Shown here piece after piece: positions 1-64,000 of a stretch of 64,000 nt of DNA. The number at the start of each line of letters is the position of its first letter. Positions within the stretch are counted from its first letter, which is position 1. The notes beneath the pieces are model-generated. The model saw nothing but the letters and a program-made list of their open reading frames with translations. It was not told the origin of the DNA and did not search any database. The position numbers and the translations under genes were made by a program. The stretch lies in sequence record OQ363659.1. One strand, written 5' to 3'.

Positions 1-112
1 TTTGATTTTAGTAACATAGTGTTGCGTTACAAGTCAAAGTTTACCTCGTAGTAAATTACTGAGGGCTTGATACTATGTTAACAATCCGCAAATTTGCACA
101 CAAGGAAACAAC

Positions 113-748
113 ATGAATCTCCCAACTCAATCGGCCATGGCCGCTACCCTGCAACTGGCTGAAACCATCTCTCAAGTACGTAGTGTTACTCGTGATGGCG
201 ATGTGGTTAACGTCAATGTCGCCAACGATGTTGACTATGCTGAACAACCAGCAACCCTGGACAATCCAATCAACAAAGAAGTCGCTCTCGAAGTCCAATC
301 TTTTGTGGCCCAGAAACTTCTGGATACACAAGGCTGGGCCATCCTTCGTAAGCTGTTCGAAATCACTAATGAAATGATCGACACCACCAAACTGTTCGTT
401 CTGCCAGTAATGTCTCAGGAAGCTCTGCTCCGTGAGAAACTGGGGGAACACTTCGATGCCTTCCACAAGGACTTCGAAGCAGTTCGTGAAGATCTGGCAA
501 CCATGGCTGGCACTCTCGTAGCACTGTCCAAGCAGCACTTGGAGCGCAAAGGTGAAATCAGTGATACTGATAAGATCCTGATCGCTGAACTCGCCAACGG
601 TTATAGCAACCTTCAATCTCAAATGGAAACCAAAGTCGGCCCAGAGCTGATGAAACAAATGGAAATTCTGGAAGTAGCCGGTATCGGTGCAGATGTTCTG
701 TTCGCAGCCCTGCTGCAACTCCAGGAGACTCCTGAGGAAACGCAATGA
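113..748 (+). CDS. conserved hypothetical protein, probably late/virion-associated
   Basis: 211 aa ORF; SD AAGGA before ATG; TATG about 35 nt upstream; ATGA-coupled to the next gene. Confidence 0.8.
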   Translation: MNLPTQSAMAATLQLAETISQVRSVTRDGDVVNVNVANDVDYAEQPATLDNPINKEVALEVQSFVAQKLLDTQGWAILRKLFEITNEMIDTTKLFVLPVMSQEALLREKLGEHFDAFHKDFEAVREDLATMAGTLVALSKQHLERKGEISDTDKILIAELANGYSNLQSQMETKVGPELMKQMEILEVAGIGADVLFAALLQLQETPEETQ

Positions 749-2376
749 GTAATGATTTTCACGATGACGACGACTACCAAGAAATCGATCCGGCACTAGC
801 CGTTCATTTCGAACAAGTCGCACCTGCTCCGACTTATGAAGTCGCCGCTGAACCCGAATCCATCACACTGGAGGCTACCGATCCGGTAGCCCCTGCTGTG
901 CCGCAGGAAGAAGAAGAAACCGTTGACCAAGGTGACGAGGAAACCCTCGTACCGTTCACTCCTGCACAAAAGAAAGTCAACTTCAAGATCGAACGTCCTG
1001 TTGACTCTGAACGTATTCCAGCTGCTGTAGCTATTCTGCAACTGCTGCGTGAAAACCCTGAAACCTTCGATGAAGTTCTGCGTGTACACCGCCAGTTCTT
1101 CTCTGACGTGGAAGGTGGTGAAATCGCTACCGAGCAATCTGACCTGGAGTGGTTGGAAACTCTGCGTGATGCTATCGAACACATGGACATGCATGGCACG
1201 CCTCGTCGGGCTACTTACCGTGAAGGTTCGGAATGGCGTCAGTTCTTCGAACACAACGGTCGTAAGATCGGTCCATCCCGTCCGAAGATCAAACTGTCTG
1301 ATAAACCAGCCAAGTCTGACCTGTTGGCTTACCTGACTCGTAAGTCTGGTATGGGTGCTACCCATGAATATCCAATGCCACACACCGGTATCTGGGTACG
1401 TCTGCGTACACCAACCAATACCGAAGTAGCTAACATGATCCAACGTCTGCAAAACATCGCAGTTCGTTTGGGCCGTGCTACCAAAGGTCAAGGTTTCTCC
1501 AACCGTATCGCTGTGTATAACAATGCACTGACTGATTTGGCTCTGCAATGTATCACCCATACCAACATGGCTGCTACTACTCCAGGCGACATCGAACATC
1601 GCCTGAGTGCACTGGACGAACCTCTGTTACATCATGCGCTGGCATCGACCATGTTCCCTGGCGGTTTCAACTATCGTCATACATGCATCGCCGATCCATC
1701 GAAGTGCAACCACGTCGAAGAAGCTAAGCTGGACATGTTCTCGCTGACTTGGTTCGATATCACTCAGCTGGTCGATCGTCAGAAAGATCTGCTACACATC
1801 CGCTTCAGTCGTCAACTCCGCGCAGAGGAACTCGACCTATATGCACAAGACACCACTCTGGGTCGAAAGCCTATCAAATGGTTTGATGATATTGGCGTTC
1901 GCCTGCGTGTCCCTTCAGTTGCTGAAAGACGGGATGCTGGAAACCGGTGGATTGATGGCGTAGTAGAAGCTTCCCATAGCGCATTTAACGAGGCTCCAGG
2001 TGATGCGAACCGTAATGCATACATCGACCGACTGGGTGCGATTACTGGTGCACGTCAGTACTCTCATTGGGTTGATGCCATCTACCAGCGTGAAGATGAA
2101 CATTCGTCTGAAGAGCTGCTGACCGAGAACGAAGAGATCATTGATGAATACCTGTCCAACGTAATGTCGGACAAGAAGTACGCTGCTGCTTTCGAAGAAG
2201 CCGTACTGCAATTCATCGACGATACGATTTTGTGCATGGTTGCTATTCCTTCGTGGAACTGTCCTGTGTGTGAATCTCCAATGGCTGAGAAGTTCCATGA
2301 ACGTTTCGACCACTTGATTCCTCTTGACGTAGTATCGACATTTTTTACCTTGGCGGGCCAGAAAGTCAACCAGTAG
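745..2376 (+). CDS. hypothetical protein with acidic N-terminus and Cys clusters; possible baseplate-hub assembly protein
   Basis: 543 aa ORF with phage-like codon usage; HTCIADPSKCNH and WNCPVCES motifs; function is inference only. Confidence 0.75.
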   Translation: MSNDFHDDDDYQEIDPALAVHFEQVAPAPTYEVAAEPESITLEATDPVAPAVPQEEEETVDQGDEETLVPFTPAQKKVNFKIERPVDSERIPAAVAILQLLRENPETFDEVLRVHRQFFSDVEGGEIATEQSDLEWLETLRDAIEHMDMHGTPRRATYREGSEWRQFFEHNGRKIGPSRPKIKLSDKPAKSDLLAYLTRKSGMGATHEYPMPHTGIWVRLRTPTNTEVANMIQRLQNIAVRLGRATKGQGFSNRIAVYNNALTDLALQCITHTNMAATTPGDIEHRLSALDEPLLHHALASTMFPGGFNYRHTCIADPSKCNHVEEAKLDMFSLTWFDITQLVDRQKDLLHIRFSRQLRAEELDLYAQDTTLGRKPIKWFDDIGVRLRVPSVAERRDAGNRWIDGVVEASHSAFNEAPGDANRNAYIDRLGAITGARQYSHWVDAIYQREDEHSSEELLTENEEIIDEYLSNVMSDKKYAAAFEEAVLQFIDDTILCMVAIPSWNCPVCESPMAEKFHERFDHLIPLDVVSTFFTLAGQKVNQ

Positions 2377-2399
2377 GTCACCAGAACCGTGACCCACAA

Positions 2400-2864
2400 A
2401 TGACACGCCTGTCAGTTGATCTCGCTGATCCCCAGGGGCACGTTACGAACTACTCGTTCGGTAAGCGTCGTCCTCGTGGGGGTGAGCTTGATCGGCTCTA
2501 TGCCGAGATGGGTGCCGTAAGACCAACGACTGCTGAGATCATGCTGCGTGAGGCTTACCTGGATGACTATGAGATTCGTCCCGTAGATCGTCCTAAGCAT
2601 CCTTTAGATGTCGTTCGTATGTTCGACAAAGAGGATACGGTAGAAGGTGGTGCAGTACGATCACTGATGCGTAAGTACATTCGCTACAACATCAAAGATC
2701 AATGGGGTATGAGTTACACAGAGTTCATGGAACTCCCGTATGACGAAGCCATGTTTATCTTGGAGATTGGTGAAGCGGAGATGATGCGTAAAGTCGATGA
2801 CCAGGGTCGACTCAAGCGTGACATGGAACGTGAGATCCGTGACATGCAACGTCAACCGAAGTAA
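2400..2864 (+). CDS. hypothetical protein; possible tail/baseplate assembly chaperone
   Basis: 154 aa; WGMSYTEFMELPYDEAMFIL resembles chaperone-type motifs; followed by a bidirectional hairpin. Confidence 0.7.
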   Translation: MTRLSVDLADPQGHVTNYSFGKRRPRGGELDRLYAEMGAVRPTTAEIMLREAYLDDYEIRPVDRPKHPLDVVRMFDKEDTVEGGAVRSLMRKYIRYNIKDQWGMSYTEFMELPYDEAMFILEIGEAEMMRKVDDQGRLKRDMEREIRDMQRQPK

Positions 2865-2882
2865 AAAAAAAATACAGCATAA

Positions 2883-2902
2883 GGCTACCCCGAAGGGTAG
2901 CC
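2883..2902. terminator. bidirectional hairpin terminator
   Basis: GGCTACCC-CGAA-GGGTAGCC between convergent genes; A10 tract on the left; TTATGYYGT exits on both strands. Confidence 0.85.
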
Positions 2903-2913
2903 ATTATGTCGTC

Positions 2914-3171
2914 TCAGTACTTACCCTGCTGCAATTGGATCTCGACGATCTCATCTTGCAACCGGTCACGAATCTTGTTGATCTCGTACATGCAGATCGA
3001 CATGGTTGTGATTGTGGTTAAGATGCCAACCCACAATGCAATCATGATCTTACCCCGATGCATCACGAACCACTTGTTGTCATTCTGGGACTTGTACAGC
3101 AGTGCTCCCAGTGCGACTGGAACTATGCCAAGCATCAGCACCAGGATGAGTGCACTTATGTTTAAAAGCAT
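2914..3171 (-). CDS. small membrane protein (about 2 TM)
   Basis: 85 aa; two hydrophobic stretches; TAATG-coupled to the upstream gene. Confidence 0.7.
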   Translation of the reverse strand: MLLNISALILVLMLGIVPVALGALLYKSQNDNKWFVMHRGKIMIALWVGILTTITTMSICMYEINKIRDRLQDEIVEIQLQQGKY

Positions 3172-3443
3172 TACAGGGACTCCACGAGGCTATGCATGGT
3201 AATAGAAATATAAGCAGAGCCAAAGCCCCAGATCAGCAGCATGCCTGCGATGCTACCAATCATAATCTTCAAGCCGAGCATGAAAGTTTTCTTCTCCCAT
3301 GCTCGGGCATCTTTAACTGCCTGACTGGACTCTTCAGTTACAGGATAACTGAGACACATCATCATCAGTAACATCAGTACCGAAGAGCTGATGAGCCCAC
3401 CCAAGCATATTACATACAGCGTTAACATGAGATGATAGAGCAT
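3171..3443 (-). CDS. small membrane protein (about 2 TM)
   Basis: 90 aa; two hydrophobic segments; abuts the upstream stop codon. Confidence 0.7.
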   Translation of the reverse strand: MLYHLMLTLYVICLGGLISSSVLMLLMMMCLSYPVTEESSQAVKDARAWEKKTFMLGLKIMIGSIAGMLLIWGFGSAYISITMHSLVESL

Positions 3444-3686
3444 TTACATTATCCGATAGCACATTAAAGTGGATCGCAAGAAACACAGCGTCGGTATTGA
3501 GATGAACATTAATGTTAATCCCAACATCATACCGATGTAAGTCATTGCGATAGTTTCGTAGTAGCGACTACTGGTGTCATATACACGGACGTGCATAATG
3601 AACATTACTAACAATGCCAGCTCAATGAGCAACAGCGTACCGCCCATACCGAAGAAGTATCTAACTACTGATAGGTGTGGTTCCAC
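3444..3686 (-). CDS. small membrane protein (about 2 TM)
   Basis: 80 aa; GTG start with SD AAGGAG; two hydrophobic segments. Confidence 0.7.
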   Translation of the reverse strand: MEPHLSVVRYFFGMGGTLLLIELALLVMFIMHVRVYDTSSRYYETIAMTYIGMMLGLTLMFISIPTLCFLRSTLMCYRIM

Positions 3687-3903
3687 AGTTTAACTCCTTT
3701 TGCACAGGTGGCTTTTCAGGCCATTGGGTTGGTGGGAATAGTTCAGAGATTACCATCCATTGTCCTAAGCCCATTAGTATCATGGTAAGGAACATAGCTA
3801 GGAAGCCGTACTCGTTAAACTTCTTCGACATTTTACCATTCAGGTAATTCAGCATCAATATCGATGTGAAGACAACGATTACTAGACCTACAGCAATTTT
3901 CAT
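3661..3903 (-). CDS. small membrane protein (about 2 TM)
   Basis: start revised from 4002 to ATG 3903 (SD AAGGA); MKIAVGLVIVVF..., 80 aa. Confidence 0.7.
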   Translation of the reverse strand: MKIAVGLVIVVFTSILMLNYLNGKMSKKFNEYGFLAMFLTMILMGLGQWMVISELFPPTQWPEKPPVQKELNCGTTPISS

Positions 3904-3911
3904 GGGTATCC

Positions 3912-4088
3912 TTAGGTAATCTTGGTGATGATCAGGAGAACACAGTAGCCAGCCAGTAATACACACAGGCCGCCACCAAACAAACGTACGGTAACACCAC
4001 ATGCTGATTTAGCCGATGCAGCACTAAAGAACAGCACGAGGCCAAGACCGAACGTAATGATAATCGGAGCTAGCAATACAATCCACAT
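3912..4088 (-). CDS. small membrane protein (58 aa, not in ORF track)
   Basis: translated by hand: MWIVLLAPIIITFGLGLVLFFSAASAKSACGVTVRLFGGGLCVLLAGYCVLLIITKIT; SD AAGGA. Confidence 0.7.
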   Translation of the reverse strand: MWIVLLAPIIITFGLGLVLFFSAASAKSACGVTVRLFGGGLCVLLAGYCVLLIITKIT

Positions 4089-4123
4089 GATCGTATCCTT
4101 AAATGAGGGCTATATTCACAACT

Positions 4124-4131
4124 GTAATATA
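4124..4131 (-). promoter_or_regulatory. early promoter core TATATTAC inside a 10-bp inverted repeat
   Basis: GTAATATA on plus; arms GGGCTATATT (4107-4116) and AATATAGCCC (4126-4135). Confidence 0.55.
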
Positions 4132-4145
4132 GCCCCCAAGAAAGT

Positions 4146-4349
4146 TTAAATCAGATCCTTGACATACAGCCAGATAAACGTCGCGGCTCCGTAGACCGAG
4201 ATGAAGAACGATATCAAGGCGATACGGTGAGGCCAGGAGTTCTTCCAGCTGAAGTAGGGGATCAGGTTAGGGTAGCAACGATCGCGGTACCACACGGATA
4301 CCAGAGTGATTATAGTGGCTATCACCCAAACGGCATATGCATATTTCAT
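4146..4349 (-). CDS. small membrane protein (about 2 TM)
   Basis: 67 aa; SD GGAGGG; two hydrophobic segments. Confidence 0.7.
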   Translation of the reverse strand: MKYAYAVWVIATIITLVSVWYRDRCYPNLIPYFSWKNSWPHRIALISFFISVYGAATFIWLYVKDLI

Positions 4350-4370
4350 TTTGCCCTCCGGCGAAATAAA

Positions 4371-4390
4371 GTAGCACCCGAAGGTGCTAC
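4371..4390 (-). terminator. intrinsic terminator after the helicase
   Basis: GTAGCACC-TTCG-GGTGCTAC then TTTATTT on minus. Confidence 0.75.
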
Positions 4391-5913
4391 GAGATTCTTT
4401 TCAGGACCATGTTCAAGGCTTTACCCAAGAAATGATCACCTTTGTTACGGTGGTACTTCACATGCTGCGGGATATGCTGGCAAATCAAATACGTCAGTCG
4501 AGGCGTTACGTCAGGGAACAACTTCAGCTTACGCAGCCGACCCAAGATCTGGATGTTATCCTTCTTCGAGTCTGTAGCTTGCAACAAGAATACCTCACGC
4601 AAGTTAGGAATGTCAACACCTGTACCAGACGACTTAATCGTCGATACGGTAACGTCATTCTCCATCAAACGTGAGTAAGGTGAACCTGAGTAGTGTTCGT
4701 TGATCTGGAGATCAGGATACTTACCTTTCAAGAACTTAACGAGTTGGTCAATGAAGACCGTGGTCGCACACAGGATCAGTGCTTTCTGTTCTTGAATCCG
4801 ATCGGTGATGTACTGGCCGTAAAGAATCCGGGCAACCATTTGGTTATAGGCTTCCAGACGCTTCTTGGATTTCATCATCTGCGTTTCGTAACGCGCATGG
4901 TTATACGTGTTCTTAAACGGAGTCAGGTAATCGCGAGACGTGATTGCCGCATCACTGTACAACACACCAACCACATTGATATACGAATCGTAATCTGGTA
5001 ACCGACAGCATGTCTCTGGTGGGAGCATCAAGTCGATCATCTTCGTAACGTAGTCGTTACCAGTGAATGGTGTAGCAGACAGGTAGATCTGTTTTGCAAC
5101 GTTGGTGTACATGTCTGTACGGAACAGCAACCCTGGGTCTTCTTGGATCTCATCGTTAATCTGTAGACCAATCTTCAGAGCTTCGTGGAAGCGCGGTGGT
5201 GGAGCGTTATAGCCTACAGTGTGGAGTTGATCACCCAGCCGTTCGAATGCATCTAGATACGAACGGTACGTGATGTTAGACACTAGAATGACGTCGATCC
5301 CGTCTAAGTCATTCTGGATACCACGGTCAATCATCATCTGGAGTTCTGCTGAACCACTGACTCGGACAAACCGTAGATCAATATCTTCGTAAACGTCTTT
5401 CAATGCTTCTTCCCAAATACCGAAGTACTTAGGTGGAACCATGATGCAAGTTCTACACGACAATGCTGCTTGTGCTTCAAGACTGGTGTAGGTCTTACCT
5501 TTACCCGTCTGTAAGTCTACTCGGGCCGAATGCAGATGTGGCCGGAGAATGTCTTCTAGAATGGTTTTCTGGTAATCCCGCATTGAGAACTTTTCTTTTA
5601 CCTTGAACGTAGCCGGAGCTGCGACAGGTACAGGAATGTCAATGACCTTGATACGGTCTTCTGGTACATTGACGTTAGCTAAATGCTTCACTAACGCACT
5701 GTACGAATTCCTGTGGATAAAGACGCTGCGGTTGTCTTCAGTTATGCCGTAGTACTTCTTCTTTGTGACCATGACCATACGGCCTTGGACTTTAGTCGGT
5801 TCCCGTAGCAACAGCGTATCCAGGAATCGCTGCATTTTATACAACGTGTCCCTGGAATAACCGGATAGGCGTACCCCGTGGGTATACCTCTCGGCTACAA
5901 TCAGTGGCTCCAT
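4387..5913 (-). CDS. superfamily 2 helicase (phiKZ gp75-like)
   Basis: 508 aa; Walker A LQTGKGKT, NDEIQ motif II, SAT motif III, QILGRLR motif VI; follows the nvRNAP beta' gene as in phiKZ. Confidence 0.9.
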   Translation of the reverse strand: MEPLIVAERYTHGVRLSGYSRDTLYKMQRFLDTLLLREPTKVQGRMVMVTKKKYYGITEDNRSVFIHRNSYSALVKHLANVNVPEDRIKVIDIPVPVAAPATFKVKEKFSMRDYQKTILEDILRPHLHSARVDLQTGKGKTYTSLEAQAALSCRTCIMVPPKYFGIWEEALKDVYEDIDLRFVRVSGSAELQMMIDRGIQNDLDGIDVILVSNITYRSYLDAFERLGDQLHTVGYNAPPPRFHEALKIGLQINDEIQEDPGLLFRTDMYTNVAKQIYLSATPFTGNDYVTKMIDLMLPPETCCRLPDYDSYINVVGVLYSDAAITSRDYLTPFKNTYNHARYETQMMKSKKRLEAYNQMVARILYGQYITDRIQEQKALILCATTVFIDQLVKFLKGKYPDLQINEHYSGSPYSRLMENDVTVSTIKSSGTGVDIPNLREVFLLQATDSKKDNIQILGRLRKLKLFPDVTPRLTYLICQHIPQHVKYHRNKGDHFLGKALNMVLKRIS

Positions 5914-5932
5914 AAAAAATTAACGAGGTGAT

Positions 5933-5950
5933 GGAGGGCCGAAGCCCTCC
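5933..5950 (-). terminator. hairpin between nvRNAP beta' C-half and helicase
   Basis: GGAGGGC-TTCG-GCCCTCC; U-tract is displaced about 12 nt. Confidence 0.55.
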
Positions 5951-5968
5951 ACACGCTTCGCCCTCCGC

Positions 5969-7945
5969 TTAGGCCATGCAACCCCCCATTACGGCAGTGT
6001 CGTATGGGTGGTCGTTCCTATCTGTGTACAGGAAGCTGCCTGGGTTATTGAGTGGCTCATGCTGCTTCTCGAATGCCAGCTTACCAGCGAGGCTGCGGTT
6101 ATCCATCAGCTTGTTATACTTCTCAAACTGACCCACAATCCCAGGTACGGGCAGACGATAGTCTTTAGCAGACGCCGATACGATCATCATAGCGTATACC
6201 AAGACTTCGCAATGTACTACGTTCAGCTTGATCTTTTCATTGATCAAACTTGCGAATGCAGCGAGAGCATCGACTGGATCTTTATAGTTCTTCAGATAAG
6301 TCTTGCTGGTGAAACCAACCTTATCTGACGACAGCTTCGAACCATCACCGTTGTCACCCGAATGCAGGAACGACTGTACGCGTTTCATGAACTCGTACAT
6401 GTTCACGTGCTTATAAGGCAACGTCAGGAATGGTTGAGAGAAGTCGAAACCAGTCAGATCAACTACGATGTTATCGCGGTTGTCTGTGATCCAACCTACG
6501 CGTTGTACGTGTCTCAGCATTTCCGTCGATAGACTGGACTTCCGGTTATACAGCGATACCGGAAGGATGTCACCGTGGTCTTCTCCATCTTCACCTGTTC
6601 GTACCAAACCGATGTGAGTCAGTTCAGACGCAGATTCGGCTGGATAGGCGGAGAGATCTTTGATCATCAATACGTCAGCCAGAGATGTTGCTTCGGCAGA
6701 CTTGATGATTAGTCTATATCCTTGGTTAGCCAAGTTACTTTTCAAATACAACGTCTCACTCTGAGACCCGTCACGGAGATAACGGGAGACAGCGCCTGTG
6801 ATTTGGAACTGTTCTACAGCAGAAGTTGCATCGGTGTGCTTAGTCGACAATACCGATGAGGTGATCTTGTCACCCATCGATACAGCGGAAACCTGACCAA
6901 TGTTGGTGCCACGCATGATCGAGAATGACAACCGACCATAACACTTGGAACATACCCCAGCTGGGTCTGGATGAGTACAACCCAATACCGAACGCATTTT
7001 GATGTGCGTTCCGATCAAATGGGTTTCATCACCACGAATCCAATCCAGCGTACCGTCAGCGCGCATGTAATACTTACCACGCAACGATTTCAGAGTGCTC
7101 TTCAGGACTGGGAAGTCGATCAGATGTGGAGTGCCGCAATCACCTTTATGGAGACGCTGCACATACTGAGCGATCAGCTGAGACTTACGGTTGAAGTATT
7201 CGGTTACCCGCAGCAGCTCTTTGTTATACAGCAGAGCTTTGGTACCCGAACGAGATTCGATCATGGAACCATACAGATCCCAGATGCCATCTACATAGCC
7301 AACCGTTACCGGGTGCGCGAAGATGTCCGAGTTGATATCCGTTGGATAGCCACGTGGGCCAAATGCTTGGAGCAACTGTTCAAGCTTCTGAGTACCAGAG
7401 CGGTAGCCTTCAATGATAGAGTTACCACGGAACTGCGTCGGATCGTCGAATGCAGCAGCGATCTTTTTGTACGCGACTTGCTCGATGCCATAGGTGGACT
7501 CTTCTACGTTTTCGTTTGCTTCACGAATGGCTGGGTGGTTGTAGACTTCCGCGATGTCGAACATCGACAGCGTAGCTACATACGGCGACAGGTTCACCGT
7601 ACATTCGTTATACAGCCAATTCGTTGCTTCGATTGCAAGCTTAGCCAGATGCTCTGGATCGGCTTCTTCATTAGTGTGATCGTGAATACCCCAGATCACT
7701 CGGTTCAAGAAGCTGATGAGTGACTTTGCAGTCACTCGCTTCGATCCGATGTGATACGATTTCAGGATTGGGACATCTGGATACGCTTTCAGCGGATACC
7801 AGTTGAGAACGGACAGTTTAGTGATCCGATCTCGTGCCAGCAATTTCTGTCCATCATCAAACTCAATGACGTGCCATTCCGAGGGCAATGCCCACAGCTG
7901 TTCATAAGACAGATTCAGCAAGTCACGGGCTTTGTAATGATTCAT
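5969..7945 (-). CDS. rpoC: non-virion RNA polymerase beta' subunit, C-terminal part (phiKZ gp74-like)
   Basis: 658 aa; bridge-helix-like ESRSGTKALLYNKELLRVTEYFNRK, VCSKCYG Zn site, SSVLSTKH trigger-loop-like segment; synteny. Confidence 0.9.
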   Translation of the reverse strand: MNHYKARDLLNLSYEQLWALPSEWHVIEFDDGQKLLARDRITKLSVLNWYPLKAYPDVPILKSYHIGSKRVTAKSLISFLNRVIWGIHDHTNEEADPEHLAKLAIEATNWLYNECTVNLSPYVATLSMFDIAEVYNHPAIREANENVEESTYGIEQVAYKKIAAAFDDPTQFRGNSIIEGYRSGTQKLEQLLQAFGPRGYPTDINSDIFAHPVTVGYVDGIWDLYGSMIESRSGTKALLYNKELLRVTEYFNRKSQLIAQYVQRLHKGDCGTPHLIDFPVLKSTLKSLRGKYYMRADGTLDWIRGDETHLIGTHIKMRSVLGCTHPDPAGVCSKCYGRLSFSIMRGTNIGQVSAVSMGDKITSSVLSTKHTDATSAVEQFQITGAVSRYLRDGSQSETLYLKSNLANQGYRLIIKSAEATSLADVLMIKDLSAYPAESASELTHIGLVRTGEDGEDHGDILPVSLYNRKSSLSTEMLRHVQRVGWITDNRDNIVVDLTGFDFSQPFLTLPYKHVNMYEFMKRVQSFLHSGDNGDGSKLSSDKVGFTSKTYLKNYKDPVDALAAFASLINEKIKLNVVHCEVLVYAMMIVSASAKDYRLPVPGIVGQFEKYNKLMDNRSLAGKLAFEKQHEPLNNPGSFLYTDRNDHPYDTAVMGGCMA

Positions 7946-7952
7946 CTATACC

Positions 7953-10091
7953 TCAAGCAGCGTAACGAATTTCGGAGTCTGGTTTGTAGCGCAAGCGCAA
8001 GCCGCGACATTCCAGCAAATGGTTCAGCAATGCAACTGGACGAGAGTTACCGAACGGAATGATCTTCCGGTCAACTGCTCGTGGGATGTTGGTGGGTTTA
8101 TCCGCAGTCATGATGGAATTCACAACAGCGATGTGGGCTTGAGGGTTGTTGGTTTGGTCGATGAGCTCGTTGGTAGGCTCTGGTCCTACTACCGAGTTAT
8201 ACGAACGGGTTTCGGATTCACCACAGGAACGAATTGCAGTCTCTCGACCTGGGGTAGATGCACGGTCCGAGTTATTCAGCTTCGACGGCAGACCGAACGG
8301 TTGAGTCTTAACGGATGCAACAGCAGACCAGTCTTCACCGATCTTTTCCAGAAGCATGATGTATAGATAACCCGACAGGATATTGTCCTTGGTGGTTACC
8401 CAACGACCAGCTTGGTCACGATAGGTCATCGGTCCGAAGTTCGGACGGAACCGCGAGTTGATTACTTTGTTCACACACTCGATCAAGCTCACTTGGTCAG
8501 TGACTGGAGTGAACAGGTAATACTGATCGCGCAGCACGTGATACACGTGTTGATAAGGATCTGGGTCTTGGTTCAGGATCTCAGGCATCGATGGAGCTAC
8601 GATTTCATAGAAGTCGGTCAGCTCTTTATATGCATAGTCAACCCAGGCTTTATCCAACAGCGCTGCTTTGAGTTGTGCATCAGTTGGCGTCTCATGACGA
8701 TCCAACCCTTTCTCGACACGCAGACGTTGTACCAGGTCACGAGCAGCAGCACCCAGGCCATGCTCATACAGACGACCATAGTTCGAACGACGCATGGTCG
8801 AACCACCGAAGATCACTACGTCAGCACGATTGCCCCATTGGTCATAAGGCATTTCGTCCCACGGTTTCACTTCACACACTACACCCTTACCGCCGTGCCA
8901 GTCAGTTGCTTTATAAGCACCGCCAGGCATTTTGATAGCTTCGTAGGTGATGCTTACACGCCATTCATCCAGAGGCTCCAGACGATACATCCGGCTGAGC
9001 TTCCGCTGATCTTGTTTGACCGGCAGATGGATTTGCGCTTCAACTACGAGTTGGTGAAGTGCTGGGCTAACGCGAAGCTGATCTTTCCAGCGACCATACA
9101 GAGTCTGATAGACTTTGAGGATCTCTCGATAATAGTTCGACAGAGCCGTGTGATATTTCATCAGCTGTCCATCCATACCCAGCGGAGTATGAGATGGGTT
9201 TACCCGGTCGTCACGATAGATATTGATGTCAACTACTGTAGCACCAGGAATACCGATGGTAGCTCGGTCGAATGTCCGATCGAGTGTCATCAATGCTCGA
9301 GCCGTCATGTCTGCTGGAGACAGATCTGGATCGAGATCCCGTAGAGCAAACACCACGCCATCAGGTCGGATTTTCTCACCGATGTCAGGGAACGGTTTGT
9401 AGTGGTTCTCATCTCCATACATGTTCAGGAAGAACGCTTTACGACCAGCGTTACCGATCGCATCGTTATAGATACGAGGACTCAGTTTCTCCAGAGCTTT
9501 GTCGGAGAAGATAAATCCGTCTTCAATGGTACCAGGCATCGACATGAACACAGCATTCATGTTTACACCAGCACCCCACATTCCGTTCTCACGAACAGCA
9601 CGGGTTTGTGCGATAACAGTACCAGCTGCAAACATCTGGCCTGGAACCAGATTGTCCATTACCTTGCGGTTCTTCTCCAGCTTGAAGCCGAAGTCTTGGT
9701 GCATCGAACAGTAGTCCGAGATATGCAAGACGTCTTTCGTCTTATGCTTATCGTAATAGTGCTCGAAGATAATGGTTGTAACTGGGTTGCGGCGAATCGC
9801 AGATCCCATACCCGAAGTCGGATACTTACGGATCACGTTCAGGATCACGCAGTCTACCGGGAACTTCACGTCGAACGTGTATTCACCGAACTGCATCTCC
9901 ATGCCAGCCTGCCAACGGCGAGGCTCACAGCCTTCAGACTCTGGCGATTGGCCAATGTGCGAGAGGAACATCGCACCACGTGCAGACGATGTCGTTCCAT
10001 AAAACGGATCGAGACACGCATTGCCCAATAGTGTTTCATCGATATTGCGGGTGCGCAATTTCTGTTGGTACTGTTCAGAGACTTGATACAA
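7953..10091 (-). CDS. rpoB: non-virion RNA polymerase beta subunit, C-terminal part (phiKZ gp71-73-like), uninterrupted
   Basis: 712 aa; YKATDWHGGKGVV (cf. GDKxxGRHGNKG), STMRRSNYG, IRSCGESE motifs; TTG start with SD GGAG. Confidence 0.92.
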   Translation of the reverse strand: MYQVSEQYQQKLRTRNIDETLLGNACLDPFYGTTSSARGAMFLSHIGQSPESEGCEPRRWQAGMEMQFGEYTFDVKFPVDCVILNVIRKYPTSGMGSAIRRNPVTTIIFEHYYDKHKTKDVLHISDYCSMHQDFGFKLEKNRKVMDNLVPGQMFAAGTVIAQTRAVRENGMWGAGVNMNAVFMSMPGTIEDGFIFSDKALEKLSPRIYNDAIGNAGRKAFFLNMYGDENHYKPFPDIGEKIRPDGVVFALRDLDPDLSPADMTARALMTLDRTFDRATIGIPGATVVDINIYRDDRVNPSHTPLGMDGQLMKYHTALSNYYREILKVYQTLYGRWKDQLRVSPALHQLVVEAQIHLPVKQDQRKLSRMYRLEPLDEWRVSITYEAIKMPGGAYKATDWHGGKGVVCEVKPWDEMPYDQWGNRADVVIFGGSTMRRSNYGRLYEHGLGAAARDLVQRLRVEKGLDRHETPTDAQLKAALLDKAWVDYAYKELTDFYEIVAPSMPEILNQDPDPYQHVYHVLRDQYYLFTPVTDQVSLIECVNKVINSRFRPNFGPMTYRDQAGRWVTTKDNILSGYLYIMLLEKIGEDWSAVASVKTQPFGLPSKLNNSDRASTPGRETAIRSCGESETRSYNSVVGPEPTNELIDQTNNPQAHIAVVNSIMTADKPTNIPRAVDRKIIPFGNSRPVALLNHLLECRGLRLRYKPDSEIRYAA

Positions 10092-10124
10092 GGTGGCACA
10101 ACTCCTTTTCGGTTTACCATTTCA

Positions 10125-10142
10125 ATGATATAGATTTGAAAT
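10125..10142 (-). promoter_or_regulatory. early-type promoter upstream of nvRNAP beta
   Basis: minus strand ATTTCAAATCTATATCAT matches the repeated motif. Confidence 0.6.
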
Positions 10143-10164
10143 CCAATACAATGGGTAAACCACA

Positions 10165-10530
10165 ATGGCATTCACAATTTTCAATCAGATGGCTAAGCCT
10201 GGAGACGATTTGTACTATGATCCAGACTTTCGACTGGTAGTAGAAACACATCTCAACCTGCTGATCAACCAGGCTGCCGCACGTGAAGAGATCCCACTGG
10301 ATCTTTTCTATCAATACGAAGGTGACTTCTATGGTTACCTAGTGGAACGTAGTATCGCACCAGAGTACCACTTCATTCTTTTGCGTATGAACGGGATGAC
10401 TAACCCCAATCAGTTCGCGAAGGAGATGAGAGATCCAAACAACCCGCTGGTCCGACCTACTCTGATTCGTCCGAACCAAAACTTAGTTGATGGGATTGTT
10501 CGACTCTACATGAGCAGAAAATTTAAATGA
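10165..10530 (+). CDS. hypothetical protein, possibly LysM/T4 gp53-like baseplate wedge
   Basis: 121 aa; YQYEGDFYGYL...YHFILLRMNGMTNP resembles the gp53/LysM pattern; own terminator. Confidence 0.6.
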   Translation: MAFTIFNQMAKPGDDLYYDPDFRLVVETHLNLLINQAAAREEIPLDLFYQYEGDFYGYLVERSIAPEYHFILLRMNGMTNPNQFAKEMRDPNNPLVRPTLIRPNQNLVDGIVRLYMSRKFK

Positions 10531-10535
10531 ATACT

Positions 10536-10553
10536 GGGAGGCCGAAGCCTCCC
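10536..10553. terminator. bidirectional hairpin terminator
   Basis: GGGAGGC-CGAA-GCCTCCC between convergent genes; ATATGTCGT exit on plus. Confidence 0.8.
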
Positions 10554-10562
10554 AATATGTCG

Positions 10563-11966
10563 TTACAGTCCGTTAGAACCGTATTGTGGCATCATTTGCT
10601 GTTGACCGTATTGCTGGAATTGCTGACCGTACTGCATCGGCATCTGCTGAGGCATTTGTTGCTGCTGTTGGAACACAGCCATGTACGGGTTCTGCGGTTG
10701 CATCTGCATTTGCTGCTGTGCTACCCATGGCAGTTGCGCTTGGCCACCTTGTTGCATTTGAGGCATCATCGGCATCTGGTGAACGATCTGACCGTATTGG
10801 TTGACCATCTGCTGAGGCGGATACTGCATCATCTGTGGTTGCTGGTAGACCGGCTGTGGCATTTGCGGTTGAGTGCTTGCCAGCAGTTGCGCTACGGTTT
10901 GGGTAGGCTTCTGGTTTTGCGGTGCGGATGCAGACGCTGGACGAGAAGCTTGTGGAGCTGCAACTTGGTTGTGGGAGAACATGTTAGCCATCTGTGGCAT
11001 TGCGCCGGACAGTTGTGGCGTAACTACTTGTTGGGTTTGACGTTGCTGTTGTTGTTGTGGTGCCGGGGCTGCTTGGGTTTCTTCAGCTACTTCATCAGTA
11101 CCACCGTCGTTACCGTTCAGCGATGGGATCTGGTTGTAGATCTTCGGGAACTCTTCGATCCACTCCAGCGGGAACAGTTCGATTGGTTTCAGCGGGAGTG
11201 CCAGAGGACCAGCGTAACGGTTGATCGATTGGTTCAGGCGAGTAGCGATCTTGTGATACGCTTGCAGGAATGCTGTGAAGAACGGTGCAACACGGCTAAC
11301 AGTACCAGCCGAATATTCTTCAGGGCTATCACCGAATGGAACGATCAGGCGCAGCAGGTTGGAAATGACTTTCCGTTGCTTTGACGGAACCTTAACGCCC
11401 AGGACATTGTCTTTGTCAGCATCATTGTCCAGTTCATCGAGGATCGGGAAACGGATCACAGCTACCCGGTTAACTTTCTGACCCTGGAATGTACCAGGGC
11501 CTTTCAGGTAAACAGTGATCAGTTTGTTTTGTTTGTGTGCCGCAGGGATCAGCTTATCCAGAATGGTCTGGGTTTTGTCAGTAACGCCGGTGAGCTTCAT
11601 CAGCACATCGGACATGTCTGGGGGCAGGTCTTTGTGGATGGAAGTGTTCAGCGACATTTTGACCAGAGCATCGGCCATGAACGACACCAGGAAGCCCAGG
11701 TGTTGTTTAACGCTACGCTGCATGTGTTGCAGGACTGGCGAAGTACCTTTACGGGAAAGGCTTTCGCACAGCGGGTGATACGGTTGCAGGTCTTCCGTGA
11801 AGCCATCACGCAGACGCTTGTTAGTCGGAATGACCAGACGAGCACCGTTCACTTTTGCTTCGGCCTTGGTACCGGTTGGGGTGACAATACTCACCAGACC
11901 ACTGTCGTCCACGTCATACTGCATGGACTTCAGGATACCCTCATAGACCTTCGAAAGAGATAGCAT
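10563..11966 (-). CDS. conserved Chimalliviridae core protein (phiKZ gp70 position) with Q/P/M/Y-rich C-terminal tail
   Basis: 467 aa; lies between picA and nvRNAP beta; low-complexity last ~170 aa. Confidence 0.8.
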   Translation of the reverse strand: MLSLSKVYEGILKSMQYDVDDSGLVSIVTPTGTKAEAKVNGARLVIPTNKRLRDGFTEDLQPYHPLCESLSRKGTSPVLQHMQRSVKQHLGFLVSFMADALVKMSLNTSIHKDLPPDMSDVLMKLTGVTDKTQTILDKLIPAAHKQNKLITVYLKGPGTFQGQKVNRVAVIRFPILDELDNDADKDNVLGVKVPSKQRKVISNLLRLIVPFGDSPEEYSAGTVSRVAPFFTAFLQAYHKIATRLNQSINRYAGPLALPLKPIELFPLEWIEEFPKIYNQIPSLNGNDGGTDEVAEETQAAPAPQQQQQRQTQQVVTPQLSGAMPQMANMFSHNQVAAPQASRPASASAPQNQKPTQTVAQLLASTQPQMPQPVYQQPQMMQYPPQQMVNQYGQIVHQMPMMPQMQQGGQAQLPWVAQQQMQMQPQNPYMAVFQQQQQMPQQMPMQYGQQFQQYGQQQMMPQYGSNGL

Positions 11967-13608
11967 TCATTGCACCTTGTTGAACTGGGTTATATTGAGC
12001 AGCTGGCATTACGGGATGCTGATATGGAGTAACCATGTACGCATCGTGTTGCGGTACACCTTGTTGCATCGCCATGATGGCCGATTGCTTAGGTGCATTC
12101 GGAACAACTTCCGATACCAGGTAAAGCATGTCGTTTGCGATTTTGCCTGCTTTGGCAGCATCGCGAGTGATGACCGGTGCGAACAGACCATCGGTGAAAG
12201 TAGGAGCAACGAAACGAGTAACCGGCTCACCGAACAGCGAGATGTCGATTACCGAGTCACCAGCCAAGTCGGAAGACATGGACAGCTGGAACTGGATCTG
12301 GTTGTTCATGGAGATGGTGTTCAAGCAGTCTGTTGCCAGACGACGTTCGAACTCGATCAGATAAGGACGCATGTCTACGCCTTCCATGATCGACTTGATA
12401 CCTTCACCATGGAACTCGAAGCGATACTGACCAGGCATGTCACCGTTGGTAACTGCGAAGCTGACGTGACGCAGGAACGTATCCATCATCAGCGATGGGA
12501 TAGTCTGAGCCAGAGTCGAAGAAGCGATCGAAGTCGGATCAGCGCCGTGGAAGTGGTTCGAGTGTTCCGCGAAGTTAACCTTACGCATCGACTGACCGTT
12601 ATCCATTGCCCACTGAGCACAGCCGTGTTGCTGAACCAGTTCAGGGAACAGAGCGCACAGTTCACCCCAGGTAACGAAACCGCGTTCCATGTAGTTTGCA
12701 CGTTCTTTCAGGATAGCCAGGAACGTGTTGCCATGGATGTTGCTGTTGGCTGCGTACGACTGAGCTTCGCCATACAGATGCTCTTTCGAGTTTGCAGCTA
12801 CGTTGCCGTATTGATCGTCACCGAGCATGTCAGCTTCACGTACCGAATGCTGGAATGCACTCAGGGTGTTCGACACATAACGGACAGGAGAAGTATCCTG
12901 ACGATGCGAATACTGATAAGCGCCACACTCACCAACCATGGTACGGTGATCATGCATGCGGTTGATCTGGCCATTGAAGCGACCAGAGTTTTGCAGGCGT
13001 TCACAGATAGCCGAGGTCTGACCGATCGAGAAGATATCTTCAGGACGAATCAGGTGAGAAGATGCTGCGGAGAACAGGCCGTTCTGACCAGCCATCATAT
13101 CGACTGGAGTAACGATTTGGTTTGCCGATACAACCTTGGCAAACTTTTGCAGACCCATTGGAGTGTTCTTCGTGGTTTCCGCGATCACAGTCTCGGAGTT
13201 GAAGTACACACGCATTTGTGGATCGAGGTTATTACCATAACTCACGTCGCACTGGTCGGTATAGATGAAGAAGATACGCTGAGTAGCGGTACCTTTCATC
13301 AGTGGATGTTCTTCGTGAACACGAACCATACCGCGGAAGCGACGAGATTGCCAACCATCACCGCAGATACCGATAACACCTTCAGTCATTGCCGCAGGTT
13401 GAACGATGGTACCGGCGATATCTTGCACTGCCGAGACGCCCAGGTTCATACCACCACGCGTTGCCGAGAGCAACGAGTTAATTGCTTGATCCGTCACGGA
13501 CATTTGGAACGGACGGATGTGTTGTTCTTGGTAAGTACCGGATTGAACCAGGACGAGATTACCGATACGGACAGCTGCGTTACCCATACCAGACATGGCG
13601 TTGTACAT
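11941..13608 (-). CDS. picA: phage-nucleus protein importer PicA/Imp1 (phiKZ gp69-like)
   Basis: 555 aa; directly downstream of the sigma-like subunit; N-terminus ...LVQSGTYQEQHIRPF typical of this family; SD AGAGG. Confidence 0.78.
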   Translation of the reverse strand: MYNAMSGMGNAAVRIGNLVLVQSGTYQEQHIRPFQMSVTDQAINSLLSATRGGMNLGVSAVQDIAGTIVQPAAMTEGVIGICGDGWQSRRFRGMVRVHEEHPLMKGTATQRIFFIYTDQCDVSYGNNLDPQMRVYFNSETVIAETTKNTPMGLQKFAKVVSANQIVTPVDMMAGQNGLFSAASSHLIRPEDIFSIGQTSAICERLQNSGRFNGQINRMHDHRTMVGECGAYQYSHRQDTSPVRYVSNTLSAFQHSVREADMLGDDQYGNVAANSKEHLYGEAQSYAANSNIHGNTFLAILKERANYMERGFVTWGELCALFPELVQQHGCAQWAMDNGQSMRKVNFAEHSNHFHGADPTSIASSTLAQTIPSLMMDTFLRHVSFAVTNGDMPGQYRFEFHGEGIKSIMEGVDMRPYLIEFERRLATDCLNTISMNNQIQFQLSMSSDLAGDSVIDISLFGEPVTRFVAPTFTDGLFAPVITRDAAKAGKIANDMLYLVSEVVPNAPKQSAIMAMQQGVPQHDAYMVTPYQHPVMPAAQYNPVQQGAMNAISFEGL

Positions 13609-13623
13609 GAAACTACCTCTTGC

Positions 13624-15198
13624 TTACTTGTTGAGACGACCCAGATGCAGAACGAGTTCTGTCAGTGTAGCTTTGATGGTCTGCGGGATGACCAGGATAT
13701 TGTTGCTAGTCGGTTGACCAGCTTCTTTATACAGTTCATCCGGTCCACGATAGATCCAATTGGAAGCATGGATCGACGCGGTGGCTGTGCTGATTGCAGT
13801 AGCAGCCATGTTTTCGGTACGCATCGGAACACCAGCATTGGTATACTGGGGTGCCTTTTGGTGAGGGAACAACTCGTTCAACTCGTCTTTGTAACGGTTG
13901 GGGATACGAGAGTTCGTACGGGTAGAACCCAGTTGGAACTGAGAACCCGATTCACCTTGTTTCAACAACTCAACTTGCTGGAACACCGCGATGTCCAGGA
14001 AGCCCCAATGCCAGAGCAATGCTTGAGAGATCGCCAGCATGTTGTTCGCTGCCACTTTGTTGATGTGGTAGAACGCTTTTGCTGGGAATGCCTTAGCCAT
14101 TACCCATTGCGCCAACTTGACTTGGTGTGGGTTGATAGAAACGTTGGATACGTTTTGGATTGCATTGATGCAGAGCTGGAGCTTGTTCAAGTCAACGGTT
14201 GGATCGACTTTAGTTGCCAGCTTCACATAGTCAAAGGTATCCAAGTTAAATGCTTCAATGTCACCAGGTGGGACACGATGCTTTGTTTTGTGTGCTTCGA
14301 GGAACGAGGTCTTTTCGTCTTCATCACCACCAGACTCAGGTTTCTTTTCATTAACCCGTTCAGCGGTAGTGCGTTCGTTCGGATTGATGATGCTACGAAC
14401 GTAACGATAGGCGTTAGCCACGATGGAGAACGATGTGATATCGTCCAGTGGTACAATCGTCAGACGACGTACAAGCACTTTGGATCGCAGGTGTACAGGA
14501 ACTTCGACTGTGGACATGCCACGCCACAGACGACCGAGTGTAGTGGGTTCATCTTCCACACAGAACTGCACATAGCCAGCCAGTTTATCGAAAGCCGTAT
14601 CGACTTCTTCGCCGTGTGGACCTACTTCATTTTGAGGCCAGTTTGCAACTTCACAATCATGCAACAGACCCAGGACTTCCGTTTCTTTGTTGTGGTCGTA
14701 CTCGGAGCTACTTTCGAGATACTCACCAAAGATCGGAATCATGGGACGAATAGCCAACGAGACGGTTGCCAGGTTGATGTATTCGTGTTCGAGATACGTT
14801 TGCTCTTTCTTGTTGTACCGAGACTCAGCGGTGATCTTCCGTTCGATCTCAACCGGAATGAACAAGTTACCCATGGTGGTCAACCAACGGCGCATGCCAT
14901 TCATCGGCATGTGCGAATACATCTCACGAATGAAATGCCGCAGCGACATTGCTACACGCATGGTGTCGAGAGACATGTTCAGAATCTCATGGACTCGCTG
15001 ATACGATTCCCAGATCTTCTGTTGTTTCTCATCACCGAGGAATTCCCAGTAACTATTGATCTCCTTAAACACACGTTGTTGTTCTGCCAGTTTTACCTTG
15101 CAGTAGATCTTGGTAGAGAACGTCAGCTTTTGGCCGAGGTGCTCAGCTGTTACTTCGGTAAACCCAGAGCCCTGGATTCCCGTTACGAGTAGTTGCAT
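13624..15198 (-). CDS. non-virion RNAP sigma-like promoter-specificity subunit (phiKZ gp68-like)
   Basis: 524 aa, size and synteny match gp68; own early promoter. Confidence 0.8.
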   Translation of the reverse strand: MQLLVTGIQGSGFTEVTAEHLGQKLTFSTKIYCKVKLAEQQRVFKEINSYWEFLGDEKQQKIWESYQRVHEILNMSLDTMRVAMSLRHFIREMYSHMPMNGMRRWLTTMGNLFIPVEIERKITAESRYNKKEQTYLEHEYINLATVSLAIRPMIPIFGEYLESSSEYDHNKETEVLGLLHDCEVANWPQNEVGPHGEEVDTAFDKLAGYVQFCVEDEPTTLGRLWRGMSTVEVPVHLRSKVLVRRLTIVPLDDITSFSIVANAYRYVRSIINPNERTTAERVNEKKPESGGDEDEKTSFLEAHKTKHRVPPGDIEAFNLDTFDYVKLATKVDPTVDLNKLQLCINAIQNVSNVSINPHQVKLAQWVMAKAFPAKAFYHINKVAANNMLAISQALLWHWGFLDIAVFQQVELLKQGESGSQFQLGSTRTNSRIPNRYKDELNELFPHQKAPQYTNAGVPMRTENMAATAISTATASIHASNWIYRGPDELYKEAGQPTSNNILVIPQTIKATLTELVLHLGRLNK

Positions 15199-15229
15199 TC
15201 AATTTCCTTTGCGTCTGTAACACAAAACA

Positions 15230-15250
15230 GTAATATAGATCTGAGATTTT
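15230..15250 (-). promoter_or_regulatory. early promoter (TATATTAC core)
   Basis: minus strand AAAATCTCAGATCTATATTAC, 32 nt upstream of the gp68-like gene. Confidence 0.8.
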
Positions 15251-15307
15251 TTACAGTCCCACGATCGGGGCATAGAACATCCTCGTTGGAGGATGCCTAT
15301 ACTTTTA

Positions 15308-16060
15308 TCAGAATGCCATTACGTCGCCGAATCCACCATCATCTTGGAAACCGCCATTGGAGTTACCGCCACCACCATTGCCGCCACGGTTGTAGCCGTT
15401 GTTACCGCCGCCATTACCACCACGGAAACCACCATTGCCGCCACCGCCATTACCACCGCCGAAGTTGGCTGGGTTGGCAACGTTCTTCGCGTTGGCGTCG
15501 AATTGGGATACCATCAGGTTGTACACGATCGCTTCAGCAGGAACCAGATAGCCGATAGCGTAAGCTTCGGACATTTCTTTCGGAGTGATTTCGGAACCAT
15601 CACCGTTCTGGATGCTGTGATACTTCGAAGGACCGAAGTAGAATGGAACACGTGGTCGGCTAGCCTTGGTGCTCAGAACCGCCATGTATACACGACCGTC
15701 TTGTGCACGACCGATTTCCCATTTGGACAGTGCGATGACTTTGTCCATTTTCTTACCAGCCAAGAAATCGTCTTGGTAGATAAATACACGTTTCTGAGGA
15801 ACGTCAGGAACGTTGTTAACCAGTTGCTTCACATAGTGCATTGCTGCTGCGAAAGTGGCGAGGTCCATACGGAAGTCAATCTTACCGTGGTTTTCGTCAC
15901 CCTCAACACCAGTTTTAACAACTACGGTCGGCACGTTGCCGCGTACGTTAAAACGAATCGATGGACGTTTGCTCGAGCCTTGAACCGGTTGCGCATACAA
16001 CCAGGTGGACATTACCGAGAAAGCGTTCAGGATTGGTGCTGGAATGTTGCCTTGAGACAT
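15308..16060 (-). CDS. chmC: phage-nucleus RNA-binding protein ChmC (phiKZ gp67-like)
   Basis: 250 aa; beta-rich core plus GGN-repeat G/N-rich tail ending FGDVMAF; directly upstream of the sigma-like subunit. Confidence 0.75.
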   Translation of the reverse strand: MSQGNIPAPILNAFSVMSTWLYAQPVQGSSKRPSIRFNVRGNVPTVVVKTGVEGDENHGKIDFRMDLATFAAAMHYVKQLVNNVPDVPQKRVFIYQDDFLAGKKMDKVIALSKWEIGRAQDGRVYMAVLSTKASRPRVPFYFGPSKYHSIQNGDGSEITPKEMSEAYAIGYLVPAEAIVYNLMVSQFDANAKNVANPANFGGGNGGGGNGGFRGGNGGGNNGYNRGGNGGGGNSNGGFQDDGGFGDVMAF

Positions 16061-16139
16061 GTTGATACTCCGATCGGATATTCTTTTTTGAGCCCGCTGC
16101 GCGTGCGGGTTTAGTCACGTAGCATAATGCTACTCAGTA

Positions 16140-16973
16140 TTATTTCCTGAGTAGCTTATACAGATCGCGAAGTTCTTGAGATGATGACATTATGTCGTGG
16201 TAAAACTTGTCGGGTGTAGTGATACCCGTCCACTTCTTATCCTTGGAGAGTTGCTTCAATTCTTCGCGGAGCTTCCGTGGTTTCTGCGGTTCAATGAGAA
16301 CACCATCACCAAACACTTGGAGCGTAAACTCCGTGAATGGCATTGGGTACTCATTTTCCTTTATGCCGTTTAGCTTCGTATACCAGGTGTTATACGTTTT
16401 CAGTTTCCCTGTGTGGGATTCCAATAGCAGCAAACGACTGAACTGAGGTTTCCACAACAGTTCATGAGGATAGTGCGTCATTAATGCAACGATACCTTCA
16501 CCCGATTTAGGCTTCTGGTCGATTTCCATTACATCCATGTTTGCAGCTTTCATTTGCTGATAAAGTTCGATTGCTACAAACCGTTCAAACATGTCAAACG
16601 CGATTTGCTTCGGTGTTTCGGGTTTCTTGAATGTAGCTTTAGGAAAGGTCCACTTGATCGCATCCTTAGACGCGAGGTAATAGCGAATCCTTCCGGTAAA
16701 GCCCAGTTGTTGCAATGCGGCTGGTAAGGTTTGAACCTCGGTCAGCAACACTGCAACGGAGTTAGAATAGTCTAACTCCAAAGCTTTGTCTGTGGGTACA
16801 GCTTGGAACAAGTTACGGGCCAGTGTTCGGAGGTTAACCCAAACAGTTTGAATAGTCTTGACGTTGGTCGGTTGCTTGGGGGGATTTGGATGAATCCCCA
16901 ATAAACCTTCGAATGCAAGAGACGTACCGATACTGACCGGTATCTGTCCTACGTCACGTTCGATGATGTCCAT
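16140..16973 (-). CDS. conserved hypothetical core protein (possible nuclease-like fold)
   Basis: 277 aa; lies between the SbcD-like gene and chmC as in phiKZ. Confidence 0.75.
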   Translation of the reverse strand: MDIIERDVGQIPVSIGTSLAFEGLLGIHPNPPKQPTNVKTIQTVWVNLRTLARNLFQAVPTDKALELDYSNSVAVLLTEVQTLPAALQQLGFTGRIRYYLASKDAIKWTFPKATFKKPETPKQIAFDMFERFVAIELYQQMKAANMDVMEIDQKPKSGEGIVALMTHYPHELLWKPQFSRLLLLESHTGKLKTYNTWYTKLNGIKENEYPMPFTEFTLQVFGDGVLIEPQKPRKLREELKQLSKDKKWTGITTPDKFYHDIMSSSQELRDLYKLLRK

Positions 16974-16982
16974 TTAATGCCC

Positions 16983-18122
16983 CTAGGCCATTTCATTCAG
17001 TCGCTGCAAGCATCGCATGATGGACGCTTCATCAGGAGCGAACTTTGCCAACGCCGGTACCAGAAGTTCTCTGATTGAATCACGGGTAATCGCTTTGAAC
17101 TGAGACATATCAAATGCCTGGAAGGTTTCAGCGACAGTATTCTTTTTCGATTCGACTTTATCGACCGTTACAGACCAGTCATAGTGCGGATACTCTTTCT
17201 TGTAGACATCAATGTCTCCGTTAGCAACATCGTTAGGATTGCAACGCAAACGAATTGCAGAACCCCGAACGAGATCTCGGATGAACTCTTTGATCGCATA
17301 GTTGAGTTGCTTAGTGTCCATGCCATGGCATTCCAAGGTGACGTATTTCTTAGCCCCTCGGTTTACAACAAATACATTCTCCCAAGTACCGTCATCTCGA
17401 ACGGATACTTTGAACATACCTTTATCGCCTTCGTCATTATGACAAATACGGTCAAAGCTACCAGCAGCCAAAATACGATCACGAATGGTCATCAAGTGAA
17501 CATGTCCGATCAGGATCTGGTGTCTAACGAGTTTGAGGTACTCTTCCTCGTTATGGGTAGGCTCTGGAACAATAGCTGGGAGCTGATACGAGAACGCGCC
17601 ATGCATAATAGCGAAGTCAACTTTCTCGATACCGAGTTCAGCCATCTGTTTCTTTACTTCGGCCAACGTTACGTCAGTCGAAGGGTTGTGCTTGTCAGGG
17701 ACATATAAGAAGTATGCATCTAACTTCTCGATGTACTCGATCGAAAGGTTTTTGGTGTAATGCAGATCAACGTTAATCTTGGCGTTGATTCGCTGTTCGG
17801 GGAAGAAACGAGATTGCTCTCGGTCATGGCTCGGTGTACCTTCAACGATTCGGATCATCACATTAAACGCTTCACAACGAAGCATCAGTAATGTCATCCA
17901 ACGGTTGATCTGGTGCACTACTTCATCACCATTGTTCAGCTGACGATCAAACAGGTCTCCTGTAATGATCAACATATCTACTTCTTGCAGTAGCTCGTCC
18001 GTAATGGTTAGATCCAGGTTACGGATAATCAACGATGCAGGAGTAGAGCGATGCCCGAGGTGGACATCGCCTAAACTCAAGTAACGAAAGACGCCTGGCT
18101 TTTTGGTTAGATCAGTCTTCAT
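16983..18122 (-). CDS. sbcD: SbcD/Mre11-family metallophosphoesterase nuclease
   Basis: GDVHLG, GDLFD, GTPSHD, MHG and GHVH motifs. Confidence 0.9.
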   Translation of the reverse strand: MKTDLTKKPGVFRYLSLGDVHLGHRSTPASLIIRNLDLTITDELLQEVDMLIITGDLFDRQLNNGDEVVHQINRWMTLLMLRCEAFNVMIRIVEGTPSHDREQSRFFPEQRINAKINVDLHYTKNLSIEYIEKLDAYFLYVPDKHNPSTDVTLAEVKKQMAELGIEKVDFAIMHGAFSYQLPAIVPEPTHNEEEYLKLVRHQILIGHVHLMTIRDRILAAGSFDRICHNDEGDKGMFKVSVRDDGTWENVFVVNRGAKKYVTLECHGMDTKQLNYAIKEFIRDLVRGSAIRLRCNPNDVANGDIDVYKKEYPHYDWSVTVDKVESKKNTVAETFQAFDMSQFKAITRDSIRELLVPALAKFAPDEASIMRCLQRLNEMA

Positions 18123-18756
18123 CTTCTTCGTCAGTAAAACAGCTAGATGGCGCAGACAAAGACTGCGCCGCCTCCTTTTGTTTGTCTGCTGACGGAGGTA
18201 GAGAATCTTTGCCCAGTGGATTGGCGGCAGTGGCAGTCACATCGAGTTCCCGTCCATACACCTGTAGGATACGGTGGATGGGTAAAAGAATATCGTCGAT
18301 AGTGTCTGGCAGAATCGTAATGCGTTGTAGATAACTCCGCATTGTGTCATCGATCAAACCGAGTTGGTTCAGATCGCGATAACGATTCATGTTGTGGATG
18401 ACATCACCCACGGATAAACCACCATCCATCTGAGGGACTGTAGTACGTGGGGTACGAACGAGAGCTGGTACAACATGCACGACCTTAGTTCGATCGTGAT
18501 CGTCCACTACTTTGAGTGGCATCATCATATCAACGACGAACCGCTGATATGCTTTACGGTTCGCTGGAACCAGGATCTTCTCAAGCAGTGGTACAACCTG
18601 CTTAATAAATGCCGACTCATTAATAGTCGGCAAGTTTGCATCTACAGCTGCAAGGATTTCGGTAGCGTACTTCTTAGGTCGCTCCCCCATTTCCCTTGCA
18701 ATACGTTCTTCACGGGCTGACTGGGTCTGCACCGGTTTCGGTTGCTGGTACTCCAT
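18112..18756 (-). CDS. conserved hypothetical protein
   Basis: track start 18813; ATG 18756 has SD AAAAGGA and reduces the overlap; acidic C-terminus. Confidence 0.7.
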   Translation of the reverse strand: MEYQQPKPVQTQSAREERIAREMGERPKKYATEILAAVDANLPTINESAFIKQVVPLLEKILVPANRKAYQRFVVDMMMPLKVVDDHDRTKVVHVVPALVRTPRTTVPQMDGGLSVGDVIHNMNRYRDLNQLGLIDDTMRSYLQRITILPDTIDDILLPIHRILQVYGRELDVTATAANPLGKDSLPPSADKQKEAAQSLSAPSSCFTDEEDED

Positions 18757-19240
18757 GGTAGGTATCCTTTTGTACTTCGCCGAGTGATACTTGGAACCAC
18801 TTTGTTTCGCCATCAGCGATCAGGTTCTTCGACAGGAACATCTTAGCAAGTTCTTCTGTGCCATAGTTCATGACTTCTTCTGGTTTAACACTCGTTGAGA
18901 AGTCAAGATGATCACCGGTACGTTTTACAACGATCGAACTCGGAGTACCTACCGGTACTTCCACAGCCACATAGTCTTCAGCTACTGGGTCCGCTTGTGC
19001 AGCAGCGGCAAGTTGGTCAGACAGTTGATGGAACACGCCTGAGAAGGCCCCCATCACTTTCTTGGTGAATGCCAACTCGTTACCACGAACCAGCTCGATC
19101 AGATCTTTGACGTTCTCACGCAGTGCGCTGTTTTGTTTCTCAAGCGACATGATGCGGAGTTCCAGCTGTGCCAGGCGTTTCAGGGTTACATCTTCAGGGG
19201 ACAGCTGTTCTTCGACATTCAGTTGATCAGTATGCTGCAT
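18710..19240 (-). CDS. hypothetical coiled-coil protein
   Basis: about 176 aa; heptad-like N-terminal half; ATG follows the upstream stop. Confidence 0.7.
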   Translation of the reverse strand: MQHTDQLNVEEQLSPEDVTLKRLAQLELRIMSLEKQNSALRENVKDLIELVRGNELAFTKKVMGAFSGVFHQLSDQLAAAAQADPVAEDYVAVEVPVGTPSSIVVKRTGDHLDFSTSVKPEEVMNYGTEELAKMFLSKNLIADGETKWFQVSLGEVQKDTYHGVPATETGADPVSP

Positions 19241-19241
19241 G

Positions 19242-19649
19242 TTAAACACCGTTGTTCAGTTTTGCGATTTTGAGTACACGGGAGTCTTGGAATTGAACCA
19301 TCCAACCCACCGTGAATGTTTTGCTATCAGTGACTACATAACCTGTGAAGTTGATCGTGAATTGTGACGGTTTGTCCGTATCTTCAATCACGGTCACGTT
19401 AGCATAAGAATCAGCGTTGAATGCAGCCTTCAGCTTATCATCGAGTTCTTTCTGTAAACGTGTTTCCAGATCTAACATCCGGTTTGCATATTCTTTCAGC
19501 AGGTATTGTAGTGAGATGTTTTGGTCCCTGTGTGAAACTGTCATCGAATAGTTCGATTCCATAAAGCAAGCGATGATGTAGTCCGCTTTGTCTTCTGGAT
19601 GATCGATCCATCCTTTCAGTCCCATCGTCGGGATATATTTTTCGGCCAT
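19242..19649 (-). CDS. conserved hypothetical protein (possible gp25-like fold)
   Basis: 135 aa; CTATGACTCA late-type motif upstream. Confidence 0.7.
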   Translation of the reverse strand: MAEKYIPTMGLKGWIDHPEDKADYIIACFMESNYSMTVSHRDQNISLQYLLKEYANRMLDLETRLQKELDDKLKAAFNADSYANVTVIEDTDKPSQFTINFTGYVVTDSKTFTVGWMVQFQDSRVLKIAKLNNGV

Positions 19650-19670
19650 TGGGTTACCCTATTCTCTTGT

Positions 19671-19680
19671 TGAGTCATAG
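19671..19680 (-). promoter_or_regulatory. putative late promoter CTATGACTCA
   Basis: identical 10-mer upstream of the terminase (58444-58453, plus); contains the TATG late consensus. Confidence 0.5.
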
Positions 19681-19708
19681 AGTAAGCCGAAAGAAAAAAC
19701 AAACACTA

Positions 19709-19724
19709 GGGGGCCGAAGCCCCC
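19709..19724 (-). terminator. intrinsic terminator
   Basis: GGGGGC-TTCG-GCCCCC followed by T-rich sequence on minus. Confidence 0.75.
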
Positions 19725-19730
19725 ATGGTT

Positions 19731-20132
19731 TTACTTCAGACGCAGAGCCTTTTCGACAGGCATCTCTGCGAGTACGCGAATCCACTCTTTGATTGGAGAG
19801 TTGAATGCGACGGTAATTTGGTTGGTGCGTTTGACCGGCTCACCGACAGCAGCATCGGCTTCTTCGTTGGTAACTTCTACCAGACGATCGTCTTCGAATT
19901 CGAGCTTGAAGTTGTAACGACCGGACTTGTGTTTCATGCCAGCGGCCAGTGGGTTGACCAAGTTGGCGAATGCAGCAGGTGCAACGAAGCGGATCGGGAA
20001 TTGACGACCTTCAAAGGCCAGATCGTAATGACTGGTTTCTGGGTTGTAGACCAGGGTGAAAGCTTCGGTGTCTTTGAAGACGCGGGGGCCACGAGCTTTT
20101 GCTTGAGTTGCATTTTCAGTTACGGTAGTCAT
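19731..20132 (-). CDS. hypothetical protein
   Basis: 133 aa; high-expression codon usage; SD AAGGA. Confidence 0.75.
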   Translation of the reverse strand: MTTVTENATQAKARGPRVFKDTEAFTLVYNPETSHYDLAFEGRQFPIRFVAPAAFANLVNPLAAGMKHKSGRYNFKLEFEDDRLVEVTNEEADAAVGEPVKRTNQITVAFNSPIKEWIRVLAEMPVEKALRLK

Positions 20133-20141
20133 GAAGCGTCC

Positions 20142-20576
20142 TTATGCGTAAAATGTGAGCACGGGGGTTAGAGTAGTTACCCGTAGCATCGTTGCCAGTT
20201 TGTGAGTGTGTGGTACTTGCAATGTATTAAACACTGCGCCATCTTTGGTTGTGATCTTAGTGATTGCAAAGAAGTTTCTGCACTTCTCGCATTCAATAAT
20301 GAGATCAAGTACTTTAATCGTAAAGCTTTCACCGATATTGACAACTGGCTGATAATCGCTTTTCGACAGATCAATCGAGAGTTCAGCCCCATTACCGATT
20401 GACCAGAACTTACGATCTTCGCGCAGTTCCAGTTGCAGCATCTTTACGGGCTGTGGTTCTTCCAGTTCTCGGCGAAGCTGCGTTAATTGATCTGGATGGT
20501 ATCGGTGTGGACGATGCCAACCGCCACCGCCATCTTCGATGCCGATCTGATAAACGGGTTTATTCGGATTAAACAT
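20142..20576 (-). CDS. hypothetical protein
   Basis: 144 aa; SD GAGGG; CxxC motif (ECEKCR). Confidence 0.7.
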   Translation of the reverse strand: MFNPNKPVYQIGIEDGGGGWHRPHRYHPDQLTQLRRELEEPQPVKMLQLELREDRKFWSIGNGAELSIDLSKSDYQPVVNIGESFTIKVLDLIIECEKCRNFFAITKITTKDGAVFNTLQVPHTHKLATMLRVTTLTPVLTFYA

Positions 20577-20589
20577 AAAGCCCTCAAAA

Positions 20590-20609
20590 AGCCTCCCCGA
20601 AGGGAGGCT
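20590..20609. terminator. hairpin terminator
   Basis: AGCCTCCC-CGAA-GGGAGGCT; TTTTT exit on minus and TTATGTTGT exit on plus. Confidence 0.75.
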
Positions 20610-20618
20610 ATTATGTTG

Positions 20619-21227
20619 TTAACCCAGCATCAACCCATCAGGTGATGTCGGGTCCATTTCGGCTGCGCTCAGCATATCTGGAATCAGGTTCCAGGTACGG
20701 AGGATATCGACTTTCTCGAAGACGGTCAGTTCAGCATCATCGCGAGTATCTTCAACATACTGCGTGAACTGATAACCATCGTCGTTAACCGTAACGATAC
20801 CATCCATGACTCGACGCCAATCGTAGTGCTTGGCACCAACGCCATCGCCATGTAGGTTTTCATAGCTGTCGCCATAACCGGTAACTTCGCCATTCAGATA
20901 CATCTTGCGCAGATCAGACTGAGCCATGATGTACCGCTGCATGATCAACGGAGCTGCTTGGATTTGCTCGATCGAGTTCAGGAACGTAATCGTGTTCGAT
21001 TGCCAAGCGTTCTCAGCTTTAACAGTCAAGTTCCTCAGAGCTTGTACCGCATCGCTGGTGGAGATCATCGTGTACAACGATGCTGCTTGGTTGAAGAAAC
21101 CTTGTGCTGCTGTTGAGATTGTTGCACGTAGTGCATCAGAACGGTCACCCAGCCATGACTGAGTACCCATATCCAAATGTCCACCTGCACAGATGTCTAA
21201 CAAATCGACACCATGTGCTTGCATCAT
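20619..21227 (-). CDS. conserved core protein (phiKZ gp59 position; candidate Imp3)
   Basis: start revised to ATG 21227 (SD AAGGGG), 202 aa; own early promoter; synteny downstream of the beta' N-half. Confidence 0.7.
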   Translation of the reverse strand: MMQAHGVDLLDICAGGHLDMGTQSWLGDRSDALRATISTAAQGFFNQAASLYTMISTSDAVQALRNLTVKAENAWQSNTITFLNSIEQIQAAPLIMQRYIMAQSDLRKMYLNGEVTGYGDSYENLHGDGVGAKHYDWRRVMDGIVTVNDDGYQFTQYVEDTRDDAELTVFEKVDILRTWNLIPDMLSAAEMDPTSPDGLMLG

Positions 21228-21260
21228 AGGAATTCCCCTTTGTTTGTCTGCTGCCCATAA

Positions 21261-21280
21261 GTGATATAGATCTGAGATCC
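21261..21280 (-). promoter_or_regulatory. early-type promoter
   Basis: minus strand GGATCTCAGATCTATATCAC. Confidence 0.65.
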
Positions 21281-21318
21281 GATAGATCACTCTAGCTGTA
21301 TACAGTTAGGGACGTGAG

Positions 21319-21558
21319 TTAAATCTTGCTGAGGCTGTAGAGATTGGTTCTTTCGCCTTTCCAATGCTCCACCAGGCTGAACTGTTCCTCGTGTTCTAGC
21401 AGATACTGATCGCCATCTGCCGCGATTACACGTCGATACATGCCCATGCAACGTCCGCCCATAACAGCAGGTAGCCACCAACGTTTATACCGACTACCTA
21501 CCAGCACGAAACCAATCGTACCCGGTGGGTATTTATTCAGACGGTTCACTGCTGACAC
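21319..21558 (-). CDS. hypothetical protein
   Basis: start revised to GTG 21558 (SD GGAG), 79 aa. Confidence 0.5.
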   Translation of the reverse strand: MSAVNRLNKYPPGTIGFVLVGSRYKRWWLPAVMGGRCMGMYRRVIAADGDQYLLEHEEQFSLVEHWKGERTNLYSLSKI

Positions 21559-22003
21559 AGTCTTCGCTCCAATGCGGTAGTTGTGAAGTGTACTTCTGCT
21601 GTGCCCCACCTTTGTCTTTACCGGTCCCATAACGCTGGGAGTCAAATCGACGACCAATGTTGACCTCTTCGATTACACCGTTAACCGTACGGCGTTTGAA
21701 GAAGTGCTTTATGTGAGAACTACCTGTTGGGATAATGTACTCATCGAGTAGCTCATTAGCTGGACCCAAGATGTAACAAAGATGCTTGTCCTTGACATGG
21801 AATGTGTACGGAACGAAGTTGCATTCGAACACGATATCCACTTCTGCATTTATTACACACCAAGTATATCCGCCCACGACGACAAAAACGGGGTACTCGA
21901 CCCCGTCTTCTTTTACAACCCACACACCTGTCGGATACGACTTGTAGATGGTGACCGTGTCGAGTGTGCTGAACATCCAAGGCTCATGCTTGTTGTTCGG
22001 CAT
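21533..22003 (-). CDS. hypothetical protein
   Basis: 156 aa; starts 6 nt after the beta' N-half stop. Confidence 0.6.
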   Translation of the reverse strand: MPNNKHEPWMFSTLDTVTIYKSYPTGVWVVKEDGVEYPVFVVVGGYTWCVINAEVDIVFECNFVPYTFHVKDKHLCYILGPANELLDEYIIPTGSSHIKHFFKRRTVNGVIEEVNIGRRFDSQRYGTGKDKGGAQQKYTSQLPHWSEDCVSSEPSE

Positions 22004-22009
22004 TGCTCA

Positions 22010-23479
22010 TTACTCGTCTAGCAGATGTTTCCATTCTTCCGGTGCTGGTGGCAGATAATCTTCGTGAGCATAGTTCACGATGGTTTCTACTACAGGACCT
22101 TGAAGTTCCAGGTTACCAGAGATCTCATGCGGATCGTCGATCGACAGTACCCACGTGTGTGGTGCGATTCGCTCAGTCGCTTCAGTCAGATAGTTGTCTG
22201 GCATCAGGGTCAGGTTGAGCTGGTCACCGTCGAAGTCGGCGTTAGGTGCTTTCAAGCACAGCACAGACATACTGATCGAGTTATCGGTCAGGTCAGTCTT
22301 GATCTTCGTGATGAAGAACTGCTGAGTCGAGCCACGTTGCAGAGTCGGGTTACGGTGGAACGTACATGCTGGACCGATGTTCGGAGCTTCAGCAATCAGT
22401 TCCAGGAAGATCGAATTCAGGCGATCGTTGTATTGCAGGACATTCTCATACAGGAAGCTGAGGGCTTCCATGGTGGTCATGCCTTGACGCTTCAGCTTGT
22501 TCAGGATGTGATACTTGAACAGCTGACATGCAACGCCCCACGGGATGTGGAGTTCATCATAACGATGCGGTGCAGAGATCGAGGTGATCACAGCACGAGC
22601 AGTGAAGTTGAGTCGGCCACCGAGGACGTGACGACGGATCAGGCCAGGCTTCTGCGCGATACGTTGTTTGTCATAGTCTTCGTGGAACTTTGCCATCAGC
22701 AGCAAAGCTTTAGCGACACGGTTTTGTACAGTGATCGGTTTCAGCGGAATCGGACTATGAGTAATGCCACCCATAGTCAATGCGGCATCGATTGCTGGAC
22801 CGATTGGTTTGTCGATATACGAACCCGATGTGGTGGATTCTACGACGAAACACAGCTTGGTTGGAATCGGGATTGCGTGTGGGAACAACTTGTGCTTGTT
22901 CTGTACCAGGAACTCATAGAACTCGTGCTTGCCAGTTCCAATGATCCCGCAGTCCATACAGAACCGGATGATCTGATCGAAGTTCTCGATGAAGTTGTTC
23001 AGGCCTCGGGGAATGTTTTGTTGCAGCAGTCGCTTTACCTTGCGATCTGTTTCACGGGATGAGATCGTATTTGCATCAAACTGATACGTCGTGTCCATGA
23101 AGTAAGCTAAGAAGTTGAACTCCTTACCCTGCATGTGGCCCAACAGCATAATCAACAGCTCAGGCGATATCATCGACTTCACGCCTTCCGGTGCCCGCAT
23201 CCACATGGATGGCACGATTGGTTGGCTAGCTGTGGATACTACAGGTGTGCTACATACTTCACAGATCACGCCGAGGTCATAAGCCTCGTCTAGGTGACCA
23301 CAATCACAACTGGCAGATACTTCAATAGCATCCACGTTATCGAAGTGGGAGTACAGCGCACGCTGGAACTCTTCTTTCGATTCGGTGTTCGATGCATTGT
23401 AGTCGTTAGCGAACTTAATCAACCCACGTTGATTCGCTAACATCTCGTCGTGGTCTACAATTTCCGCGTGTAGTCCCAA
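22010..23479 (-). CDS. rpoC: non-virion RNA polymerase beta' subunit, N-terminal/catalytic part (phiKZ gp55-56.1-like), uninterrupted
   Basis: 489 aa; catalytic NADFDGD, N-terminal Zn ribbon CDCG...CEVC, GGRLNFTARAVI, HRNPTL; TTG start with SD GAGG. Confidence 0.95.
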   Translation of the reverse strand: MGLHAEIVDHDEMLANQRGLIKFANDYNASNTESKEEFQRALYSHFDNVDAIEVSASCDCGHLDEAYDLGVICEVCSTPVVSTASQPIVPSMWMRAPEGVKSMISPELLIMLLGHMQGKEFNFLAYFMDTTYQFDANTISSRETDRKVKRLLQQNIPRGLNNFIENFDQIIRFCMDCGIIGTGKHEFYEFLVQNKHKLFPHAIPIPTKLCFVVESTTSGSYIDKPIGPAIDAALTMGGITHSPIPLKPITVQNRVAKALLLMAKFHEDYDKQRIAQKPGLIRRHVLGGRLNFTARAVITSISAPHRYDELHIPWGVACQLFKYHILNKLKRQGMTTMEALSFLYENVLQYNDRLNSIFLELIAEAPNIGPACTFHRNPTLQRGSTQQFFITKIKTDLTDNSISMSVLCLKAPNADFDGDQLNLTLMPDNYLTEATERIAPHTWVLSIDDPHEISGNLELQGPVVETIVNYAHEDYLPPAPEEWKHLLDE

Positions 23480-23516
23480 TTAATACCTCGACACATAAAC
23501 AAAAAAGAAATAGAAG

Positions 23517-23536
23517 TGGCTCCCCGAAGGGAGCCA
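23517..23536 (-). terminator. terminator after chimallin
   Basis: TGGCTCCC-TTCG-GGGAGCCA then T-rich tract. Confidence 0.8.
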
Positions 23537-23566
23537 TTCCTATCTAACGCTCAACCACTATTGGTC

Positions 23567-25462
23567 TTAGTACATCAGACCAGTAGCGCCACCGACTTGT
23601 GGCATGAAGTTGTTTTGGTTCTGGATGTACGAAGTTACGTTCGCAACACCTTGAACGTTCAGGCCAGCCAGGGACATGTTGCCTTGGAAGCGCTGACCAC
23701 CGAACACGGAACCGACGTTGTCCATGGTTACCGCGATGCCAGCTTTCAGCTGAGCGGCGTCCATAGCTGCAACCAGTTTCGGGTTCATGATCACACGGGT
23801 AACACGACCAGCGTAGGTCACGTTGCCCAGGTACTGCTTGTCGTACTGCTCGGACTTCTTCAGACGAACTTCTGGGTGAACGTTCGGGTTGCACTTGGCA
23901 CCATACCAGTCCATGAACTCAGCTACGACGCCGTCGCACGCGTTCAGAGCGTACAGGGTGTCGAGGTCACGGCGGTCACGCTTCTCGCCGTTTTCGTCTG
24001 GGTAGTAGCCCAGGTGGAAGTCAGTGCCGTATGGACGGAACAGCCACTCGTTGGCGTGGTCGAACACGGAGGTGAAGTTGTCACGACCGTACAGGTTGCA
24101 CAGGATGCGGATGATACCGGCTTTTGCAGCTTGCTCGTTCGGGCCGCCCAGCGAGTCGATGATCATGGTTTCGATGAACGAGTTATCGCCCATGCGGTCC
24201 AGGTCCATCATGATGACTGGGTGCTGTTGAACTTGCGAGAACATCAGACCAGCGAAGTCTGCTTCGGTGAAGGTATCGGACTTGGTCTCGACCTTAACAC
24301 CAGCCGAGGTCAGGTAGCCGACAGCACCGATGTCGCGTGGATCTTTGATGCGACCGATGGTTGGCAGGAACTGTTTAGCCCAGCCTTGACCGTTGGTTGC
24401 ACGGAAGGCGTTACCCAGCGAGAAGAAGTACATCTCAGGGGTGTTAGCCATGATCCAGCCAGCTTGCTTGACCGCGGTTACGACCAGAGCAGGCATGAAC
24501 GGAGCAGGTACTGGACCTTGTGGCATACCGTAGACTTGTTGTACTTGCTGAGGCGAGTACTCGAGGTCAACGAACAGTGCTACCGAGTTCAGCTGAGAGT
24601 CAGCATCGTAGTACTCGTTTTCCTGAACGTTCTGGCCTTGCTTCTTACGACGTTGCAGGGTAACAACGATGTCGGAACGCTGAGGCAGACCGGTGTTGGA
24701 TTCGACTTGAGCACCGGAGTAGTCGATGGTAGCGGCGAGGATTTCGTCGCTCGACTGCATGTCTTGAGCCAGGGAGAACGGACGTTCGTCGCTCAGGCGA
24801 GCCATGGTGTCTTCGACCGAGTTGACCGCTTTGATCAGCAGGTTACGTACAGCCACTTTGTCTTCGAAATCGAATTCTGCGTGGATGGACTGAGGACCGG
24901 CGTTGAATACGTCGGCACCTGGGTGACCGGTGACTTGGCGAACGTGCGAAACGATACGCGACCAGTACAGCGGGGTGAAGATGTCGCTGGCATCAGGCTT
25001 GGTTTCGAACTTGTCGAAGGTGCTGAAGCCGTTGGCGATCTGGAAGGTCTTCGGCTTGATGGCAACCGAGCCGTCAACGATCGGCAGAGCTTTAACCAGG
25101 ATGGCAGGCTTACCACGGTTGTCGACCAGTTTCAGAACCAGGATCGAAGCCATGGCTACTTGGTGCTGGGTACGGTCGAAGCGGAACAGGTGGAAGGTAT
25201 CAGCCAGGTCTTGCTGCTCGATAGCTTCAGTGCGGGCTTCTTGGAAGGCCACAAAGGCTTTGGTGGTACGAGCATCGTTACCGTCGGCACGACCGGAACG
25301 GCTGAAGCGGGAGTTCAGGGAGCTGATACCGCTGGAAACTGGGAGTGGTGCTTGTGCTTGCATTTGTGGCGCCTGAGGTTGTTGGGTTTGCGGTGCTACG
25401 AAAGGTTGCTGCGCGGCTGGTGCTGGGGTTTGTGCTGCTTGGTTAGACTTGTTTACGGACAT
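23567..25462 (-). CDS. chmA: chimallin, major phage nuclear shell protein (phiKZ gp54-like)
   Basis: start revised to ATG 25462 (SD AAAGGA), giving 631 aa; Q/P/A-rich N-terminal arm; strongly biased codons; directly upstream of the beta' N-half. Confidence 0.9.
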   Translation of the reverse strand: MSVNKSNQAAQTPAPAAQQPFVAPQTQQPQAPQMQAQAPLPVSSGISSLNSRFSRSGRADGNDARTTKAFVAFQEARTEAIEQQDLADTFHLFRFDRTQHQVAMASILVLKLVDNRGKPAILVKALPIVDGSVAIKPKTFQIANGFSTFDKFETKPDASDIFTPLYWSRIVSHVRQVTGHPGADVFNAGPQSIHAEFDFEDKVAVRNLLIKAVNSVEDTMARLSDERPFSLAQDMQSSDEILAATIDYSGAQVESNTGLPQRSDIVVTLQRRKKQGQNVQENEYYDADSQLNSVALFVDLEYSPQQVQQVYGMPQGPVPAPFMPALVVTAVKQAGWIMANTPEMYFFSLGNAFRATNGQGWAKQFLPTIGRIKDPRDIGAVGYLTSAGVKVETKSDTFTEADFAGLMFSQVQQHPVIMMDLDRMGDNSFIETMIIDSLGGPNEQAAKAGIIRILCNLYGRDNFTSVFDHANEWLFRPYGTDFHLGYYPDENGEKRDRRDLDTLYALNACDGVVAEFMDWYGAKCNPNVHPEVRLKKSEQYDKQYLGNVTYAGRVTRVIMNPKLVAAMDAAQLKAGIAVTMDNVGSVFGGQRFQGNMSLAGLNVQGVANVTSYIQNQNNFMPQVGGATGLMY

Positions 25463-25536
25463 GCTGCGGTTTCCTTTACGAATTCGTTTCTCTTGATCAA
25501 GAAAGGACATTCCATATACTGGAGAGTGTCCCAGTA

Positions 25537-25557
25537 GTTATATAGATCTGAGATTTT
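25537..25557 (-). promoter_or_regulatory. early promoter of chmA
   Basis: minus strand AAAATCTCAGATCTATATAAC. Confidence 0.75.
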
Positions 25558-25603
25558 TTAGACTCAGGCAATATAACTACAGCGCAATAAGCGCTAATGT
25601 TTC

Positions 25604-25661
25604 AGACGGGTTTGTCTGCTATATAATAGCACACAACAAACACACTTAAGTGAACCCGTCT
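25604..25661. ncRNA. candidate structured RNA (three-way junction)
   Basis: AGACGGGTT/AACCCGTCT encloses TGCTAT-ATA-ATAGCA and CAC-TTAA-GTG; lies in a 175-nt non-coding gap. Confidence 0.35.
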
Positions 25662-25736
25662 TGAGTGTGGGCCATACACTTAACCATTCAACTACCTTTC
25701 GGCAATCTCCTGTATTAAATGATGGCACCAAGTATT

Positions 25737-27131
25737 TTAATTCAGGCTCAGGGGGTGGCCGTACATGCCAAGGTCACCCTGCATGTGCGCGTGGTGCATC
25801 ATGCGGCGAGCGTCGGAGGTAGGGAACACCGAAGCTTTAGCAGCTTGGACTTGTGGCGAAGGCGAACGCTGACGTTGCAGAACCAGTTTGCTCAGTTCAT
25901 CCAGCAGCTGACCAACCAGGTTATTGATCTCAGCTTCTTTAGCAGTTTCACCGAGGAACTTAATAGCGATGCCGCGCAGACGTTGGATGGCTTCCGGGAT
26001 ACCCATGTTAGCGGTAACCTGAGAAAGCTCCAGCATCGACTTTTCCAGTTCTTCTTGTGGAGTCAGAACTGGTTCTGGCTTGGCTTGCTGGGCACGTTCA
26101 TTTTCATGGGCGGCCAGCGTACGCGAGTTCATGCCATTAATGGCATTGTTGATACGGGCAATACCATCGTTCTGGGTAAGCTTGCGCTCTACGACCAGTT
26201 TGGCGACGTAGTGCTTGTAGATCGACAGTTCATGGACGTCATCGATGGCGTTTGGTTGGATCGACTCAGGGCGAGTCTGGTAGGACATTAGTTTGTGCAG
26301 ACGTGCGATGACACGACGTTGCTGACGCAGCAGCTCCAGACCAGCGTAGTTCGCCATCAGGTTGGCCAGCTGATCGAAGAAGGCCGGGATCATTTTGGCG
26401 GTGATGTAGTTTTGCAGGGTTTCATCTTTGGCAGCCAGAATGACTTCGTCCGCCAGCTTGAATTCAACTGGCTTTGGAGTGGTCAGGCGGACATCACGTG
26501 CGCCAAGGCGAGACAGGATACGGCTGACTTCATCTTGAGTCAGGCCAGGTACGCCGAACTCAGGTTGAGTCAAGAACGATGGCAGTTCGCCACGAGCTTC
26601 TTGACCGGCACGGATTGCGCGGTGTTGAGCTTCAGGGGAGAATTCGGATGGCGCGCCCAGACCGCGAGGATTGATATTGGCCAGTGCATTTTCGAGATCA
26701 GCGATGGATTGACCGCCGAGCATTTGACCCAGGAATTCGAGGAAACCTTCTTGCGACGGGTGTTGCAGTTGCGACTGAGCCATTACTTGCTTACCTTTTT
26801 CCATGAGCGATTCTTCAGTTACTTGCAGCGGTTTTGCGATGGATGGAGAGAACGAACGGAAGTCTGGCAGTTGTGCTGCTTGTTCACGCAACAGTTTAGC
26901 CAGAGGGTGGGTATCGTCCAAAACTGGATTCCCGTTTACCAATAGGTCTTTGCGTTGAGTGCAACGACCGCAAGCACATTCTTGACGGGAGAGTTCAGTT
27001 TGACCGTAATCCATGGTATTGCCCTTTTGTGGTGAGACGTAGTTAGGGTGACGCTTTGCTGCTTCGAGAAACTCTGCTTCTGTGCCGCGGAAGCCGATGC
27101 TGCGTGCAATATCGTAAGCACTAGGTGCCAT
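25737..27131 (-). CDS. hypothetical protein (gene upstream of chmA) with N-terminal AYxxAxxxGFRGTxxEF module
   Basis: start revised to ATG 27131 (SD GAAGGA), 464 aa; second in-frame SD+ATG at 27014. Confidence 0.75.
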   Translation of the reverse strand: MAPSAYDIARSIGFRGTEAEFLEAAKRHPNYVSPQKGNTMDYGQTELSRQECACGRCTQRKDLLVNGNPVLDDTHPLAKLLREQAAQLPDFRSFSPSIAKPLQVTEESLMEKGKQVMAQSQLQHPSQEGFLEFLGQMLGGQSIADLENALANINPRGLGAPSEFSPEAQHRAIRAGQEARGELPSFLTQPEFGVPGLTQDEVSRILSRLGARDVRLTTPKPVEFKLADEVILAAKDETLQNYITAKMIPAFFDQLANLMANYAGLELLRQQRRVIARLHKLMSYQTRPESIQPNAIDDVHELSIYKHYVAKLVVERKLTQNDGIARINNAINGMNSRTLAAHENERAQQAKPEPVLTPQEELEKSMLELSQVTANMGIPEAIQRLRGIAIKFLGETAKEAEINNLVGQLLDELSKLVLQRQRSPSPQVQAAKASVFPTSDARRMMHHAHMQGDLGMYGHPLSLN

Positions 27132-27163
27132 TGTATTTCCTTCGGGTGCGCTGATACAATTCA

Positions 27164-27184
27164 ATGATATATATCTAAGATTTT
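27164..27184 (-). promoter_or_regulatory. early-type promoter
   Basis: minus strand AAAATCTTAGATATATATCAT. Confidence 0.55.
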
Positions 27185-27200
27185 TTGGAATCAAATCAAC

Positions 27201-28280
27201 ATGTACGCACTATTCCGGGAAGACCCAATTGGTAGCAAGGGGATCACGTATGATCCCAAACGTCCATATATCCAGAGACAAGTAAGACAGCAGCTCCAGG
27301 ACGTAACAAACTACTATCGTAGGTTTCCAAAGATAGTGGACAGTAAGAATTTGATTGCAATGATCATCAATCACTTCGTATTGGAGTATAGAAGTGATGA
27401 CGCTGCATGGGCAAAGAAAGTGGAAGACCAAGCTCGTGGTCTGATTCGCACGCTTGGTTTGTGCGATGCGGTTAATAAAGGAAAGATCTTCGATCACGGA
27501 GCAACCCTAGGGCCACAATGTGAAGAAGTTGTTATTTCCTCTATCGAGCGATTTGACACCACTGGGCTAAAAGCTAAGTGGCGTGACCTCAAACCTCTCC
27601 GCTATTTATATCACTCGCGTAGTGACATCAACCTACCGATCATGAACAACCGTACACCAGGTAGGGGCTATGGTGTATTGTCGATTAACATTCCAATGCT
27701 GATGGTTCAATATCGTCATTGGGTGTATGCTCACTTCGGTCCTACTGAACCTGACGCGATCAACCTGTACAAGTTCATTGGTTCCTACGCTTTGGTTAAT
27801 TGCTTGGAATCCTATTTGGAGATTGCGTATTTCAATCGGCTATCCCGTATGGCTTACAGCATGCCAACTACGAAATATCCATTACCGCACCCATTCTACA
27901 TTCCAGACCTCACAAACGTAACAGACGCTATGGCTAAGAACACTCTAAGCCAACGATCGATGCGTACAGGGATGGTTGTTGAACTCGCACAGATGACTCC
28001 GATGTTGCTAGCAGATTCTCTGTATCAAGTCCTACAACTACCTAAGGGTCCAGTTACATTGCAGAACGAGTGGGCACTGGCGATAGCACGAGTTCCTTTT
28101 ATCAAGTATTTGGTAGACAGCTTAAAACAAGCGCCATCGTTTGACCGCACCCAGACTAACGAGATTCTCCACGAACTGCGTGAATCCGTACACTCTCAAG
28201 CATTCCGGCAACATGGGAATTCCCCAATGATGCAGCGACTGTTGAAAGATGTAGAAGACATGATCCGTGACTTGACATAA
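27201..28280 (+). CDS. conserved virion protein (phiKZ gp52 position)
   Basis: 359 aa isolated plus-strand gene two genes from chmA; synteny. Confidence 0.7.
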   Translation: MYALFREDPIGSKGITYDPKRPYIQRQVRQQLQDVTNYYRRFPKIVDSKNLIAMIINHFVLEYRSDDAAWAKKVEDQARGLIRTLGLCDAVNKGKIFDHGATLGPQCEEVVISSIERFDTTGLKAKWRDLKPLRYLYHSRSDINLPIMNNRTPGRGYGVLSINIPMLMVQYRHWVYAHFGPTEPDAINLYKFIGSYALVNCLESYLEIAYFNRLSRMAYSMPTTKYPLPHPFYIPDLTNVTDAMAKNTLSQRSMRTGMVVELAQMTPMLLADSLYQVLQLPKGPVTLQNEWALAIARVPFIKYLVDSLKQAPSFDRTQTNEILHELRESVHSQAFRQHGNSPMMQRLLKDVEDMIRDLT

Positions 28281-28281
28281 T

Positions 28282-28301
28282 GGCTACCCTTCGGGGTAGC
28301 C
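28282..28301. terminator. bidirectional hairpin terminator
   Basis: GGCTACCC-TTCG-GGGTAGCC; same stem as 2883 in the opposite orientation; TTATGCTGT exit. Confidence 0.85.
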
Positions 28302-28309
28302 TTATGCTG

Positions 28310-28558
28310 TTAATCATTTTTACCGGCCATTACTTCAGCGGCATCGTAAGTCGGGTAGAAGTATGGAGTACGCTCAGAGCGATCCCACATCTCACCGATA
28401 GTGCGTTCACGATGGTTTGGTTGTGCACGCTTGATGCCACTCCATACCGCATCTGCGACGATGTTACCAGTGCCTGGACGGATGGAGTGATCTTGATAAC
28501 CTTTAGGCTTAGCCCTAGGTTTCTTTTGCTTACGCGGCTTTGGTCGATTCTTCTTCAA
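28310..28558 (-). CDS. small Lys/Arg-rich protein
   Basis: fills the gap to the terminator; likely TTG start 28558 with SD AGGTG (MKKNRPKPRKQKKPRAKPK...). Confidence 0.5.
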   Translation of the reverse strand: MKKNRPKPRKQKKPRAKPKGYQDHSIRPGTGNIVADAVWSGIKRAQPNHRERTIGEMWDRSERTPYFYPTYDAAEVMAGKND

Positions 28559-29366
28559 CGGCTTCACCTGCTGGTTCGTCGGCGCCTTCGTAGGCAACGT
28601 AGTCTTCGACCTTGGTTTTATCCCACTCGACTTGCAGGTTGAGTTCTTGGTCTTGGATCTCGCCAGCAGCTTCGGTGAGGATCATGTAGTGCTTGTAGAT
28701 GTAGTACTCGTACACTTGTTCCAGAGTACGGGACTGACCTTGAGCATCGGTCATCAGAGTCGGGTTGGCTTCCACAGTTGCTTTCGGGAAGAAGTCATGG
28801 CACTTGGTTTCCGACTTGGCGGCGAAGAAGGCTTCAGCTTGACGTTGACCCAGCAACGATACCAGTTCGGCTTTAGCGAGTTGGGCTGCATGGATTTGGC
28901 GAGCTTGTTGCGGAGTACGGATCGAGTGCGCGTACAACTTGTTCATGATGTGGCTGGTTTGAGCCTGGCGCTGTGCGTTCTTGATGTAGCCACGCATTTG
29001 CTGTTGCAGACGTTTCTGCATTTTGGCTTGTTTCTTGGTCAGAGGCTTGACTGGAGTTTGGGTAGCAGCTACCACGTCGGAAAGGGAATCGGTCACGACT
29101 TCGTCACCACCGAGTGCGTCTTTAGCGGACTCGAATGCACGCAGTTGTTCTTGGGTGATTGCGGTAGCTTCCGAAGCAGCCATGATGTCCAGTTTTTGAG
29201 AGATGTCTTGCATGATGCCTTTTTCCTTGAGAGATTGATTGACAGCAAAAGAACCAAACAACTTAGTTTGTTCTTCTTGGTAGAGCTTAGTGAGGTGTGC
29301 GTCAGCGGCAGCCCACTCTTCGGCCTCAGTCGGCTCGTAGTCATCTACATCCAATGGGGAAGTCAA
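28530..29366 (-). CDS. hypothetical protein
   Basis: 278 aa; acidic termini; helical; phage-like codon usage. Confidence 0.75.
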   Translation of the reverse strand: MTSPLDVDDYEPTEAEEWAAADAHLTKLYQEEQTKLFGSFAVNQSLKEKGIMQDISQKLDIMAASEATAITQEQLRAFESAKDALGGDEVVTDSLSDVVAATQTPVKPLTKKQAKMQKRLQQQMRGYIKNAQRQAQTSHIMNKLYAHSIRTPQQARQIHAAQLAKAELVSLLGQRQAEAFFAAKSETKCHDFFPKATVEANPTLMTDAQGQSRTLEQVYEYYIYKHYMILTEAAGEIQDQELNLQVEWDKTKVEDYVAYEGADEPAGEAVEEESTKAA

Positions 29367-29371
29367 GTAAA

Positions 29372-29755
29372 TTAAACCTTGTTCGGGTTGTAGTTTTCCA
29401 GATCTGCAAATGCAAGCTGGTACATGTCCATTGCGGCTTTGTGGCGGTTGTTCTCAGATTCAACACGTTCTTCAAGGTCTTTGAGCAAACGCGTCTTGGC
29501 CAGAGCTACATCCAGGATCTCTACTTGGGAGAAACCTTTAAATTCCCCGACTGACCAATGCTGGACATTCGTGATATAGCCACCGTCGTTACGGATTTGC
29601 AATCCGAGCCCATTCGGGTGGTCGCAATTCATCACCGTAGCTTCGTACCATTTCTTCTGTGTGATGCCGGTACCTTCAAGGATCTCGGGATCACACAATG
29701 GCATCCAGCGAACTTTCTCACCCTCACGCAGGATGATGTTGTAATCAGAATTCAT
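29372..29755 (-). CDS. hypothetical protein
   Basis: 127 aa; SD GAGGGG. Confidence 0.7.
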   Translation of the reverse strand: MNSDYNIILREGEKVRWMPLCDPEILEGTGITQKKWYEATVMNCDHPNGLGLQIRNDGGYITNVQHWSVGEFKGFSQVEILDVALAKTRLLKDLEERVESENNRHKAAMDMYQLAFADLENYNPNKV

Positions 29756-29768
29756 ATACCCCTCATAA

Positions 29769-29788
29769 AGCTCCCCTTTCGGAGAGCT
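29769..29788 (-). terminator. hairpin terminator after the DNA pol/NTase pair
   Basis: AGCTCTCC-GAAA-GGGGAGCT then TTATG on minus. Confidence 0.6.
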
Positions 29789-29793
29789 CTTGA

Positions 29794-30612
29794 TTAATCG
29801 AACTTGAAGTCGTACTTACGAACCATACGACGGAAGAAATCATTCAGCGGTGCATCGTCTGGTTTATCTGTTTCAGGTACTTCCATCTTCCCGTACTCAG
29901 CCAACTTAGACTCGATGAAGTTATCCAGTTCTACCAGGTGTGGTCCAGTGCGAGTTTCCTCACCACCACGTTTCAGGAACATCAATTCATCGAGCGCGTG
30001 TCGCAAAGCTGGAGGTGGGTTGTAGTCCTCAACCAGCTTGTAGTATTCGGTTGGTGGCATGGTACCATGCTTACGTGTCCACTCCACAGCGAAGATCGGA
30101 CGCAGGCAGTAGAAGTATTTCTTGTAGATGACTTCTTCTTCATCCGCAATGAAACGGCGATGGGTGTTGTGGATCATTGCTGTGTAATGACCCAGTGCAG
30201 CTTCTGGCTTGAAACGACTCAATGCCAGGTCACGCAGTTCACCTAGTTCTTCACGCAGCGTGTAGCAATAGATCAATGGTGAACCAAGCCACTCCAACAG
30301 CGCTGGGTTAGACTTACGCATCAAGCCTAGGGTTTTACCCAGCGACCATCCAGACATGTCCAGATCGAGCTCTGGGATCTGACGATCGATTACTGGACGT
30401 TGGCGGTCCAGGTCGATATGCCAGTCGATTCTCGGTACGTAAACGAAACGTACATCGAAGTCAGAGTTCGTAGAGGCGAACCCCCATGCACGACTACCGG
30501 ATTCACATGCGAACAAAACCTTTACGTCGTGTTCGCGTTCGATTGCATCCAGCTCTTGCAGAACCCTTGCACGAATCTCTTTCGGTAAGGGGTGAACAGT
30601 ATTCAAGTCCAT
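29794..30612 (-). CDS. Pol-beta superfamily nucleotidyltransferase (RlaP/PF10127-like)
   Basis: ESGSRAWGFASTNSDFDVRFVY, SNPALLEWLGSP and KKYFYCLRP motifs; TGATG-coupled to DNA pol. Confidence 0.85.
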   Translation of the reverse strand: MDLNTVHPLPKEIRARVLQELDAIEREHDVKVLFACESGSRAWGFASTNSDFDVRFVYVPRIDWHIDLDRQRPVIDRQIPELDLDMSGWSLGKTLGLMRKSNPALLEWLGSPLIYCYTLREELGELRDLALSRFKPEAALGHYTAMIHNTHRRFIADEEEVIYKKYFYCLRPIFAVEWTRKHGTMPPTEYYKLVEDYNPPPALRHALDELMFLKRGGEETRTGPHLVELDNFIESKLAEYGKMEVPETDKPDDAPLNDFFRRMVRKYDFKFD

Positions 30613-32759
30613 CAATAGAAATCCGAGATCAGTCGGGAGTTGTCTGCATCGATCAGGAAGATACCAAGCGATTCCATGATCAAATAGAACACACCCATGG
30701 TGTTGGAGATAATCGTACGCACGTCAGCTACGCGAGTAATGAACTCAGGTACACCCATGTTCTCTACTACGGTTGCAGGTACGTTAATCGATGTCAGTGA
30801 TGTCTTCTTGTTCAGCAACATCCATTCTTTCAGACGCATGGCCATTTGCTTGTCTTCCAGCCCATCGAACCACTCGTTCATCTTGGTACGGTTTGTAGCC
30901 GTAGTTGAGATTTTGTAGAACGAGTACGGTGGAGCAGGAGTTTCACCACACACTAGACCGAACATGTCTTTCCAGAACAGATACTTCTTGTAGGTGTCGT
31001 TGTCTTCTTCAGACTTGTACGCGTCAGACTTCTTACACTGACCAGTCGTCAGGTAATCAGCTTTACCGGTACGAACCGATACGTAAATGCTACGTTCCAT
31101 ATCAGCGATGTCTTTCAGAATCACCGGAAGGTCAATCGGAGTTTCCGATTTCACGCTGTCGATGATGTGAGCCATCAGTTTCTTAGCCTTCTTGTTAACG
31201 AAAGGCTGAACCTTAGAATCTCGTAGACCTACACCCTTAACTTCCATACGGGCGATTTCGAACATGATACCTTCTACCGCATCTTGCGACGCAAAGTAGT
31301 GCTTCGATCGAGTCGTCAAAGACAACACGGCGAAGTAGTATTCGTTCTTCATTGCCAGCAGTCGAAGCTTGTCTTCTGCTACACCCATGTTGGCCGATTG
31401 AATCGCCAGGATGTGCATTACAACTTCAGATACCAGGAACACCAAACCAAACACCAGACGCTTAGCTTCTGGGGTAAAGCAAATACGACCGTGGAATTCC
31501 TCAACCCAGAACTGCATCGTGAACATCGTGGAGTCAGTGTCGGAGATTACAGCCGCACGACGATACGAGTCTTTGAACGCATGAATGGAATGTGGGATAC
31601 ACTTGGTCAGATACAGCGCATCGATCAGTTCACGATGATAGTCCAGGCCATCGACCACACCCTTACAGGTAGAATGTAACAGGTCGAATACTTCTGGGTT
31701 CTCTTTCGCAATCCGTTCATCAGAACGACCACGGACTTGTTCGAAGCACAGGAACTTGACGAGCAGCTTCAAGTCACCGTCACGAATGCTGTCGTATTCA
31801 GCTTTGGTCATCGTGTTCTGATTGTCACCGACCTGAGAGATCGATTCCAGGAACTTACGGGTAGGTACTGGATTGTGTTTGTTCAGGTGATAAAGATCAC
31901 CGACATACATAACGGCAGCACGTTGCAACGGAGTCATACCAGTCGCCATCTGACGAATGTGTTGTGTATAGACTCGGTTCTGCCAGTAGTTCTTGGACGA
32001 GTACAGGACCATCTCAACGACGTCTTCTGGACTCGGGTAAACCAACCCGTATTTATCAATAGCCCGCTGGAGTTTATCCATATCGGTCAAGTTGATTATT
32101 GACACTAAGTTTGCCTTAGTGACTTCTGGGTTGTAATAATGACGGTTGCCCATCAGGAACTTCTCGTTGTTTGCGTTTGCATACGACGTTGCTGTACGGC
32201 AGGTCGAGGTCAACGAAGAGTGTGTAGACTTGTAATACAGAATGGTGGCGGCACTAACCGTAGCTCCTGAGTAGGAGTTATTGTTAATTTTGAAGTTCTC
32301 TTGCTCACCCTTTCGGACTTGTGCAAGTTCAAAGTCACCAGCCATTTCAGCATCCATCTGCTGACCCTTAACCTTCTTACGGTTAGCAACACCTTCTTTA
32401 ATGTAGATGGCGTGTGTCGATTGACGAACCGATTCAGGCAGGTAAGCTGTCAAGGATGGAGACAACAGCAAGTTTTGTTTCTCGACACGTTTCAGGAAAC
32501 CCATGAACGTAGTCACTTTCTTCGATCGATCGCCATGCATGTTCTTATCGAGCACGTATGTACGAGGATCGACTAACGGGAACTTACCGTTGGTACGGAA
32601 TTGTTCTCGAACCCACTCCGAACATTGTTCGAACGGAGCTAGAGTCATTAACTGCAAGTACCTTGCATTGTCAGCAATTGCGCCTTCGATGATGTCAAGG
32701 TCACGCGCGTACGCGGACACAGGCAGCATAAAAGGATTTGGTAATTCGGGCAGTGCCAT
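30612..32759 (-). CDS. family B DNA polymerase, polymerase-domain subunit (phiKZ gp50-like; split enzyme)
   Basis: 715 aa; KINNNSYSG (motif B), ISDTDS (motif C), KxYF and KGVG; no N-terminal exonuclease domain. Confidence 0.9.
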   Translation of the reverse strand: MALPELPNPFMLPVSAYARDLDIIEGAIADNARYLQLMTLAPFEQCSEWVREQFRTNGKFPLVDPRTYVLDKNMHGDRSKKVTTFMGFLKRVEKQNLLLSPSLTAYLPESVRQSTHAIYIKEGVANRKKVKGQQMDAEMAGDFELAQVRKGEQENFKINNNSYSGATVSAATILYYKSTHSSLTSTCRTATSYANANNEKFLMGNRHYYNPEVTKANLVSIINLTDMDKLQRAIDKYGLVYPSPEDVVEMVLYSSKNYWQNRVYTQHIRQMATGMTPLQRAAVMYVGDLYHLNKHNPVPTRKFLESISQVGDNQNTMTKAEYDSIRDGDLKLLVKFLCFEQVRGRSDERIAKENPEVFDLLHSTCKGVVDGLDYHRELIDALYLTKCIPHSIHAFKDSYRRAAVISDTDSTMFTMQFWVEEFHGRICFTPEAKRLVFGLVFLVSEVVMHILAIQSANMGVAEDKLRLLAMKNEYYFAVLSLTTRSKHYFASQDAVEGIMFEIARMEVKGVGLRDSKVQPFVNKKAKKLMAHIIDSVKSETPIDLPVILKDIADMERSIYVSVRTGKADYLTTGQCKKSDAYKSEEDNDTYKKYLFWKDMFGLVCGETPAPPYSFYKISTTATNRTKMNEWFDGLEDKQMAMRLKEWMLLNKKTSLTSINVPATVVENMGVPEFITRVADVRTIISNTMGVFYLIMESLGIFLIDADNSRLISDFY

Positions 32760-32761
32760 TA

Positions 32762-32779
32762 AACACCTCTGTAGGTGTT
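32762..32779 (-). promoter_or_regulatory. hairpin sequestering the DNA pol Shine-Dalgarno
   Basis: AACACCT-ACAG-AGGTGTT ends 2 nt before the ATG and contains GAGGTG. Confidence 0.5.
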
Positions 32780-32800
32780 GACTGATCTTCAGGAAAAAAT

Positions 32801-32820
32801 AGTGCTACCGGAGTAGCACT
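32801..32820 (-). terminator. intrinsic terminator just upstream of DNA pol
   Basis: AGTGCTAC-TCCG-GTAGCACT then ATTTTTT. Confidence 0.7.
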
Positions 32821-32876
32821 TTCAAGAGTATCAAATCAACAAACATTCACAGAGTATTATAACGGTCGGTATTTCT

Positions 32877-33224
32877 CTATCGAGTCCACAGCCCTTGAAT
32901 CTTTGCCTTATATGCCTCGGTCAAACCCAACGCAATGAAACGCTTTACATCTACAGCTGCTGCATGATCTGGCTTATCCAACCACCACTGGCAAACCTGC
33001 ATTAGGTTCTCGCGATAATGTGGTTGGAACTTCTGTGTCACGTATTCGGTACCTGCCACACGGATAGATATCCAACGATCCATTTTCTGATTAAGGTGCC
33101 AGATGATTTCGAGTTCATTCATCCGGGCAGGTAGACGACCGGTGTGATGCTGGATGAATTCACCAACTTCGGCTGCGGTGAAATTGATTGCTTTCAATGG
33201 GACTACTACGGTGATCGGTTCCAT
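32877..33224 (-). CDS. hypothetical protein
   Basis: 115 aa; TAATG-coupled to the small upstream ORF. Confidence 0.65.
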   Translation of the reverse strand: MEPITVVVPLKAINFTAAEVGEFIQHHTGRLPARMNELEIIWHLNQKMDRWISIRVAGTEYVTQKFQPHYRENLMQVCQWWLDKPDHAAAVDVKRFIALGLTEAYKAKIQGLWTR

Positions 33225-33364
33225 TATTTCTTTTTGCCTCTTTTCGGTTGGTGCTTCTTCAACGCATTCAGGATCTTGCGAGCTTTGTTACGATGTTCTT
33301 CAGCAGCGAGTTCAGCTTTGGTTTTGCGACGGGTACCAAAGAACCCCGTTGGCGGTAAACACAT
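33224..33364 (-). CDS. small basic protein (46 aa, not in ORF track)
   Basis: MCLPPTGFFGTRRKTKAELAAEEHRNKARKILNALKKHQPKRGKKK; SD GAGG; TAATG overlap. Confidence 0.6.
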   Translation of the reverse strand: MCLPPTGFFGTRRKTKAELAAEEHRNKARKILNALKKHQPKRGKKK

Positions 33365-33394
33365 GCGAAATCCTCAAAAAGAAAACAACATAAA

Positions 33395-33412
33395 GCCAGC
33401 CCGAAGGCTGGC
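33395..33412 (-). terminator. hairpin terminator
   Basis: GCCAGCC-TTCG-GGCTGGC then TTTATGTTGTTTTC. Confidence 0.8.
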
Positions 33413-33415
33413 CTT

Positions 33416-33832
33416 CTATTCCCAGACCTGTGAACTCGGTGTCTCATTAATAGCAGACATCGCTTCCAGGATTCGCCGTCTACGGCGGTCATCTCGATCC
33501 TGGAATACCAGAGTCAGAGTCTTACCATCAGACGATACGACTGTACCGGAACGAATACATGGCACGCCTACGAACGTAAACTCACCGCCGTCAAATGTGA
33601 CGTAAGCGTAGTTATATTGTCGTGGGTCATTCGGTACGGATACACCAGCAGCTACCAGTACCGGATAAACGTTTTGGTGAGTTGCATCCAGATCAAACCC
33701 CAGTTGCTGAGCTACCTTTGGAGTCACGATCCCTTCAAGTGTTACGTCTTTGAATTCATTAGCGTAGTACGATGTCGGGTAAACTTCAAAGCTCACCCGA
33801 GTACCTTCGGTAATGTCAGTGATTTGTGTCAT
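33416..33832 (-). CDS. conserved hypothetical protein (phiKZ gp49 position)
   Basis: 138 aa; beta-rich; last gene of the 33.4-37.3 kb operon. Confidence 0.75.
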   Translation of the reverse strand: MTQITDITEGTRVSFEVYPTSYYANEFKDVTLEGIVTPKVAQQLGFDLDATHQNVYPVLVAAGVSVPNDPRQYNYAYVTFDGGEFTFVGVPCIRSGTVVSSDGKTLTLVFQDRDDRRRRRILEAMSAINETPSSQVWE

Positions 33833-33842
33833 TGTTGCGGAC

Positions 33843-34223
33843 CTATGCTTGTTTTCTCATAGGTTTGTTCTGCACTACGAAACCAAAGGTGCCAGCCAGG
33901 TTCATCGGGATGATCGCAATGACATCGTAGTTAGGGAACTTCGCAATGAACTCCTGGTAGATAGCGAATGTATCCAGCATATCCTGAGGGAGTTCTTCAT
34001 CAGGGGACTCTAGAATAGTCTCCATGAACAATTCATCGCAGAACAGGTCCATCACTAGCTTTTGGAACTTATTCACCAGTGCCCTGCGCAATGGCACATT
34101 TCCTTCAACCCAAGTATCACGCTCAGGGTCGTGTAACGACTCTTCCATGAATCGTTCGGCGAACTTCATGCCCGCGTTAGATTCGAGGACGGTGTATGTC
34201 AGTTGTGGTTCGGGATGCTTCAT
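33843..34223 (-). CDS. hypothetical protein
   Basis: 126 aa; ATGA-type coupling. Confidence 0.7.
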   Translation of the reverse strand: MKHPEPQLTYTVLESNAGMKFAERFMEESLHDPERDTWVEGNVPLRRALVNKFQKLVMDLFCDELFMETILESPDEELPQDMLDTFAIYQEFIAKFPNYDVIAIIPMNLAGTFGFVVQNKPMRKQA

Positions 34224-34570
34224 TGCGAGTCCTTGAAGACGACGGCCACCTCCTTTCTGTGTTCAGGAGTATGGATTAGTTCTGTTGGTTTGAATTGATA
34301 GAAATAGTTGGAGACATTGACGTAGTAGCAATAACACTGCTCGCGGATATACTTCAATGCTTCCTCAGACATATTGTAGATGTGTCCTTTCAGATAATGT
34401 TCCATCGCATAATCGATTTCGTCTCCGATGCTAATGAACTTATCGTCTTCCAACACATTGTGAATAGCCACTGAAATGATCCAATGGCTTATGCCTACTG
34501 ACTGCAATGGGAATCCCGGAATGAAGATATGTCCAAACATACCAACGTCGTATGTATGGAGGCTATACAT
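34220..34570 (-). CDS. hypothetical protein
   Basis: 116 aa; TAATG coupling. Confidence 0.7.
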   Translation of the reverse strand: MYSLHTYDVGMFGHIFIPGFPLQSVGISHWIISVAIHNVLEDDKFISIGDEIDYAMEHYLKGHIYNMSEEALKYIREQCYCYYVNVSNYFYQFKPTELIHTPEHRKEVAVVFKDSQ

Positions 34571-35115
34571 TACAAGCCCTCTTCTGATTCCGCATCCACT
34601 TGGTCGTAGGTAATACCCGATAGCACATACATCCCCGTCTTGTTGTCATCCACTCGGAACATCTGGATTTGTTCAACATCTTGGTGGTGTGCATTTAGAT
34701 CTCGTATACCAGGTAGGAGTTGTCTGCCCAACTCGGCACACGCGATAGCCCATTGTGCATTCAAGAACATCATCATGCGCTTGTCTGGATATGGGTTGAT
34801 ATCAGTCACTGGAGGATTCAGTATCCCCGCTAGCGCTTTGAAACGATCTTCCAGATAGAACTCGAACGAACAGTTCTCTGGGCTCAACGTCTTGGGTAAC
34901 GAGAACGCCAAATATTCATTCAAGCATTCGTACAGGATCGTACGGATGGCTTCTTCTTCCATCGGGTATGCGGTGTTGTTCGATGTACCTTCCAGGATAT
35001 TGACCATCTTGTCAATAGCTGGACGAGTGGTGGAGAACGATACCATCACCGCCACATTATCCGGTTGAGGGTGATCTGCTTGGTATACAGGTTGCTGCTG
35101 GTAGAGTGGGATCAT
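34570..35115 (-). CDS. hypothetical protein
   Basis: 181 aa; SD AAGGTG. Confidence 0.75.
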   Translation of the reverse strand: MIPLYQQQPVYQADHPQPDNVAVMVSFSTTRPAIDKMVNILEGTSNNTAYPMEEEAIRTILYECLNEYLAFSLPKTLSPENCSFEFYLEDRFKALAGILNPPVTDINPYPDKRMMMFLNAQWAIACAELGRQLLPGIRDLNAHHQDVEQIQMFRVDDNKTGMYVLSGITYDQVDAESEEGL

Positions 35116-35124
35116 GTTGCACCT

Positions 35125-35601
35125 TTATACGGTTTTCATATCCTGTTTACGACTGCGTACTTTCTTCTCGGGTCGTAAGAACTGATCGATCGTCAGTTTT
35201 GCTATGGCCTCTGGCATTTCGAGTTGCTCGACCGCATTGTCGTACGTGATGAGCAGGTACATGTACTTCTCGTTTACCATCACGGGCAATACCTCGCTCA
35301 ACGTAATGGGTAACTTCGCCCACAGTTTCAATGCGATCGTTAAGAACTCACGTTCATAGGCCAATGCATTCTTGTTATGCTTGGTTAAACGTGGGACGTG
35401 ATGTAACGTCAGGATCTCACCCGTGTTACGGTAATGAGTGTTAGCTTCTAAGATCCATTCGATAACGTCGTCGAGAAATCCACCGGGTCCAACTCCGTTA
35501 TGTGCTGGACGCGCAAAGACACGAGCGAATTGTTTTCTTGCTTTATCATAACCTGGAAACCAGGTTTGCTTATCAAATCGGTATACGGTTGTGAGCTGCA
35601 C
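35125..35601 (-). CDS. hypothetical protein
   Basis: 158 aa; GTG start with SD GGAGGT. Confidence 0.75.
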   Translation of the reverse strand: MQLTTVYRFDKQTWFPGYDKARKQFARVFARPAHNGVGPGGFLDDVIEWILEANTHYRNTGEILTLHHVPRLTKHNKNALAYEREFLTIALKLWAKLPITLSEVLPVMVNEKYMYLLITYDNAVEQLEMPEAIAKLTIDQFLRPEKKVRSRKQDMKTV

Positions 35602-35987
35602 GATACTACCTCCATAGCTTCACGGTAAATGATGTTAACCCATTCGGTGTCCTCTATGGCTTCTACTAACACCAAGTCTTTACCGATGATGTGGGGTGAA
35701 CACTTTTGACATATGCTCTGGACGAGTAGTGTAACTTTACCGTAGAACTCGGTTTCGTCAGCATCAATCCCCATATAGCCGAGTTGCATAGCAATCATCT
35801 CAGCGAACTCGTCAGGGTTGTCCACGTTCTTTTGTATGATCGCATTGGCAATCAGATCTGTGATACGATCACGATCCTCACCTAGTTCTACGAACACATC
35901 CAAATAACACGGATGGTCAAACCCATAGAAGTCCGTTTGCGAGAACATCGCAATTGCGGTCTGTACGGGCACTACATGTTTCGACAT
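35448..35987 (-). CDS. hypothetical protein
   Basis: ATG 35987 with SD GAGGTG; overlaps the downstream gene by 154 nt. Confidence 0.7.
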   Translation of the reverse strand: MSKHVVPVQTAIAMFSQTDFYGFDHPCYLDVFVELGEDRDRITDLIANAIIQKNVDNPDEFAEMIAMQLGYMGIDADETEFYGKVTLLVQSICQKCSPHIIGKDLVLVEAIEDTEWVNIIYREAMEVVSCSSQPYTDLISKPGFQVMIKQENNSLVSLRVQHITELDPVDFSTTLSNGS

Positions 35988-36006
35988 TTCCACCTCACGG
36001 CATAAA

Positions 36007-36021
36007 GCCCCGAAGTGGGGC
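36007..36021 (-). terminator. weak hairpin with TTTATGCCGT exit
   Basis: GCCCC-ACTTC-GGGGC then TTTATGCCGT. Confidence 0.5.
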
Positions 36022-36022
36022 C

Positions 36023-36949
36023 TTACATGTTTTCGAGTAGGTACTTCTCAGCACGGATACGATCCGCTTCCGGCAGGTAATCACCACGCATCAGTTGCTT
36101 GGCGAGTTCTGCATCGGTATCCACTTCCACTTTCTCTTCTTTGTCTGCGACGATGGTCAGCGACAACTGAGATTCAGTGAAGTTGCAATCATGTTTCGCA
36201 CCATCACAGATGTATTGGCCGAACGAAGCGATGTTGAAGGTTTTAAACACTTCACGCAGGTATTGGTCCAACCACTTGGTCAAGTCTGGGATGCCGTAAG
36301 CCGCCGCCATGTCGTAATTGATTTGTTCTTGGAACTTATCAATCCGATGGAGTTGTGGGAACATGTCCATCACTGCTTTTACGATCATTGCCCACAGTTG
36401 CGACGCTGGGTATGGACCGAAGTTCTTTTCGAACTCTTTCTGGAACTCTTCGTAGACACGGGAAAGATCCAATGTGATGTACTGATCTTCTTGGGCATCT
36501 TGTAGCATTTCCCAATGCAGCAGTCGGCGATCACCGATCTCTGCCAGTACGATAGCGCTACCAGTATTGATGACTTCCCAGGTATTATACGACGAGTATT
36601 TCTCGTGCGCATTGATCTGATGCTTGATGTCATCGAAGATGGTATTGATGACGTCATGTTTAAAGATTCGTTCGATAAACTTGACTTGTCGGTGTAGCAC
36701 TTGCCCTGGTGTCAGGCCAAACAGGATCGATGCACGCACAACATCCCAGTCAGTTGCGTTGACATGAAGGCTTTTGTCTTTGAACTCCATGATCTCAGCG
36801 ACAATGGATTGCACCATGTTCAATGCCATTACTTTGGTTGGTTGGACTATGCCGACCAAAGGTTGATGCTGGTGATAATGCGAGAGGTAATCGAGGATTA
36901 CTTTGACTTGATGTCGAGTATCCAACATTACTAACTTCTTGTCCGACAT
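36023..36949 (-). CDS. conserved hypothetical protein (possibly two-domain)
   Basis: 308 aa; SD GGAG. Confidence 0.8.
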   Translation of the reverse strand: MSDKKLVMLDTRHQVKVILDYLSHYHQHQPLVGIVQPTKVMALNMVQSIVAEIMEFKDKSLHVNATDWDVVRASILFGLTPGQVLHRQVKFIERIFKHDVINTIFDDIKHQINAHEKYSSYNTWEVINTGSAIVLAEIGDRRLLHWEMLQDAQEDQYITLDLSRVYEEFQKEFEKNFGPYPASQLWAMIVKAVMDMFPQLHRIDKFQEQINYDMAAAYGIPDLTKWLDQYLREVFKTFNIASFGQYICDGAKHDCNFTESQLSLTIVADKEEKVEVDTDAELAKQLMRGDYLPEADRIRAEKYLLENM

Positions 36950-36960
36950 GGTGTCTCCGA

Positions 36961-37347
36961 TTAATTGGTTTGTGCGTATAGATAGATCACTCCGCCTTGA
37001 CGTGCGTAATTGACCATCGTCCCGGCGTACGTGTTGCCGAATGCTCTAAGCATCAGCCACAGTTCACGTCGAGCTTTGTCGTTCATATTGAACCAGGTTA
37101 TTTCTTGCGGGGTTACGCGAGACGGATTGAAGTCCGCGATGATTACTTCTTGGAACGAGTTGATCGTGTAGCAAAACCAGTCGTCAACCAACGAGTCCCA
37201 ATAGGGATTCGGTTCGGTTATACGCTCGTTGTGGTGATGGTAACGGATCGCACGAGAGATCACTAACTGAGAACTGGGATGTTCTCTGAGCAATCCCATG
37301 AGATGCGAAATGTCCCAACACAAAACATCACCCTGCTTAACGTACAT
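36961..37347 (-). CDS. hypothetical protein
   Basis: 128 aa; SD AAGGGG; early promoter upstream. Confidence 0.7.
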   Translation of the reverse strand: MYVKQGDVLCWDISHLMGLLREHPSSQLVISRAIRYHHHNERITEPNPYWDSLVDDWFCYTINSFQEVIIADFNPSRVTPQEITWFNMNDKARRELWLMLRAFGNTYAGTMVNYARQGGVIYLYAQTN

Positions 37348-37377
37348 TACTGTACCCCTTCTATATTACACATTTCG

Positions 37378-37397
37378 ATAATATAGATTTGAAATTT
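37378..37397 (-). promoter_or_regulatory. early-type promoter
   Basis: minus strand AAATTTCAAATCTATATTAT; part of dyad CTATATTA-N10-TAATATAG (37361-37386). Confidence 0.65.
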
Positions 37398-37502
37398 GAT
37401 CTATTTAAGCTAATCGTTTGTAAGCCCCTCTGTATATTATACCGACCTCAGGTATTCCTTTATAGAGAAACCTTCTAAAAACCGCTTTGTAGGACGTCTG
37501 AG

Positions 37503-38315
37503 ATGAACGCCATTACCAAAGCCCTATCCGATCTCAAGTTTAAGATCCCTCCACAGATCTTGAACGATGCTTTTCGTAACAAAGACATGTATGCAGCTGA
37601 GTCTACATGTGGTGCAGCGATCTCTTTAGAGACGCGCATTCGAGAAGCAGTGATCGAAGGGCGCATCATGCCTGACATCGATTTGATCGGTGGCACTAAA
37701 ACTTACATTCCACTGGACTTCCCAGTGAAGCAGGAATACGTTGATCCATACACGATCATCTATTACATTCCTGACGAGTACACACAACAGCGTCCTATCG
37801 TGCAAGTGTTCGATATCCACTTCGGTATCCTCGGGTATCAGAACTCTGGATACGCCATGCACTATAACGAATCTGTGATGGGTGCTGAAACACGCAAGGT
37901 GTTAGATGCTGCTCGCCGTATTCCGGTAGCGCAAACATCCTACATCAACTTGATCAACCACAACACGATCATGGTTCGCTATGTTTACGTTCCTTCTCCT
38001 GCTGCTTATCTGTCTTGTCGTCTAGGTAACGATGATGAACTGTTGAATATCCGTCCACAAGCTATCCCGGCTTTCTCTAAGCTCGTGGAGTACGCTGTGA
38101 AGTCCTATATCTACAACACCACGTATGTAGAGATGGGTGATGCTCAATTGCGGTATGGTCAAGAACTCGGTGTCTATAAAGACAAGATCTATGAATGGTC
38201 TGAATCAGAGGAACTGTACGAAGAGCAACTCAAGAAGTGGCGGAAGATCTCTCGTAACTTCAACGACCCTGAAGGCAACCGTCATCACATCCGTACGATC
38301 ATGGCTGCCCCGTAA
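37503..38315 (+). CDS. conserved virion protein (phiKZ gp42 position)
   Basis: 270 aa isolated plus-strand gene; N-terminus [16 protein letters not shown] typical of this family. Confidence 0.7.
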
Positions 38316-38337
38316 ACAAAAAAAAGAAACGACATAA

Positions 38338-38357
38338 GGCTACCCCGAAGGGTAGCC
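38338..38357. terminator. bidirectional hairpin terminator
   Basis: GGCTACCC-CGAA-GGGTAGCC, identical to 2883; TTATGYYGT exits on both strands. Confidence 0.85.
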
Positions 38358-38366
38358 GTTATGCTG

Positions 38367-38675
38367 TTATTCGCTCAGGAACTGTTGCTTACACTTTTCG
38401 ATCTGTGCATTAGATGCTACACCCACTTGACCAGCAGCAGTGCGAATACAGGAACGGAACTGTGATTCCTTTTCCTCACGTATGATGCGGGTAGCTTGGT
38501 TGGCCAGGCTTTCTGCTCGGAACTCTTTATTGCGTTGGGCCATGTAATGCGGTGCTACAGAGAGTCCGTAGTATACTGACAGGATCATGATACCTACGAT
38601 ACCCCAGATGATCCACTTGACCAAACGACGCATTGGGTTCTTGGCTGCGCGTGCTTCCCAACCTGCTTCTCTCAC
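38367..38675 (-). CDS. single-TM membrane protein with 2-Cys soluble domain
   Basis: GTG start 38675 (SD AGAGGG; GTGA overlap), 102 aa; paralogous to the upstream gene. Confidence 0.7.
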   Translation of the reverse strand: MREAGWEARAAKNPMRRLVKWIIWGIVGIMILSVYYGLSVAPHYMAQRNKEFRAESLANQATRIIREEKESQFRSCIRTAAGQVGVASNAQIEKCKQQFLSE

Positions 38676-38953
38676 TGTACTTCCCTCTGAATGTATTCTA
38701 CTTTGCATTTGGCAATCTGTTCTTGGTCATGGTTCGCTTCACGCAAACACCAACGCAGATCAGTTTCACTTTGTTCTCGGATTATCCTGGCTGCTTTTTC
38801 ATCGGCCCGTCGTTCCGGTGAGTACTTTTCGATTATCGCTGAACCCAATATGAAAGAGAAGCCCGCAAAGAATATACCGACCAATACAATCTTGACGGCT
38901 GCATCAAAACGAGTCTTGCTTGGTTTAAGCGGGTTGTTGAATCTGATGCTCAT
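38672..38953 (-). CDS. single-TM membrane protein with 2-Cys soluble domain
   Basis: ATG 38953 (SD GGAG), 93 aa; shares A.RIIRE...R.C.R.A...QI.KCK with the next gene. Confidence 0.7.
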   Translation of the reverse strand: MSIRFNNPLKPSKTRFDAAVKIVLVGIFFAGFSFILGSAIIEKYSPERRADEKAARIIREQSETDLRWCLREANHDQEQIAKCKVEYIQREVQ

Positions 38954-39428
38954 GTTTGCTCCATTTGAATACAATTCCCCAGCCCGGACGTTGTACACGA
39001 CATTGGACCAGAGGCTTCTTGCGAATGAACTTGCATTCTTCGGTTAAGATGGTTGTAGTTCGATAGGTAGGGTCGCTATCAGTTAGGAAATAGAATTGGT
39101 CTTTCAGGTCTTCCACCTTGGCAGTTTGCACGGGGAATAAATACCCGTTCCCAATAACGTACCAACGATTGTACTGCCGTCTTCTGAGTCTTTCCTCGAT
39201 AACAGGTTGTGAACGAAACCGAGGTATACGCACTCGCATGCCATTGACTGAACGCCACACGTCTACGATGTCATAGTGAACCAATCCACCTTGTTCAAAG
39301 GCGAATACGAAACCGTCCACTTTGTCAGGGAAACGTGTAGCGTGCTTCAGTACCATGGTAATAGGCGAATGACCCAGTCTCAGATCGGCAGCAACTAAAG
39401 CATCTTGTCGCTGCATCTCTTTTGACAC
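38925..39428 (-). CDS. hypothetical protein
   Basis: 167 aa; GTG start with SD GAGGTG. Confidence 0.7.
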   Translation of the reverse strand: MSKEMQRQDALVAADLRLGHSPITMVLKHATRFPDKVDGFVFAFEQGGLVHYDIVDVWRSVNGMRVRIPRFRSQPVIEERLRRRQYNRWYVIGNGYLFPVQTAKVEDLKDQFYFLTDSDPTYRTTTILTEECKFIRKKPLVQCRVQRPGWGIVFKWSKHEHQIQQPA

Positions 39429-39431
39429 AAA

Positions 39432-40172
39432 TCACCTCACTGGGAGTGGATGTACTTGTTTGCCAGTTGTCATCAAGTCGTAATGGGTAATACTCAACTG
39501 ACGCTGAACCCACTTGTTAGCTAGCGTGACATTGCCAGTACATGGTCGAGATACATCCAACAACCGACCGCACTTATCTGCTAGGTACAAAGCTACGGCA
39601 CAACTACGACTGACGCCCGCATGGCAATGAACGATGATGTCGTGATCTTTGTAACGAGCTTCGAACTCTAGGATCTTACGAGCATCATGCCAATCGAATT
39701 GTACGAAGGTTTTATCCAGATCTTCGATAGCCACGTTATCGGGGATATCATGGCATTCGATTCGCAACACATCAACTGGGTTGTTATGGAACGTTGGGAT
39801 ATCTTCACCCGGATCACCGATGGAAATAATCGCACCAGGACGATCTTCCAAAGTAATCCAGTCTTTCGACATCCAGGTAACTGTTTTCAATGTGCTTAAA
39901 TTCCTTTTGAAGAAAGGAAGCTCACGCCAACTGTTAACTCCTTCCAGAGCTTCGCTATCGTAATGCTTCCCTTCACTGTAAATCCAGACATGTCCGCCTG
40001 GCCAAGATCCATGATCCCAGCAGACGAAGTTATCCGTACCAATAATGTCGCCCTTAGGGAAAAGGGGGAGGAATGATTGGGCGAATCGCTCACATCCACC
40101 GGAATTAACTGCTTGGGCATTTTCATACCCTTGCAATTTAATCCAGCGGTCTGCTAGTTCTTTGGGAATCAT
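39432..40172 (-). CDS. CX5R (dual-specificity/tyrosine) phosphatase fused to an N-terminal Cys-His-Asp-type domain
   Basis: HCHAGVSRS P-loop with upstream acid loop CHDI; N-terminal NSGGCERFA...GHVW...HYDSE. Confidence 0.8.
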   Translation of the reverse strand: MIPKELADRWIKLQGYENAQAVNSGGCERFAQSFLPLFPKGDIIGTDNFVCWDHGSWPGGHVWIYSEGKHYDSEALEGVNSWRELPFFKRNLSTLKTVTWMSKDWITLEDRPGAIISIGDPGEDIPTFHNNPVDVLRIECHDIPDNVAIEDLDKTFVQFDWHDARKILEFEARYKDHDIIVHCHAGVSRSCAVALYLADKCGRLLDVSRPCTGNVTLANKWVQRQLSITHYDLMTTGKQVHPLPVR

Positions 40173-40198
40173 GGGTTACCTCAAAAAAGAAAATAAAG

Positions 40199-40216
40199 GG
40201 AGGGCCGAAGCCCTCC
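40199..40216 (-). terminator. terminator after phuZ
   Basis: GGAGGGC-TTCG-GCCCTCC then CTTTATTTTCTTTTTT; same stem as 5933. Confidence 0.85.
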
Positions 40217-40222
40217 ACATTA

Positions 40223-41170
40223 TCAGTCAGCTACGAAACCATCTTCGGTCAGTGCATCGTCAGCAACACTGACGACAGACTTGCGTTGACGGAAACCGGA
40301 TTGGACGGTAGTGATCTTCACACGGGCGTCTTCGAGTTCTTCGAAGATCGCTGCGATACCCACCGAGTTCAGAACGAAGTGGAGTTGATCACCAGGCATC
40401 TTGGCTTCATTCGAAGTGATACCAACAGTGCGCACGAATGCATGACCGAACGGAATGTTCTTGTCGGCATCGGTGTACAGCGAAGCGATGGAGATAGGCT
40501 CCAGGATTGCAGCAGCTTCGGCACGGGTTTGCGAAACATGCAGTTGTACCAGCTGAGGCTGGACAGCGCAAACGTTTTGGTATTGCAGCCAGTTGATGAT
40601 GTCTTTGGTATCCAGACGACCGTTGGTTTGGTCGGTCAGGGCGATCAGAGCATCCAGCAGGAAGATGACTTCGTTGTCAGCTTCGCCTTCGCCGTTGACG
40701 TTCGATACCCAAGCCAGAGCAACAGGTTGCTTGGTCTTCTGGGAAACTACTTCCAGGTTTTTCACCATGTTAGTAGTGTTACGGATACGACGAGTTACGT
40801 CCATACCCGATACGCCGATGATAATCGTCGGCAGCTTCTGAGCCAGCAGTTTGGTTGCGAGTTGAACGGCAATTGCAGCACCGCTACCGCCACCAGCACC
40901 AACTACGATGATGTTCACAGCACCGGGTTCGAACTTGTTCAGCATTTCATCAGCATGTGCCCGAGCAAAAGGCATCATGTAAGACTGGTCACCACCAGCA
41001 CCATCAGTGCCAGGAATCAGGTAGATCCGATCTTTGTCGATTTTCTTGTCTTTCAGGTTTGCATCCGAGGAATCCAGGAAACACACGTGCTCGCCAGTTG
41101 CACCGTAGAGGTTACCGATGTTGAAGCCAGTACCACCACAGAAGTAAATGCGAGTCTTGATATCGAACAT
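40223..41170 (-). CDS. phuZ: phage tubulin PhuZ
   Basis: 315 aa; CGGTG (T1), TDGAGG (T3), GGGSG tubulin signature (T4), DTKD (T7) and acidic C-terminal tail. Confidence 0.93.
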   Translation of the reverse strand: MFDIKTRIYFCGGTGFNIGNLYGATGEHVCFLDSSDANLKDKKIDKDRIYLIPGTDGAGGDQSYMMPFARAHADEMLNKFEPGAVNIIVVGAGGGSGAAIAVQLATKLLAQKLPTIIIGVSGMDVTRRIRNTTNMVKNLEVVSQKTKQPVALAWVSNVNGEGEADNEVIFLLDALIALTDQTNGRLDTKDIINWLQYQNVCAVQPQLVQLHVSQTRAEAAAILEPISIASLYTDADKNIPFGHAFVRTVGITSNEAKMPGDQLHFVLNSVGIAAIFEELEDARVKITTVQSGFRQRKSVVSVADDALTEDGFVAD

Positions 41171-41204
41171 GCTTGCTACCTTTCAGAAATGATTTGCGTC
41201 AGTG

Positions 41205-41214
41205 TTACATACTA
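41205..41214 (-). promoter_or_regulatory. putative TATG-type promoter TAGTATGTAA upstream of phuZ
   Basis: identical 10-mer at 46341-46350; both lie 35 nt from their ATG. Confidence 0.5.
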
Positions 41215-41231
41215 CCTAGGCAGGCAGTAAT

Positions 41232-42008
41232 TTAATTCGAGAAGTGATGGTTCTGCACGACCACTTGTACAGCGTGACCACCTTGGGAGCGCAGCAGGTG
41301 ACCAGTGTATTCACGTTTCCAACCTTCTTGCGTTTCGGACTGAGTCATCGAAGTAACCCGAGCCAAACCGAAACCATCAACTTGTTTCAGCCATTCACTA
41401 ACCATCGGTTCACCCCACCATACCTTACCTTCAATTGCAGACAGGGTAATGGTACGAACAGGACGACCGTTGAGTTCAGCAGCACCGACATAAGTCAGTT
41501 GACCTTCTTCGAAACCTGGAGTGTAGTAGATACCTTCCAGTGGACCACGATTACCTTTCTTGTGAACAACGATTGCACCTTCAGGCATGTAGTCAGTTGG
41601 GGAGTAAACCACCAACAGAGACGAACCCGTGTAACCATCACCACCGGCTTTGTAGTATTCACAACGAACCATGTCACCTTGTTCATGTGCATGCCACATA
41701 CACGATGCTTTCACATACCCAGCACCACGCAGCAGTTCATCGATCTTGATGCAAGCAGCTTTACGTTCGATGTAACGATCACCTTGCTGATCATCCCGTT
41801 CACGGAACCCATCAAAGATCAATGCTGGAGCTACGGTATCGATACGACCACGAGTCGACATCTCGATGTTGTATTCCAAAGCAAAGAAGGAAACGTTTTC
41901 ACTGGCATCACACATACCGAACATTTGATTACGGTAGATGGAAGTGATCTCGTGGGTGTTAGGTACGGTTCTCAACAGAGAACGCAGTTCACTCAGCTGC
42001 ATCAACAT
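41232..42008 (-). CDS. hypothetical protein
   Basis: 258 aa; SD AAGGA. Confidence 0.75.
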   Translation of the reverse strand: MLMQLSELRSLLRTVPNTHEITSIYRNQMFGMCDASENVSFFALEYNIEMSTRGRIDTVAPALIFDGFRERDDQQGDRYIERKAACIKIDELLRGAGYVKASCMWHAHEQGDMVRCEYYKAGGDGYTGSSLLVVYSPTDYMPEGAIVVHKKGNRGPLEGIYYTPGFEEGQLTYVGAAELNGRPVRTITLSAIEGKVWWGEPMVSEWLKQVDGFGLARVTSMTQSETQEGWKREYTGHLLRSQGGHAVQVVVQNHHFSN

Positions 42009-42138
42009 CTTCCTTTTGTGGAACGTAGATCAGGAATGCGGAACGGTCACCTTTGCAGGAGACATGGAGTACCAAATCGAAACCACGTTCGATTGCTTGT
42101 TGCATCGAATCGTTACTGTAACCACATTGCAGAGACAT
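41989..42138 (-). CDS. small hypothetical protein (49 aa, not in ORF track)
   Basis: MSLQCGYSNDSMQQAIERGFDLVLHVSCKGDRSAFLIYVPQKEDVDAAE; SD GAGGA. Confidence 0.5.
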   Translation of the reverse strand: MSLQCGYSNDSMQQAIERGFDLVLHVSCKGDRSAFLIYVPQKEDVDAAE

Positions 42139-42149
42139 CAGTTTTCCTC

Positions 42150-42322
42150 TTGATTAATTTAAAGGGGGGGGGTCTAAATAATAATGAAATAGTATATGGG
42201 ACCCCCCCAAAGGGTCCCCCCCACATACTATTACTATTTATATACATTTTTCTTTTAAGAAAAAGCTTTTAAATAGTTTATCTACTTCTGTCGAAGTACT
42301 ACTTGTTTTTAACCAAAACTAG
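42150..42322. other. AT-rich non-coding region with G9 tract and GGGACCCCCCC/GGGTCCCCCCC element
   Basis: no ORF; G9 at 42164-42172; hairpin GGGACCC-CCCCAAA-GGGTCCC at 42198-42218. Confidence 0.6.
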
Positions 42323-42553
42323 TTAGGCGGCGCGGCGGCGCATTTCATACAACTCTCGCTCTCGCCAACCTCTGGCGTAAGCGCGAAGTTCTTTTTGCCG
42401 TCTCACGTGAGCACGTGCTTTACAGATCCACAACTTAGGATTGTTGAGGACCATCTGTTGCGCTACCCATTCATCGATCTTCTGATCATGCGCGATGATC
42501 GCTAACCGAGACATGAGGTACTGCCGCAGATCCCGGTTGATCTTGTTTGCCAT
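42323..42553 (-). CDS. small basic hypothetical protein
   Basis: 76 aa; SD GGGG. Confidence 0.6.
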   Translation of the reverse strand: MANKINRDLRQYLMSRLAIIAHDQKIDEWVAQQMVLNNPKLWICKARAHVRRQKELRAYARGWRERELYEMRRRAA

Positions 42554-43097
42554 CAGCCCATCCCCAAAGGTTAGCTACGAACTTTGTGTTCTCTGCCCAT
42601 TGTTGACAATCAGCGTCAGTAAAGTCGGCCAGTGATTTCGTACGCATCGGTTTAACCAACACGTCTTCTAGTTTCTGCTCGCCCAGTGTTGTGAGGTAAT
42701 CAGAGAACTTATCTTGCGCTTCGAGTTCTTCTGGTGTCAGTGGTCGAGATTTACCTTGTAGATCATCGATCTGATAAATCTTGTAAACCTTTTCGCCATC
42801 TGGGTAAGATTGGCGATGTTTGCCCCGCTGGGCCATCAAGTAAGAAGGTGTCTTCGGATGCTCTACGACAACGTGGAATTCATTGTCTTCGAAAGCCGTA
42901 CCAAATACATCACCCCACCTGAAGCCAGCTCGACTACGGAAATCTTCGAGGGCTTCTTCGATAGCCTTAGGGTCATATGTTCGATTGTTAATAGAATCTG
43001 CACCGCACTGCCATGCGATGTTGGCAATGAAGCGTTTACGCGTTACAATCCCACGGTACTTCTTACGGAGATAACGGAAGCGTCCTTTAGAGATCAT
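42486..43097 (-). CDS. hypothetical protein
   Basis: 203 aa; ATGA coupling; N-terminal ISKGRFRYLR. Confidence 0.7.
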   Translation of the reverse strand: MISKGRFRYLRKKYRGIVTRKRFIANIAWQCGADSINNRTYDPKAIEEALEDFRSRAGFRWGDVFGTAFEDNEFHVVVEHPKTPSYLMAQRGKHRQSYPDGEKVYKIYQIDDLQGKSRPLTPEELEAQDKFSDYLTTLGEQKLEDVLVKPMRTKSLADFTDADCQQWAENTKFVANLWGWADGKQDQPGSAAVPHVSVSDHRA

Positions 43098-43297
43098 CCG
43101 AGTGCCTCGATCATTTCTTTGGTCAGGGGCTGATGACGCATGACGATACGCTCACCGACTTTGAGAGGCTCACCCATGATCTCTTCCCACTGCTTACGGT
43201 TAGAAGCAGTGATCTTGAAATAGCGTGGAGCAAAAGCGGCAGCGTAAGCTACCAGGTCACGCAGGTAACGAAACTTACCACGACTGATACGTGCCAT
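43094..43297 (-). CDS. small hypothetical protein
   Basis: start revised to ATG 43297 (SD AAGGA; TAATG), 67 aa; N-terminal ISRGKFRYLR. Confidence 0.65.
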   Translation of the reverse strand: MARISRGKFRYLRDLVAYAAAFAPRYFKITASNRKQWEEIMGEPLKVGERIVMRHQPLTKEMIEALG

Positions 43298-44040
43298 TAC
43301 TTGAAATCCTTGATGATCGATTTGACGTACGGCGAAGGCTTGAGGGTATTTTGATCCATAGCTTCGCAGCAATTGAATTGGAAATCTACTGCACCCTTGT
43401 CGGTGCCGATCACAACAGTCAGCTTGGAACCAGCGGGCTTGGTATGGATGAAACTGGACAACACAGGTTTCTCGCCGTAGATAGTCGGCCAGAAAGAAAT
43501 GTAACCTTCGAGCTGAGCTTGGATACGTTCAACCAAACTCTCAGGGACGTGATCTTTGATCTCATCCATGACTGCACACAACGTTCGAGGTTCACCACAA
43601 TCTTCGTTGTCTTGACGCCACTTAGGTGCACGATAGACCTGAACGCCAATAGGGCCTTCGATCAACGCTACAGCTTCGTTAACACGTTGGTCACAACGCA
43701 GGCTGCGATAACTGTCCATTACTGCAATATTGCGCAGCCGCAGAGTGAGTTCGTATAGGTGGGCTTCCGAAACAATCCGTTTGGCTAGTGCTTGATGTAT
43801 CATTGATGGGTCAACGACTTCGTCATCAGCAAACCACAATGAGAACAAGTTCAAGCCATGTGTACGAATGAACACACCTTTCATTTTGAAAGCGTTCTGT
43901 GAAACGGTAGCTACCCATGCCGTTTCACCAGCGTTTGCACCACCGAGATGTTCGGCGTTAACCTGACGGATCATGCGTTCAGTCACACCACGATTCATCA
44001 ACTCACGAAAGTCAATCGTGATTGATTCTATGTCTGCCAT
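43297..44040 (-). CDS. early hypothetical protein
   Basis: 247 aa; SD AAGGAG; early promoter 35 nt upstream. Confidence 0.8.
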   Translation of the reverse strand: MADIESITIDFRELMNRGVTERMIRQVNAEHLGGANAGETAWVATVSQNAFKMKGVFIRTHGLNLFSLWFADDEVVDPSMIHQALAKRIVSEAHLYELTLRLRNIAVMDSYRSLRCDQRVNEAVALIEGPIGVQVYRAPKWRQDNEDCGEPRTLCAVMDEIKDHVPESLVERIQAQLEGYISFWPTIYGEKPVLSSFIHTKPAGSKLTVVIGTDKGAVDFQFNCCEAMDQNTLKPSPYVKSIIKDFK

Positions 44041-44075
44041 GCTAGCTCCTTTTTATGGGGTGGTTTATCACAATA

Positions 44076-44095
44076 GTAATATAGATTTGAGATTT
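44076..44095 (-). promoter_or_regulatory. early promoter (TATATTAC core)
   Basis: minus strand AAATCTCAAATCTATATTAC. Confidence 0.8.
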
Positions 44096-44112
44096 CTTGG
44101 AAACGGCATAAA

Positions 44113-44130
44113 GCCTCCCCGAAGGGAGGC
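44113..44130 (-). terminator. hairpin terminator
   Basis: GCCTCCC-TTCG-GGGAGGC then TTTATGCCGT. Confidence 0.8.
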
Positions 44131-44133
44131 GCT

Positions 44134-44553
44134 TTATTCCGCTGGACCCGAAGGTGGGTAAACAGCATACTTACCCTGAGGTGGGTAATGTGGAACCCAT
44201 TTTGGTTCAGGATCTACACCAGTTGCTTCTGGAGCTTTCGGTCCAGTGTACTTATCCCACACAGAACTGTCTAGAAGGGCCTTTGCAGACGTTTTGATGT
44301 ATTGCAGGAGTGAAGCTACGTCTGTCAACACAGTGTCGCCCCAGCCGCGCTTCTGGACGGTCAGGAACTTAGGCGAGCACATGATCTGCCCAGACCATTC
44401 TGCTTCCGATTCAGCTACGTTTACACGCAGACCATCCGGCAGTTGTACCAGATCCGAAGTAAGGAACAAACGACGGATAACTTCGTCAGCGTAAGTTTGT
44501 GGCAGACCCAATGCAGTTGCTACGTCCTGCTTGGTTGTTTCGATTTTGATCAT
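44134..44553 (-). CDS. hypothetical protein
   Basis: 139 aa; SD GAGG. Confidence 0.7.
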   Translation of the reverse strand: MIKIETTKQDVATALGLPQTYADEVIRRLFLTSDLVQLPDGLRVNVAESEAEWSGQIMCSPKFLTVQKRGWGDTVLTDVASLLQYIKTSAKALLDSSVWDKYTGPKAPEATGVDPEPKWVPHYPPQGKYAVYPPSGPAE

Positions 44554-44555
44554 GA

Positions 44556-45323
44556 TTACCTCGTGAAAATTTCGTGGTATTGGTCAAGCTCTTTATCCAG
44601 CAATGCAACTTCCTGGAAGGTTAACTTGATACGTGTATGTGTGTCACTGTTCCGATAAGCATAGCCTTCGAGAACAATCGCCCGATAGTCCTTAACGATG
44701 TTCCGTTCGACATGGTTAAACACCACACCGAGTTTGATCAACCGTCGTACCAGTCGTGCAATAGCTCGACCCGCTTCACCTGGAATGTTACCGATGTAAT
44801 CCCAAATGTCAGTACGAGGTTCACCAGGGAATACACCAGCACCGGGATAACCACGGAAGTCAAGTTGGAAAGGTACTACCCCAACATCGCCAACAATTGG
44901 TCGCCAAACGCGATAACCGTCCGGAGTTTCCTCCAGTCGGTAATGAGCCTGTGGATATTCTTCTTCCAAGGCCTCTAGATGATCGTCTAACGCACGACGA
45001 ACACCTGCGTTGTACCGTAGGGCTGATTCGTTGTAATCACGCTCAAACGCGTGCTCAGCGCTTTCCTTAGTAAACTCTTTACGAACAGACCATTCATACC
45101 GCTCACCATTCGCTTTGTCGAAAATAGTGAAGTAGTACGTCATTGCATCCGATAGTTGGAATTGCACATCGAAGCGACCAATGTCACAACGGGGCCACTG
45201 ACTACGCAACCGACGCAGTGCGTCAATACGGTTCAGCATATTTTGATAGATGTCACATGGATTGCCAAACACACTCAAATCGATCGTCGTATTTGGTGCT
45301 GGCTTCTCACAACGCTTGTACAT
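44556..45323 (-). CDS. hypothetical protein
   Basis: 255 aa; SD GGAG. Confidence 0.75.
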   Translation of the reverse strand: MYKRCEKPAPNTTIDLSVFGNPCDIYQNMLNRIDALRRLRSQWPRCDIGRFDVQFQLSDAMTYYFTIFDKANGERYEWSVRKEFTKESAEHAFERDYNESALRYNAGVRRALDDHLEALEEEYPQAHYRLEETPDGYRVWRPIVGDVGVVPFQLDFRGYPGAGVFPGEPRTDIWDYIGNIPGEAGRAIARLVRRLIKLGVVFNHVERNIVKDYRAIVLEGYAYRNSDTHTRIKLTFQEVALLDKELDQYHEIFTR

Positions 45324-45376
45324 TGCGTCACTCCGTTTCGTTAACTACAGAGGATAAAAGAAAAACGGCATAGACG

Positions 45377-45392
45377 GGGACCCGAAGGTCCC
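45377..45392 (-). terminator. hairpin terminator
   Basis: GGGACC-TTCG-GGTCCC then ...CTATGCCGTTTTTCTTTT. Confidence 0.75.
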
Positions 45393-45400
45393 CGAATATT

Positions 45401-46306
45401 TTACGCCTTGAAGTCCAAGGAGTAGTGTTTTGCTTTCTGTGCGTTGTACATCGAAACAGCAACAGTAGGTTCACGACGATAATCGCCATGGCCCAGATGT
45501 ACCGAGTAGATGTTCACGTCACCACCCAAGCTGTTCAGCTGTCGGATGATTTCCTTCAGGGCAGCCAGTACCAGAGGACGACGAGCTTCACCGATGTGCT
45601 CGACCACCATTTCTGGTTCGATGCGATCCACGTTGGCTTTCTCTTCTGGATCAAGGTTACGAACCGAGATGCCAGTCAGGTGGACCCACTTGCCATTTTC
45701 CAGTACGGTCAGACCAGTGTTGGAGTAACCACGACCATTGCTGTCGATATCGGTCAGAGCAGTAGCGAAACCACCGCCCAGGATATAACGAACAGGCAGT
45801 TCGAGTTTCAGTTCGCTCTTGGCTTCTTCGATAGGACGAGCGTCGAGTTCTACGGTCAGCATGCCATTGGTCATGACGACGCGAATGGTTGGATCTTCAG
45901 CAGCTTCGATAGACAGGCTGTATGATACTGGGATGAAGCAGTTCGCAGTCAGCTTCTCGATGATCGAGGCAAAGCCCGAAGCGATGACACGGCCCAGATC
46001 AGTTTGTGCCACGGCCAGAGAAGTAACCAGCACGCCACGAACTTGATCGATGGTCAGTGGGACTTCGCCATCACGTTTTTCGTGGAAGCCACCGAAGCCA
46101 TAGCTGCGTTGGTGAGCACCGCCAGGTTGGATACACACACGGCCACGTACAACACCATACTTGGTAGTGATGCGGTTGATTTGGGTGTCAGTGCCATAAC
46201 GGCCATTTGTATCATCATGCCAGTCGGTGAGGGTCAGACCCGTTTCACCATCCAGCACCAGGGATTCGTTGATCAGTTTTTTCAGAGCATCAGTGTTGTT
46301 ACACAT
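45401..46306 (-). CDS. hypothetical protein
   Basis: 301 aa; high-expression codon usage; SD AAGGA. Confidence 0.8.
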   Translation of the reverse strand: MCNNTDALKKLINESLVLDGETGLTLTDWHDDTNGRYGTDTQINRITTKYGVVRGRVCIQPGGAHQRSYGFGGFHEKRDGEVPLTIDQVRGVLVTSLAVAQTDLGRVIASGFASIIEKLTANCFIPVSYSLSIEAAEDPTIRVVMTNGMLTVELDARPIEEAKSELKLELPVRYILGGGFATALTDIDSNGRGYSNTGLTVLENGKWVHLTGISVRNLDPEEKANVDRIEPEMVVEHIGEARRPLVLAALKEIIRQLNSLGGDVNIYSVHLGHGDYRREPTVAVSMYNAQKAKHYSLDFKA

Positions 46307-46330
46307 CAGAAAGCGTTCCTTGTTAGAGGG

Positions 46331-46350
46331 ATGTAATGCATTACATACTA
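46331..46350 (-). promoter_or_regulatory. 16-bp palindrome ATGTAATGCATTACAT overlapping a TAGTATGTAA motif
   Basis: perfect palindrome at 46331-46346; 10-mer shared with the phuZ upstream region. Confidence 0.5.
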
Positions 46351-46366
46351 GTTGTTGGTGAGTAGA

Positions 46367-46696
46367 TTAACCCTGCTGATCTTCCGTGCGGGGTTTGCGT
46401 GGAGGGAACTTCACACCTCTCGACAACAGTGCCATCATTTTGCCAGAGACCAGTGGGTGGTCATCTGGCTCTTGCAGCTTAATATCGACAGCCCCTCGTG
46501 GGTATGCACCCAAGATATCGATATTTTCTACGCGCGGAAGAAAATGGTCTCCAGCCATGAGAATTCGTTTAGCCAACGACTTGCCATAATTGCCACCGCC
46601 AACGATTACAACATCGTGGCCTAGTTTCTTGCATGCATCTTCAGCAGCTTTGATGAAAGCATCTTCATCGGGTTGTTCCAAACTGAGGTGGTCCAT
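46367..46696 (-). CDS. early hypothetical protein
   Basis: start revised to ATG 46696 (SD GGAG), downstream of the promoter at 46722; 109 aa. Confidence 0.65.
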   Translation of the reverse strand: MDHLSLEQPDEDAFIKAAEDACKKLGHDVVIVGGGNYGKSLAKRILMAGDHFLPRVENIDILGAYPRGAVDIKLQEPDDHPLVSGKMMALLSRGVKFPPRKPRTEDQQG

Positions 46697-46721
46697 TTCT
46701 TTCTCCATGTTAAGCACGTTA

Positions 46722-46741
46722 GTAATATAGATCTGTGATTC
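46722..46741 (-). promoter_or_regulatory. early promoter (TATATTAC core)
   Basis: minus strand GAATCACAGATCTATATTAC. Confidence 0.75.
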
Positions 46742-46776
46742 AATGCAGTCCAATTGTTTGTATAAGGAGACTACCA

Positions 46777-48024
46777 ATGCACGAAACTACCACTATTGTC
46801 GATCTGCTTGAAAAGCATTTTGCAGACGTCCAACTCGATCGCGCTTTCTGTATGCGGGTCATCAATTTCGTAACACGGTTCATGAACAAGAACCAAGATC
46901 ACTCAGCTTTCTTCGGTGGTGCTCTGTTAGGCGTTAACCCAATCCGCTGGCATCCTACCGATCGTGAACAGTGGTACGATGAAGTCCTTCGTGTAAACGA
47001 TGACTTATTGCAGTATGATTTCCTCAAGCTTGACGTGATCGATCCATCGCACAACGTTAACTCGGATTCATTCAACCACATCCCTGCTTTCCTTTGCCGT
47101 AAGCTGATGATGAACACACAGCTCCCAGGTAACTTGCGTGATGAAACAATGATCGCATTGTTTACATTACTGCATATCAAATACCTAACCTCGCTGTTAT
47201 CCCGTCGCTTCCAATATCCGGCTAAGCGGGAAGTGGCAGAAGCTACATTCATGTCGCTGAACTACAAATGGGACATTCGTCGTTTGGGGTCATGGCACGC
47301 ACTGATCCGTGACCGTTGCTTGTCGATCATCGGTCCAGAAACGAACTACACTGACCACATCTTTGGTCCCAAAGGTTCGCTGACTGATTACTGGTCTACT
47401 CGTATCGTGACTGACACCCAGTCTCGTATCCGGGAAGTGATCAACAAGATCTATTCGGTTTACATCCAGGTCCTCAAAGAAGGTGGTCGTGTCATTACCA
47501 CTTCTGAGATGGGGATGTCTACTGACGGAGAAGCATTCCTCAAAGACAAAGTGAATGGGTTCGGTTCTTATCTTCGCTACGGCAAAGAAGTTGTAACCAA
47601 CGAAGCAAACTTCATTCGTCCTGAGCTGTTGGGTATTATCGAACGGGCCATGGTTGATTCCATGCCGTCGGAACCATTTGAGAACACACTCAAATACATT
47701 TGTCGAAACGTAGCCCAACCACGAATGGGACACATTGACAAGATGTTTGAAGAATGTTTGCTCTACGTGTTTGACCAGATGCAATCTGAGCGTACACAGA
47801 TCCAACGTTCGAATGACTTAGAGGGATTGATCTTGAAGGTCCGCTCTAAGTTAATGGCTTCTCGTTCGAGTGACCCTCGCGTGTTGTATCTGCGCGAAGT
47901 CGGCGAGAAGATCGTAGCTGATGCTACGGGTGTTCGTAACAAAGCCGTACTGGCCGCAACTCGTACCGGTATCATGCTTTACATCACGCTCCGAGTTCTG
48001 ACCAAGAACCACTACGCACGATAA
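46777..48024 (+). CDS. conserved core protein, probably virion-associated (phiKZ gp32 position)
   Basis: start revised to ATG 46777 (SD AAGGAG), 415 aa; synteny next to the tube/sheath genes. Confidence 0.75.
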   Translation: MHETTTIVDLLEKHFADVQLDRAFCMRVINFVTRFMNKNQDHSAFFGGALLGVNPIRWHPTDREQWYDEVLRVNDDLLQYDFLKLDVIDPSHNVNSDSFNHIPAFLCRKLMMNTQLPGNLRDETMIALFTLLHIKYLTSLLSRRFQYPAKREVAEATFMSLNYKWDIRRLGSWHALIRDRCLSIIGPETNYTDHIFGPKGSLTDYWSTRIVTDTQSRIREVINKIYSVYIQVLKEGGRVITTSEMGMSTDGEAFLKDKVNGFGSYLRYGKEVVTNEANFIRPELLGIIERAMVDSMPSEPFENTLKYICRNVAQPRMGHIDKMFEECLLYVFDQMQSERTQIQRSNDLEGLILKVRSKLMASRSSDPRVLYLREVGEKIVADATGVRNKAVLAATRTGIMLYITLRVLTKNHYAR

Positions 48025-48041
48025 AAAAAAATACAGCATAA

Positions 48042-48061
48042 GGCTCTCCCGAAGGAGAGCC
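48042..48061. terminator. bidirectional hairpin terminator
   Basis: GGCTCTCC-CGAA-GGAGAGCC; TTATGYYGT exits on both strands; A-tract on the left. Confidence 0.85.
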
Positions 48062-48070
48062 GTTATGTCG

Positions 48071-48412
48071 TTAGATATCTCTCACTACGGGAGCACCGAG
48101 GTCAGCTGCAACATCGACCATCAGGCTTTGCACGTAAGGCTTGTAATCGTTGAACTGAGCAACAGTCAGATTGAGCTTGGTCAGAACTGCGTCATCGAAG
48201 ACAACAGTCCAACCAGCCCCATCCAACACCTTATCGTGTTCGGCTTTCGTTACGGCGTCCCAGCACGCGCTAGCGTCGCATTGAACCAGAGTGGATGACA
48301 TGAAGATTTCATGCAAGACATCCGGGTTGATGTCTGGATGTTTGATCTCTTCAGCTTGTGCAACAAAGCTAAAAGCAAGAACAGCAGACAATGCGAGGCT
48401 AGCGAGTTTCAT
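48071..48412 (-). CDS. secreted/periplasmic protein
   Basis: 113 aa; signal peptide MKLASLALSAVLAFSFVAQA|EE; two Cys (CDASAC). Confidence 0.75.
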   Translation of the reverse strand: MKLASLALSAVLAFSFVAQAEEIKHPDINPDVLHEIFMSSTLVQCDASACWDAVTKAEHDKVLDGAGWTVVFDDAVLTKLNLTVAQFNDYKPYVQSLMVDVAADLGAPVVRDI

Positions 48413-48416
48413 GTAG

Positions 48417-49613
48417 TTATCCTTCTACTTTGAGATTGAGTTGTTGGAGTGTTTGAATCAGTTGAACGAATTCAGCGAACGAACCACGATAACCGCGATC
48501 ACGGGCAACGTTGTATGCATCCAAATATGGACGAGCTGTGGCCGGATCGAGACCCAGGTCTTTCAGGTGTTCGAATTCGAAGAAGTAGTTGACTTGGTTT
48601 TCAACGTGTTGCACGTACAGCGCGTGGGCACTTTCGAGTTGTGCAGGCAGAGACGTCAACATGGTTGGGTTCTTGCGGATACGATCAGCTACATCAGCAT
48701 CCATGGTAACGAGTTCGTTACCACGAGTGTGAGTGATCTCACCGATGAACTGGCCGTTGAACACGTAACCCAGCTTGATGCCTTTGGTATCGTATTCTAC
48801 TTTCGAGCCACCACTGGTAACAACACTGTGACCGAACTCGAAACGATCGCGATTGAAACGAACAGCTTGAGTCAGGCGGTTGGCACCTTGGGTGATCATT
48901 TGGTCAGCAACAGACCAGGTCTTCTCCAGCATCTTACCGAAGTAATGATGGACTTCACGGTACTCTTTACGGATGTCCAATACCACTGGACGGAAGCGGT
49001 CGATCAACGATACGATGTTTTCGTTGACGTCAGTGCTCATCACGTAACCCATGCCGAAATGCATACGCTTGTGGGTAACGTGAACGACCAGCATGTTGTA
49101 TGCGTCGTACAGTGCGTAACCATCGCCACGCTCACGGATATAGCAGTAGTCACCAGCATGCATGTCTTCGTTGGATAGCTTACCGCAGGAAAGCAGTAGG
49201 CCGTGGAAGTCGCTAACCTTACGACGAATCGCCGAAGTGGTCATGGTGTCGTAGGTGTACTGGGATTGACCCGATACATCTTGGAACAGGTTGTCGAGCA
49301 GCGAAGCGATAGCCATACCAAGTGGAGTTTCACCACGAACTTGATGTGGGAGGATCTGGTAGAATAATACCGTATCCAACTCGATTTGTTTGGTAGTCGG
49401 GTGGAACGAGAAAACAACTTTGCCATTGTGAACCAGCTCCAGCTTGTAGCTGTCTGCTTCGACAAAACGTGCAACCATGTTTGCAACAGAAGTCAGGTGC
49501 TCACCCGTAGCGTAAGCGCGGATCTTGTACAGCTGCCAGATTTGCAGGCGCAGGATGTACAGCTCGTCACGGGTAAAGGAATTGGTGAACATTACGGTTG
49601 GATTGATTTTCAT
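48417..49613 (-). CDS. early hypothetical protein with C-terminal AYxxAxxxGYRGSxxEF module
   Basis: start revised to ATG 49613, downstream of the promoter at 49645; 398 aa. Confidence 0.75.
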   Translation of the reverse strand: MKINPTVMFTNSFTRDELYILRLQIWQLYKIRAYATGEHLTSVANMVARFVEADSYKLELVHNGKVVFSFHPTTKQIELDTVLFYQILPHQVRGETPLGMAIASLLDNLFQDVSGQSQYTYDTMTTSAIRRKVSDFHGLLLSCGKLSNEDMHAGDYCYIRERGDGYALYDAYNMLVVHVTHKRMHFGMGYVMSTDVNENIVSLIDRFRPVVLDIRKEYREVHHYFGKMLEKTWSVADQMITQGANRLTQAVRFNRDRFEFGHSVVTSGGSKVEYDTKGIKLGYVFNGQFIGEITHTRGNELVTMDADVADRIRKNPTMLTSLPAQLESAHALYVQHVENQVNYFFEFEHLKDLGLDPATARPYLDAYNVARDRGYRGSFAEFVQLIQTLQQLNLKVEG

Positions 49614-49644
49614 GCAGCGTCCATTTGGTTGGTTTATCAAAGTA

Positions 49645-49664
49645 GTAATATAGATTTGTAATTT
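49645..49664 (-). promoter_or_regulatory. early promoter (TATATTAC core)
   Basis: minus strand AAATTACAAATCTATATTAC; 29 nt nearly identical to the 44061 site. Confidence 0.8.
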
Positions 49665-49689
49665 GTTGCATTGCACGAAACGACATAAA

Positions 49690-49707
49690 GCCTCCCCGAA
49701 GGGAGGC
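49690..49707 (-). terminator. terminator of the sheath-tube operon
   Basis: GCCTCCC-TTCG-GGGAGGC then TTTATGTCGT. Confidence 0.8.
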
Positions 49708-49718
49708 GATATGCCATG

Positions 49719-49910
49719 CTACGCCTTGGGAGCGGTTGAACTGGTTTGACCTTTAGCTTCACGACGCATCGCAGCAGCGGCTGCTAGATCATCCGCAAAG
49801 CCAAAACCAGCGTTCGCTTCGTCAACACCGATAAACGATGCAAACGTTTTCTTTTCAGCTTGTGCCTTTTGACCCGTTGGGGTTGTTGGCACTACGGAGC
49901 TAGTAGCCAT
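49719..49910 (-). CDS. small Ala-rich protein after the tail tube
   Basis: 63 aa; strong SD AAGGAG. Confidence 0.65.
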   Translation of the reverse strand: MATSSVVPTTPTGQKAQAEKKTFASFIGVDEANAGFGFADDLAAAAAMRREAKGQTSSTAPKA

Positions 49911-49921
49911 CGCGATACTCC

Positions 49922-50791
49922 TTAGGCGATACCGATACGGTTGTTAGCACCTTCAGCAAGCTGATCAGTGATACCGTTACGTTGACCCAGTACGTCAGCA
50001 GAGATCTTCTCCTGCCACATTTGCATGTCGTTCGGGTTCAGACCACTCAGGTCCATCGACTGAAGGATCTCACGAGCGTACATCTTAACGCCAGCGGAGG
50101 TATCGGTCAGTGCGGTGAATTCGATAGTCAGTTCCAGGTTCTGGCCGATCTGCGAAACGTCTTTACGGTTCGACCAATCACCAGTGGTGGTTGGCTGCAT
50201 GTTAGTGCACAGGTAGGCAGACACAACGTCCTGCATGGTAGGATCTGGTTCGATGAACAGTACAGTGCAACCAGCGAAGGTTTGGTTGTAATGCTCAGGA
50301 CGAACCATACCGTCAGAAACGATCAGCGGTACTTTGGTGTTCGGATCACCCAGGCCATACAGAATCCACCATTCCAGGAAGTGCTGGATGGTACGACCTT
50401 GTAGTTCCCACGCACCCAATGAAGGACGCGAAGTAGCACGGGTTACGTTCGAGACAGCCGAGATGACTTCACCAGCACCACCTACTGGCGCGTCAGCGAA
50501 CTCAGCAGTAACAGTACGGTTCAGACCATCGATAGTCCGACAGTGTTTCTCGATCAATGCTTTCAGAGAAGCGATCAATTGATTTTGGTTGGCCGCATAC
50601 CGGAAGAAGCGTGGAGCTTCCAACAGAATTGCGATCAGGTTACGAGACACGTACGGGGTGTTCGCAGCCAGGTTAGCCAAGTCCGGAGCCAGGACAAACG
50701 TACCGGCCTGAGCCAGGTTCATCATGTTCTCAGAAGCGTTGGCACCGTAGCCCGAACGTGGAGCGTACGGGTTGGAATAGCGCTTTGCCAT
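49922..50791 (-). CDS. tail tube protein (phiKZ gp30-like)
   Basis: 289 aa directly after the sheath; EPDPT...AYLCTNMQP motif typical of this family. Confidence 0.82.
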
Positions 50792-50828
50792 TTTGTGGAC
50801 CTCTTGCTAAATAGGGTCAACCCGAGGC

Positions 50829-52925
50829 TTACGCCTCGGTGTTGGCTTCCCGACGGATAGTAGTCAGGTTGAAGTTCAGAGTGGTGTGCGGGTTGTTGGC
50901 CGCAACAGTCACTTCACAGCTCCAGCTGGTACCGTTGTTTTCGTCAATGGCAGAGATGTACGAACGTGGGATGACGTCAACGCGATCGCCGTAGCGCTCA
51001 CGGGTCAGTTCCAGAATTCGTTCATCGGTACGCTCGATCAGCTGTTCTTTCGACAGGTAAGCGTTACCAGAGAAGTCCGCGTGAACTTTGTGGATCAGAC
51101 GGATCAGGTCGCAGCAGATGTTAACTGTGATCGGCGACAGCAATACCGAGGTATCGTCTTTGTACACCGAACGCAGGCATGGGTAGTACTGGGAACGCTG
51201 GTCGTACGATTGCGACCAAGTTGCACCATTCGCCCACAGCTGGTTACGAGTACGTTCGCTGAAGAACTTAACGTTCTGATCTTTAACCAGAGTTACCCGG
51301 TTGTTTGGCGAAACGTCCATCTCGAAGCCTTCGCGCAGGATACCCGTACCTTGACCAGCGTAACGAGCCCACTTGACACCGATGTCCAGCAGCTGAGGTA
51401 CATACTTCGGCAGACCATTACCACCACCGATCAGCTTACCAGTTTGCAGGGCAATCATCGCACGGCAGACCGGAGTACCGAACAGAGTCGATTCTGGGTA
51501 AGCCTGTAGACGAGTGATCAGGGCCTGGCAACGAGAAGCTTCTTCGGAAGCAGACAGCAGTCGCGATTCACCATCAACGAAGGTAGTGAAGAAGTACTGT
51601 ACGTCTTTACGAGCGGCCAGGACTTGGATTGCACGGAACTTCGATTCCATCGGCAGACCGGTATCGTACAGAACACCGAACTGGTAGTGTGCGATGTTTT
51701 CGTACTGGTCGTTACCCAGCTTACCGAAGTTGGTGTTCTCGATGTCTACAAGCTTGTTGTATTCGTCGAGGCTGGTAGTGCCGTCACTACCGCCAGTGGC
51801 GTAGATAGTGGCATTCTTGCCCAGCGTTACACCGCCACCCATTGCGCCTTCCAGCTGGATGGATTGGTACGGATCGCCATCTTCACCCAACATAGTCAGG
51901 AAGTCGATTTGCGACGAGCTGGTAACAGTACCGGCAATAGCAGGGTTCACCAGTTCTTCGGCAGCCTGGATCAGGTCTTGAACCAGCTTGACGTTGTCAT
52001 GGTAAACATAGATCTGCGAGAACGGGGAGTACAGAACCGACAGACCGGATTCGAAACCGTCGTCAGCATACTTATCGATCAGTACGTCGTCGATAGTGTA
52101 GTCCATGTTCATGCTATCGGAATAAACACCCTGGTCGAAAGATACGTTAACGAAATCTTCGTCAGCAGCAGTTTTCACGATAACTGGGGTGTTGCCCACA
52201 ACTGGCAGTTCCACGAATTGAACGCGGTACATACGAGTTTTGAAACGCTCCGCAGTGGCCTCATCGAAACCATCCGGGTCAGCGGTGTGAGTACACCAGA
52301 TTCGCATACCCAGGTTGTTACCTTGAGCACCGAAGAACGAGGCAGGCAGTTCGAACAGCGGATAAACAGTGGACTGCGAGTTGTCGATGGTCGAAACCAT
52401 TTCACCTGGCAGGATACGCTGGGTACCAACTTCAGAACTGTTGTCACGAATCAGGATGACACGTGCACGGTAACCTTCGACTTGAGTGTCAGCAGCTGCG
52501 ACTGGGTTAGCCGACAAATCACTGACAGCATCCGGGTAGTTGAAGCCACCCAGTTGTTGAATGGTCTGATCGACATAATCGTGCACCATCTCTAGTGCGA
52601 CGATAATACGAGCTGGGTTACCTGCGTCTTCTGGAGTCAGACGCTTCACGTAGAAGCCGTTACCTTCGCTGAGGAACTGGAGAGCCAGAAGGGATTGCTG
52701 GTTGAAATACTTACTGCGTGGAGCCAGAGTATTCTCACCGTAGATTGTAGCGAAACCACCTTCATCGTTACCGACATAAGTAGTATCAGTTGGGCCGGTC
52801 TCACAGAAGAGACGCAGCAAAGGAGTGTGCTGAGCAAACGTCACAGGCGGACGTTGGAAAGCCCGACGACTCAAGTCCCGGATACCATTAAAAGTAACCT
52901 TAGGGACAGCGTTGGTGTATGACAT
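50829..52925 (-). CDS. contractile tail sheath protein (phiKZ gp29-like)
   Basis: start revised to ATG 52925 (SD GGGAG), 698 aa; GGSDG and LYDTG sheath motifs; synteny. Confidence 0.88.
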
Positions 52926-53051
52926 CTTTATTTCTCCCAAGTATGGAGCATTTTGAACTCGATGTTATGAGTGTAAACTAACGGTCAATCATAGATATTA
53001 ATTAAGATTGACCTACGAAGTTATTTTTTACCCCCTAAAAGGAGATACGGA

Positions 53052-53987
53052 ATGGTCATCATGCCATACGAAACGACTCTCGGTCGTCTTAGCAAACCTG
53101 ACGAATATGTACGTGCAGCGCGCAAAGCCGAGATCGAATTAGCCTTGCCACCAATGGCAACCGTCAACAACGAACAACTCAGTGACACTGCTTACGTGAC
53201 TCCCCGCGAGGAACACGATGACATTCCGAACTTTGCCCACATCATCAATCTCGGTGACGAACGCAGCCCACGCTTAGTGGTGGACGGTCGTCAGTATATG
53301 CGTTACGATGAACGCACTGGTGTAACACGACTGATTGCCGCAAACGATTGGCAACTGCAATGCGTGCGAGTAGCCCTGACTCACAAACTGTTGGAGCAAG
53401 GTCCCCACGCATTCTCTCGCCTCACCGACTTCCCAGCCAAAGTTTTCATGGACTGGGTTACCGGCACACTGGTACAGCGTTACACACTGCGTCCTGAATC
53501 TGAAATGGCTCTGCGTGTTATTTCGGCTCTGTATTACCAAGCCATGTTGTCGCCAGAACTCCGTGAACCTGGTCACGATCGCGTTCGTTTTGCAACGATC
53601 CTTAATCGCATCACCATGGTGCCGATTGACTTCATTCTGAATCTCGTTGATCCAGACATGCAGAACACTATTGGTTCGCTGAACAACGCTAACGACCTGG
53701 CCAAAGAGCTGAGCACGAAAGCCCGTACCCTGAGCATGGGTGAACTGAAGTTCGCCGACTTGCACGTCCTATTAAAGGCATCGTGGTATGGTACTAACGC
53801 ATCGGATAACGTCGGTATGGCACTAGAACACCTACCGACTTGGATTGCCATTCTTTACACGGCAGTCTCCGATCGCTCATACCGTAAATCTAAAATCACA
53901 GAGCGTGCCGAGCGTGTTGGCCGCCCTAATGATATTCGCAACTTCATTGACCTCGTCGGTCGAGCAGTTACAGAAGAATTCGTCTAA
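53052..53987 (+). CDS. virion structural protein (phiKZ gp28 position)
   Basis: 311 aa; SD AAGGAG; first gene of the divergent late operon ending in the terminase. Confidence 0.75.
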   Translation: MVIMPYETTLGRLSKPDEYVRAARKAEIELALPPMATVNNEQLSDTAYVTPREEHDDIPNFAHIINLGDERSPRLVVDGRQYMRYDERTGVTRLIAANDWQLQCVRVALTHKLLEQGPHAFSRLTDFPAKVFMDWVTGTLVQRYTLRPESEMALRVISALYYQAMLSPELREPGHDRVRFATILNRITMVPIDFILNLVDPDMQNTIGSLNNANDLAKELSTKARTLSMGELKFADLHVLLKASWYGTNASDNVGMALEHLPTWIAILYTAVSDRSYRKSKITERAERVGRPNDIRNFIDLVGRAVTEEFV

Positions 53988-53999
53988 CAGGGGACAACA

Positions 54000-56714
54000 A
54001 TGAACGACTATCTGTTGCGCTACGCGATTGATAACGTTTGGTGTAACCTTGGACAAGATCGGCAGTTTCAATACCAGCTGCGTCAATTGACTCCACGGTA
54101 CGGCACACGCCGTTACTACACAGTCGATGCGCAGAAATACGTACTGCCTTACGAGTCTGAACGGGATTGGTTCCACGTGTATCAAATCGGTCAGGTGGTT
54201 CCATCCCACCTGGCTCTCCCAAAGGTTTACAACCAATGGATGTCATTGGAGAAACTAGCTATTCATCACAAGATGCTTGGCGAAGTCTACGTTGACAGTG
54301 GTATTCAGTTCTCTCGGGCTCAAACCTGGGTATTGCTGACCTCCAGCCAAAACTTACTGGTTGCTGTAAAGATCCTTCCTTTATTCCCGGATTTGGATGA
54401 ACAACAGCCGTACCTTCACTTCTATCAAAATGCTTATTTCCAGAGCAAACGTTCGGATCAATCGGGTCGTAACTTCATTGAAGCGTATTCTATTCGTCCT
54501 AATACGACTGGAGAACTCCGTCAGTTCCAGATTAAAATGCAAGACCTGTTGGCCGAGAAAGGGGGCTTCCCTCTATGCTGGGTTAACGGTCGACTGGTGC
54601 AGGAAATCTCGTTGGTGACTGCTGGTGTGGGTGACTATTGCGAATGGGTATTGGATAGCTCGATCTATCGGGTTGCTGAGTACCGGTTGGGTAGTTCCCC
54701 TACGTTCACTTCGAAGTTGGACAGTGCTAACAAGTACATCATCCACTTGCCGAAGGATAAGTCCACGTCAACGATTGAGTTCCATGACGATATCGCCGTG
54801 TACCTCTGCAAGAACAACAACGCGTTGTCTCGGTTCTCTGGTGTTCACTATCACCACAACGATGGTAAGTGGATGCGCCAACTGACACACCGAGATTGGT
54901 CTGTTCCAGTAGGTCGTGTGCAATCGATGATCGCTAGTCACCCGGAAGATCCACGTGTTGGTACTGATCCACGGTGGCCTTCTGATAAGTGGGCTACATC
55001 TGATCCGATTTACCTACGGATGTATCACCGCCGTTCTGGTTATGAACGTCCGATCATTGCAGATTCGTCTCGTATCCAAGAGCTCTATCGGTTGAGCGAT
55101 GCGAATATCATTCGTGCAATGACAGGTGCAGATTCGTCTCACCTGTGGCATGCCGCTAACCTAGAGAAAGCGGCGTACGTTCGATTCATGTCTGCTGATC
55201 CTAATGTGATCTACCCGATCGCATTCCAAGATCCAACGAAGTCTACTCAGGCTAAGCGGGAAGCATTGAACTTCGCTGGTGACGTATTCGGTTATCATGA
55301 AGCTGCTCATCTGTTGGCTAACAACCCAGCTAAGGTTTATCTGTCGCAAACCGAACGGGTTGCTGACTTGGCTTACGTGTATTGGGAGAACGCTACGGTA
55401 TTCGAATTCAATAACGAAGGCATTCTGTTAGAGTGGCATCACCACACCGGTGGTTCTCGCTACTATGTCAAGAACACAGCTACTGCTTGGGTTGAATGTA
55501 TTACGGGTGTGGGTTCTACGGACCTGCAAGGCGTGTACGGTGTTGATCCAGTTGAACTACCAGACGGTTACGAGTTCCGTGTTTACGTGAACAAAGTCTG
55601 GGGTGGTGTTCCGACAGGTGAATGGCAAGATATTACCGATCTGGAGAATCGCCACGAATGGGGTTTCCTGGATGAAACGGGTACAGTACCGGTATGGCGT
55701 TGGACGGTGGCAGCCACTGCATGGCAAGGGTTGATCCGTCGTTCAGATCGATTCTTCCTGGACGTACGTCGGTTCAACAAGTCTGCGGGCATTATCAACT
55801 TTAGTTTCCGTCACACTTCGATGTCGTCTGGTCAAGAGACTGAAGAACTGATGGATATCCCGTTGGGTCAGCTCGATGTCTTCTTGGCGGATGAAAATGG
55901 TACAGGTGGTCGTTCATTGATCCAAGGTATCGACTATCAATTGATTCAAGGACCTACGTTCCAAGAAACAGTTGTGGTGTTGAACAACCTGGAATACCTC
56001 AATGACATCAACACCGTGATCATTCGTGCACACGGGTTCTGTTCACCAGACCTGAAGATGTACGGACCTTCGGAAGTTGGCTTCGTGGAATACGGTGTGT
56101 TGTCAGGTAATGGCGTCTATGATGTCCACACTCACAAAATGCAACGCATCGTAGTGGATGGTCATTATCGTTCTTTTGATGACGTTAAGTTTGATGAAGA
56201 CTTTGCTGACCGGGTAATTGCTGACGAACGTAATGGTGCACCTTACCAAATCCAAACTCCACAAGTTACATTCCGTGACGTTTACGATGCGGATGGTGCT
56301 GCTCGTGAACTAGATGATGTTCGGGATCAACAAGTTAGTGAATACATGACTGAGTATTTCCCAGCACGTGCTCGTCCTAACTCTGACAAGATCGAACGGC
56401 GTTACTACGTGTACAGTGCATATGCAAACAAGATCTTGAATGATCTGATTGCGGGTACGTTGAAGGTGCCGATTGTTAATGGCTTCTACAGTGACATGGA
56501 TGTAGCCAAAGCTGTTGCTAAGTACGATTGGTTGAAACCTTTCGACATGTGCAACACTGACTACAACAAGAACCACATTGTCATTTACCCACACTGGTAC
56601 TCGACCGCCCAAGGTTTGGACATCCAACAGTATGACTTCTTTGTGCGAGTACTGAAATTGGGTCTCCGTGAAGTACCTGATCTTGCGCATTCTATTTACA
56701 TCACGAGGACTTGA
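54000..56714 (+). CDS. large virion/baseplate protein (phiKZ gp27 position)
   Basis: 904 aa; N-terminus YLLRYAIDNVWCN typical of this family; synteny. Confidence 0.78.
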   Translation: MNDYLLRYAIDNVWCNLGQDRQFQYQLRQLTPRYGTRRYYTVDAQKYVLPYESERDWFHVYQIGQVVPSHLALPKVYNQWMSLEKLAIHHKMLGEVYVDSGIQFSRAQTWVLLTSSQNLLVAVKILPLFPDLDEQQPYLHFYQNAYFQSKRSDQSGRNFIEAYSIRPNTTGELRQFQIKMQDLLAEKGGFPLCWVNGRLVQEISLVTAGVGDYCEWVLDSSIYRVAEYRLGSSPTFTSKLDSANKYIIHLPKDKSTSTIEFHDDIAVYLCKNNNALSRFSGVHYHHNDGKWMRQLTHRDWSVPVGRVQSMIASHPEDPRVGTDPRWPSDKWATSDPIYLRMYHRRSGYERPIIADSSRIQELYRLSDANIIRAMTGADSSHLWHAANLEKAAYVRFMSADPNVIYPIAFQDPTKSTQAKREALNFAGDVFGYHEAAHLLANNPAKVYLSQTERVADLAYVYWENATVFEFNNEGILLEWHHHTGGSRYYVKNTATAWVECITGVGSTDLQGVYGVDPVELPDGYEFRVYVNKVWGGVPTGEWQDITDLENRHEWGFLDETGTVPVWRWTVAATAWQGLIRRSDRFFLDVRRFNKSAGIINFSFRHTSMSSGQETEELMDIPLGQLDVFLADENGTGGRSLIQGIDYQLIQGPTFQETVVVLNNLEYLNDINTVIIRAHGFCSPDLKMYGPSEVGFVEYGVLSGNGVYDVHTHKMQRIVVDGHYRSFDDVKFDEDFADRVIADERNGAPYQIQTPQVTFRDVYDADGAARELDDVRDQQVSEYMTEYFPARARPNSDKIERRYYVYSAYANKILNDLIAGTLKVPIVNGFYSDMDVAKAVAKYDWLKPFDMCNTDYNKNHIVIYPHWYSTAQGLDIQQYDFFVRVLKLGLREVPDLAHSIYITRT

Positions 56715-58399
56715 TGATGGCTTTTACACCATTCACTCGATCTGCCTACCTGGACCCCGAACGGGGGTTCTGGACTTGGCTTCGATCTGAGATCGTTAGT
56801 TTCCCTGGCGAGACTAACAAGTTCATTCCAAACGTGAACGATGCTGTCCGAGACTGGGACCAAGGGTTGTTCCGCGTTATCGAAGTCGATCAGACTACAG
56901 GCATGTCGGTGCTGGAGAAATGGGTAGAACCAGAAGCTCCAGATCCGGATGGTCCTGAGAACGTACTGATCGCAACTGGCCCAGGTTACACTTCGGAATC
57001 CTTCCGTATTTTCCTGGATCAAACTGTTACACCTCACACGTTCTCCCCAGACCTCCGTTGTCATTTCTATGGCACGGAAGTTCAAGGTTACAAGATCTTC
57101 CAAGGTAGCGACATCTCGGAAACTTACGGTAAGGTGATCTCGGAGTACTACGATGCTTCGGGTAATTACCTCGGCCCAATGATTCCTGTAGAAGTCGCTT
57201 TGCTCCCAGGTATGCTGCCAGGCACTCAGTACCAATCGGGTGTGACTGTACCAATGGCAGGCTATACTTCGGTGTCCCTGCCTGACGGTGAGCGCGTTAC
57301 ACTGGTTGCTTACTCAGCTAACGGCAAGCAACTGTCGATCGCACAACTGGTAGTCGTGAACTCCCAAGCTATTCGTCAGCCTGATACTTCGAAGCGTTAC
57401 GTTAAAGGCATCTCGATTGATTCCTCGTGGATTAGCCCGTCTGATCCTAAGGTCATTGAGTTCCCACTGAACGTTGCTGTTGAATCGCTGCCGATGGTTG
57501 GTCGTGTTCACTACCGTGATGGTAAGAAAGAACCTAAAGCCGTCAATGGCGGTCAAATGGAACTGTTGGGTCTCCGTAACTACGTGGCTACTGAAGTAGG
57601 CCAAGAGTTCGGCATGACACTGACTTATCAACTGGCTGATGATGAGATCTCTTACGGGTTGAATCCAACTACCGATCGCAAGATCACCATGTCGTATATC
57701 GCTCGGACTTCTCCGGCAGAAGGTGCTTACGAGTGTCGTCTGTTCGTGTATCCAGTTTGGGTCAGTGCGGCTGTTGGTTATCGGTTGGAGTTCTGGCTGT
57801 ACAACCAAGATCGTGAGCGGTATTGGAACATCACACCTCAGATCGAACTGGGTATGACTTCCAAGCCATTCGATCCGAAAGGTTACGGCTTTATCCAAGA
57901 CCTGACCTACGCGGTCAACTTGAACGAAGTCGACGGCGTGTTCAAACCTGTACGTTTCGTTAGTAGCTTCCAGATTGCCCTGCTGCAAGCTGGTGGTAAC
58001 ACTGACGCGAATTGGGAGATCAAGTTCCGTCCCGATCAAGAAGTAGCTTACGGTCGAGATCTGAAAGCAAACGTCGAATACATCGAAACTAACCAATGGA
58101 ACCTGCGACTGGCTAACGGTATGCAGACCAAAGAAACTTGGTTGCAGAAGATGTACTACAACGCTGAGCCTCTGATCAACCCTGAGTCTGAAGTTGTGGC
58201 GCCTGAGCCTACTCACTTCCGAGTGCATTTCCTGCACAACGTTTACGAGTACGCTATCTCGCAATGGAACGAAGTCCTGAAAGTAAACAACGACCTCACT
58301 AACAATGGTGAACTGGTTTACATTCAGTGGATTCGTCGAACTGTAGGCACCGATCTACAGCTTGCGATGACTGCTCTACCGCTGAAACAACTCGTGTGA
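56714..58399 (+). CDS. virion/baseplate protein (phiKZ gp26 position)
   Basis: about 561 aa; TGATG coupling; beta-rich; synteny. Confidence 0.78.
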   Translation: MMAFTPFTRSAYLDPERGFWTWLRSEIVSFPGETNKFIPNVNDAVRDWDQGLFRVIEVDQTTGMSVLEKWVEPEAPDPDGPENVLIATGPGYTSESFRIFLDQTVTPHTFSPDLRCHFYGTEVQGYKIFQGSDISETYGKVISEYYDASGNYLGPMIPVEVALLPGMLPGTQYQSGVTVPMAGYTSVSLPDGERVTLVAYSANGKQLSIAQLVVVNSQAIRQPDTSKRYVKGISIDSSWISPSDPKVIEFPLNVAVESLPMVGRVHYRDGKKEPKAVNGGQMELLGLRNYVATEVGQEFGMTLTYQLADDEISYGLNPTTDRKITMSYIARTSPAEGAYECRLFVYPVWVSAAVGYRLEFWLYNQDRERYWNITPQIELGMTSKPFDPKGYGFIQDLTYAVNLNEVDGVFKPVRFVSSFQIALLQAGGNTDANWEIKFRPDQEVAYGRDLKANVEYIETNQWNLRLANGMQTKETWLQKMYYNAEPLINPESEVVAPEPTHFRVHFLHNVYEYAISQWNEVLKVNNDLTNNGELVYIQWIRRTVGTDLQLAMTALPLKQLV

Positions 58400-58409
58400 C
58401 AAACATACT

Positions 58410-58429
58410 CGGCTACCCAATGGTAGCCG
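58410..58429 (+). terminator. hairpin terminator before the terminase
   Basis: CGGCTACC-CAAT-GGTAGCCG then TTTATGCCGT. Confidence 0.7.
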
Positions 58430-58443
58430 TTTATGCCGTAATT

Positions 58444-58453
58444 CTATGACTCA
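58444..58453 (+). promoter_or_regulatory. putative late promoter CTATGACTCA
   Basis: identical to 19671-19680 (minus); contains TATG. Confidence 0.5.
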
Positions 58454-58530
58454 TATACGTTTCCGGGCTGGGGCGGGGTCGAAATCTTTTATACCGCATC
58501 CGCCCTACACACCTACAAAGGACTAAAAAC

Positions 58531-60687
58531 ATGAACGTAATTCTCTATATTGACGACTGGAAAAAGTTTCCCTCGGCAATCGCAGATACCAAAACTAAGA
58601 ACGAATCGTTCCTGAAATTGGTTGCACTATACAAGAAGATGGGGATCAAGAACTCCGAATTCTGCTTGGCTCTGTTCCAGCCCGAACTACAAGGAGTAGA
58701 CCCGTTTGACGAAACTCTAGATGATGCCACTAAGATGAAGATCATGCTAGAGGCGAAGTATAACCCCTGGTATTACTTCCGAGAGATCGCACGGATTCCT
58801 CCGACTTCTGGTAACAACCCGATTCCATTCCGGGCTAACCGTGGTAACATCGCACTGTTCTGGTCTTTCTTTAACCACGTTGACTTTGGTTTGCTACAGC
58901 CACGTCAGACTGGTAAGTCGGTATCCACTGACGTACTGATGACTGGCATGATGTACATCTGGGGTGAGAACACTGTAATCAACTTGATTACGAAAGATAC
59001 CAAACTGAAGAACGCCAACGTTGAGCGTCTGAAGATCATGATGGACTTGCTACCTAAGTACATCCACGAGAAAGACTTCACAGACGTTGACAACCAAGAC
59101 ATGATGACTTGTATCCGTCTGGGTAACAAGTACAAGACTTCAGTAGGTCGTAACGATAAGATCGCTGCGGATAAACTCGGTCGAGGTTTGACCGTACCTA
59201 TCATGCACTTCGACGAACTTGCGTACATCAACCTAATCGAATACTCCCTGCCGGTAGCACTGGCATCCGGTTCGGCAGCACGTGAAGAAGCAGCAGCTCA
59301 AGGCCAACCATACGGCAACATCTTCACTACGACGGCTGGTAACATTACTACCCGTGACGGTGAGTTCGCTCATGGCTTCTTGACAGGTGGTGCACCATGG
59401 ACTGAGACTTGGTATGACCTGCCAGATCAACGTACCCTGCACAAAGTCGTAGAGAAAACCTCAAGCGGCCAGAAGCCGATCATCTACGGTGCATTCAACC
59501 ACCGTCAGCTCGGTCGTACTGACGAATGGCTTTTCAAAACACTGCGGGACTCTGCTCAGTATGGCGAGATCGCTGACCGAGATTACTTCAACATCTGGAC
59601 TGTTGGTGGTGAGGGTTCTCCTATCACACAAGAACAGAAGAAGCGAATTAAGGAATCCGAGAAAGAACCGCTGTGGAACGAAATCACCCCTGAAGGTTAT
59701 ACCGTCCGTTGGTTTATTCCAAAGGAAACTGTAGAAACCCGAATGGCTTCGTCTCGGTATGTAATGGGCCTCGACCCTTCGGAACTCTTAGGCGAGAAGT
59801 CCGACTCCACCGGTATGGTTATCATCGACGTAGAGACTCACGACATCGTAGCGACTGGTCGATACAACGAAACGAACGTTCCTCAGCTATCCGCATTCTT
59901 GGCTAGCCTGTTGATCCGTTACCACAACATCACATTCGTTCCAGAACGTAAGTCGATGGGTATGGCGATTATTGACTACGTCGTGATTGCATTGCATCGG
60001 GCTGGCATCGATCCATTCAAACGGATCTTCAACCGGATTGTGGATGACGCAACTATCATGGAATCTGAGTTCCGTGATATCCAGGCTCCAATGTCTACCC
60101 GTTCACCAACGTTCTACGATCGATTCAAACGTCACTTTGGTTTCAACACTGCTGGTAGTGGTCGTTACTCGCGTGATGCATTGTACGTTGTATCGCTGCC
60201 GTCTTCGATGGATTACGGTTCTCGTCGGATGCACTGTAACTTGCTGATCACTGAGATCTTGGCATTGACTATCCGTAATGGTCGGATTGACCACAACCGC
60301 GGTAACCACGATGACTTGGTTATCTCGATGCTGTTGGCACACTGGCTGTGTATCCAAGGTCAGAACCTTTCTTACTACGGGATCAATTCTAACATGATCT
60401 TCTCCAAAGCACAAGTCTCTGACCGAGTGCTGACTAAGGTAGAAGTCTTCCGTGAAGAATCTGAATCCAAGGCTAAGAAAGAATTCGATGCATTGATCGA
60501 AGAGATGAAGGCAGAGAAGAATCCAATGATCTCGGCTAAGATCGAACTGAAGCTCCGGGCATTGTCTCGACACATTAACTTGGAGGAAGCGTCGGGTGCT
60601 GGTATTGACGCGATGATCCGTCAGGTTAAAGATGAACGTTCTCGTAAGGTTCGTTCGAACCGTTACAGTCCGCAAATCGTCATGTGA
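58531..60687 (+). CDS. terL: terminase large subunit (phiKZ gp25-like)
   Basis: 718 aa; Walker A PRQTGKS, Walker B HFDE, nuclease GLDPS and HDDLV; no insertion. Confidence 0.95.
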   Translation: MNVILYIDDWKKFPSAIADTKTKNESFLKLVALYKKMGIKNSEFCLALFQPELQGVDPFDETLDDATKMKIMLEAKYNPWYYFREIARIPPTSGNNPIPFRANRGNIALFWSFFNHVDFGLLQPRQTGKSVSTDVLMTGMMYIWGENTVINLITKDTKLKNANVERLKIMMDLLPKYIHEKDFTDVDNQDMMTCIRLGNKYKTSVGRNDKIAADKLGRGLTVPIMHFDELAYINLIEYSLPVALASGSAAREEAAAQGQPYGNIFTTTAGNITTRDGEFAHGFLTGGAPWTETWYDLPDQRTLHKVVEKTSSGQKPIIYGAFNHRQLGRTDEWLFKTLRDSAQYGEIADRDYFNIWTVGGEGSPITQEQKKRIKESEKEPLWNEITPEGYTVRWFIPKETVETRMASSRYVMGLDPSELLGEKSDSTGMVIIDVETHDIVATGRYNETNVPQLSAFLASLLIRYHNITFVPERKSMGMAIIDYVVIALHRAGIDPFKRIFNRIVDDATIMESEFRDIQAPMSTRSPTFYDRFKRHFGFNTAGSGRYSRDALYVVSLPSSMDYGSRRMHCNLLITEILALTIRNGRIDHNRGNHDDLVISMLLAHWLCIQGQNLSYYGINSNMIFSKAQVSDRVLTKVEVFREESESKAKKEFDALIEEMKAEKNPMISAKIELKLRALSRHINLEEASGAGIDAMIRQVKDERSRKVRSNRYSPQIVM

Positions 60688-60710
60688 AAACAAAAAAAAA
60701 TAAAGCGAAT

Positions 60711-60730
60711 GGCTCTCCCGAAGGAGAGCC
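60711..60730. terminator. bidirectional hairpin terminator
   Basis: GGCTCTCC-CGAA-GGAGAGCC, identical to 48042; between convergent genes. Confidence 0.85.
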
Positions 60731-60739
60731 AATTTGCCG

Positions 60740-61498
60740 TTACATCTGGATAGATATCTCGATCTGTTGATCGACCTCAGCCCGTGCGACCAGTGAAGAC
60801 CGGTGGGTTGGATGAACCAGCGAACCATGCAATGCTTCTACTGGAACACCAACGGTACGGCACAGTCGGACAGTTGTTTCCTGTGCTGGGCCATAAGTGC
60901 GCCGGGCGTACCAGACACGATGATCTTCATCCGCAAAGCAGATGATGTCGGCCTCGTACTCACGGAACCATGTGCACAGTCGTAGGAAATCGAACTTCGA
61001 ATTCACCACGTCTTTTAGCAACGGCGTAGCTTCTTCAGCCGATGCGATCGGACGAGAAGCATGGATTACTTCCAGGCGTTTATGAATCGCCAAGATAGTA
61101 TCGTTGTCACGTCTCACCTTTTCAGGCTGACGATTCTCGTGCGTTGCCAGCATGACATACTGACCACGAAGACTCGGAAGGTCCAGTACGTGCGAACCAT
61201 CGATGTCAACCGTACCGAAACCATCATGCATTGGGACGGGGTGAATGTCGAAAAGCTCGCCAAACTCCATCACTGGACCACAGATACCTTCCACCACAGG
61301 CATGCCTGGATAGATGCGCTTCAGGCGTTCCCAGACATCCTGATGCACGTCCAGATCGATATCCGCGGTAGTCTCACGGATACCATGCATCACAGCAGCA
61401 GAACCAGCAGTGATGATGAAGTACTCAGGGCCCAGACCAGTGATCACAGCCAGAGCATTTACGTGAGAAGCGATTTGTTTCTTGTTCAGCATGTACAA
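60740..61498 (-). CDS. Pol-beta/MNT-type nucleotidyltransferase with extra C-terminal domain
   Basis: AGSAAVMHGIRETTADIDLDV (hG[GS]x9-13DhD) plus a later D in FDIH; SD AAGGA. Confidence 0.75.
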   Translation of the reverse strand: MYMLNKKQIASHVNALAVITGLGPEYFIITAGSAAVMHGIRETTADIDLDVHQDVWERLKRIYPGMPVVEGICGPVMEFGELFDIHPVPMHDGFGTVDIDGSHVLDLPSLRGQYVMLATHENRQPEKVRRDNDTILAIHKRLEVIHASRPIASAEEATPLLKDVVNSKFDFLRLCTWFREYEADIICFADEDHRVWYARRTYGPAQETTVRLCRTVGVPVEALHGSLVHPTHRSSLVARAEVDQQIEISIQM

Positions 61499-61501
61499 TC
61501 C

Positions 61502-61747
61502 TTAATAAGCTTTAGCGATCAGGGCGATCTCGAACAACGTTTTGTCGTCCGCGTTTTTCATTTCGATGTGGAGGACTTCATCACCCCAATACCAGATGTG
61601 GAACTTGTTACCTTCGATCGTGAGATGATCGTCAAATTCCATATCGTTTTCCAACTTCTCGCGATAGCGTTCGCAGAGTTGCTGGATGGTTGGCATGTGC
61701 TCAACCAAACGAGTGATACCAGTAGTTGCGTCGATACGATACATCAT
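61502..61747 (-). CDS. hypothetical protein
   Basis: start revised to ATG 61747 (SD AAAGGG), 81 aa. Confidence 0.6.
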   Translation of the reverse strand: MMYRIDATTGITRLVEHMPTIQQLCERYREKLENDMEFDDHLTIEGNKFHIWYWGDEVLHIEMKNADDKTLFEIALIAKAY

Positions 61748-61796
61748 ACACCCTTTCGAATAAAAAGGAAGGAGCCCGAAGACTCCCCCAAAGGAG

Positions 61797-62138
61797 TTAG
61801 TTTGCTTCGCGCAGCGCTTTGATCGTGCGACCGATATGGTAGAAGTCGGAAGCCAGTGCTTCCAGTTCATCTTTCAGCTCGGTGCGGAATTCGATGTTCA
61901 CCCAGACCAAGCAATCGATCAGGCATTCGAAATCATCGAACTCGATGTTGTGGGTGATAGTCCCTTTGGACTTATCGTAAGTAACGAGAGTCTCGTTATC
62001 TTTGATTACCGTCAGGACATCGTCTTCAACTTCGAAAGTGAAGGCAGTGCCAAACGGTGAGTATTCGGTCATGAAACGTTCGCCAGTTGCGATGAACAGG
62101 TTCATCAGCAGGTGCAGCTTCTTCATTTGCATCTTCAT
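61797..62138 (-). CDS. hypothetical acidic protein
   Basis: 113 aa; SD AAGGAG. Confidence 0.65.
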   Translation of the reverse strand: MKMQMKKLHLLMNLFIATGERFMTEYSPFGTAFTFEVEDDVLTVIKDNETLVTYDKSKGTITHNIEFDDFECLIDCLVWVNIEFRTELKDELEALASDFYHIGRTIKALREAN

Positions 62139-62167
62139 GGTGCAGCTCCTTGGTTTGTGCAGCTATC

Positions 62168-62557
62168 TTAGTTTACTTCGGGTTCAGCGTCAACATCTTT
62201 CTTCGGGTGTTTTACATCGATGCAGCGGAGAATCGCAAACGGCTGATCGACTTGCATCGCCAAGCGTTTCGCTTCATCTTTAGCCAAGCGTTTGGTCTGA
62301 TGCATCCATGGTCGGTTAGACGGATGGATCGTACCCAGAGGACTTACTTTTGCAACAATGAACTTGCCAACTGGACGAGAACCATCGCCACCTTCGACAG
62401 ACCAGCTCGAATTATGGTAAAGCATGTAACCAGTCCACCAGCCGTGAGTCTTCGGTGATGCGTAACCATCATCACTGGCTCTGCGGTTGAAGTTCGCATT
62501 CGGGAAACGCTTGCGGGCATCTTGTTCAAATTGTTCACGCATTTCAATCAAAGACAT
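62168..62557 (-). CDS. early hypothetical protein
   Basis: 129 aa; SD AGGAG; promoter upstream. Confidence 0.7.
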   Translation of the reverse strand: MSLIEMREQFEQDARKRFPNANFNRRASDDGYASPKTHGWWTGYMLYHNSSWSVEGGDGSRPVGKFIVAKVSPLGTIHPSNRPWMHQTKRLAKDEAKRLAMQVDQPFAILRCIDVKHPKKDVDAEPEVN

Positions 62558-62583
62558 CTTTTCACTCCTATTGATACACGAAA

Positions 62584-62603
62584 GTAATATAGGCTTTTAA
62601 AAC
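62584..62603 (-). promoter_or_regulatory. early promoter (TATATTAC core)
   Basis: minus strand GTTTTAAAAGCCTATATTAC. Confidence 0.65.
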
Positions 62604-62624
62604 GTTTGAATGTTACGGCATAAA

Positions 62625-62642
62625 GCCTCCCCGAAGGGAGGC
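62625..62642 (-). terminator. terminator after DHFR
   Basis: GCCTCCC-TTCG-GGGAGGC then TTTATGCCGT. Confidence 0.8.
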
Positions 62643-62646
62643 CCTT

Positions 62647-63129
62647 TTAGCGTCTTACCCAGCGCTTGATCACACAGTCTTCGTAATCTTCCTGCATCAG
62701 CAATCGCCAACGGGTTGGACTGATCGTAGGACGGAACCATGTATCAGCATTATGGATCGGCGTCAAGATGGTGGTGATATGCATCTCATCACAGGATTCG
62801 TAGTAGTCATGGAACAATGAACTACCACCAATGATGAACAGTTTCTCCAGGTCCAGTCGACGAGCAGCCAGCTTAGCTTCTTCAAAGCTACTTACCACAA
62901 CACAACGTTCGTCATCGATAGGGACTGAAGACAATACGATGCACACGCGATCGGGTAGTTTGTTAGGAGGCAGTGACTCCCAGGTCTTACGCCCCATCAC
63001 ACAACCATGCTTCTCGCCCACAGTTGTCTTCTTGAAATACCGCATGTCATTGAAGCATTTCCAAGGGAGCTTGTTCTCATAACCAATTTCGCCTTTAGTT
63101 CCAGTAGCAGCGATCAAGATCAGTTTCAT
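62647..63129 (-). CDS. folA: dihydrofolate reductase
   Basis: IGYENKLPW...DMRYFKKTT, VMGRKTWES, LPDR, FIIGG and ADTWF motifs. Confidence 0.95.
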   Translation of the reverse strand: MKLILIAATGTKGEIGYENKLPWKCFNDMRYFKKTTVGEKHGCVMGRKTWESLPPNKLPDRVCIVLSSVPIDDERCVVVSSFEEAKLAARRLDLEKLFIIGGSSLFHDYYESCDEMHITTILTPIHNADTWFRPTISPTRWRLLMQEDYEDCVIKRWVRR

Positions 63130-63971
63130 CAGATGGGTCCATTAATACCAGATAGAGAAATTTCAGCGGTACCGGAAGCAGCAGCGTAAGCTGATGGTGA
63201 AATACGCATTTGTTCATTCAGCATTTGTTGGGTAAACGCACCACCCAGTTGTACATTGATACGGCTATCGGAAGGAGGTGGAGTAGCCTTACCGAGATCT
63301 TGCAGAGCCTTCGGTATAGGGAATGGTTCTTTGTCAGCAGGGCGCAATTTCTTCATTGCGTCCAGTAGAGCTTCACGAACGTCTTCTTTCTGGATACCGA
63401 TCTGTTCCAGTTGTTCGATAGCTTCTGGTTCATACTTACGTACCGATTGACGACCGTTCTCGAATTCGTAGATGAACGAACCACCAAAGCTACCTTTGAT
63501 CGGAGCAAACGATTCGTGTTGTGTAGCGATACAGTTCACCAATGCCAACGCACCGTACAGTCCCACATTAGGGATAGTAGTTTGGAACGTCTCGATTGGG
63601 ATAGTTGCACCTTCTACGTATTCCGGGTGACCCTTCACACACATCGGGTGTTTGGTAATACCTGATACGAAAATGGAATCGTCTTCTGCATCGTAGATGA
63701 CTTGGTATTGCACAGCCAGGTACTTCAGCTTGATCTTATCCTGGAACTGATAAGAGAACAGCAGGAATTCGAGTGGGTTGTGGTTGGACAGGAATGGATG
63801 ATCCCCAGCCAGCACACCCAGTAACAGTCTGGTTTGGTCATACGACAGTTCATGGATCTTACCGGAAGCTCCTTGGAGTTGAACGGTGTTAGAGATATAC
63901 TCTTCTCCGTTATCGGTCATACGCATGCGATTGGCGATATCGTTAAAGATCTCGTGTACTGGGTTGGTCAT
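63129..63971 (-). CDS. hypothetical protein
   Basis: 280 aa; SD GGAG; TGATG-coupled to DHFR. Confidence 0.75.
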   Translation of the reverse strand: MTNPVHEIFNDIANRMRMTDNGEEYISNTVQLQGASGKIHELSYDQTRLLLGVLAGDHPFLSNHNPLEFLLFSYQFQDKIKLKYLAVQYQVIYDAEDDSIFVSGITKHPMCVKGHPEYVEGATIPIETFQTTIPNVGLYGALALVNCIATQHESFAPIKGSFGGSFIYEFENGRQSVRKYEPEAIEQLEQIGIQKEDVREALLDAMKKLRPADKEPFPIPKALQDLGKATPPPSDSRINVQLGGAFTQQMLNEQMRISPSAYAAASGTAEISLSGINGPI

Positions 63972-64000
63972 AAGCTTTTCTCCGTCATTGGCATTGGAAT

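Follow-up and report, generated by a model that had tools for sequence, protein, structure and literature searches.

Hairpins followed by TATGYYGT at gene ends of Pseudomonas phage D6 are probably transcription terminators of the published phiKZ type

The window analyzed here is the final 64 kb of Pseudomonas phage D6 (OQ363659.1; 100% match), a phiKZ-like jumbo phage that encodes multisubunit RNA polymerases of its own. The annotation of its 307-kb genome includes RNA polymerase beta-type genes and PhuZ tubulin, and its GC content is 48%, versus 37% for phiKZ. D6 is 72-82% identical to Psa21, RVTF4, PhiPA3, and HPP-Temi over parts of the query only, and the Psa21 stretch that carries the nuclear shell protein gene is collinear with the window. 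Twenty intergenic GC-rich hairpins are present in the window, 17 of them with a TTCG/CGAA loop. Thirteen have stems of 7-8 bp, with stabilities predicted at -11 to -17 kcal/mol when the 3′ flank is left out, and several stems recur (GGCTACCC three times, GCCTCCC four to five times, GGCTCTCC twice, and GGAGGGC twice). This inventory agrees with the original prediction, which described about 20 mostly UUCG-looped hairpins with some identical stems.

The sequence TATGYYGT occurs 22 times in the window, compared with 8.4 ± 3.0 occurrences expected from dinucleotide shuffles (maximum 15). Sixteen of these copies follow a GC-rich hairpin, usually with a UUCG loop, at a distance of 1-3 nt, which confirms the proposed closeness of motif and stem at 16 hairpin exits. 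These copies constitute 16 exact instances of a TTATKYYGT-type 3′ flank within 0-3 nt of a stem. For 15 of them, at this same distance, the stem is perfect, GC-rich, and 7 bp or longer; the sixteenth (35997) follows an imperfect hairpin. All 16 positions listed previously are right, with plus-strand values one base early owing to inclusion of the preceding T, A, or C. Random placement of 22 copies would put about 0.05 at hairpin exits (260 of 128,000 strand positions). The six remaining matches (4330, 5743, 16191, 16362, 23143, and 44162) are intragenic and at chance level. The combination of hairpin and TATGYYGT is therefore a real signal, far above chance.

Three convergent junctions carry the motif on both strands, as had been noted for the hairpins at 2883, 38338, and 48042. 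At 2874..2912, the flanking plus-strand and minus-strand genes end at 2864 and 2914, respectively, and the hairpin (2883-2902) exits into TATGTCGT on the plus strand and into TATGCTGT followed by T10 on the minus strand. The other two putative bidirectional terminators are located at 38329..38367 (hairpin 38338-38357; plus exit TATGCTGT, minus exit TATGTCGT and then a T-run) and at 48033..48071 (hairpin 48042-48061; plus exit TATGTCGT, minus exit TATGCTGT and then T9). The Psa21 orthologue of the first keeps the plus-strand motif with a different stem, and the counterpart of the third has stem GGCTACCC in place of the D6 stem GGCTCTCC and keeps both motif copies. At the convergent junction 10535..10563 (plus strand), the hairpin (10535-10554) exits into TATGTCGT, and the minus strand has a UUCG hairpin followed by AGTATTCATTT; its Psa21 counterpart shows a compensatory stem change from GGGAGGC to GGGAGCC and an identical motif. 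The convergent junction at 28282..28310 (plus strand) has a UUCG hairpin (28282-28301) followed by TATGCTGT, with a near-match, TATGTCAA, on the minus strand and a 5′ CATAA that contains the stop codon of the plus-strand gene. In Psa21, both stem and loop at the corresponding site are entirely different, but TTTATGTTGT is kept.

Other candidate terminators follow or separate co-directional genes. Between minus-strand genes at 33385..33412 (minus strand), the hairpin (33395-33412) exits into TATGTTGT; a T-rich run follows, and then a ribosome-binding site and the start codon of the next gene. The minus-strand element at 35997..36024, which combines the imperfect hairpin with TATGCCGT, is separated by 9 nt from the downstream start codon of gene 35448..35987 and is likely a leaky terminator (attenuator) within an operon. 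Upstream of a virion structural gene, the minus-strand site at 45365..45394 (hairpin 45375-45394) exits into TATGCCGT and then a T-rich run; in Psa21, the pair at the stem base is T-A instead of C-G, a compensatory change, and the motif is identical. The plus-strand site at 58410..58439 (hairpin 58410-58429; TATGCCGT) follows the late structural operon 53052..58399, precedes the terminase gene by about 90 nt, and is conserved in Psa21. Three minus-strand sites each precede an early-promoter-like box: 44103..44130 (hairpin 44113-44130; TATGCCGT; box 44076-44084, 19 nt downstream), 49680..49707 (hairpin 49690-49707; TATGTCGT; box 49645-49653, 27 nt downstream), and 62615..62642 (hairpin 62625-62642; TATGCCGT; box 62584-62592, 23 nt downstream).

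Degenerate exits are found at two sites. The minus-strand site at 4361..4390 reads TTTATTTCGC, which fits TTATKYYGY, and its Psa21 counterpart reads TTTATGTCAT. A putative bidirectional terminator after the terminase gene (60710..60740) has the plus exit ATTTGCCGT, with a one-mismatch motif copy (TTTGCCGT), and an ordinary T-run as its minus exit; the Psa21 counterpart has an exact TATGTCGT. Thus, across orthologous sites of D6 and Psa21, the motif is kept and the stems are changed by compensatory pairs or replaced. The single exception to sense orientation in the window is an exact TATGTTGT copy at 20612-20619 on the plus strand, which is antisense to both neighbors and is the exit of no annotated transcript. 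It belongs to a terminator between two minus-strand genes (20590..20619, minus strand), which has a T5 exit on that strand, and the orthologous Psa21 site has no hairpin.

The same distribution holds over the whole D6 genome, where hairpin exits account for 42 of 68 exact TATGYYGT copies. The motif occupies 39 of 116 hairpin sites lying in sense just past the end of a gene, 3 of 70 antisense sites, and 0 of 186 intragenic sites, and so it marks gene ends on the transcribed strand, in both directions between convergent genes. Convergent junctions are the densest class, with 24 copies at 50 strand-sites, 18 of 25 hairpins occupied, and six carrying the motif on both strands; divergent junctions genome-wide have no motif copies. 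When sites are selected for TATKYYG (50 of 116 sense sites), the following T, which is outside the selection, is present in 86%. The resulting exit matrix is T (.60), T (.76), TAT, K (G.82, T.18), Y, Y, G, T (.86). An ordinary U-tract (7 or more U among the first 10 nt) is found at only 12 of 116 sense exits. In the window, a T-run is absent at about 10 of the 16 copies and otherwise begins 10-11 nt past the short stem, so that these sites lack the uninterrupted U-tract directly at the stem of a canonical terminator.

This matrix matches, letter for letter, the consensus printed for 61 mapped phiKZ terminators, BCCYCCCCHWWDGGGRRGGBYTTATKYYGT, in Putzeys et al. 2024 (Microlife, PMC10914365). 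The earlier statement that the motif is undescribed is therefore wrong, as YTTATKYYGT is part of that consensus. In 201phi2-1, the closest relative with a mapped transcriptome, motif A (n=59) is said to 'strongly resemble' the phiKZ consensus (Poppeliers et al. 2024, Microb Biotechnol, PMC11512511), and the two papers give the hairpin with TTATKYYGT as the main motif at mapped transcript 3′ ends in both phages. We placed the eight 3′ ends printed in PMC11512511 on NC_010821.1. At the stated resolution of about 2 nt, all eight printed positions fall inside the motif of a hairpin-TTTATGYYGT element, 7-8 nt past the stem, and seven of the eight coincide with the second Y, with G next. As in D6, the phiKZ terminator is a GC-rich stem-loop followed by YTTATKYYGT, is located at gene ends, acts bidirectionally between convergent genes, and is the dominant type of its genome. 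D6 differs in having more uniformly UUCG loops and a smaller stem repertoire. With a probability of roughly 0.85, we consider the D6 elements to be transcription terminators of this conserved phiKZ/201phi2-1 type. The signal itself is real and already described, and would then be functional; the part of the original prediction that proposed a termination signal is correct in kind, given the same motif at mapped 3′ ends in the relatives.

Each element would consist of a 7-8 bp GC-rich stem, usually with a UUCG tetraloop, a gap of 0-2 nt, and (U)UUAUKYYGU in the position of the U-tract of an ordinary intrinsic terminator. By extension from 201phi2-1, the 3′ ends of D6 RNAs would lie in the YY of the motif, about 8 nt beyond the stem, a spacing normal for intrinsic termination. 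We suppose that the stem folds behind the polymerase, that the RNA:DNA hybrid is weak over the proximal UUAU, and that the Y-Y/G step, akin to the Y(-1)G(+1) of an elemental pause, may hold the polymerase there. At convergent junctions, the symmetric ACRRCATAA-stem-TTATGYYGT build would allow the element to stop transcription from both sides. On a strand that also bears a T-run, the two motif halves could pair to give a longer stem that abuts the run. Canonical Rho-independent terminators likewise have a stable GC hairpin, a U-rich proximal part, and an RNA end 7-9 nt past the stem, but in D6 the U-tract is exchanged for a specific sequence with A, G, and two pyrimidines. Because such a sequence stands in for the U-tract, ARNold labels many 201phi2-1 sites 'factor-dependent' (PMC11512511).

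Hybrid weakness alone fails to account for the strong conservation of G, YY, and GT. With the RNA end placed at the second Y, this base and the G after it in the motif would provide Y-1 and G+1 in the published elemental-pause consensus, G-11G-10T-3G-2Y-1G+1 (PMC6062546, PMC6336406), and the stem often supplies G at -10 (50% of D6 exits) and -11 (64%). T-3 and G-2 are unmatched, and the likeness is a resemblance only.

The proposed specificity for phage RNA polymerases did not hold up. All eight 201phi2-1 terminators stop expression in uninfected P. chlororaphis (PMC11512511), in an assay that admits Rho, nucleases, and cleavage with decay. Because these sites act in uninfected cells, seemingly with host RNA polymerase sufficing in the absence of phage factors as at canonical terminators, specificity for the phage enzymes is unsupported. 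Furthermore, motif-type terminators in D6 close both units with early-type promoter boxes and late structural gene units. The motif is also absent from the 50 kb sampled from each of EL and SPN3US, which possess the same two kinds of RNA polymerase as the motif-bearing phages. Because these two lack it, the motif is limited to a clade.

One alternative, which we judge unlikely, is that the motif is purely structural: UUAUG(YYGU) would extend the stem by pairing with (ACRR)CAUAA on its upstream side, and the motif sequence would be inherited rather than read. Indeed, predicted folds pair UUAUG with the 5′ flank at nearly all motif sites, and addition of the 3′ flank contributes -6.1 kcal/mol natively versus -3.8 with shuffled 5′ flanks. 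In 201phi2-1, an extra motif B lengthens the hairpin and accompanies stronger termination (PMC11512511), and the D6 5′ CATAA/3′ TTATG extension fits it and may correspond to it. However, site-specific covariation is absent, as 5′ flanks swapped among sites pair equally well or better (-7.1) and 199 of 200 flank permutations are no less stable than the native arrangement. At each of the three junctions with copies on both strands, one copy is of the CT form and the other of the TC form, which leaves an A-C mismatch; several sites lack the complement of YYGU. Moreover, an RNA that ends at YY would leave the motif inside the polymerase at release.

The original prediction also raised the possibility of a TATG promoter fused to every terminator. 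In this reading, the non-virion RNA polymerase would recognize a minimal TATG and either restart at the G for the downstream gene or produce antisense RNA at convergent junctions. The tetranucleotide is common to both signals, and the phiKZ enzyme requires TATG alone, in vivo as well as in vitro, and starts at the G (PMC10612078). For some genes, such as virion structural gene 44556..45323, the motif holds the sole TATG of a short upstream region, and the same is true of gene 35448..35987, whose start codon lies 9 nt past it. This reading is nevertheless disfavored, and we regard it as distinctly improbable. The peak of occupancy at convergent junctions would place promoters facing the end of an opposing gene, as is the case for 8 of the 16 window copies (20612 on the plus strand being antisense to both neighbors), rather than upstream of a middle or late gene, and divergent junctions have none. 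Because 89 hairpin-free intergenic sense TATGs show no flank conservation and no YYGT extension, YYGT goes with the hairpins rather than with TATG promoters, which are hairpin-independent; the late-promoter candidates of the window have the sequence tagTATGtaa. The mapped 201phi2-1 ends are 3′ rather than 5′ ends, 2-3 nt past the G, and the text of the phiKZ and 201phi2-1 transcriptome papers reports no start sites at terminators.

Very unlikely, in our estimation, is that the RNA ends arise by processing, either through nuclease cleavage of UAUGYYGU between YY and GU or through exonuclease trimming back to a stabilizing hairpin. Typically, 3′ exonucleases stall about 8 nt past a stable stem, and an end at that distance could equally be a product of trimming. 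The mapped 3′ ends are steady-state, phage and host both encode RNases, and a host reporter assay cannot distinguish termination from cleavage followed by decay. Against this, exonuclease stalling does not select a conserved sequence, and the strict association with gene ends, together with the copies on both strands where genes converge, meets the needs of a terminator. Read-through below 1% during infection and strong insulation of two reporters in uninfected cells (PMC11512511) likewise favor termination. Finally, it is scarcely credible that recombination spread the copies as a short repeat family in which the exit motif is a functionless passenger, for although the stem repertoire is small and orthologous D6 and Psa21 sites at times bear different members of a stem family, the motif outlasts unrelated stems and loops (e.g., site 28282 in D6 versus Psa21), has a sense-to-antisense bias of 39:3, and is common to genomes of 37% (phiKZ) and 48% (D6) GC.

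T4-type phages carry PeSL (promoter-early stem-loop) cassettes, in which intergenic stem-loops, present in repeated copies, are linked to early promoters. The phages, polymerases, and sequences all differ, but D6 has a similar trait in the hairpins at 44113, 49690, and 62625, each followed 19-27 nt on by an early-promoter-like box.

The sequence TATGYYGT, which lies at the 3′ exits of GC-rich hairpins, marks terminators of Pseudomonas phage D6, and its distribution is real and strongly non-random. Both strands of the window together hold 22 copies, compared with 8.4 ± 3.0 in dinucleotide shuffles, none of which reached 22. Inspection of every copy in context placed each of the 16 copies listed in the original prediction 1-3 nt past a GC-rich hairpin, and the other 6 are within coding sequence, where they do not exceed background. 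A scan of the window that was blind to the motif recovered 26 perfect GC-rich hairpins, 19 of them intergenic, as well as the repeated stems that had been described. With the imperfect hairpin at 36006 added, there are 20 intergenic hairpins, and a TTCG/CGAA loop is present in 17. If the 22 copies were placed at random, about 0.05 would be expected 0-4 nt past these stems, and 16 were observed. Enrichment over shuffles and the 16 hairpin-exit copies thus confirm the association that had been proposed.

The window corresponds to D6 record positions 243403-307402 of a 307,402-bp genome (OQ363659.1), to which a 12-kb segment of it is 100% identical, and the host of this phage is P. syringae pv. 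tomato DC3000. Within the phage collection, Psa21 and RVTF4 come closest to D6, with ~80% identity across parts of the query, and PhiPA3 and HPP-Temi are more distant (72-77% identity). Because RNA polymerase beta-type, DNA polymerase, PhuZ tubulin, tail sheath, and terminase genes are annotated in the window, and because the collinear Psa21 stretch includes the Psa21 nuclear shell protein gene, D6 can be assigned to the phiKZ-like jumbo phages. Window positions 1-64000 are inverted but collinear relative to Psa21 positions 1-72000, and the window ends exactly where the D6 GenBank record ends; the two records were opened near the same point on opposite strands.

Hairpin orientation in the window was read against the GenBank annotation. 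Between same-strand genes, seven hairpins have the motif on the strand being transcribed, 3′ of the upstream stop codon (33385, 35997, 44103, 45365, 49680, 58432, and 62615), and at one (20612) only the antisense strand has it. Another five hairpins with the motif are at convergent junctions: 2883, 38338, and 48042 bear it on both strands, and 10535 and 28282 bear it on one strand, with a near-match on the other strand at one of these two. Gene ends and terminators here are tightly packed, with zero spare bases. A minus-strand stop codon abuts or overlaps the facing plus-strand motif at 10563, 20619, 28310, 38367, and 48071, where the overlap takes the form TATGYYGT-TA, or TAA-CRRCATA on the opposite strand. 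Likewise, the plus-strand gene stop at 28280 is the TAA within a 5′ CATAA.

The same strand logic extends to the whole D6 genome. Genes outside the window were called with a codon-usage scorer. In the window, 67 of its 68 predictions end at an annotated stop, and it overlooks 9 small genes; it replaced calling by length only, which recovered just 57 of 76 annotated stops. Among 68 exact genomic copies of TATGYYGT, 42 are at hairpin exits. These occupy 39 of 116 sense strand-sites (defined by a same-strand gene ending upstream), 3 of 70 antisense strand-sites, and none of the 186 inside genes. Convergent junctions have 25 hairpins, 18 of which carry the motif (24 copies), and at divergent junctions the motif is found at neither of two hairpins. 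Relaxing the motif to TATKYYG yields 50 of the 116 sense sites, in which the unselected base after the G is T in 86%, and the two positions before TAT have T at 60% and 76%. From these flanking frequencies we derive the D6 consensus (T)TTATKYYGT. An ordinary U-tract is present at only 12 of the 116 sense exits.

Two TATGCC-type exits outside the window, near D6 record positions 11000 and 19053 (fetched stretch L008), follow TTCGG-containing sequence directly 3′ of the last tRNA gene in two tRNA clusters. Both were missed by the perfect-stem hairpin finder and so are probably imperfect hairpins, which makes the genome-wide count of motif terminators a lower bound. The result is a ready terminator map of D6 with about 50 motif-type sites, none of which is annotated.

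When the window is compared with 72 kb of collinear, inverted Psa21 sequence, the stems and their exits behave differently. At 10535, Psa21 has the stem GGGAGCC for GGGAGGC in D6, and at 45375 it has T-A for C-G at the stem base; the motif is unchanged in both cases. At 48042, the Psa21 stem is GGCTACCC for GGCTCTCC in D6 and both motif copies are kept, and at 28282 the stem and loop are wholly different and TTATGYTGTTAATC is kept. At 60710, Psa21 carries GGCTACCC and an exact motif, and D6 carries TGGCTCTCC and a one-mismatch copy. Sites with a plain T-run (5932, 19709, 23517, and 40199) retain it in both phages. The anatomy, strand logic, and conservation of the D6 terminators can be read directly from these data. 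The exit sequence itself is under purifying selection, with the stems drifting or being replaced. The stem repertoire is small (GGCTACCC, GGCTCTCC, GCCTCCC, and GGAGGGC), and at 2883, 28282, 48042, and 60710 different members sometimes occupy the orthologous Psa21 sites (fetched stretches L013 and L014). This pattern suggests that terminators have been replaced or have undergone gene conversion, in addition to slow compensatory drift.

The motif, for which the original prediction knew no earlier description, has already been published, with transcript-end data, for two sister genera. In phiKZ, ONT-cappable-seq mapped 133 termination regions, of which 61 share the consensus BCCYCCCCHWWDGGGRRGGBYTTATKYYGT (Putzeys et al. 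2024, PMC10914365). Its final eight letters are the motif considered here, and the first 50 kb of phiKZ contain the same TTATG exits. In 201phi2-1, 132 termination sites were mapped. Motif A (n=59) is described as one that “strongly resembles” that of phiKZ, and motif B accompanies it in 21 cases and makes the hairpin longer (Poppeliers et al. 2024, PMC11512511). The paper on the D6 genome is silent on both terminators and promoters. Thus, what is undescribed so far is the set of D6 copies rather than the motif, which our analysis extends to a further lineage comprising D6 and Psa21. A search of the whole window against Rfam at the gathering threshold gave zero matches.

A code shared by all Chimalliviridae is rejected by the relatives sampled. 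The first 50 kb of EL (L135) has terminator-like hairpins with 13-15 bp stems, repeated GGGTAGGGAGGG-type arms, and no shared exit, and the first 50 kb of SPN3US (L136) has UUCG hairpins followed by plain U-tracts. Terminator style therefore differs sharply among genera of nucleus-forming jumbo phages. Because EL and SPN3US have the same two polymerase types and lack the motif in these samples, the motif is a trait of the clade containing phiKZ, 201phi2-1, PhiPA3, Psa21, and D6, and is no requirement of the polymerases. An IMG/VR scan with CCTTCGGG-N5-7-TATGYYGT points the same way: among the matches listed, 30 of 80 loci derive from 20 contigs of 230-325 kb, with 201phi2-1, Psa21, and PhiPA3 among them. 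The remaining listed loci may be chance matches or fragments.

The position of the RNA ends was evaluated by using the eight termination coordinates given in the main text for 201phi2-1, which we located on NC_010821.1. All eight lie on the coding strand, past the gene end, and within hairpin-TTTATGYYGT, 7-8 nt after the stem. The marked end is the second Y, with G as the next base, at seven of the eight, and site 289834 still has its end within the motif even though a T-run comes after it. The distance from stem to end is usual for intrinsic termination and shows that the motif sits where a U-tract would be. When the eight sites were cloned between two reporters, all stopped expression in uninfected P. 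chlororaphis, and six matched or outperformed lambda T0. Predicted “factor-dependent” sites performed on par with “intrinsic” ones (PMC11512511). The host enzyme must therefore respond to the signal. By analogy with 201phi2-1, D6 RNAs would be expected to end at YY, and the D6 signal is probably active with the host polymerase.

Based on these features, it seems reasonable to speculate that the hairpin would form behind the polymerase, that UUAU adjoining the stem would provide a weak hybrid, and that the YY/G step might serve as the pause point. In E. coli, the pause consensus reads G-11G-10T-3G-2Y-1G+1 (PMC6062546). When the RNA end is set at the second Y, the phiKZ consensus matches it at GG (-11/-10), Y-1, and G+1. 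In D6, however, G-10 is present at only 50% and G-11 at only 64% of sites, and -3/-2 are unmatched. A full match to the elemental pause is therefore rejected, since the solid positions are just Y-1 and G+1.

Perhaps the phage multisubunit polymerases recognize the sequence TATG-YYG itself as a signal to pause and release, beyond any weakening of the hybrid, although we regard this as improbable. An elongation-bound nvRNAP specificity subunit could re-recognize TATG in a manner like sigma-dependent pausing, and the same box might also be a weak restart point. The register fits, because the 3′ ends lie 2-3 nt past the G that is the promoter +1. However, the host polymerase works on the signal, and EL and SPN3US do without it in the 50 kb sampled from each. 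Moreover, motif terminators close D6 units that open with early-type promoter boxes (from 49650 to 48042 and from 37380 to 36006) as well as late structural units (58410, and D6 genome position 183209 after the major capsid gene). Hence the proposal of phage-RNAP-specific termination holds for termination and fails for phage specificity. We know of no study showing the mechanism by which the two phiKZ-type RNA polymerases terminate. If they do read TATG-YYG, terminator and late-promoter recognition would be one protein-DNA contact put to two uses. A terminator class with a conserved, specific sequence as its “U-tract” is a handy probe of termination by these enzymes, but this probe is already published and the host polymerase reads it, so our finding confirms existing knowledge and opens nothing new.

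It was also reasonable to consider the hairpin-exit TATG as a promoter fused to each terminator, because the phiKZ non-virion polymerase uses TATG as its late promoter and starts at the G (PMC10612078). As the main function, this is counted against by the peak of motif occupancy at convergent junctions and by the mapped ends in 201phi2-1, which are 3′ ends. Furthermore, 89 intergenic sense-strand TATGs away from hairpins have zero flank conservation, whereas the flanks of hairpin-adjacent TATGs are conserved (Y.95, Y 1.0, G.81, T.81). A different box, CTATATHAY, resembles the AT-rich early promoter that the virion RNA polymerase uses in phiKZ-like phages. There are 13 in the window compared with 1.5 expected, on the minus strand at 4124, 10125, 15230, 21261, 25537, 29571, 37378, 44076, 46722, 49645, and 62584 and on the plus strand at 25619 and 37361. 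Eleven are upstream of minus-strand genes, mostly by 30-70 nt, and the usual longer form is AAATCTCAGATCTATATTAC. The box lies 19-27 nt downstream of the motif terminators at 44113, 49690, and 62625. Such terminator-promoter modules recur in 201phi2-1, where four of the eight sites have a similar AT-rich box, ATTTATATYAYT or AGTATATTACT, downstream.

On folding, UUAUG mostly pairs with the A-rich 5′ flank, often CAUAA and sometimes the full ACRRCAUAA, with a gain of -6.1 kcal/mol versus -3.8 for shuffled flanks. Pure stem extension as the cause of sequence conservation is nevertheless rejected, because flanks swapped among sites pair at least equally well (-7.1, with stability equal to or above that of the native flanks in 199 of 200 permutations); the swaps reveal no covariation of the motif with its own 5′ flank, and pairing thus fails to account for the conserved letters. 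The both-strand junctions (2874-2912, 38329-38367, and 48033-48071) always combine TATGCTGT with TATGTCGT, CT on one strand and TC on the other, so that the long inverted repeat is interrupted by an A-C mismatch. Across the D6 genome, native 5′/3′ flank pairs are also less complementary than swapped pairs. Avoidance of long perfect palindromes may lie behind both the mismatch and the weaker native pairing. D6 encodes SbcCD-like nucleases.

A separate intergenic element of about 80 nt, at 42150-42290 with its sense on the minus strand, is not a terminator of the TATGYYGT type, and an Rfam search of 42080-42360 at E≤1 gave only chance-level matches far below threshold. It is near-identical in D6, Psa21 (near 22471 of L013), and an uncultivated IMG/VR contig (near 11918 of L092). 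It is also clearly conserved in phiKZ (37% GC), near 31208 of the fetched stretch L137, between PHIKZ037 and PHIKZ038. The order of its parts is an AT-rich segment, TATGTGGGG, the palindrome GGGACCC / GGGTCCC around TTTGGGG, ATATA, and a second AT-rich segment. The palindrome gives two G7 runs, and in D6 a C9 run comes next.
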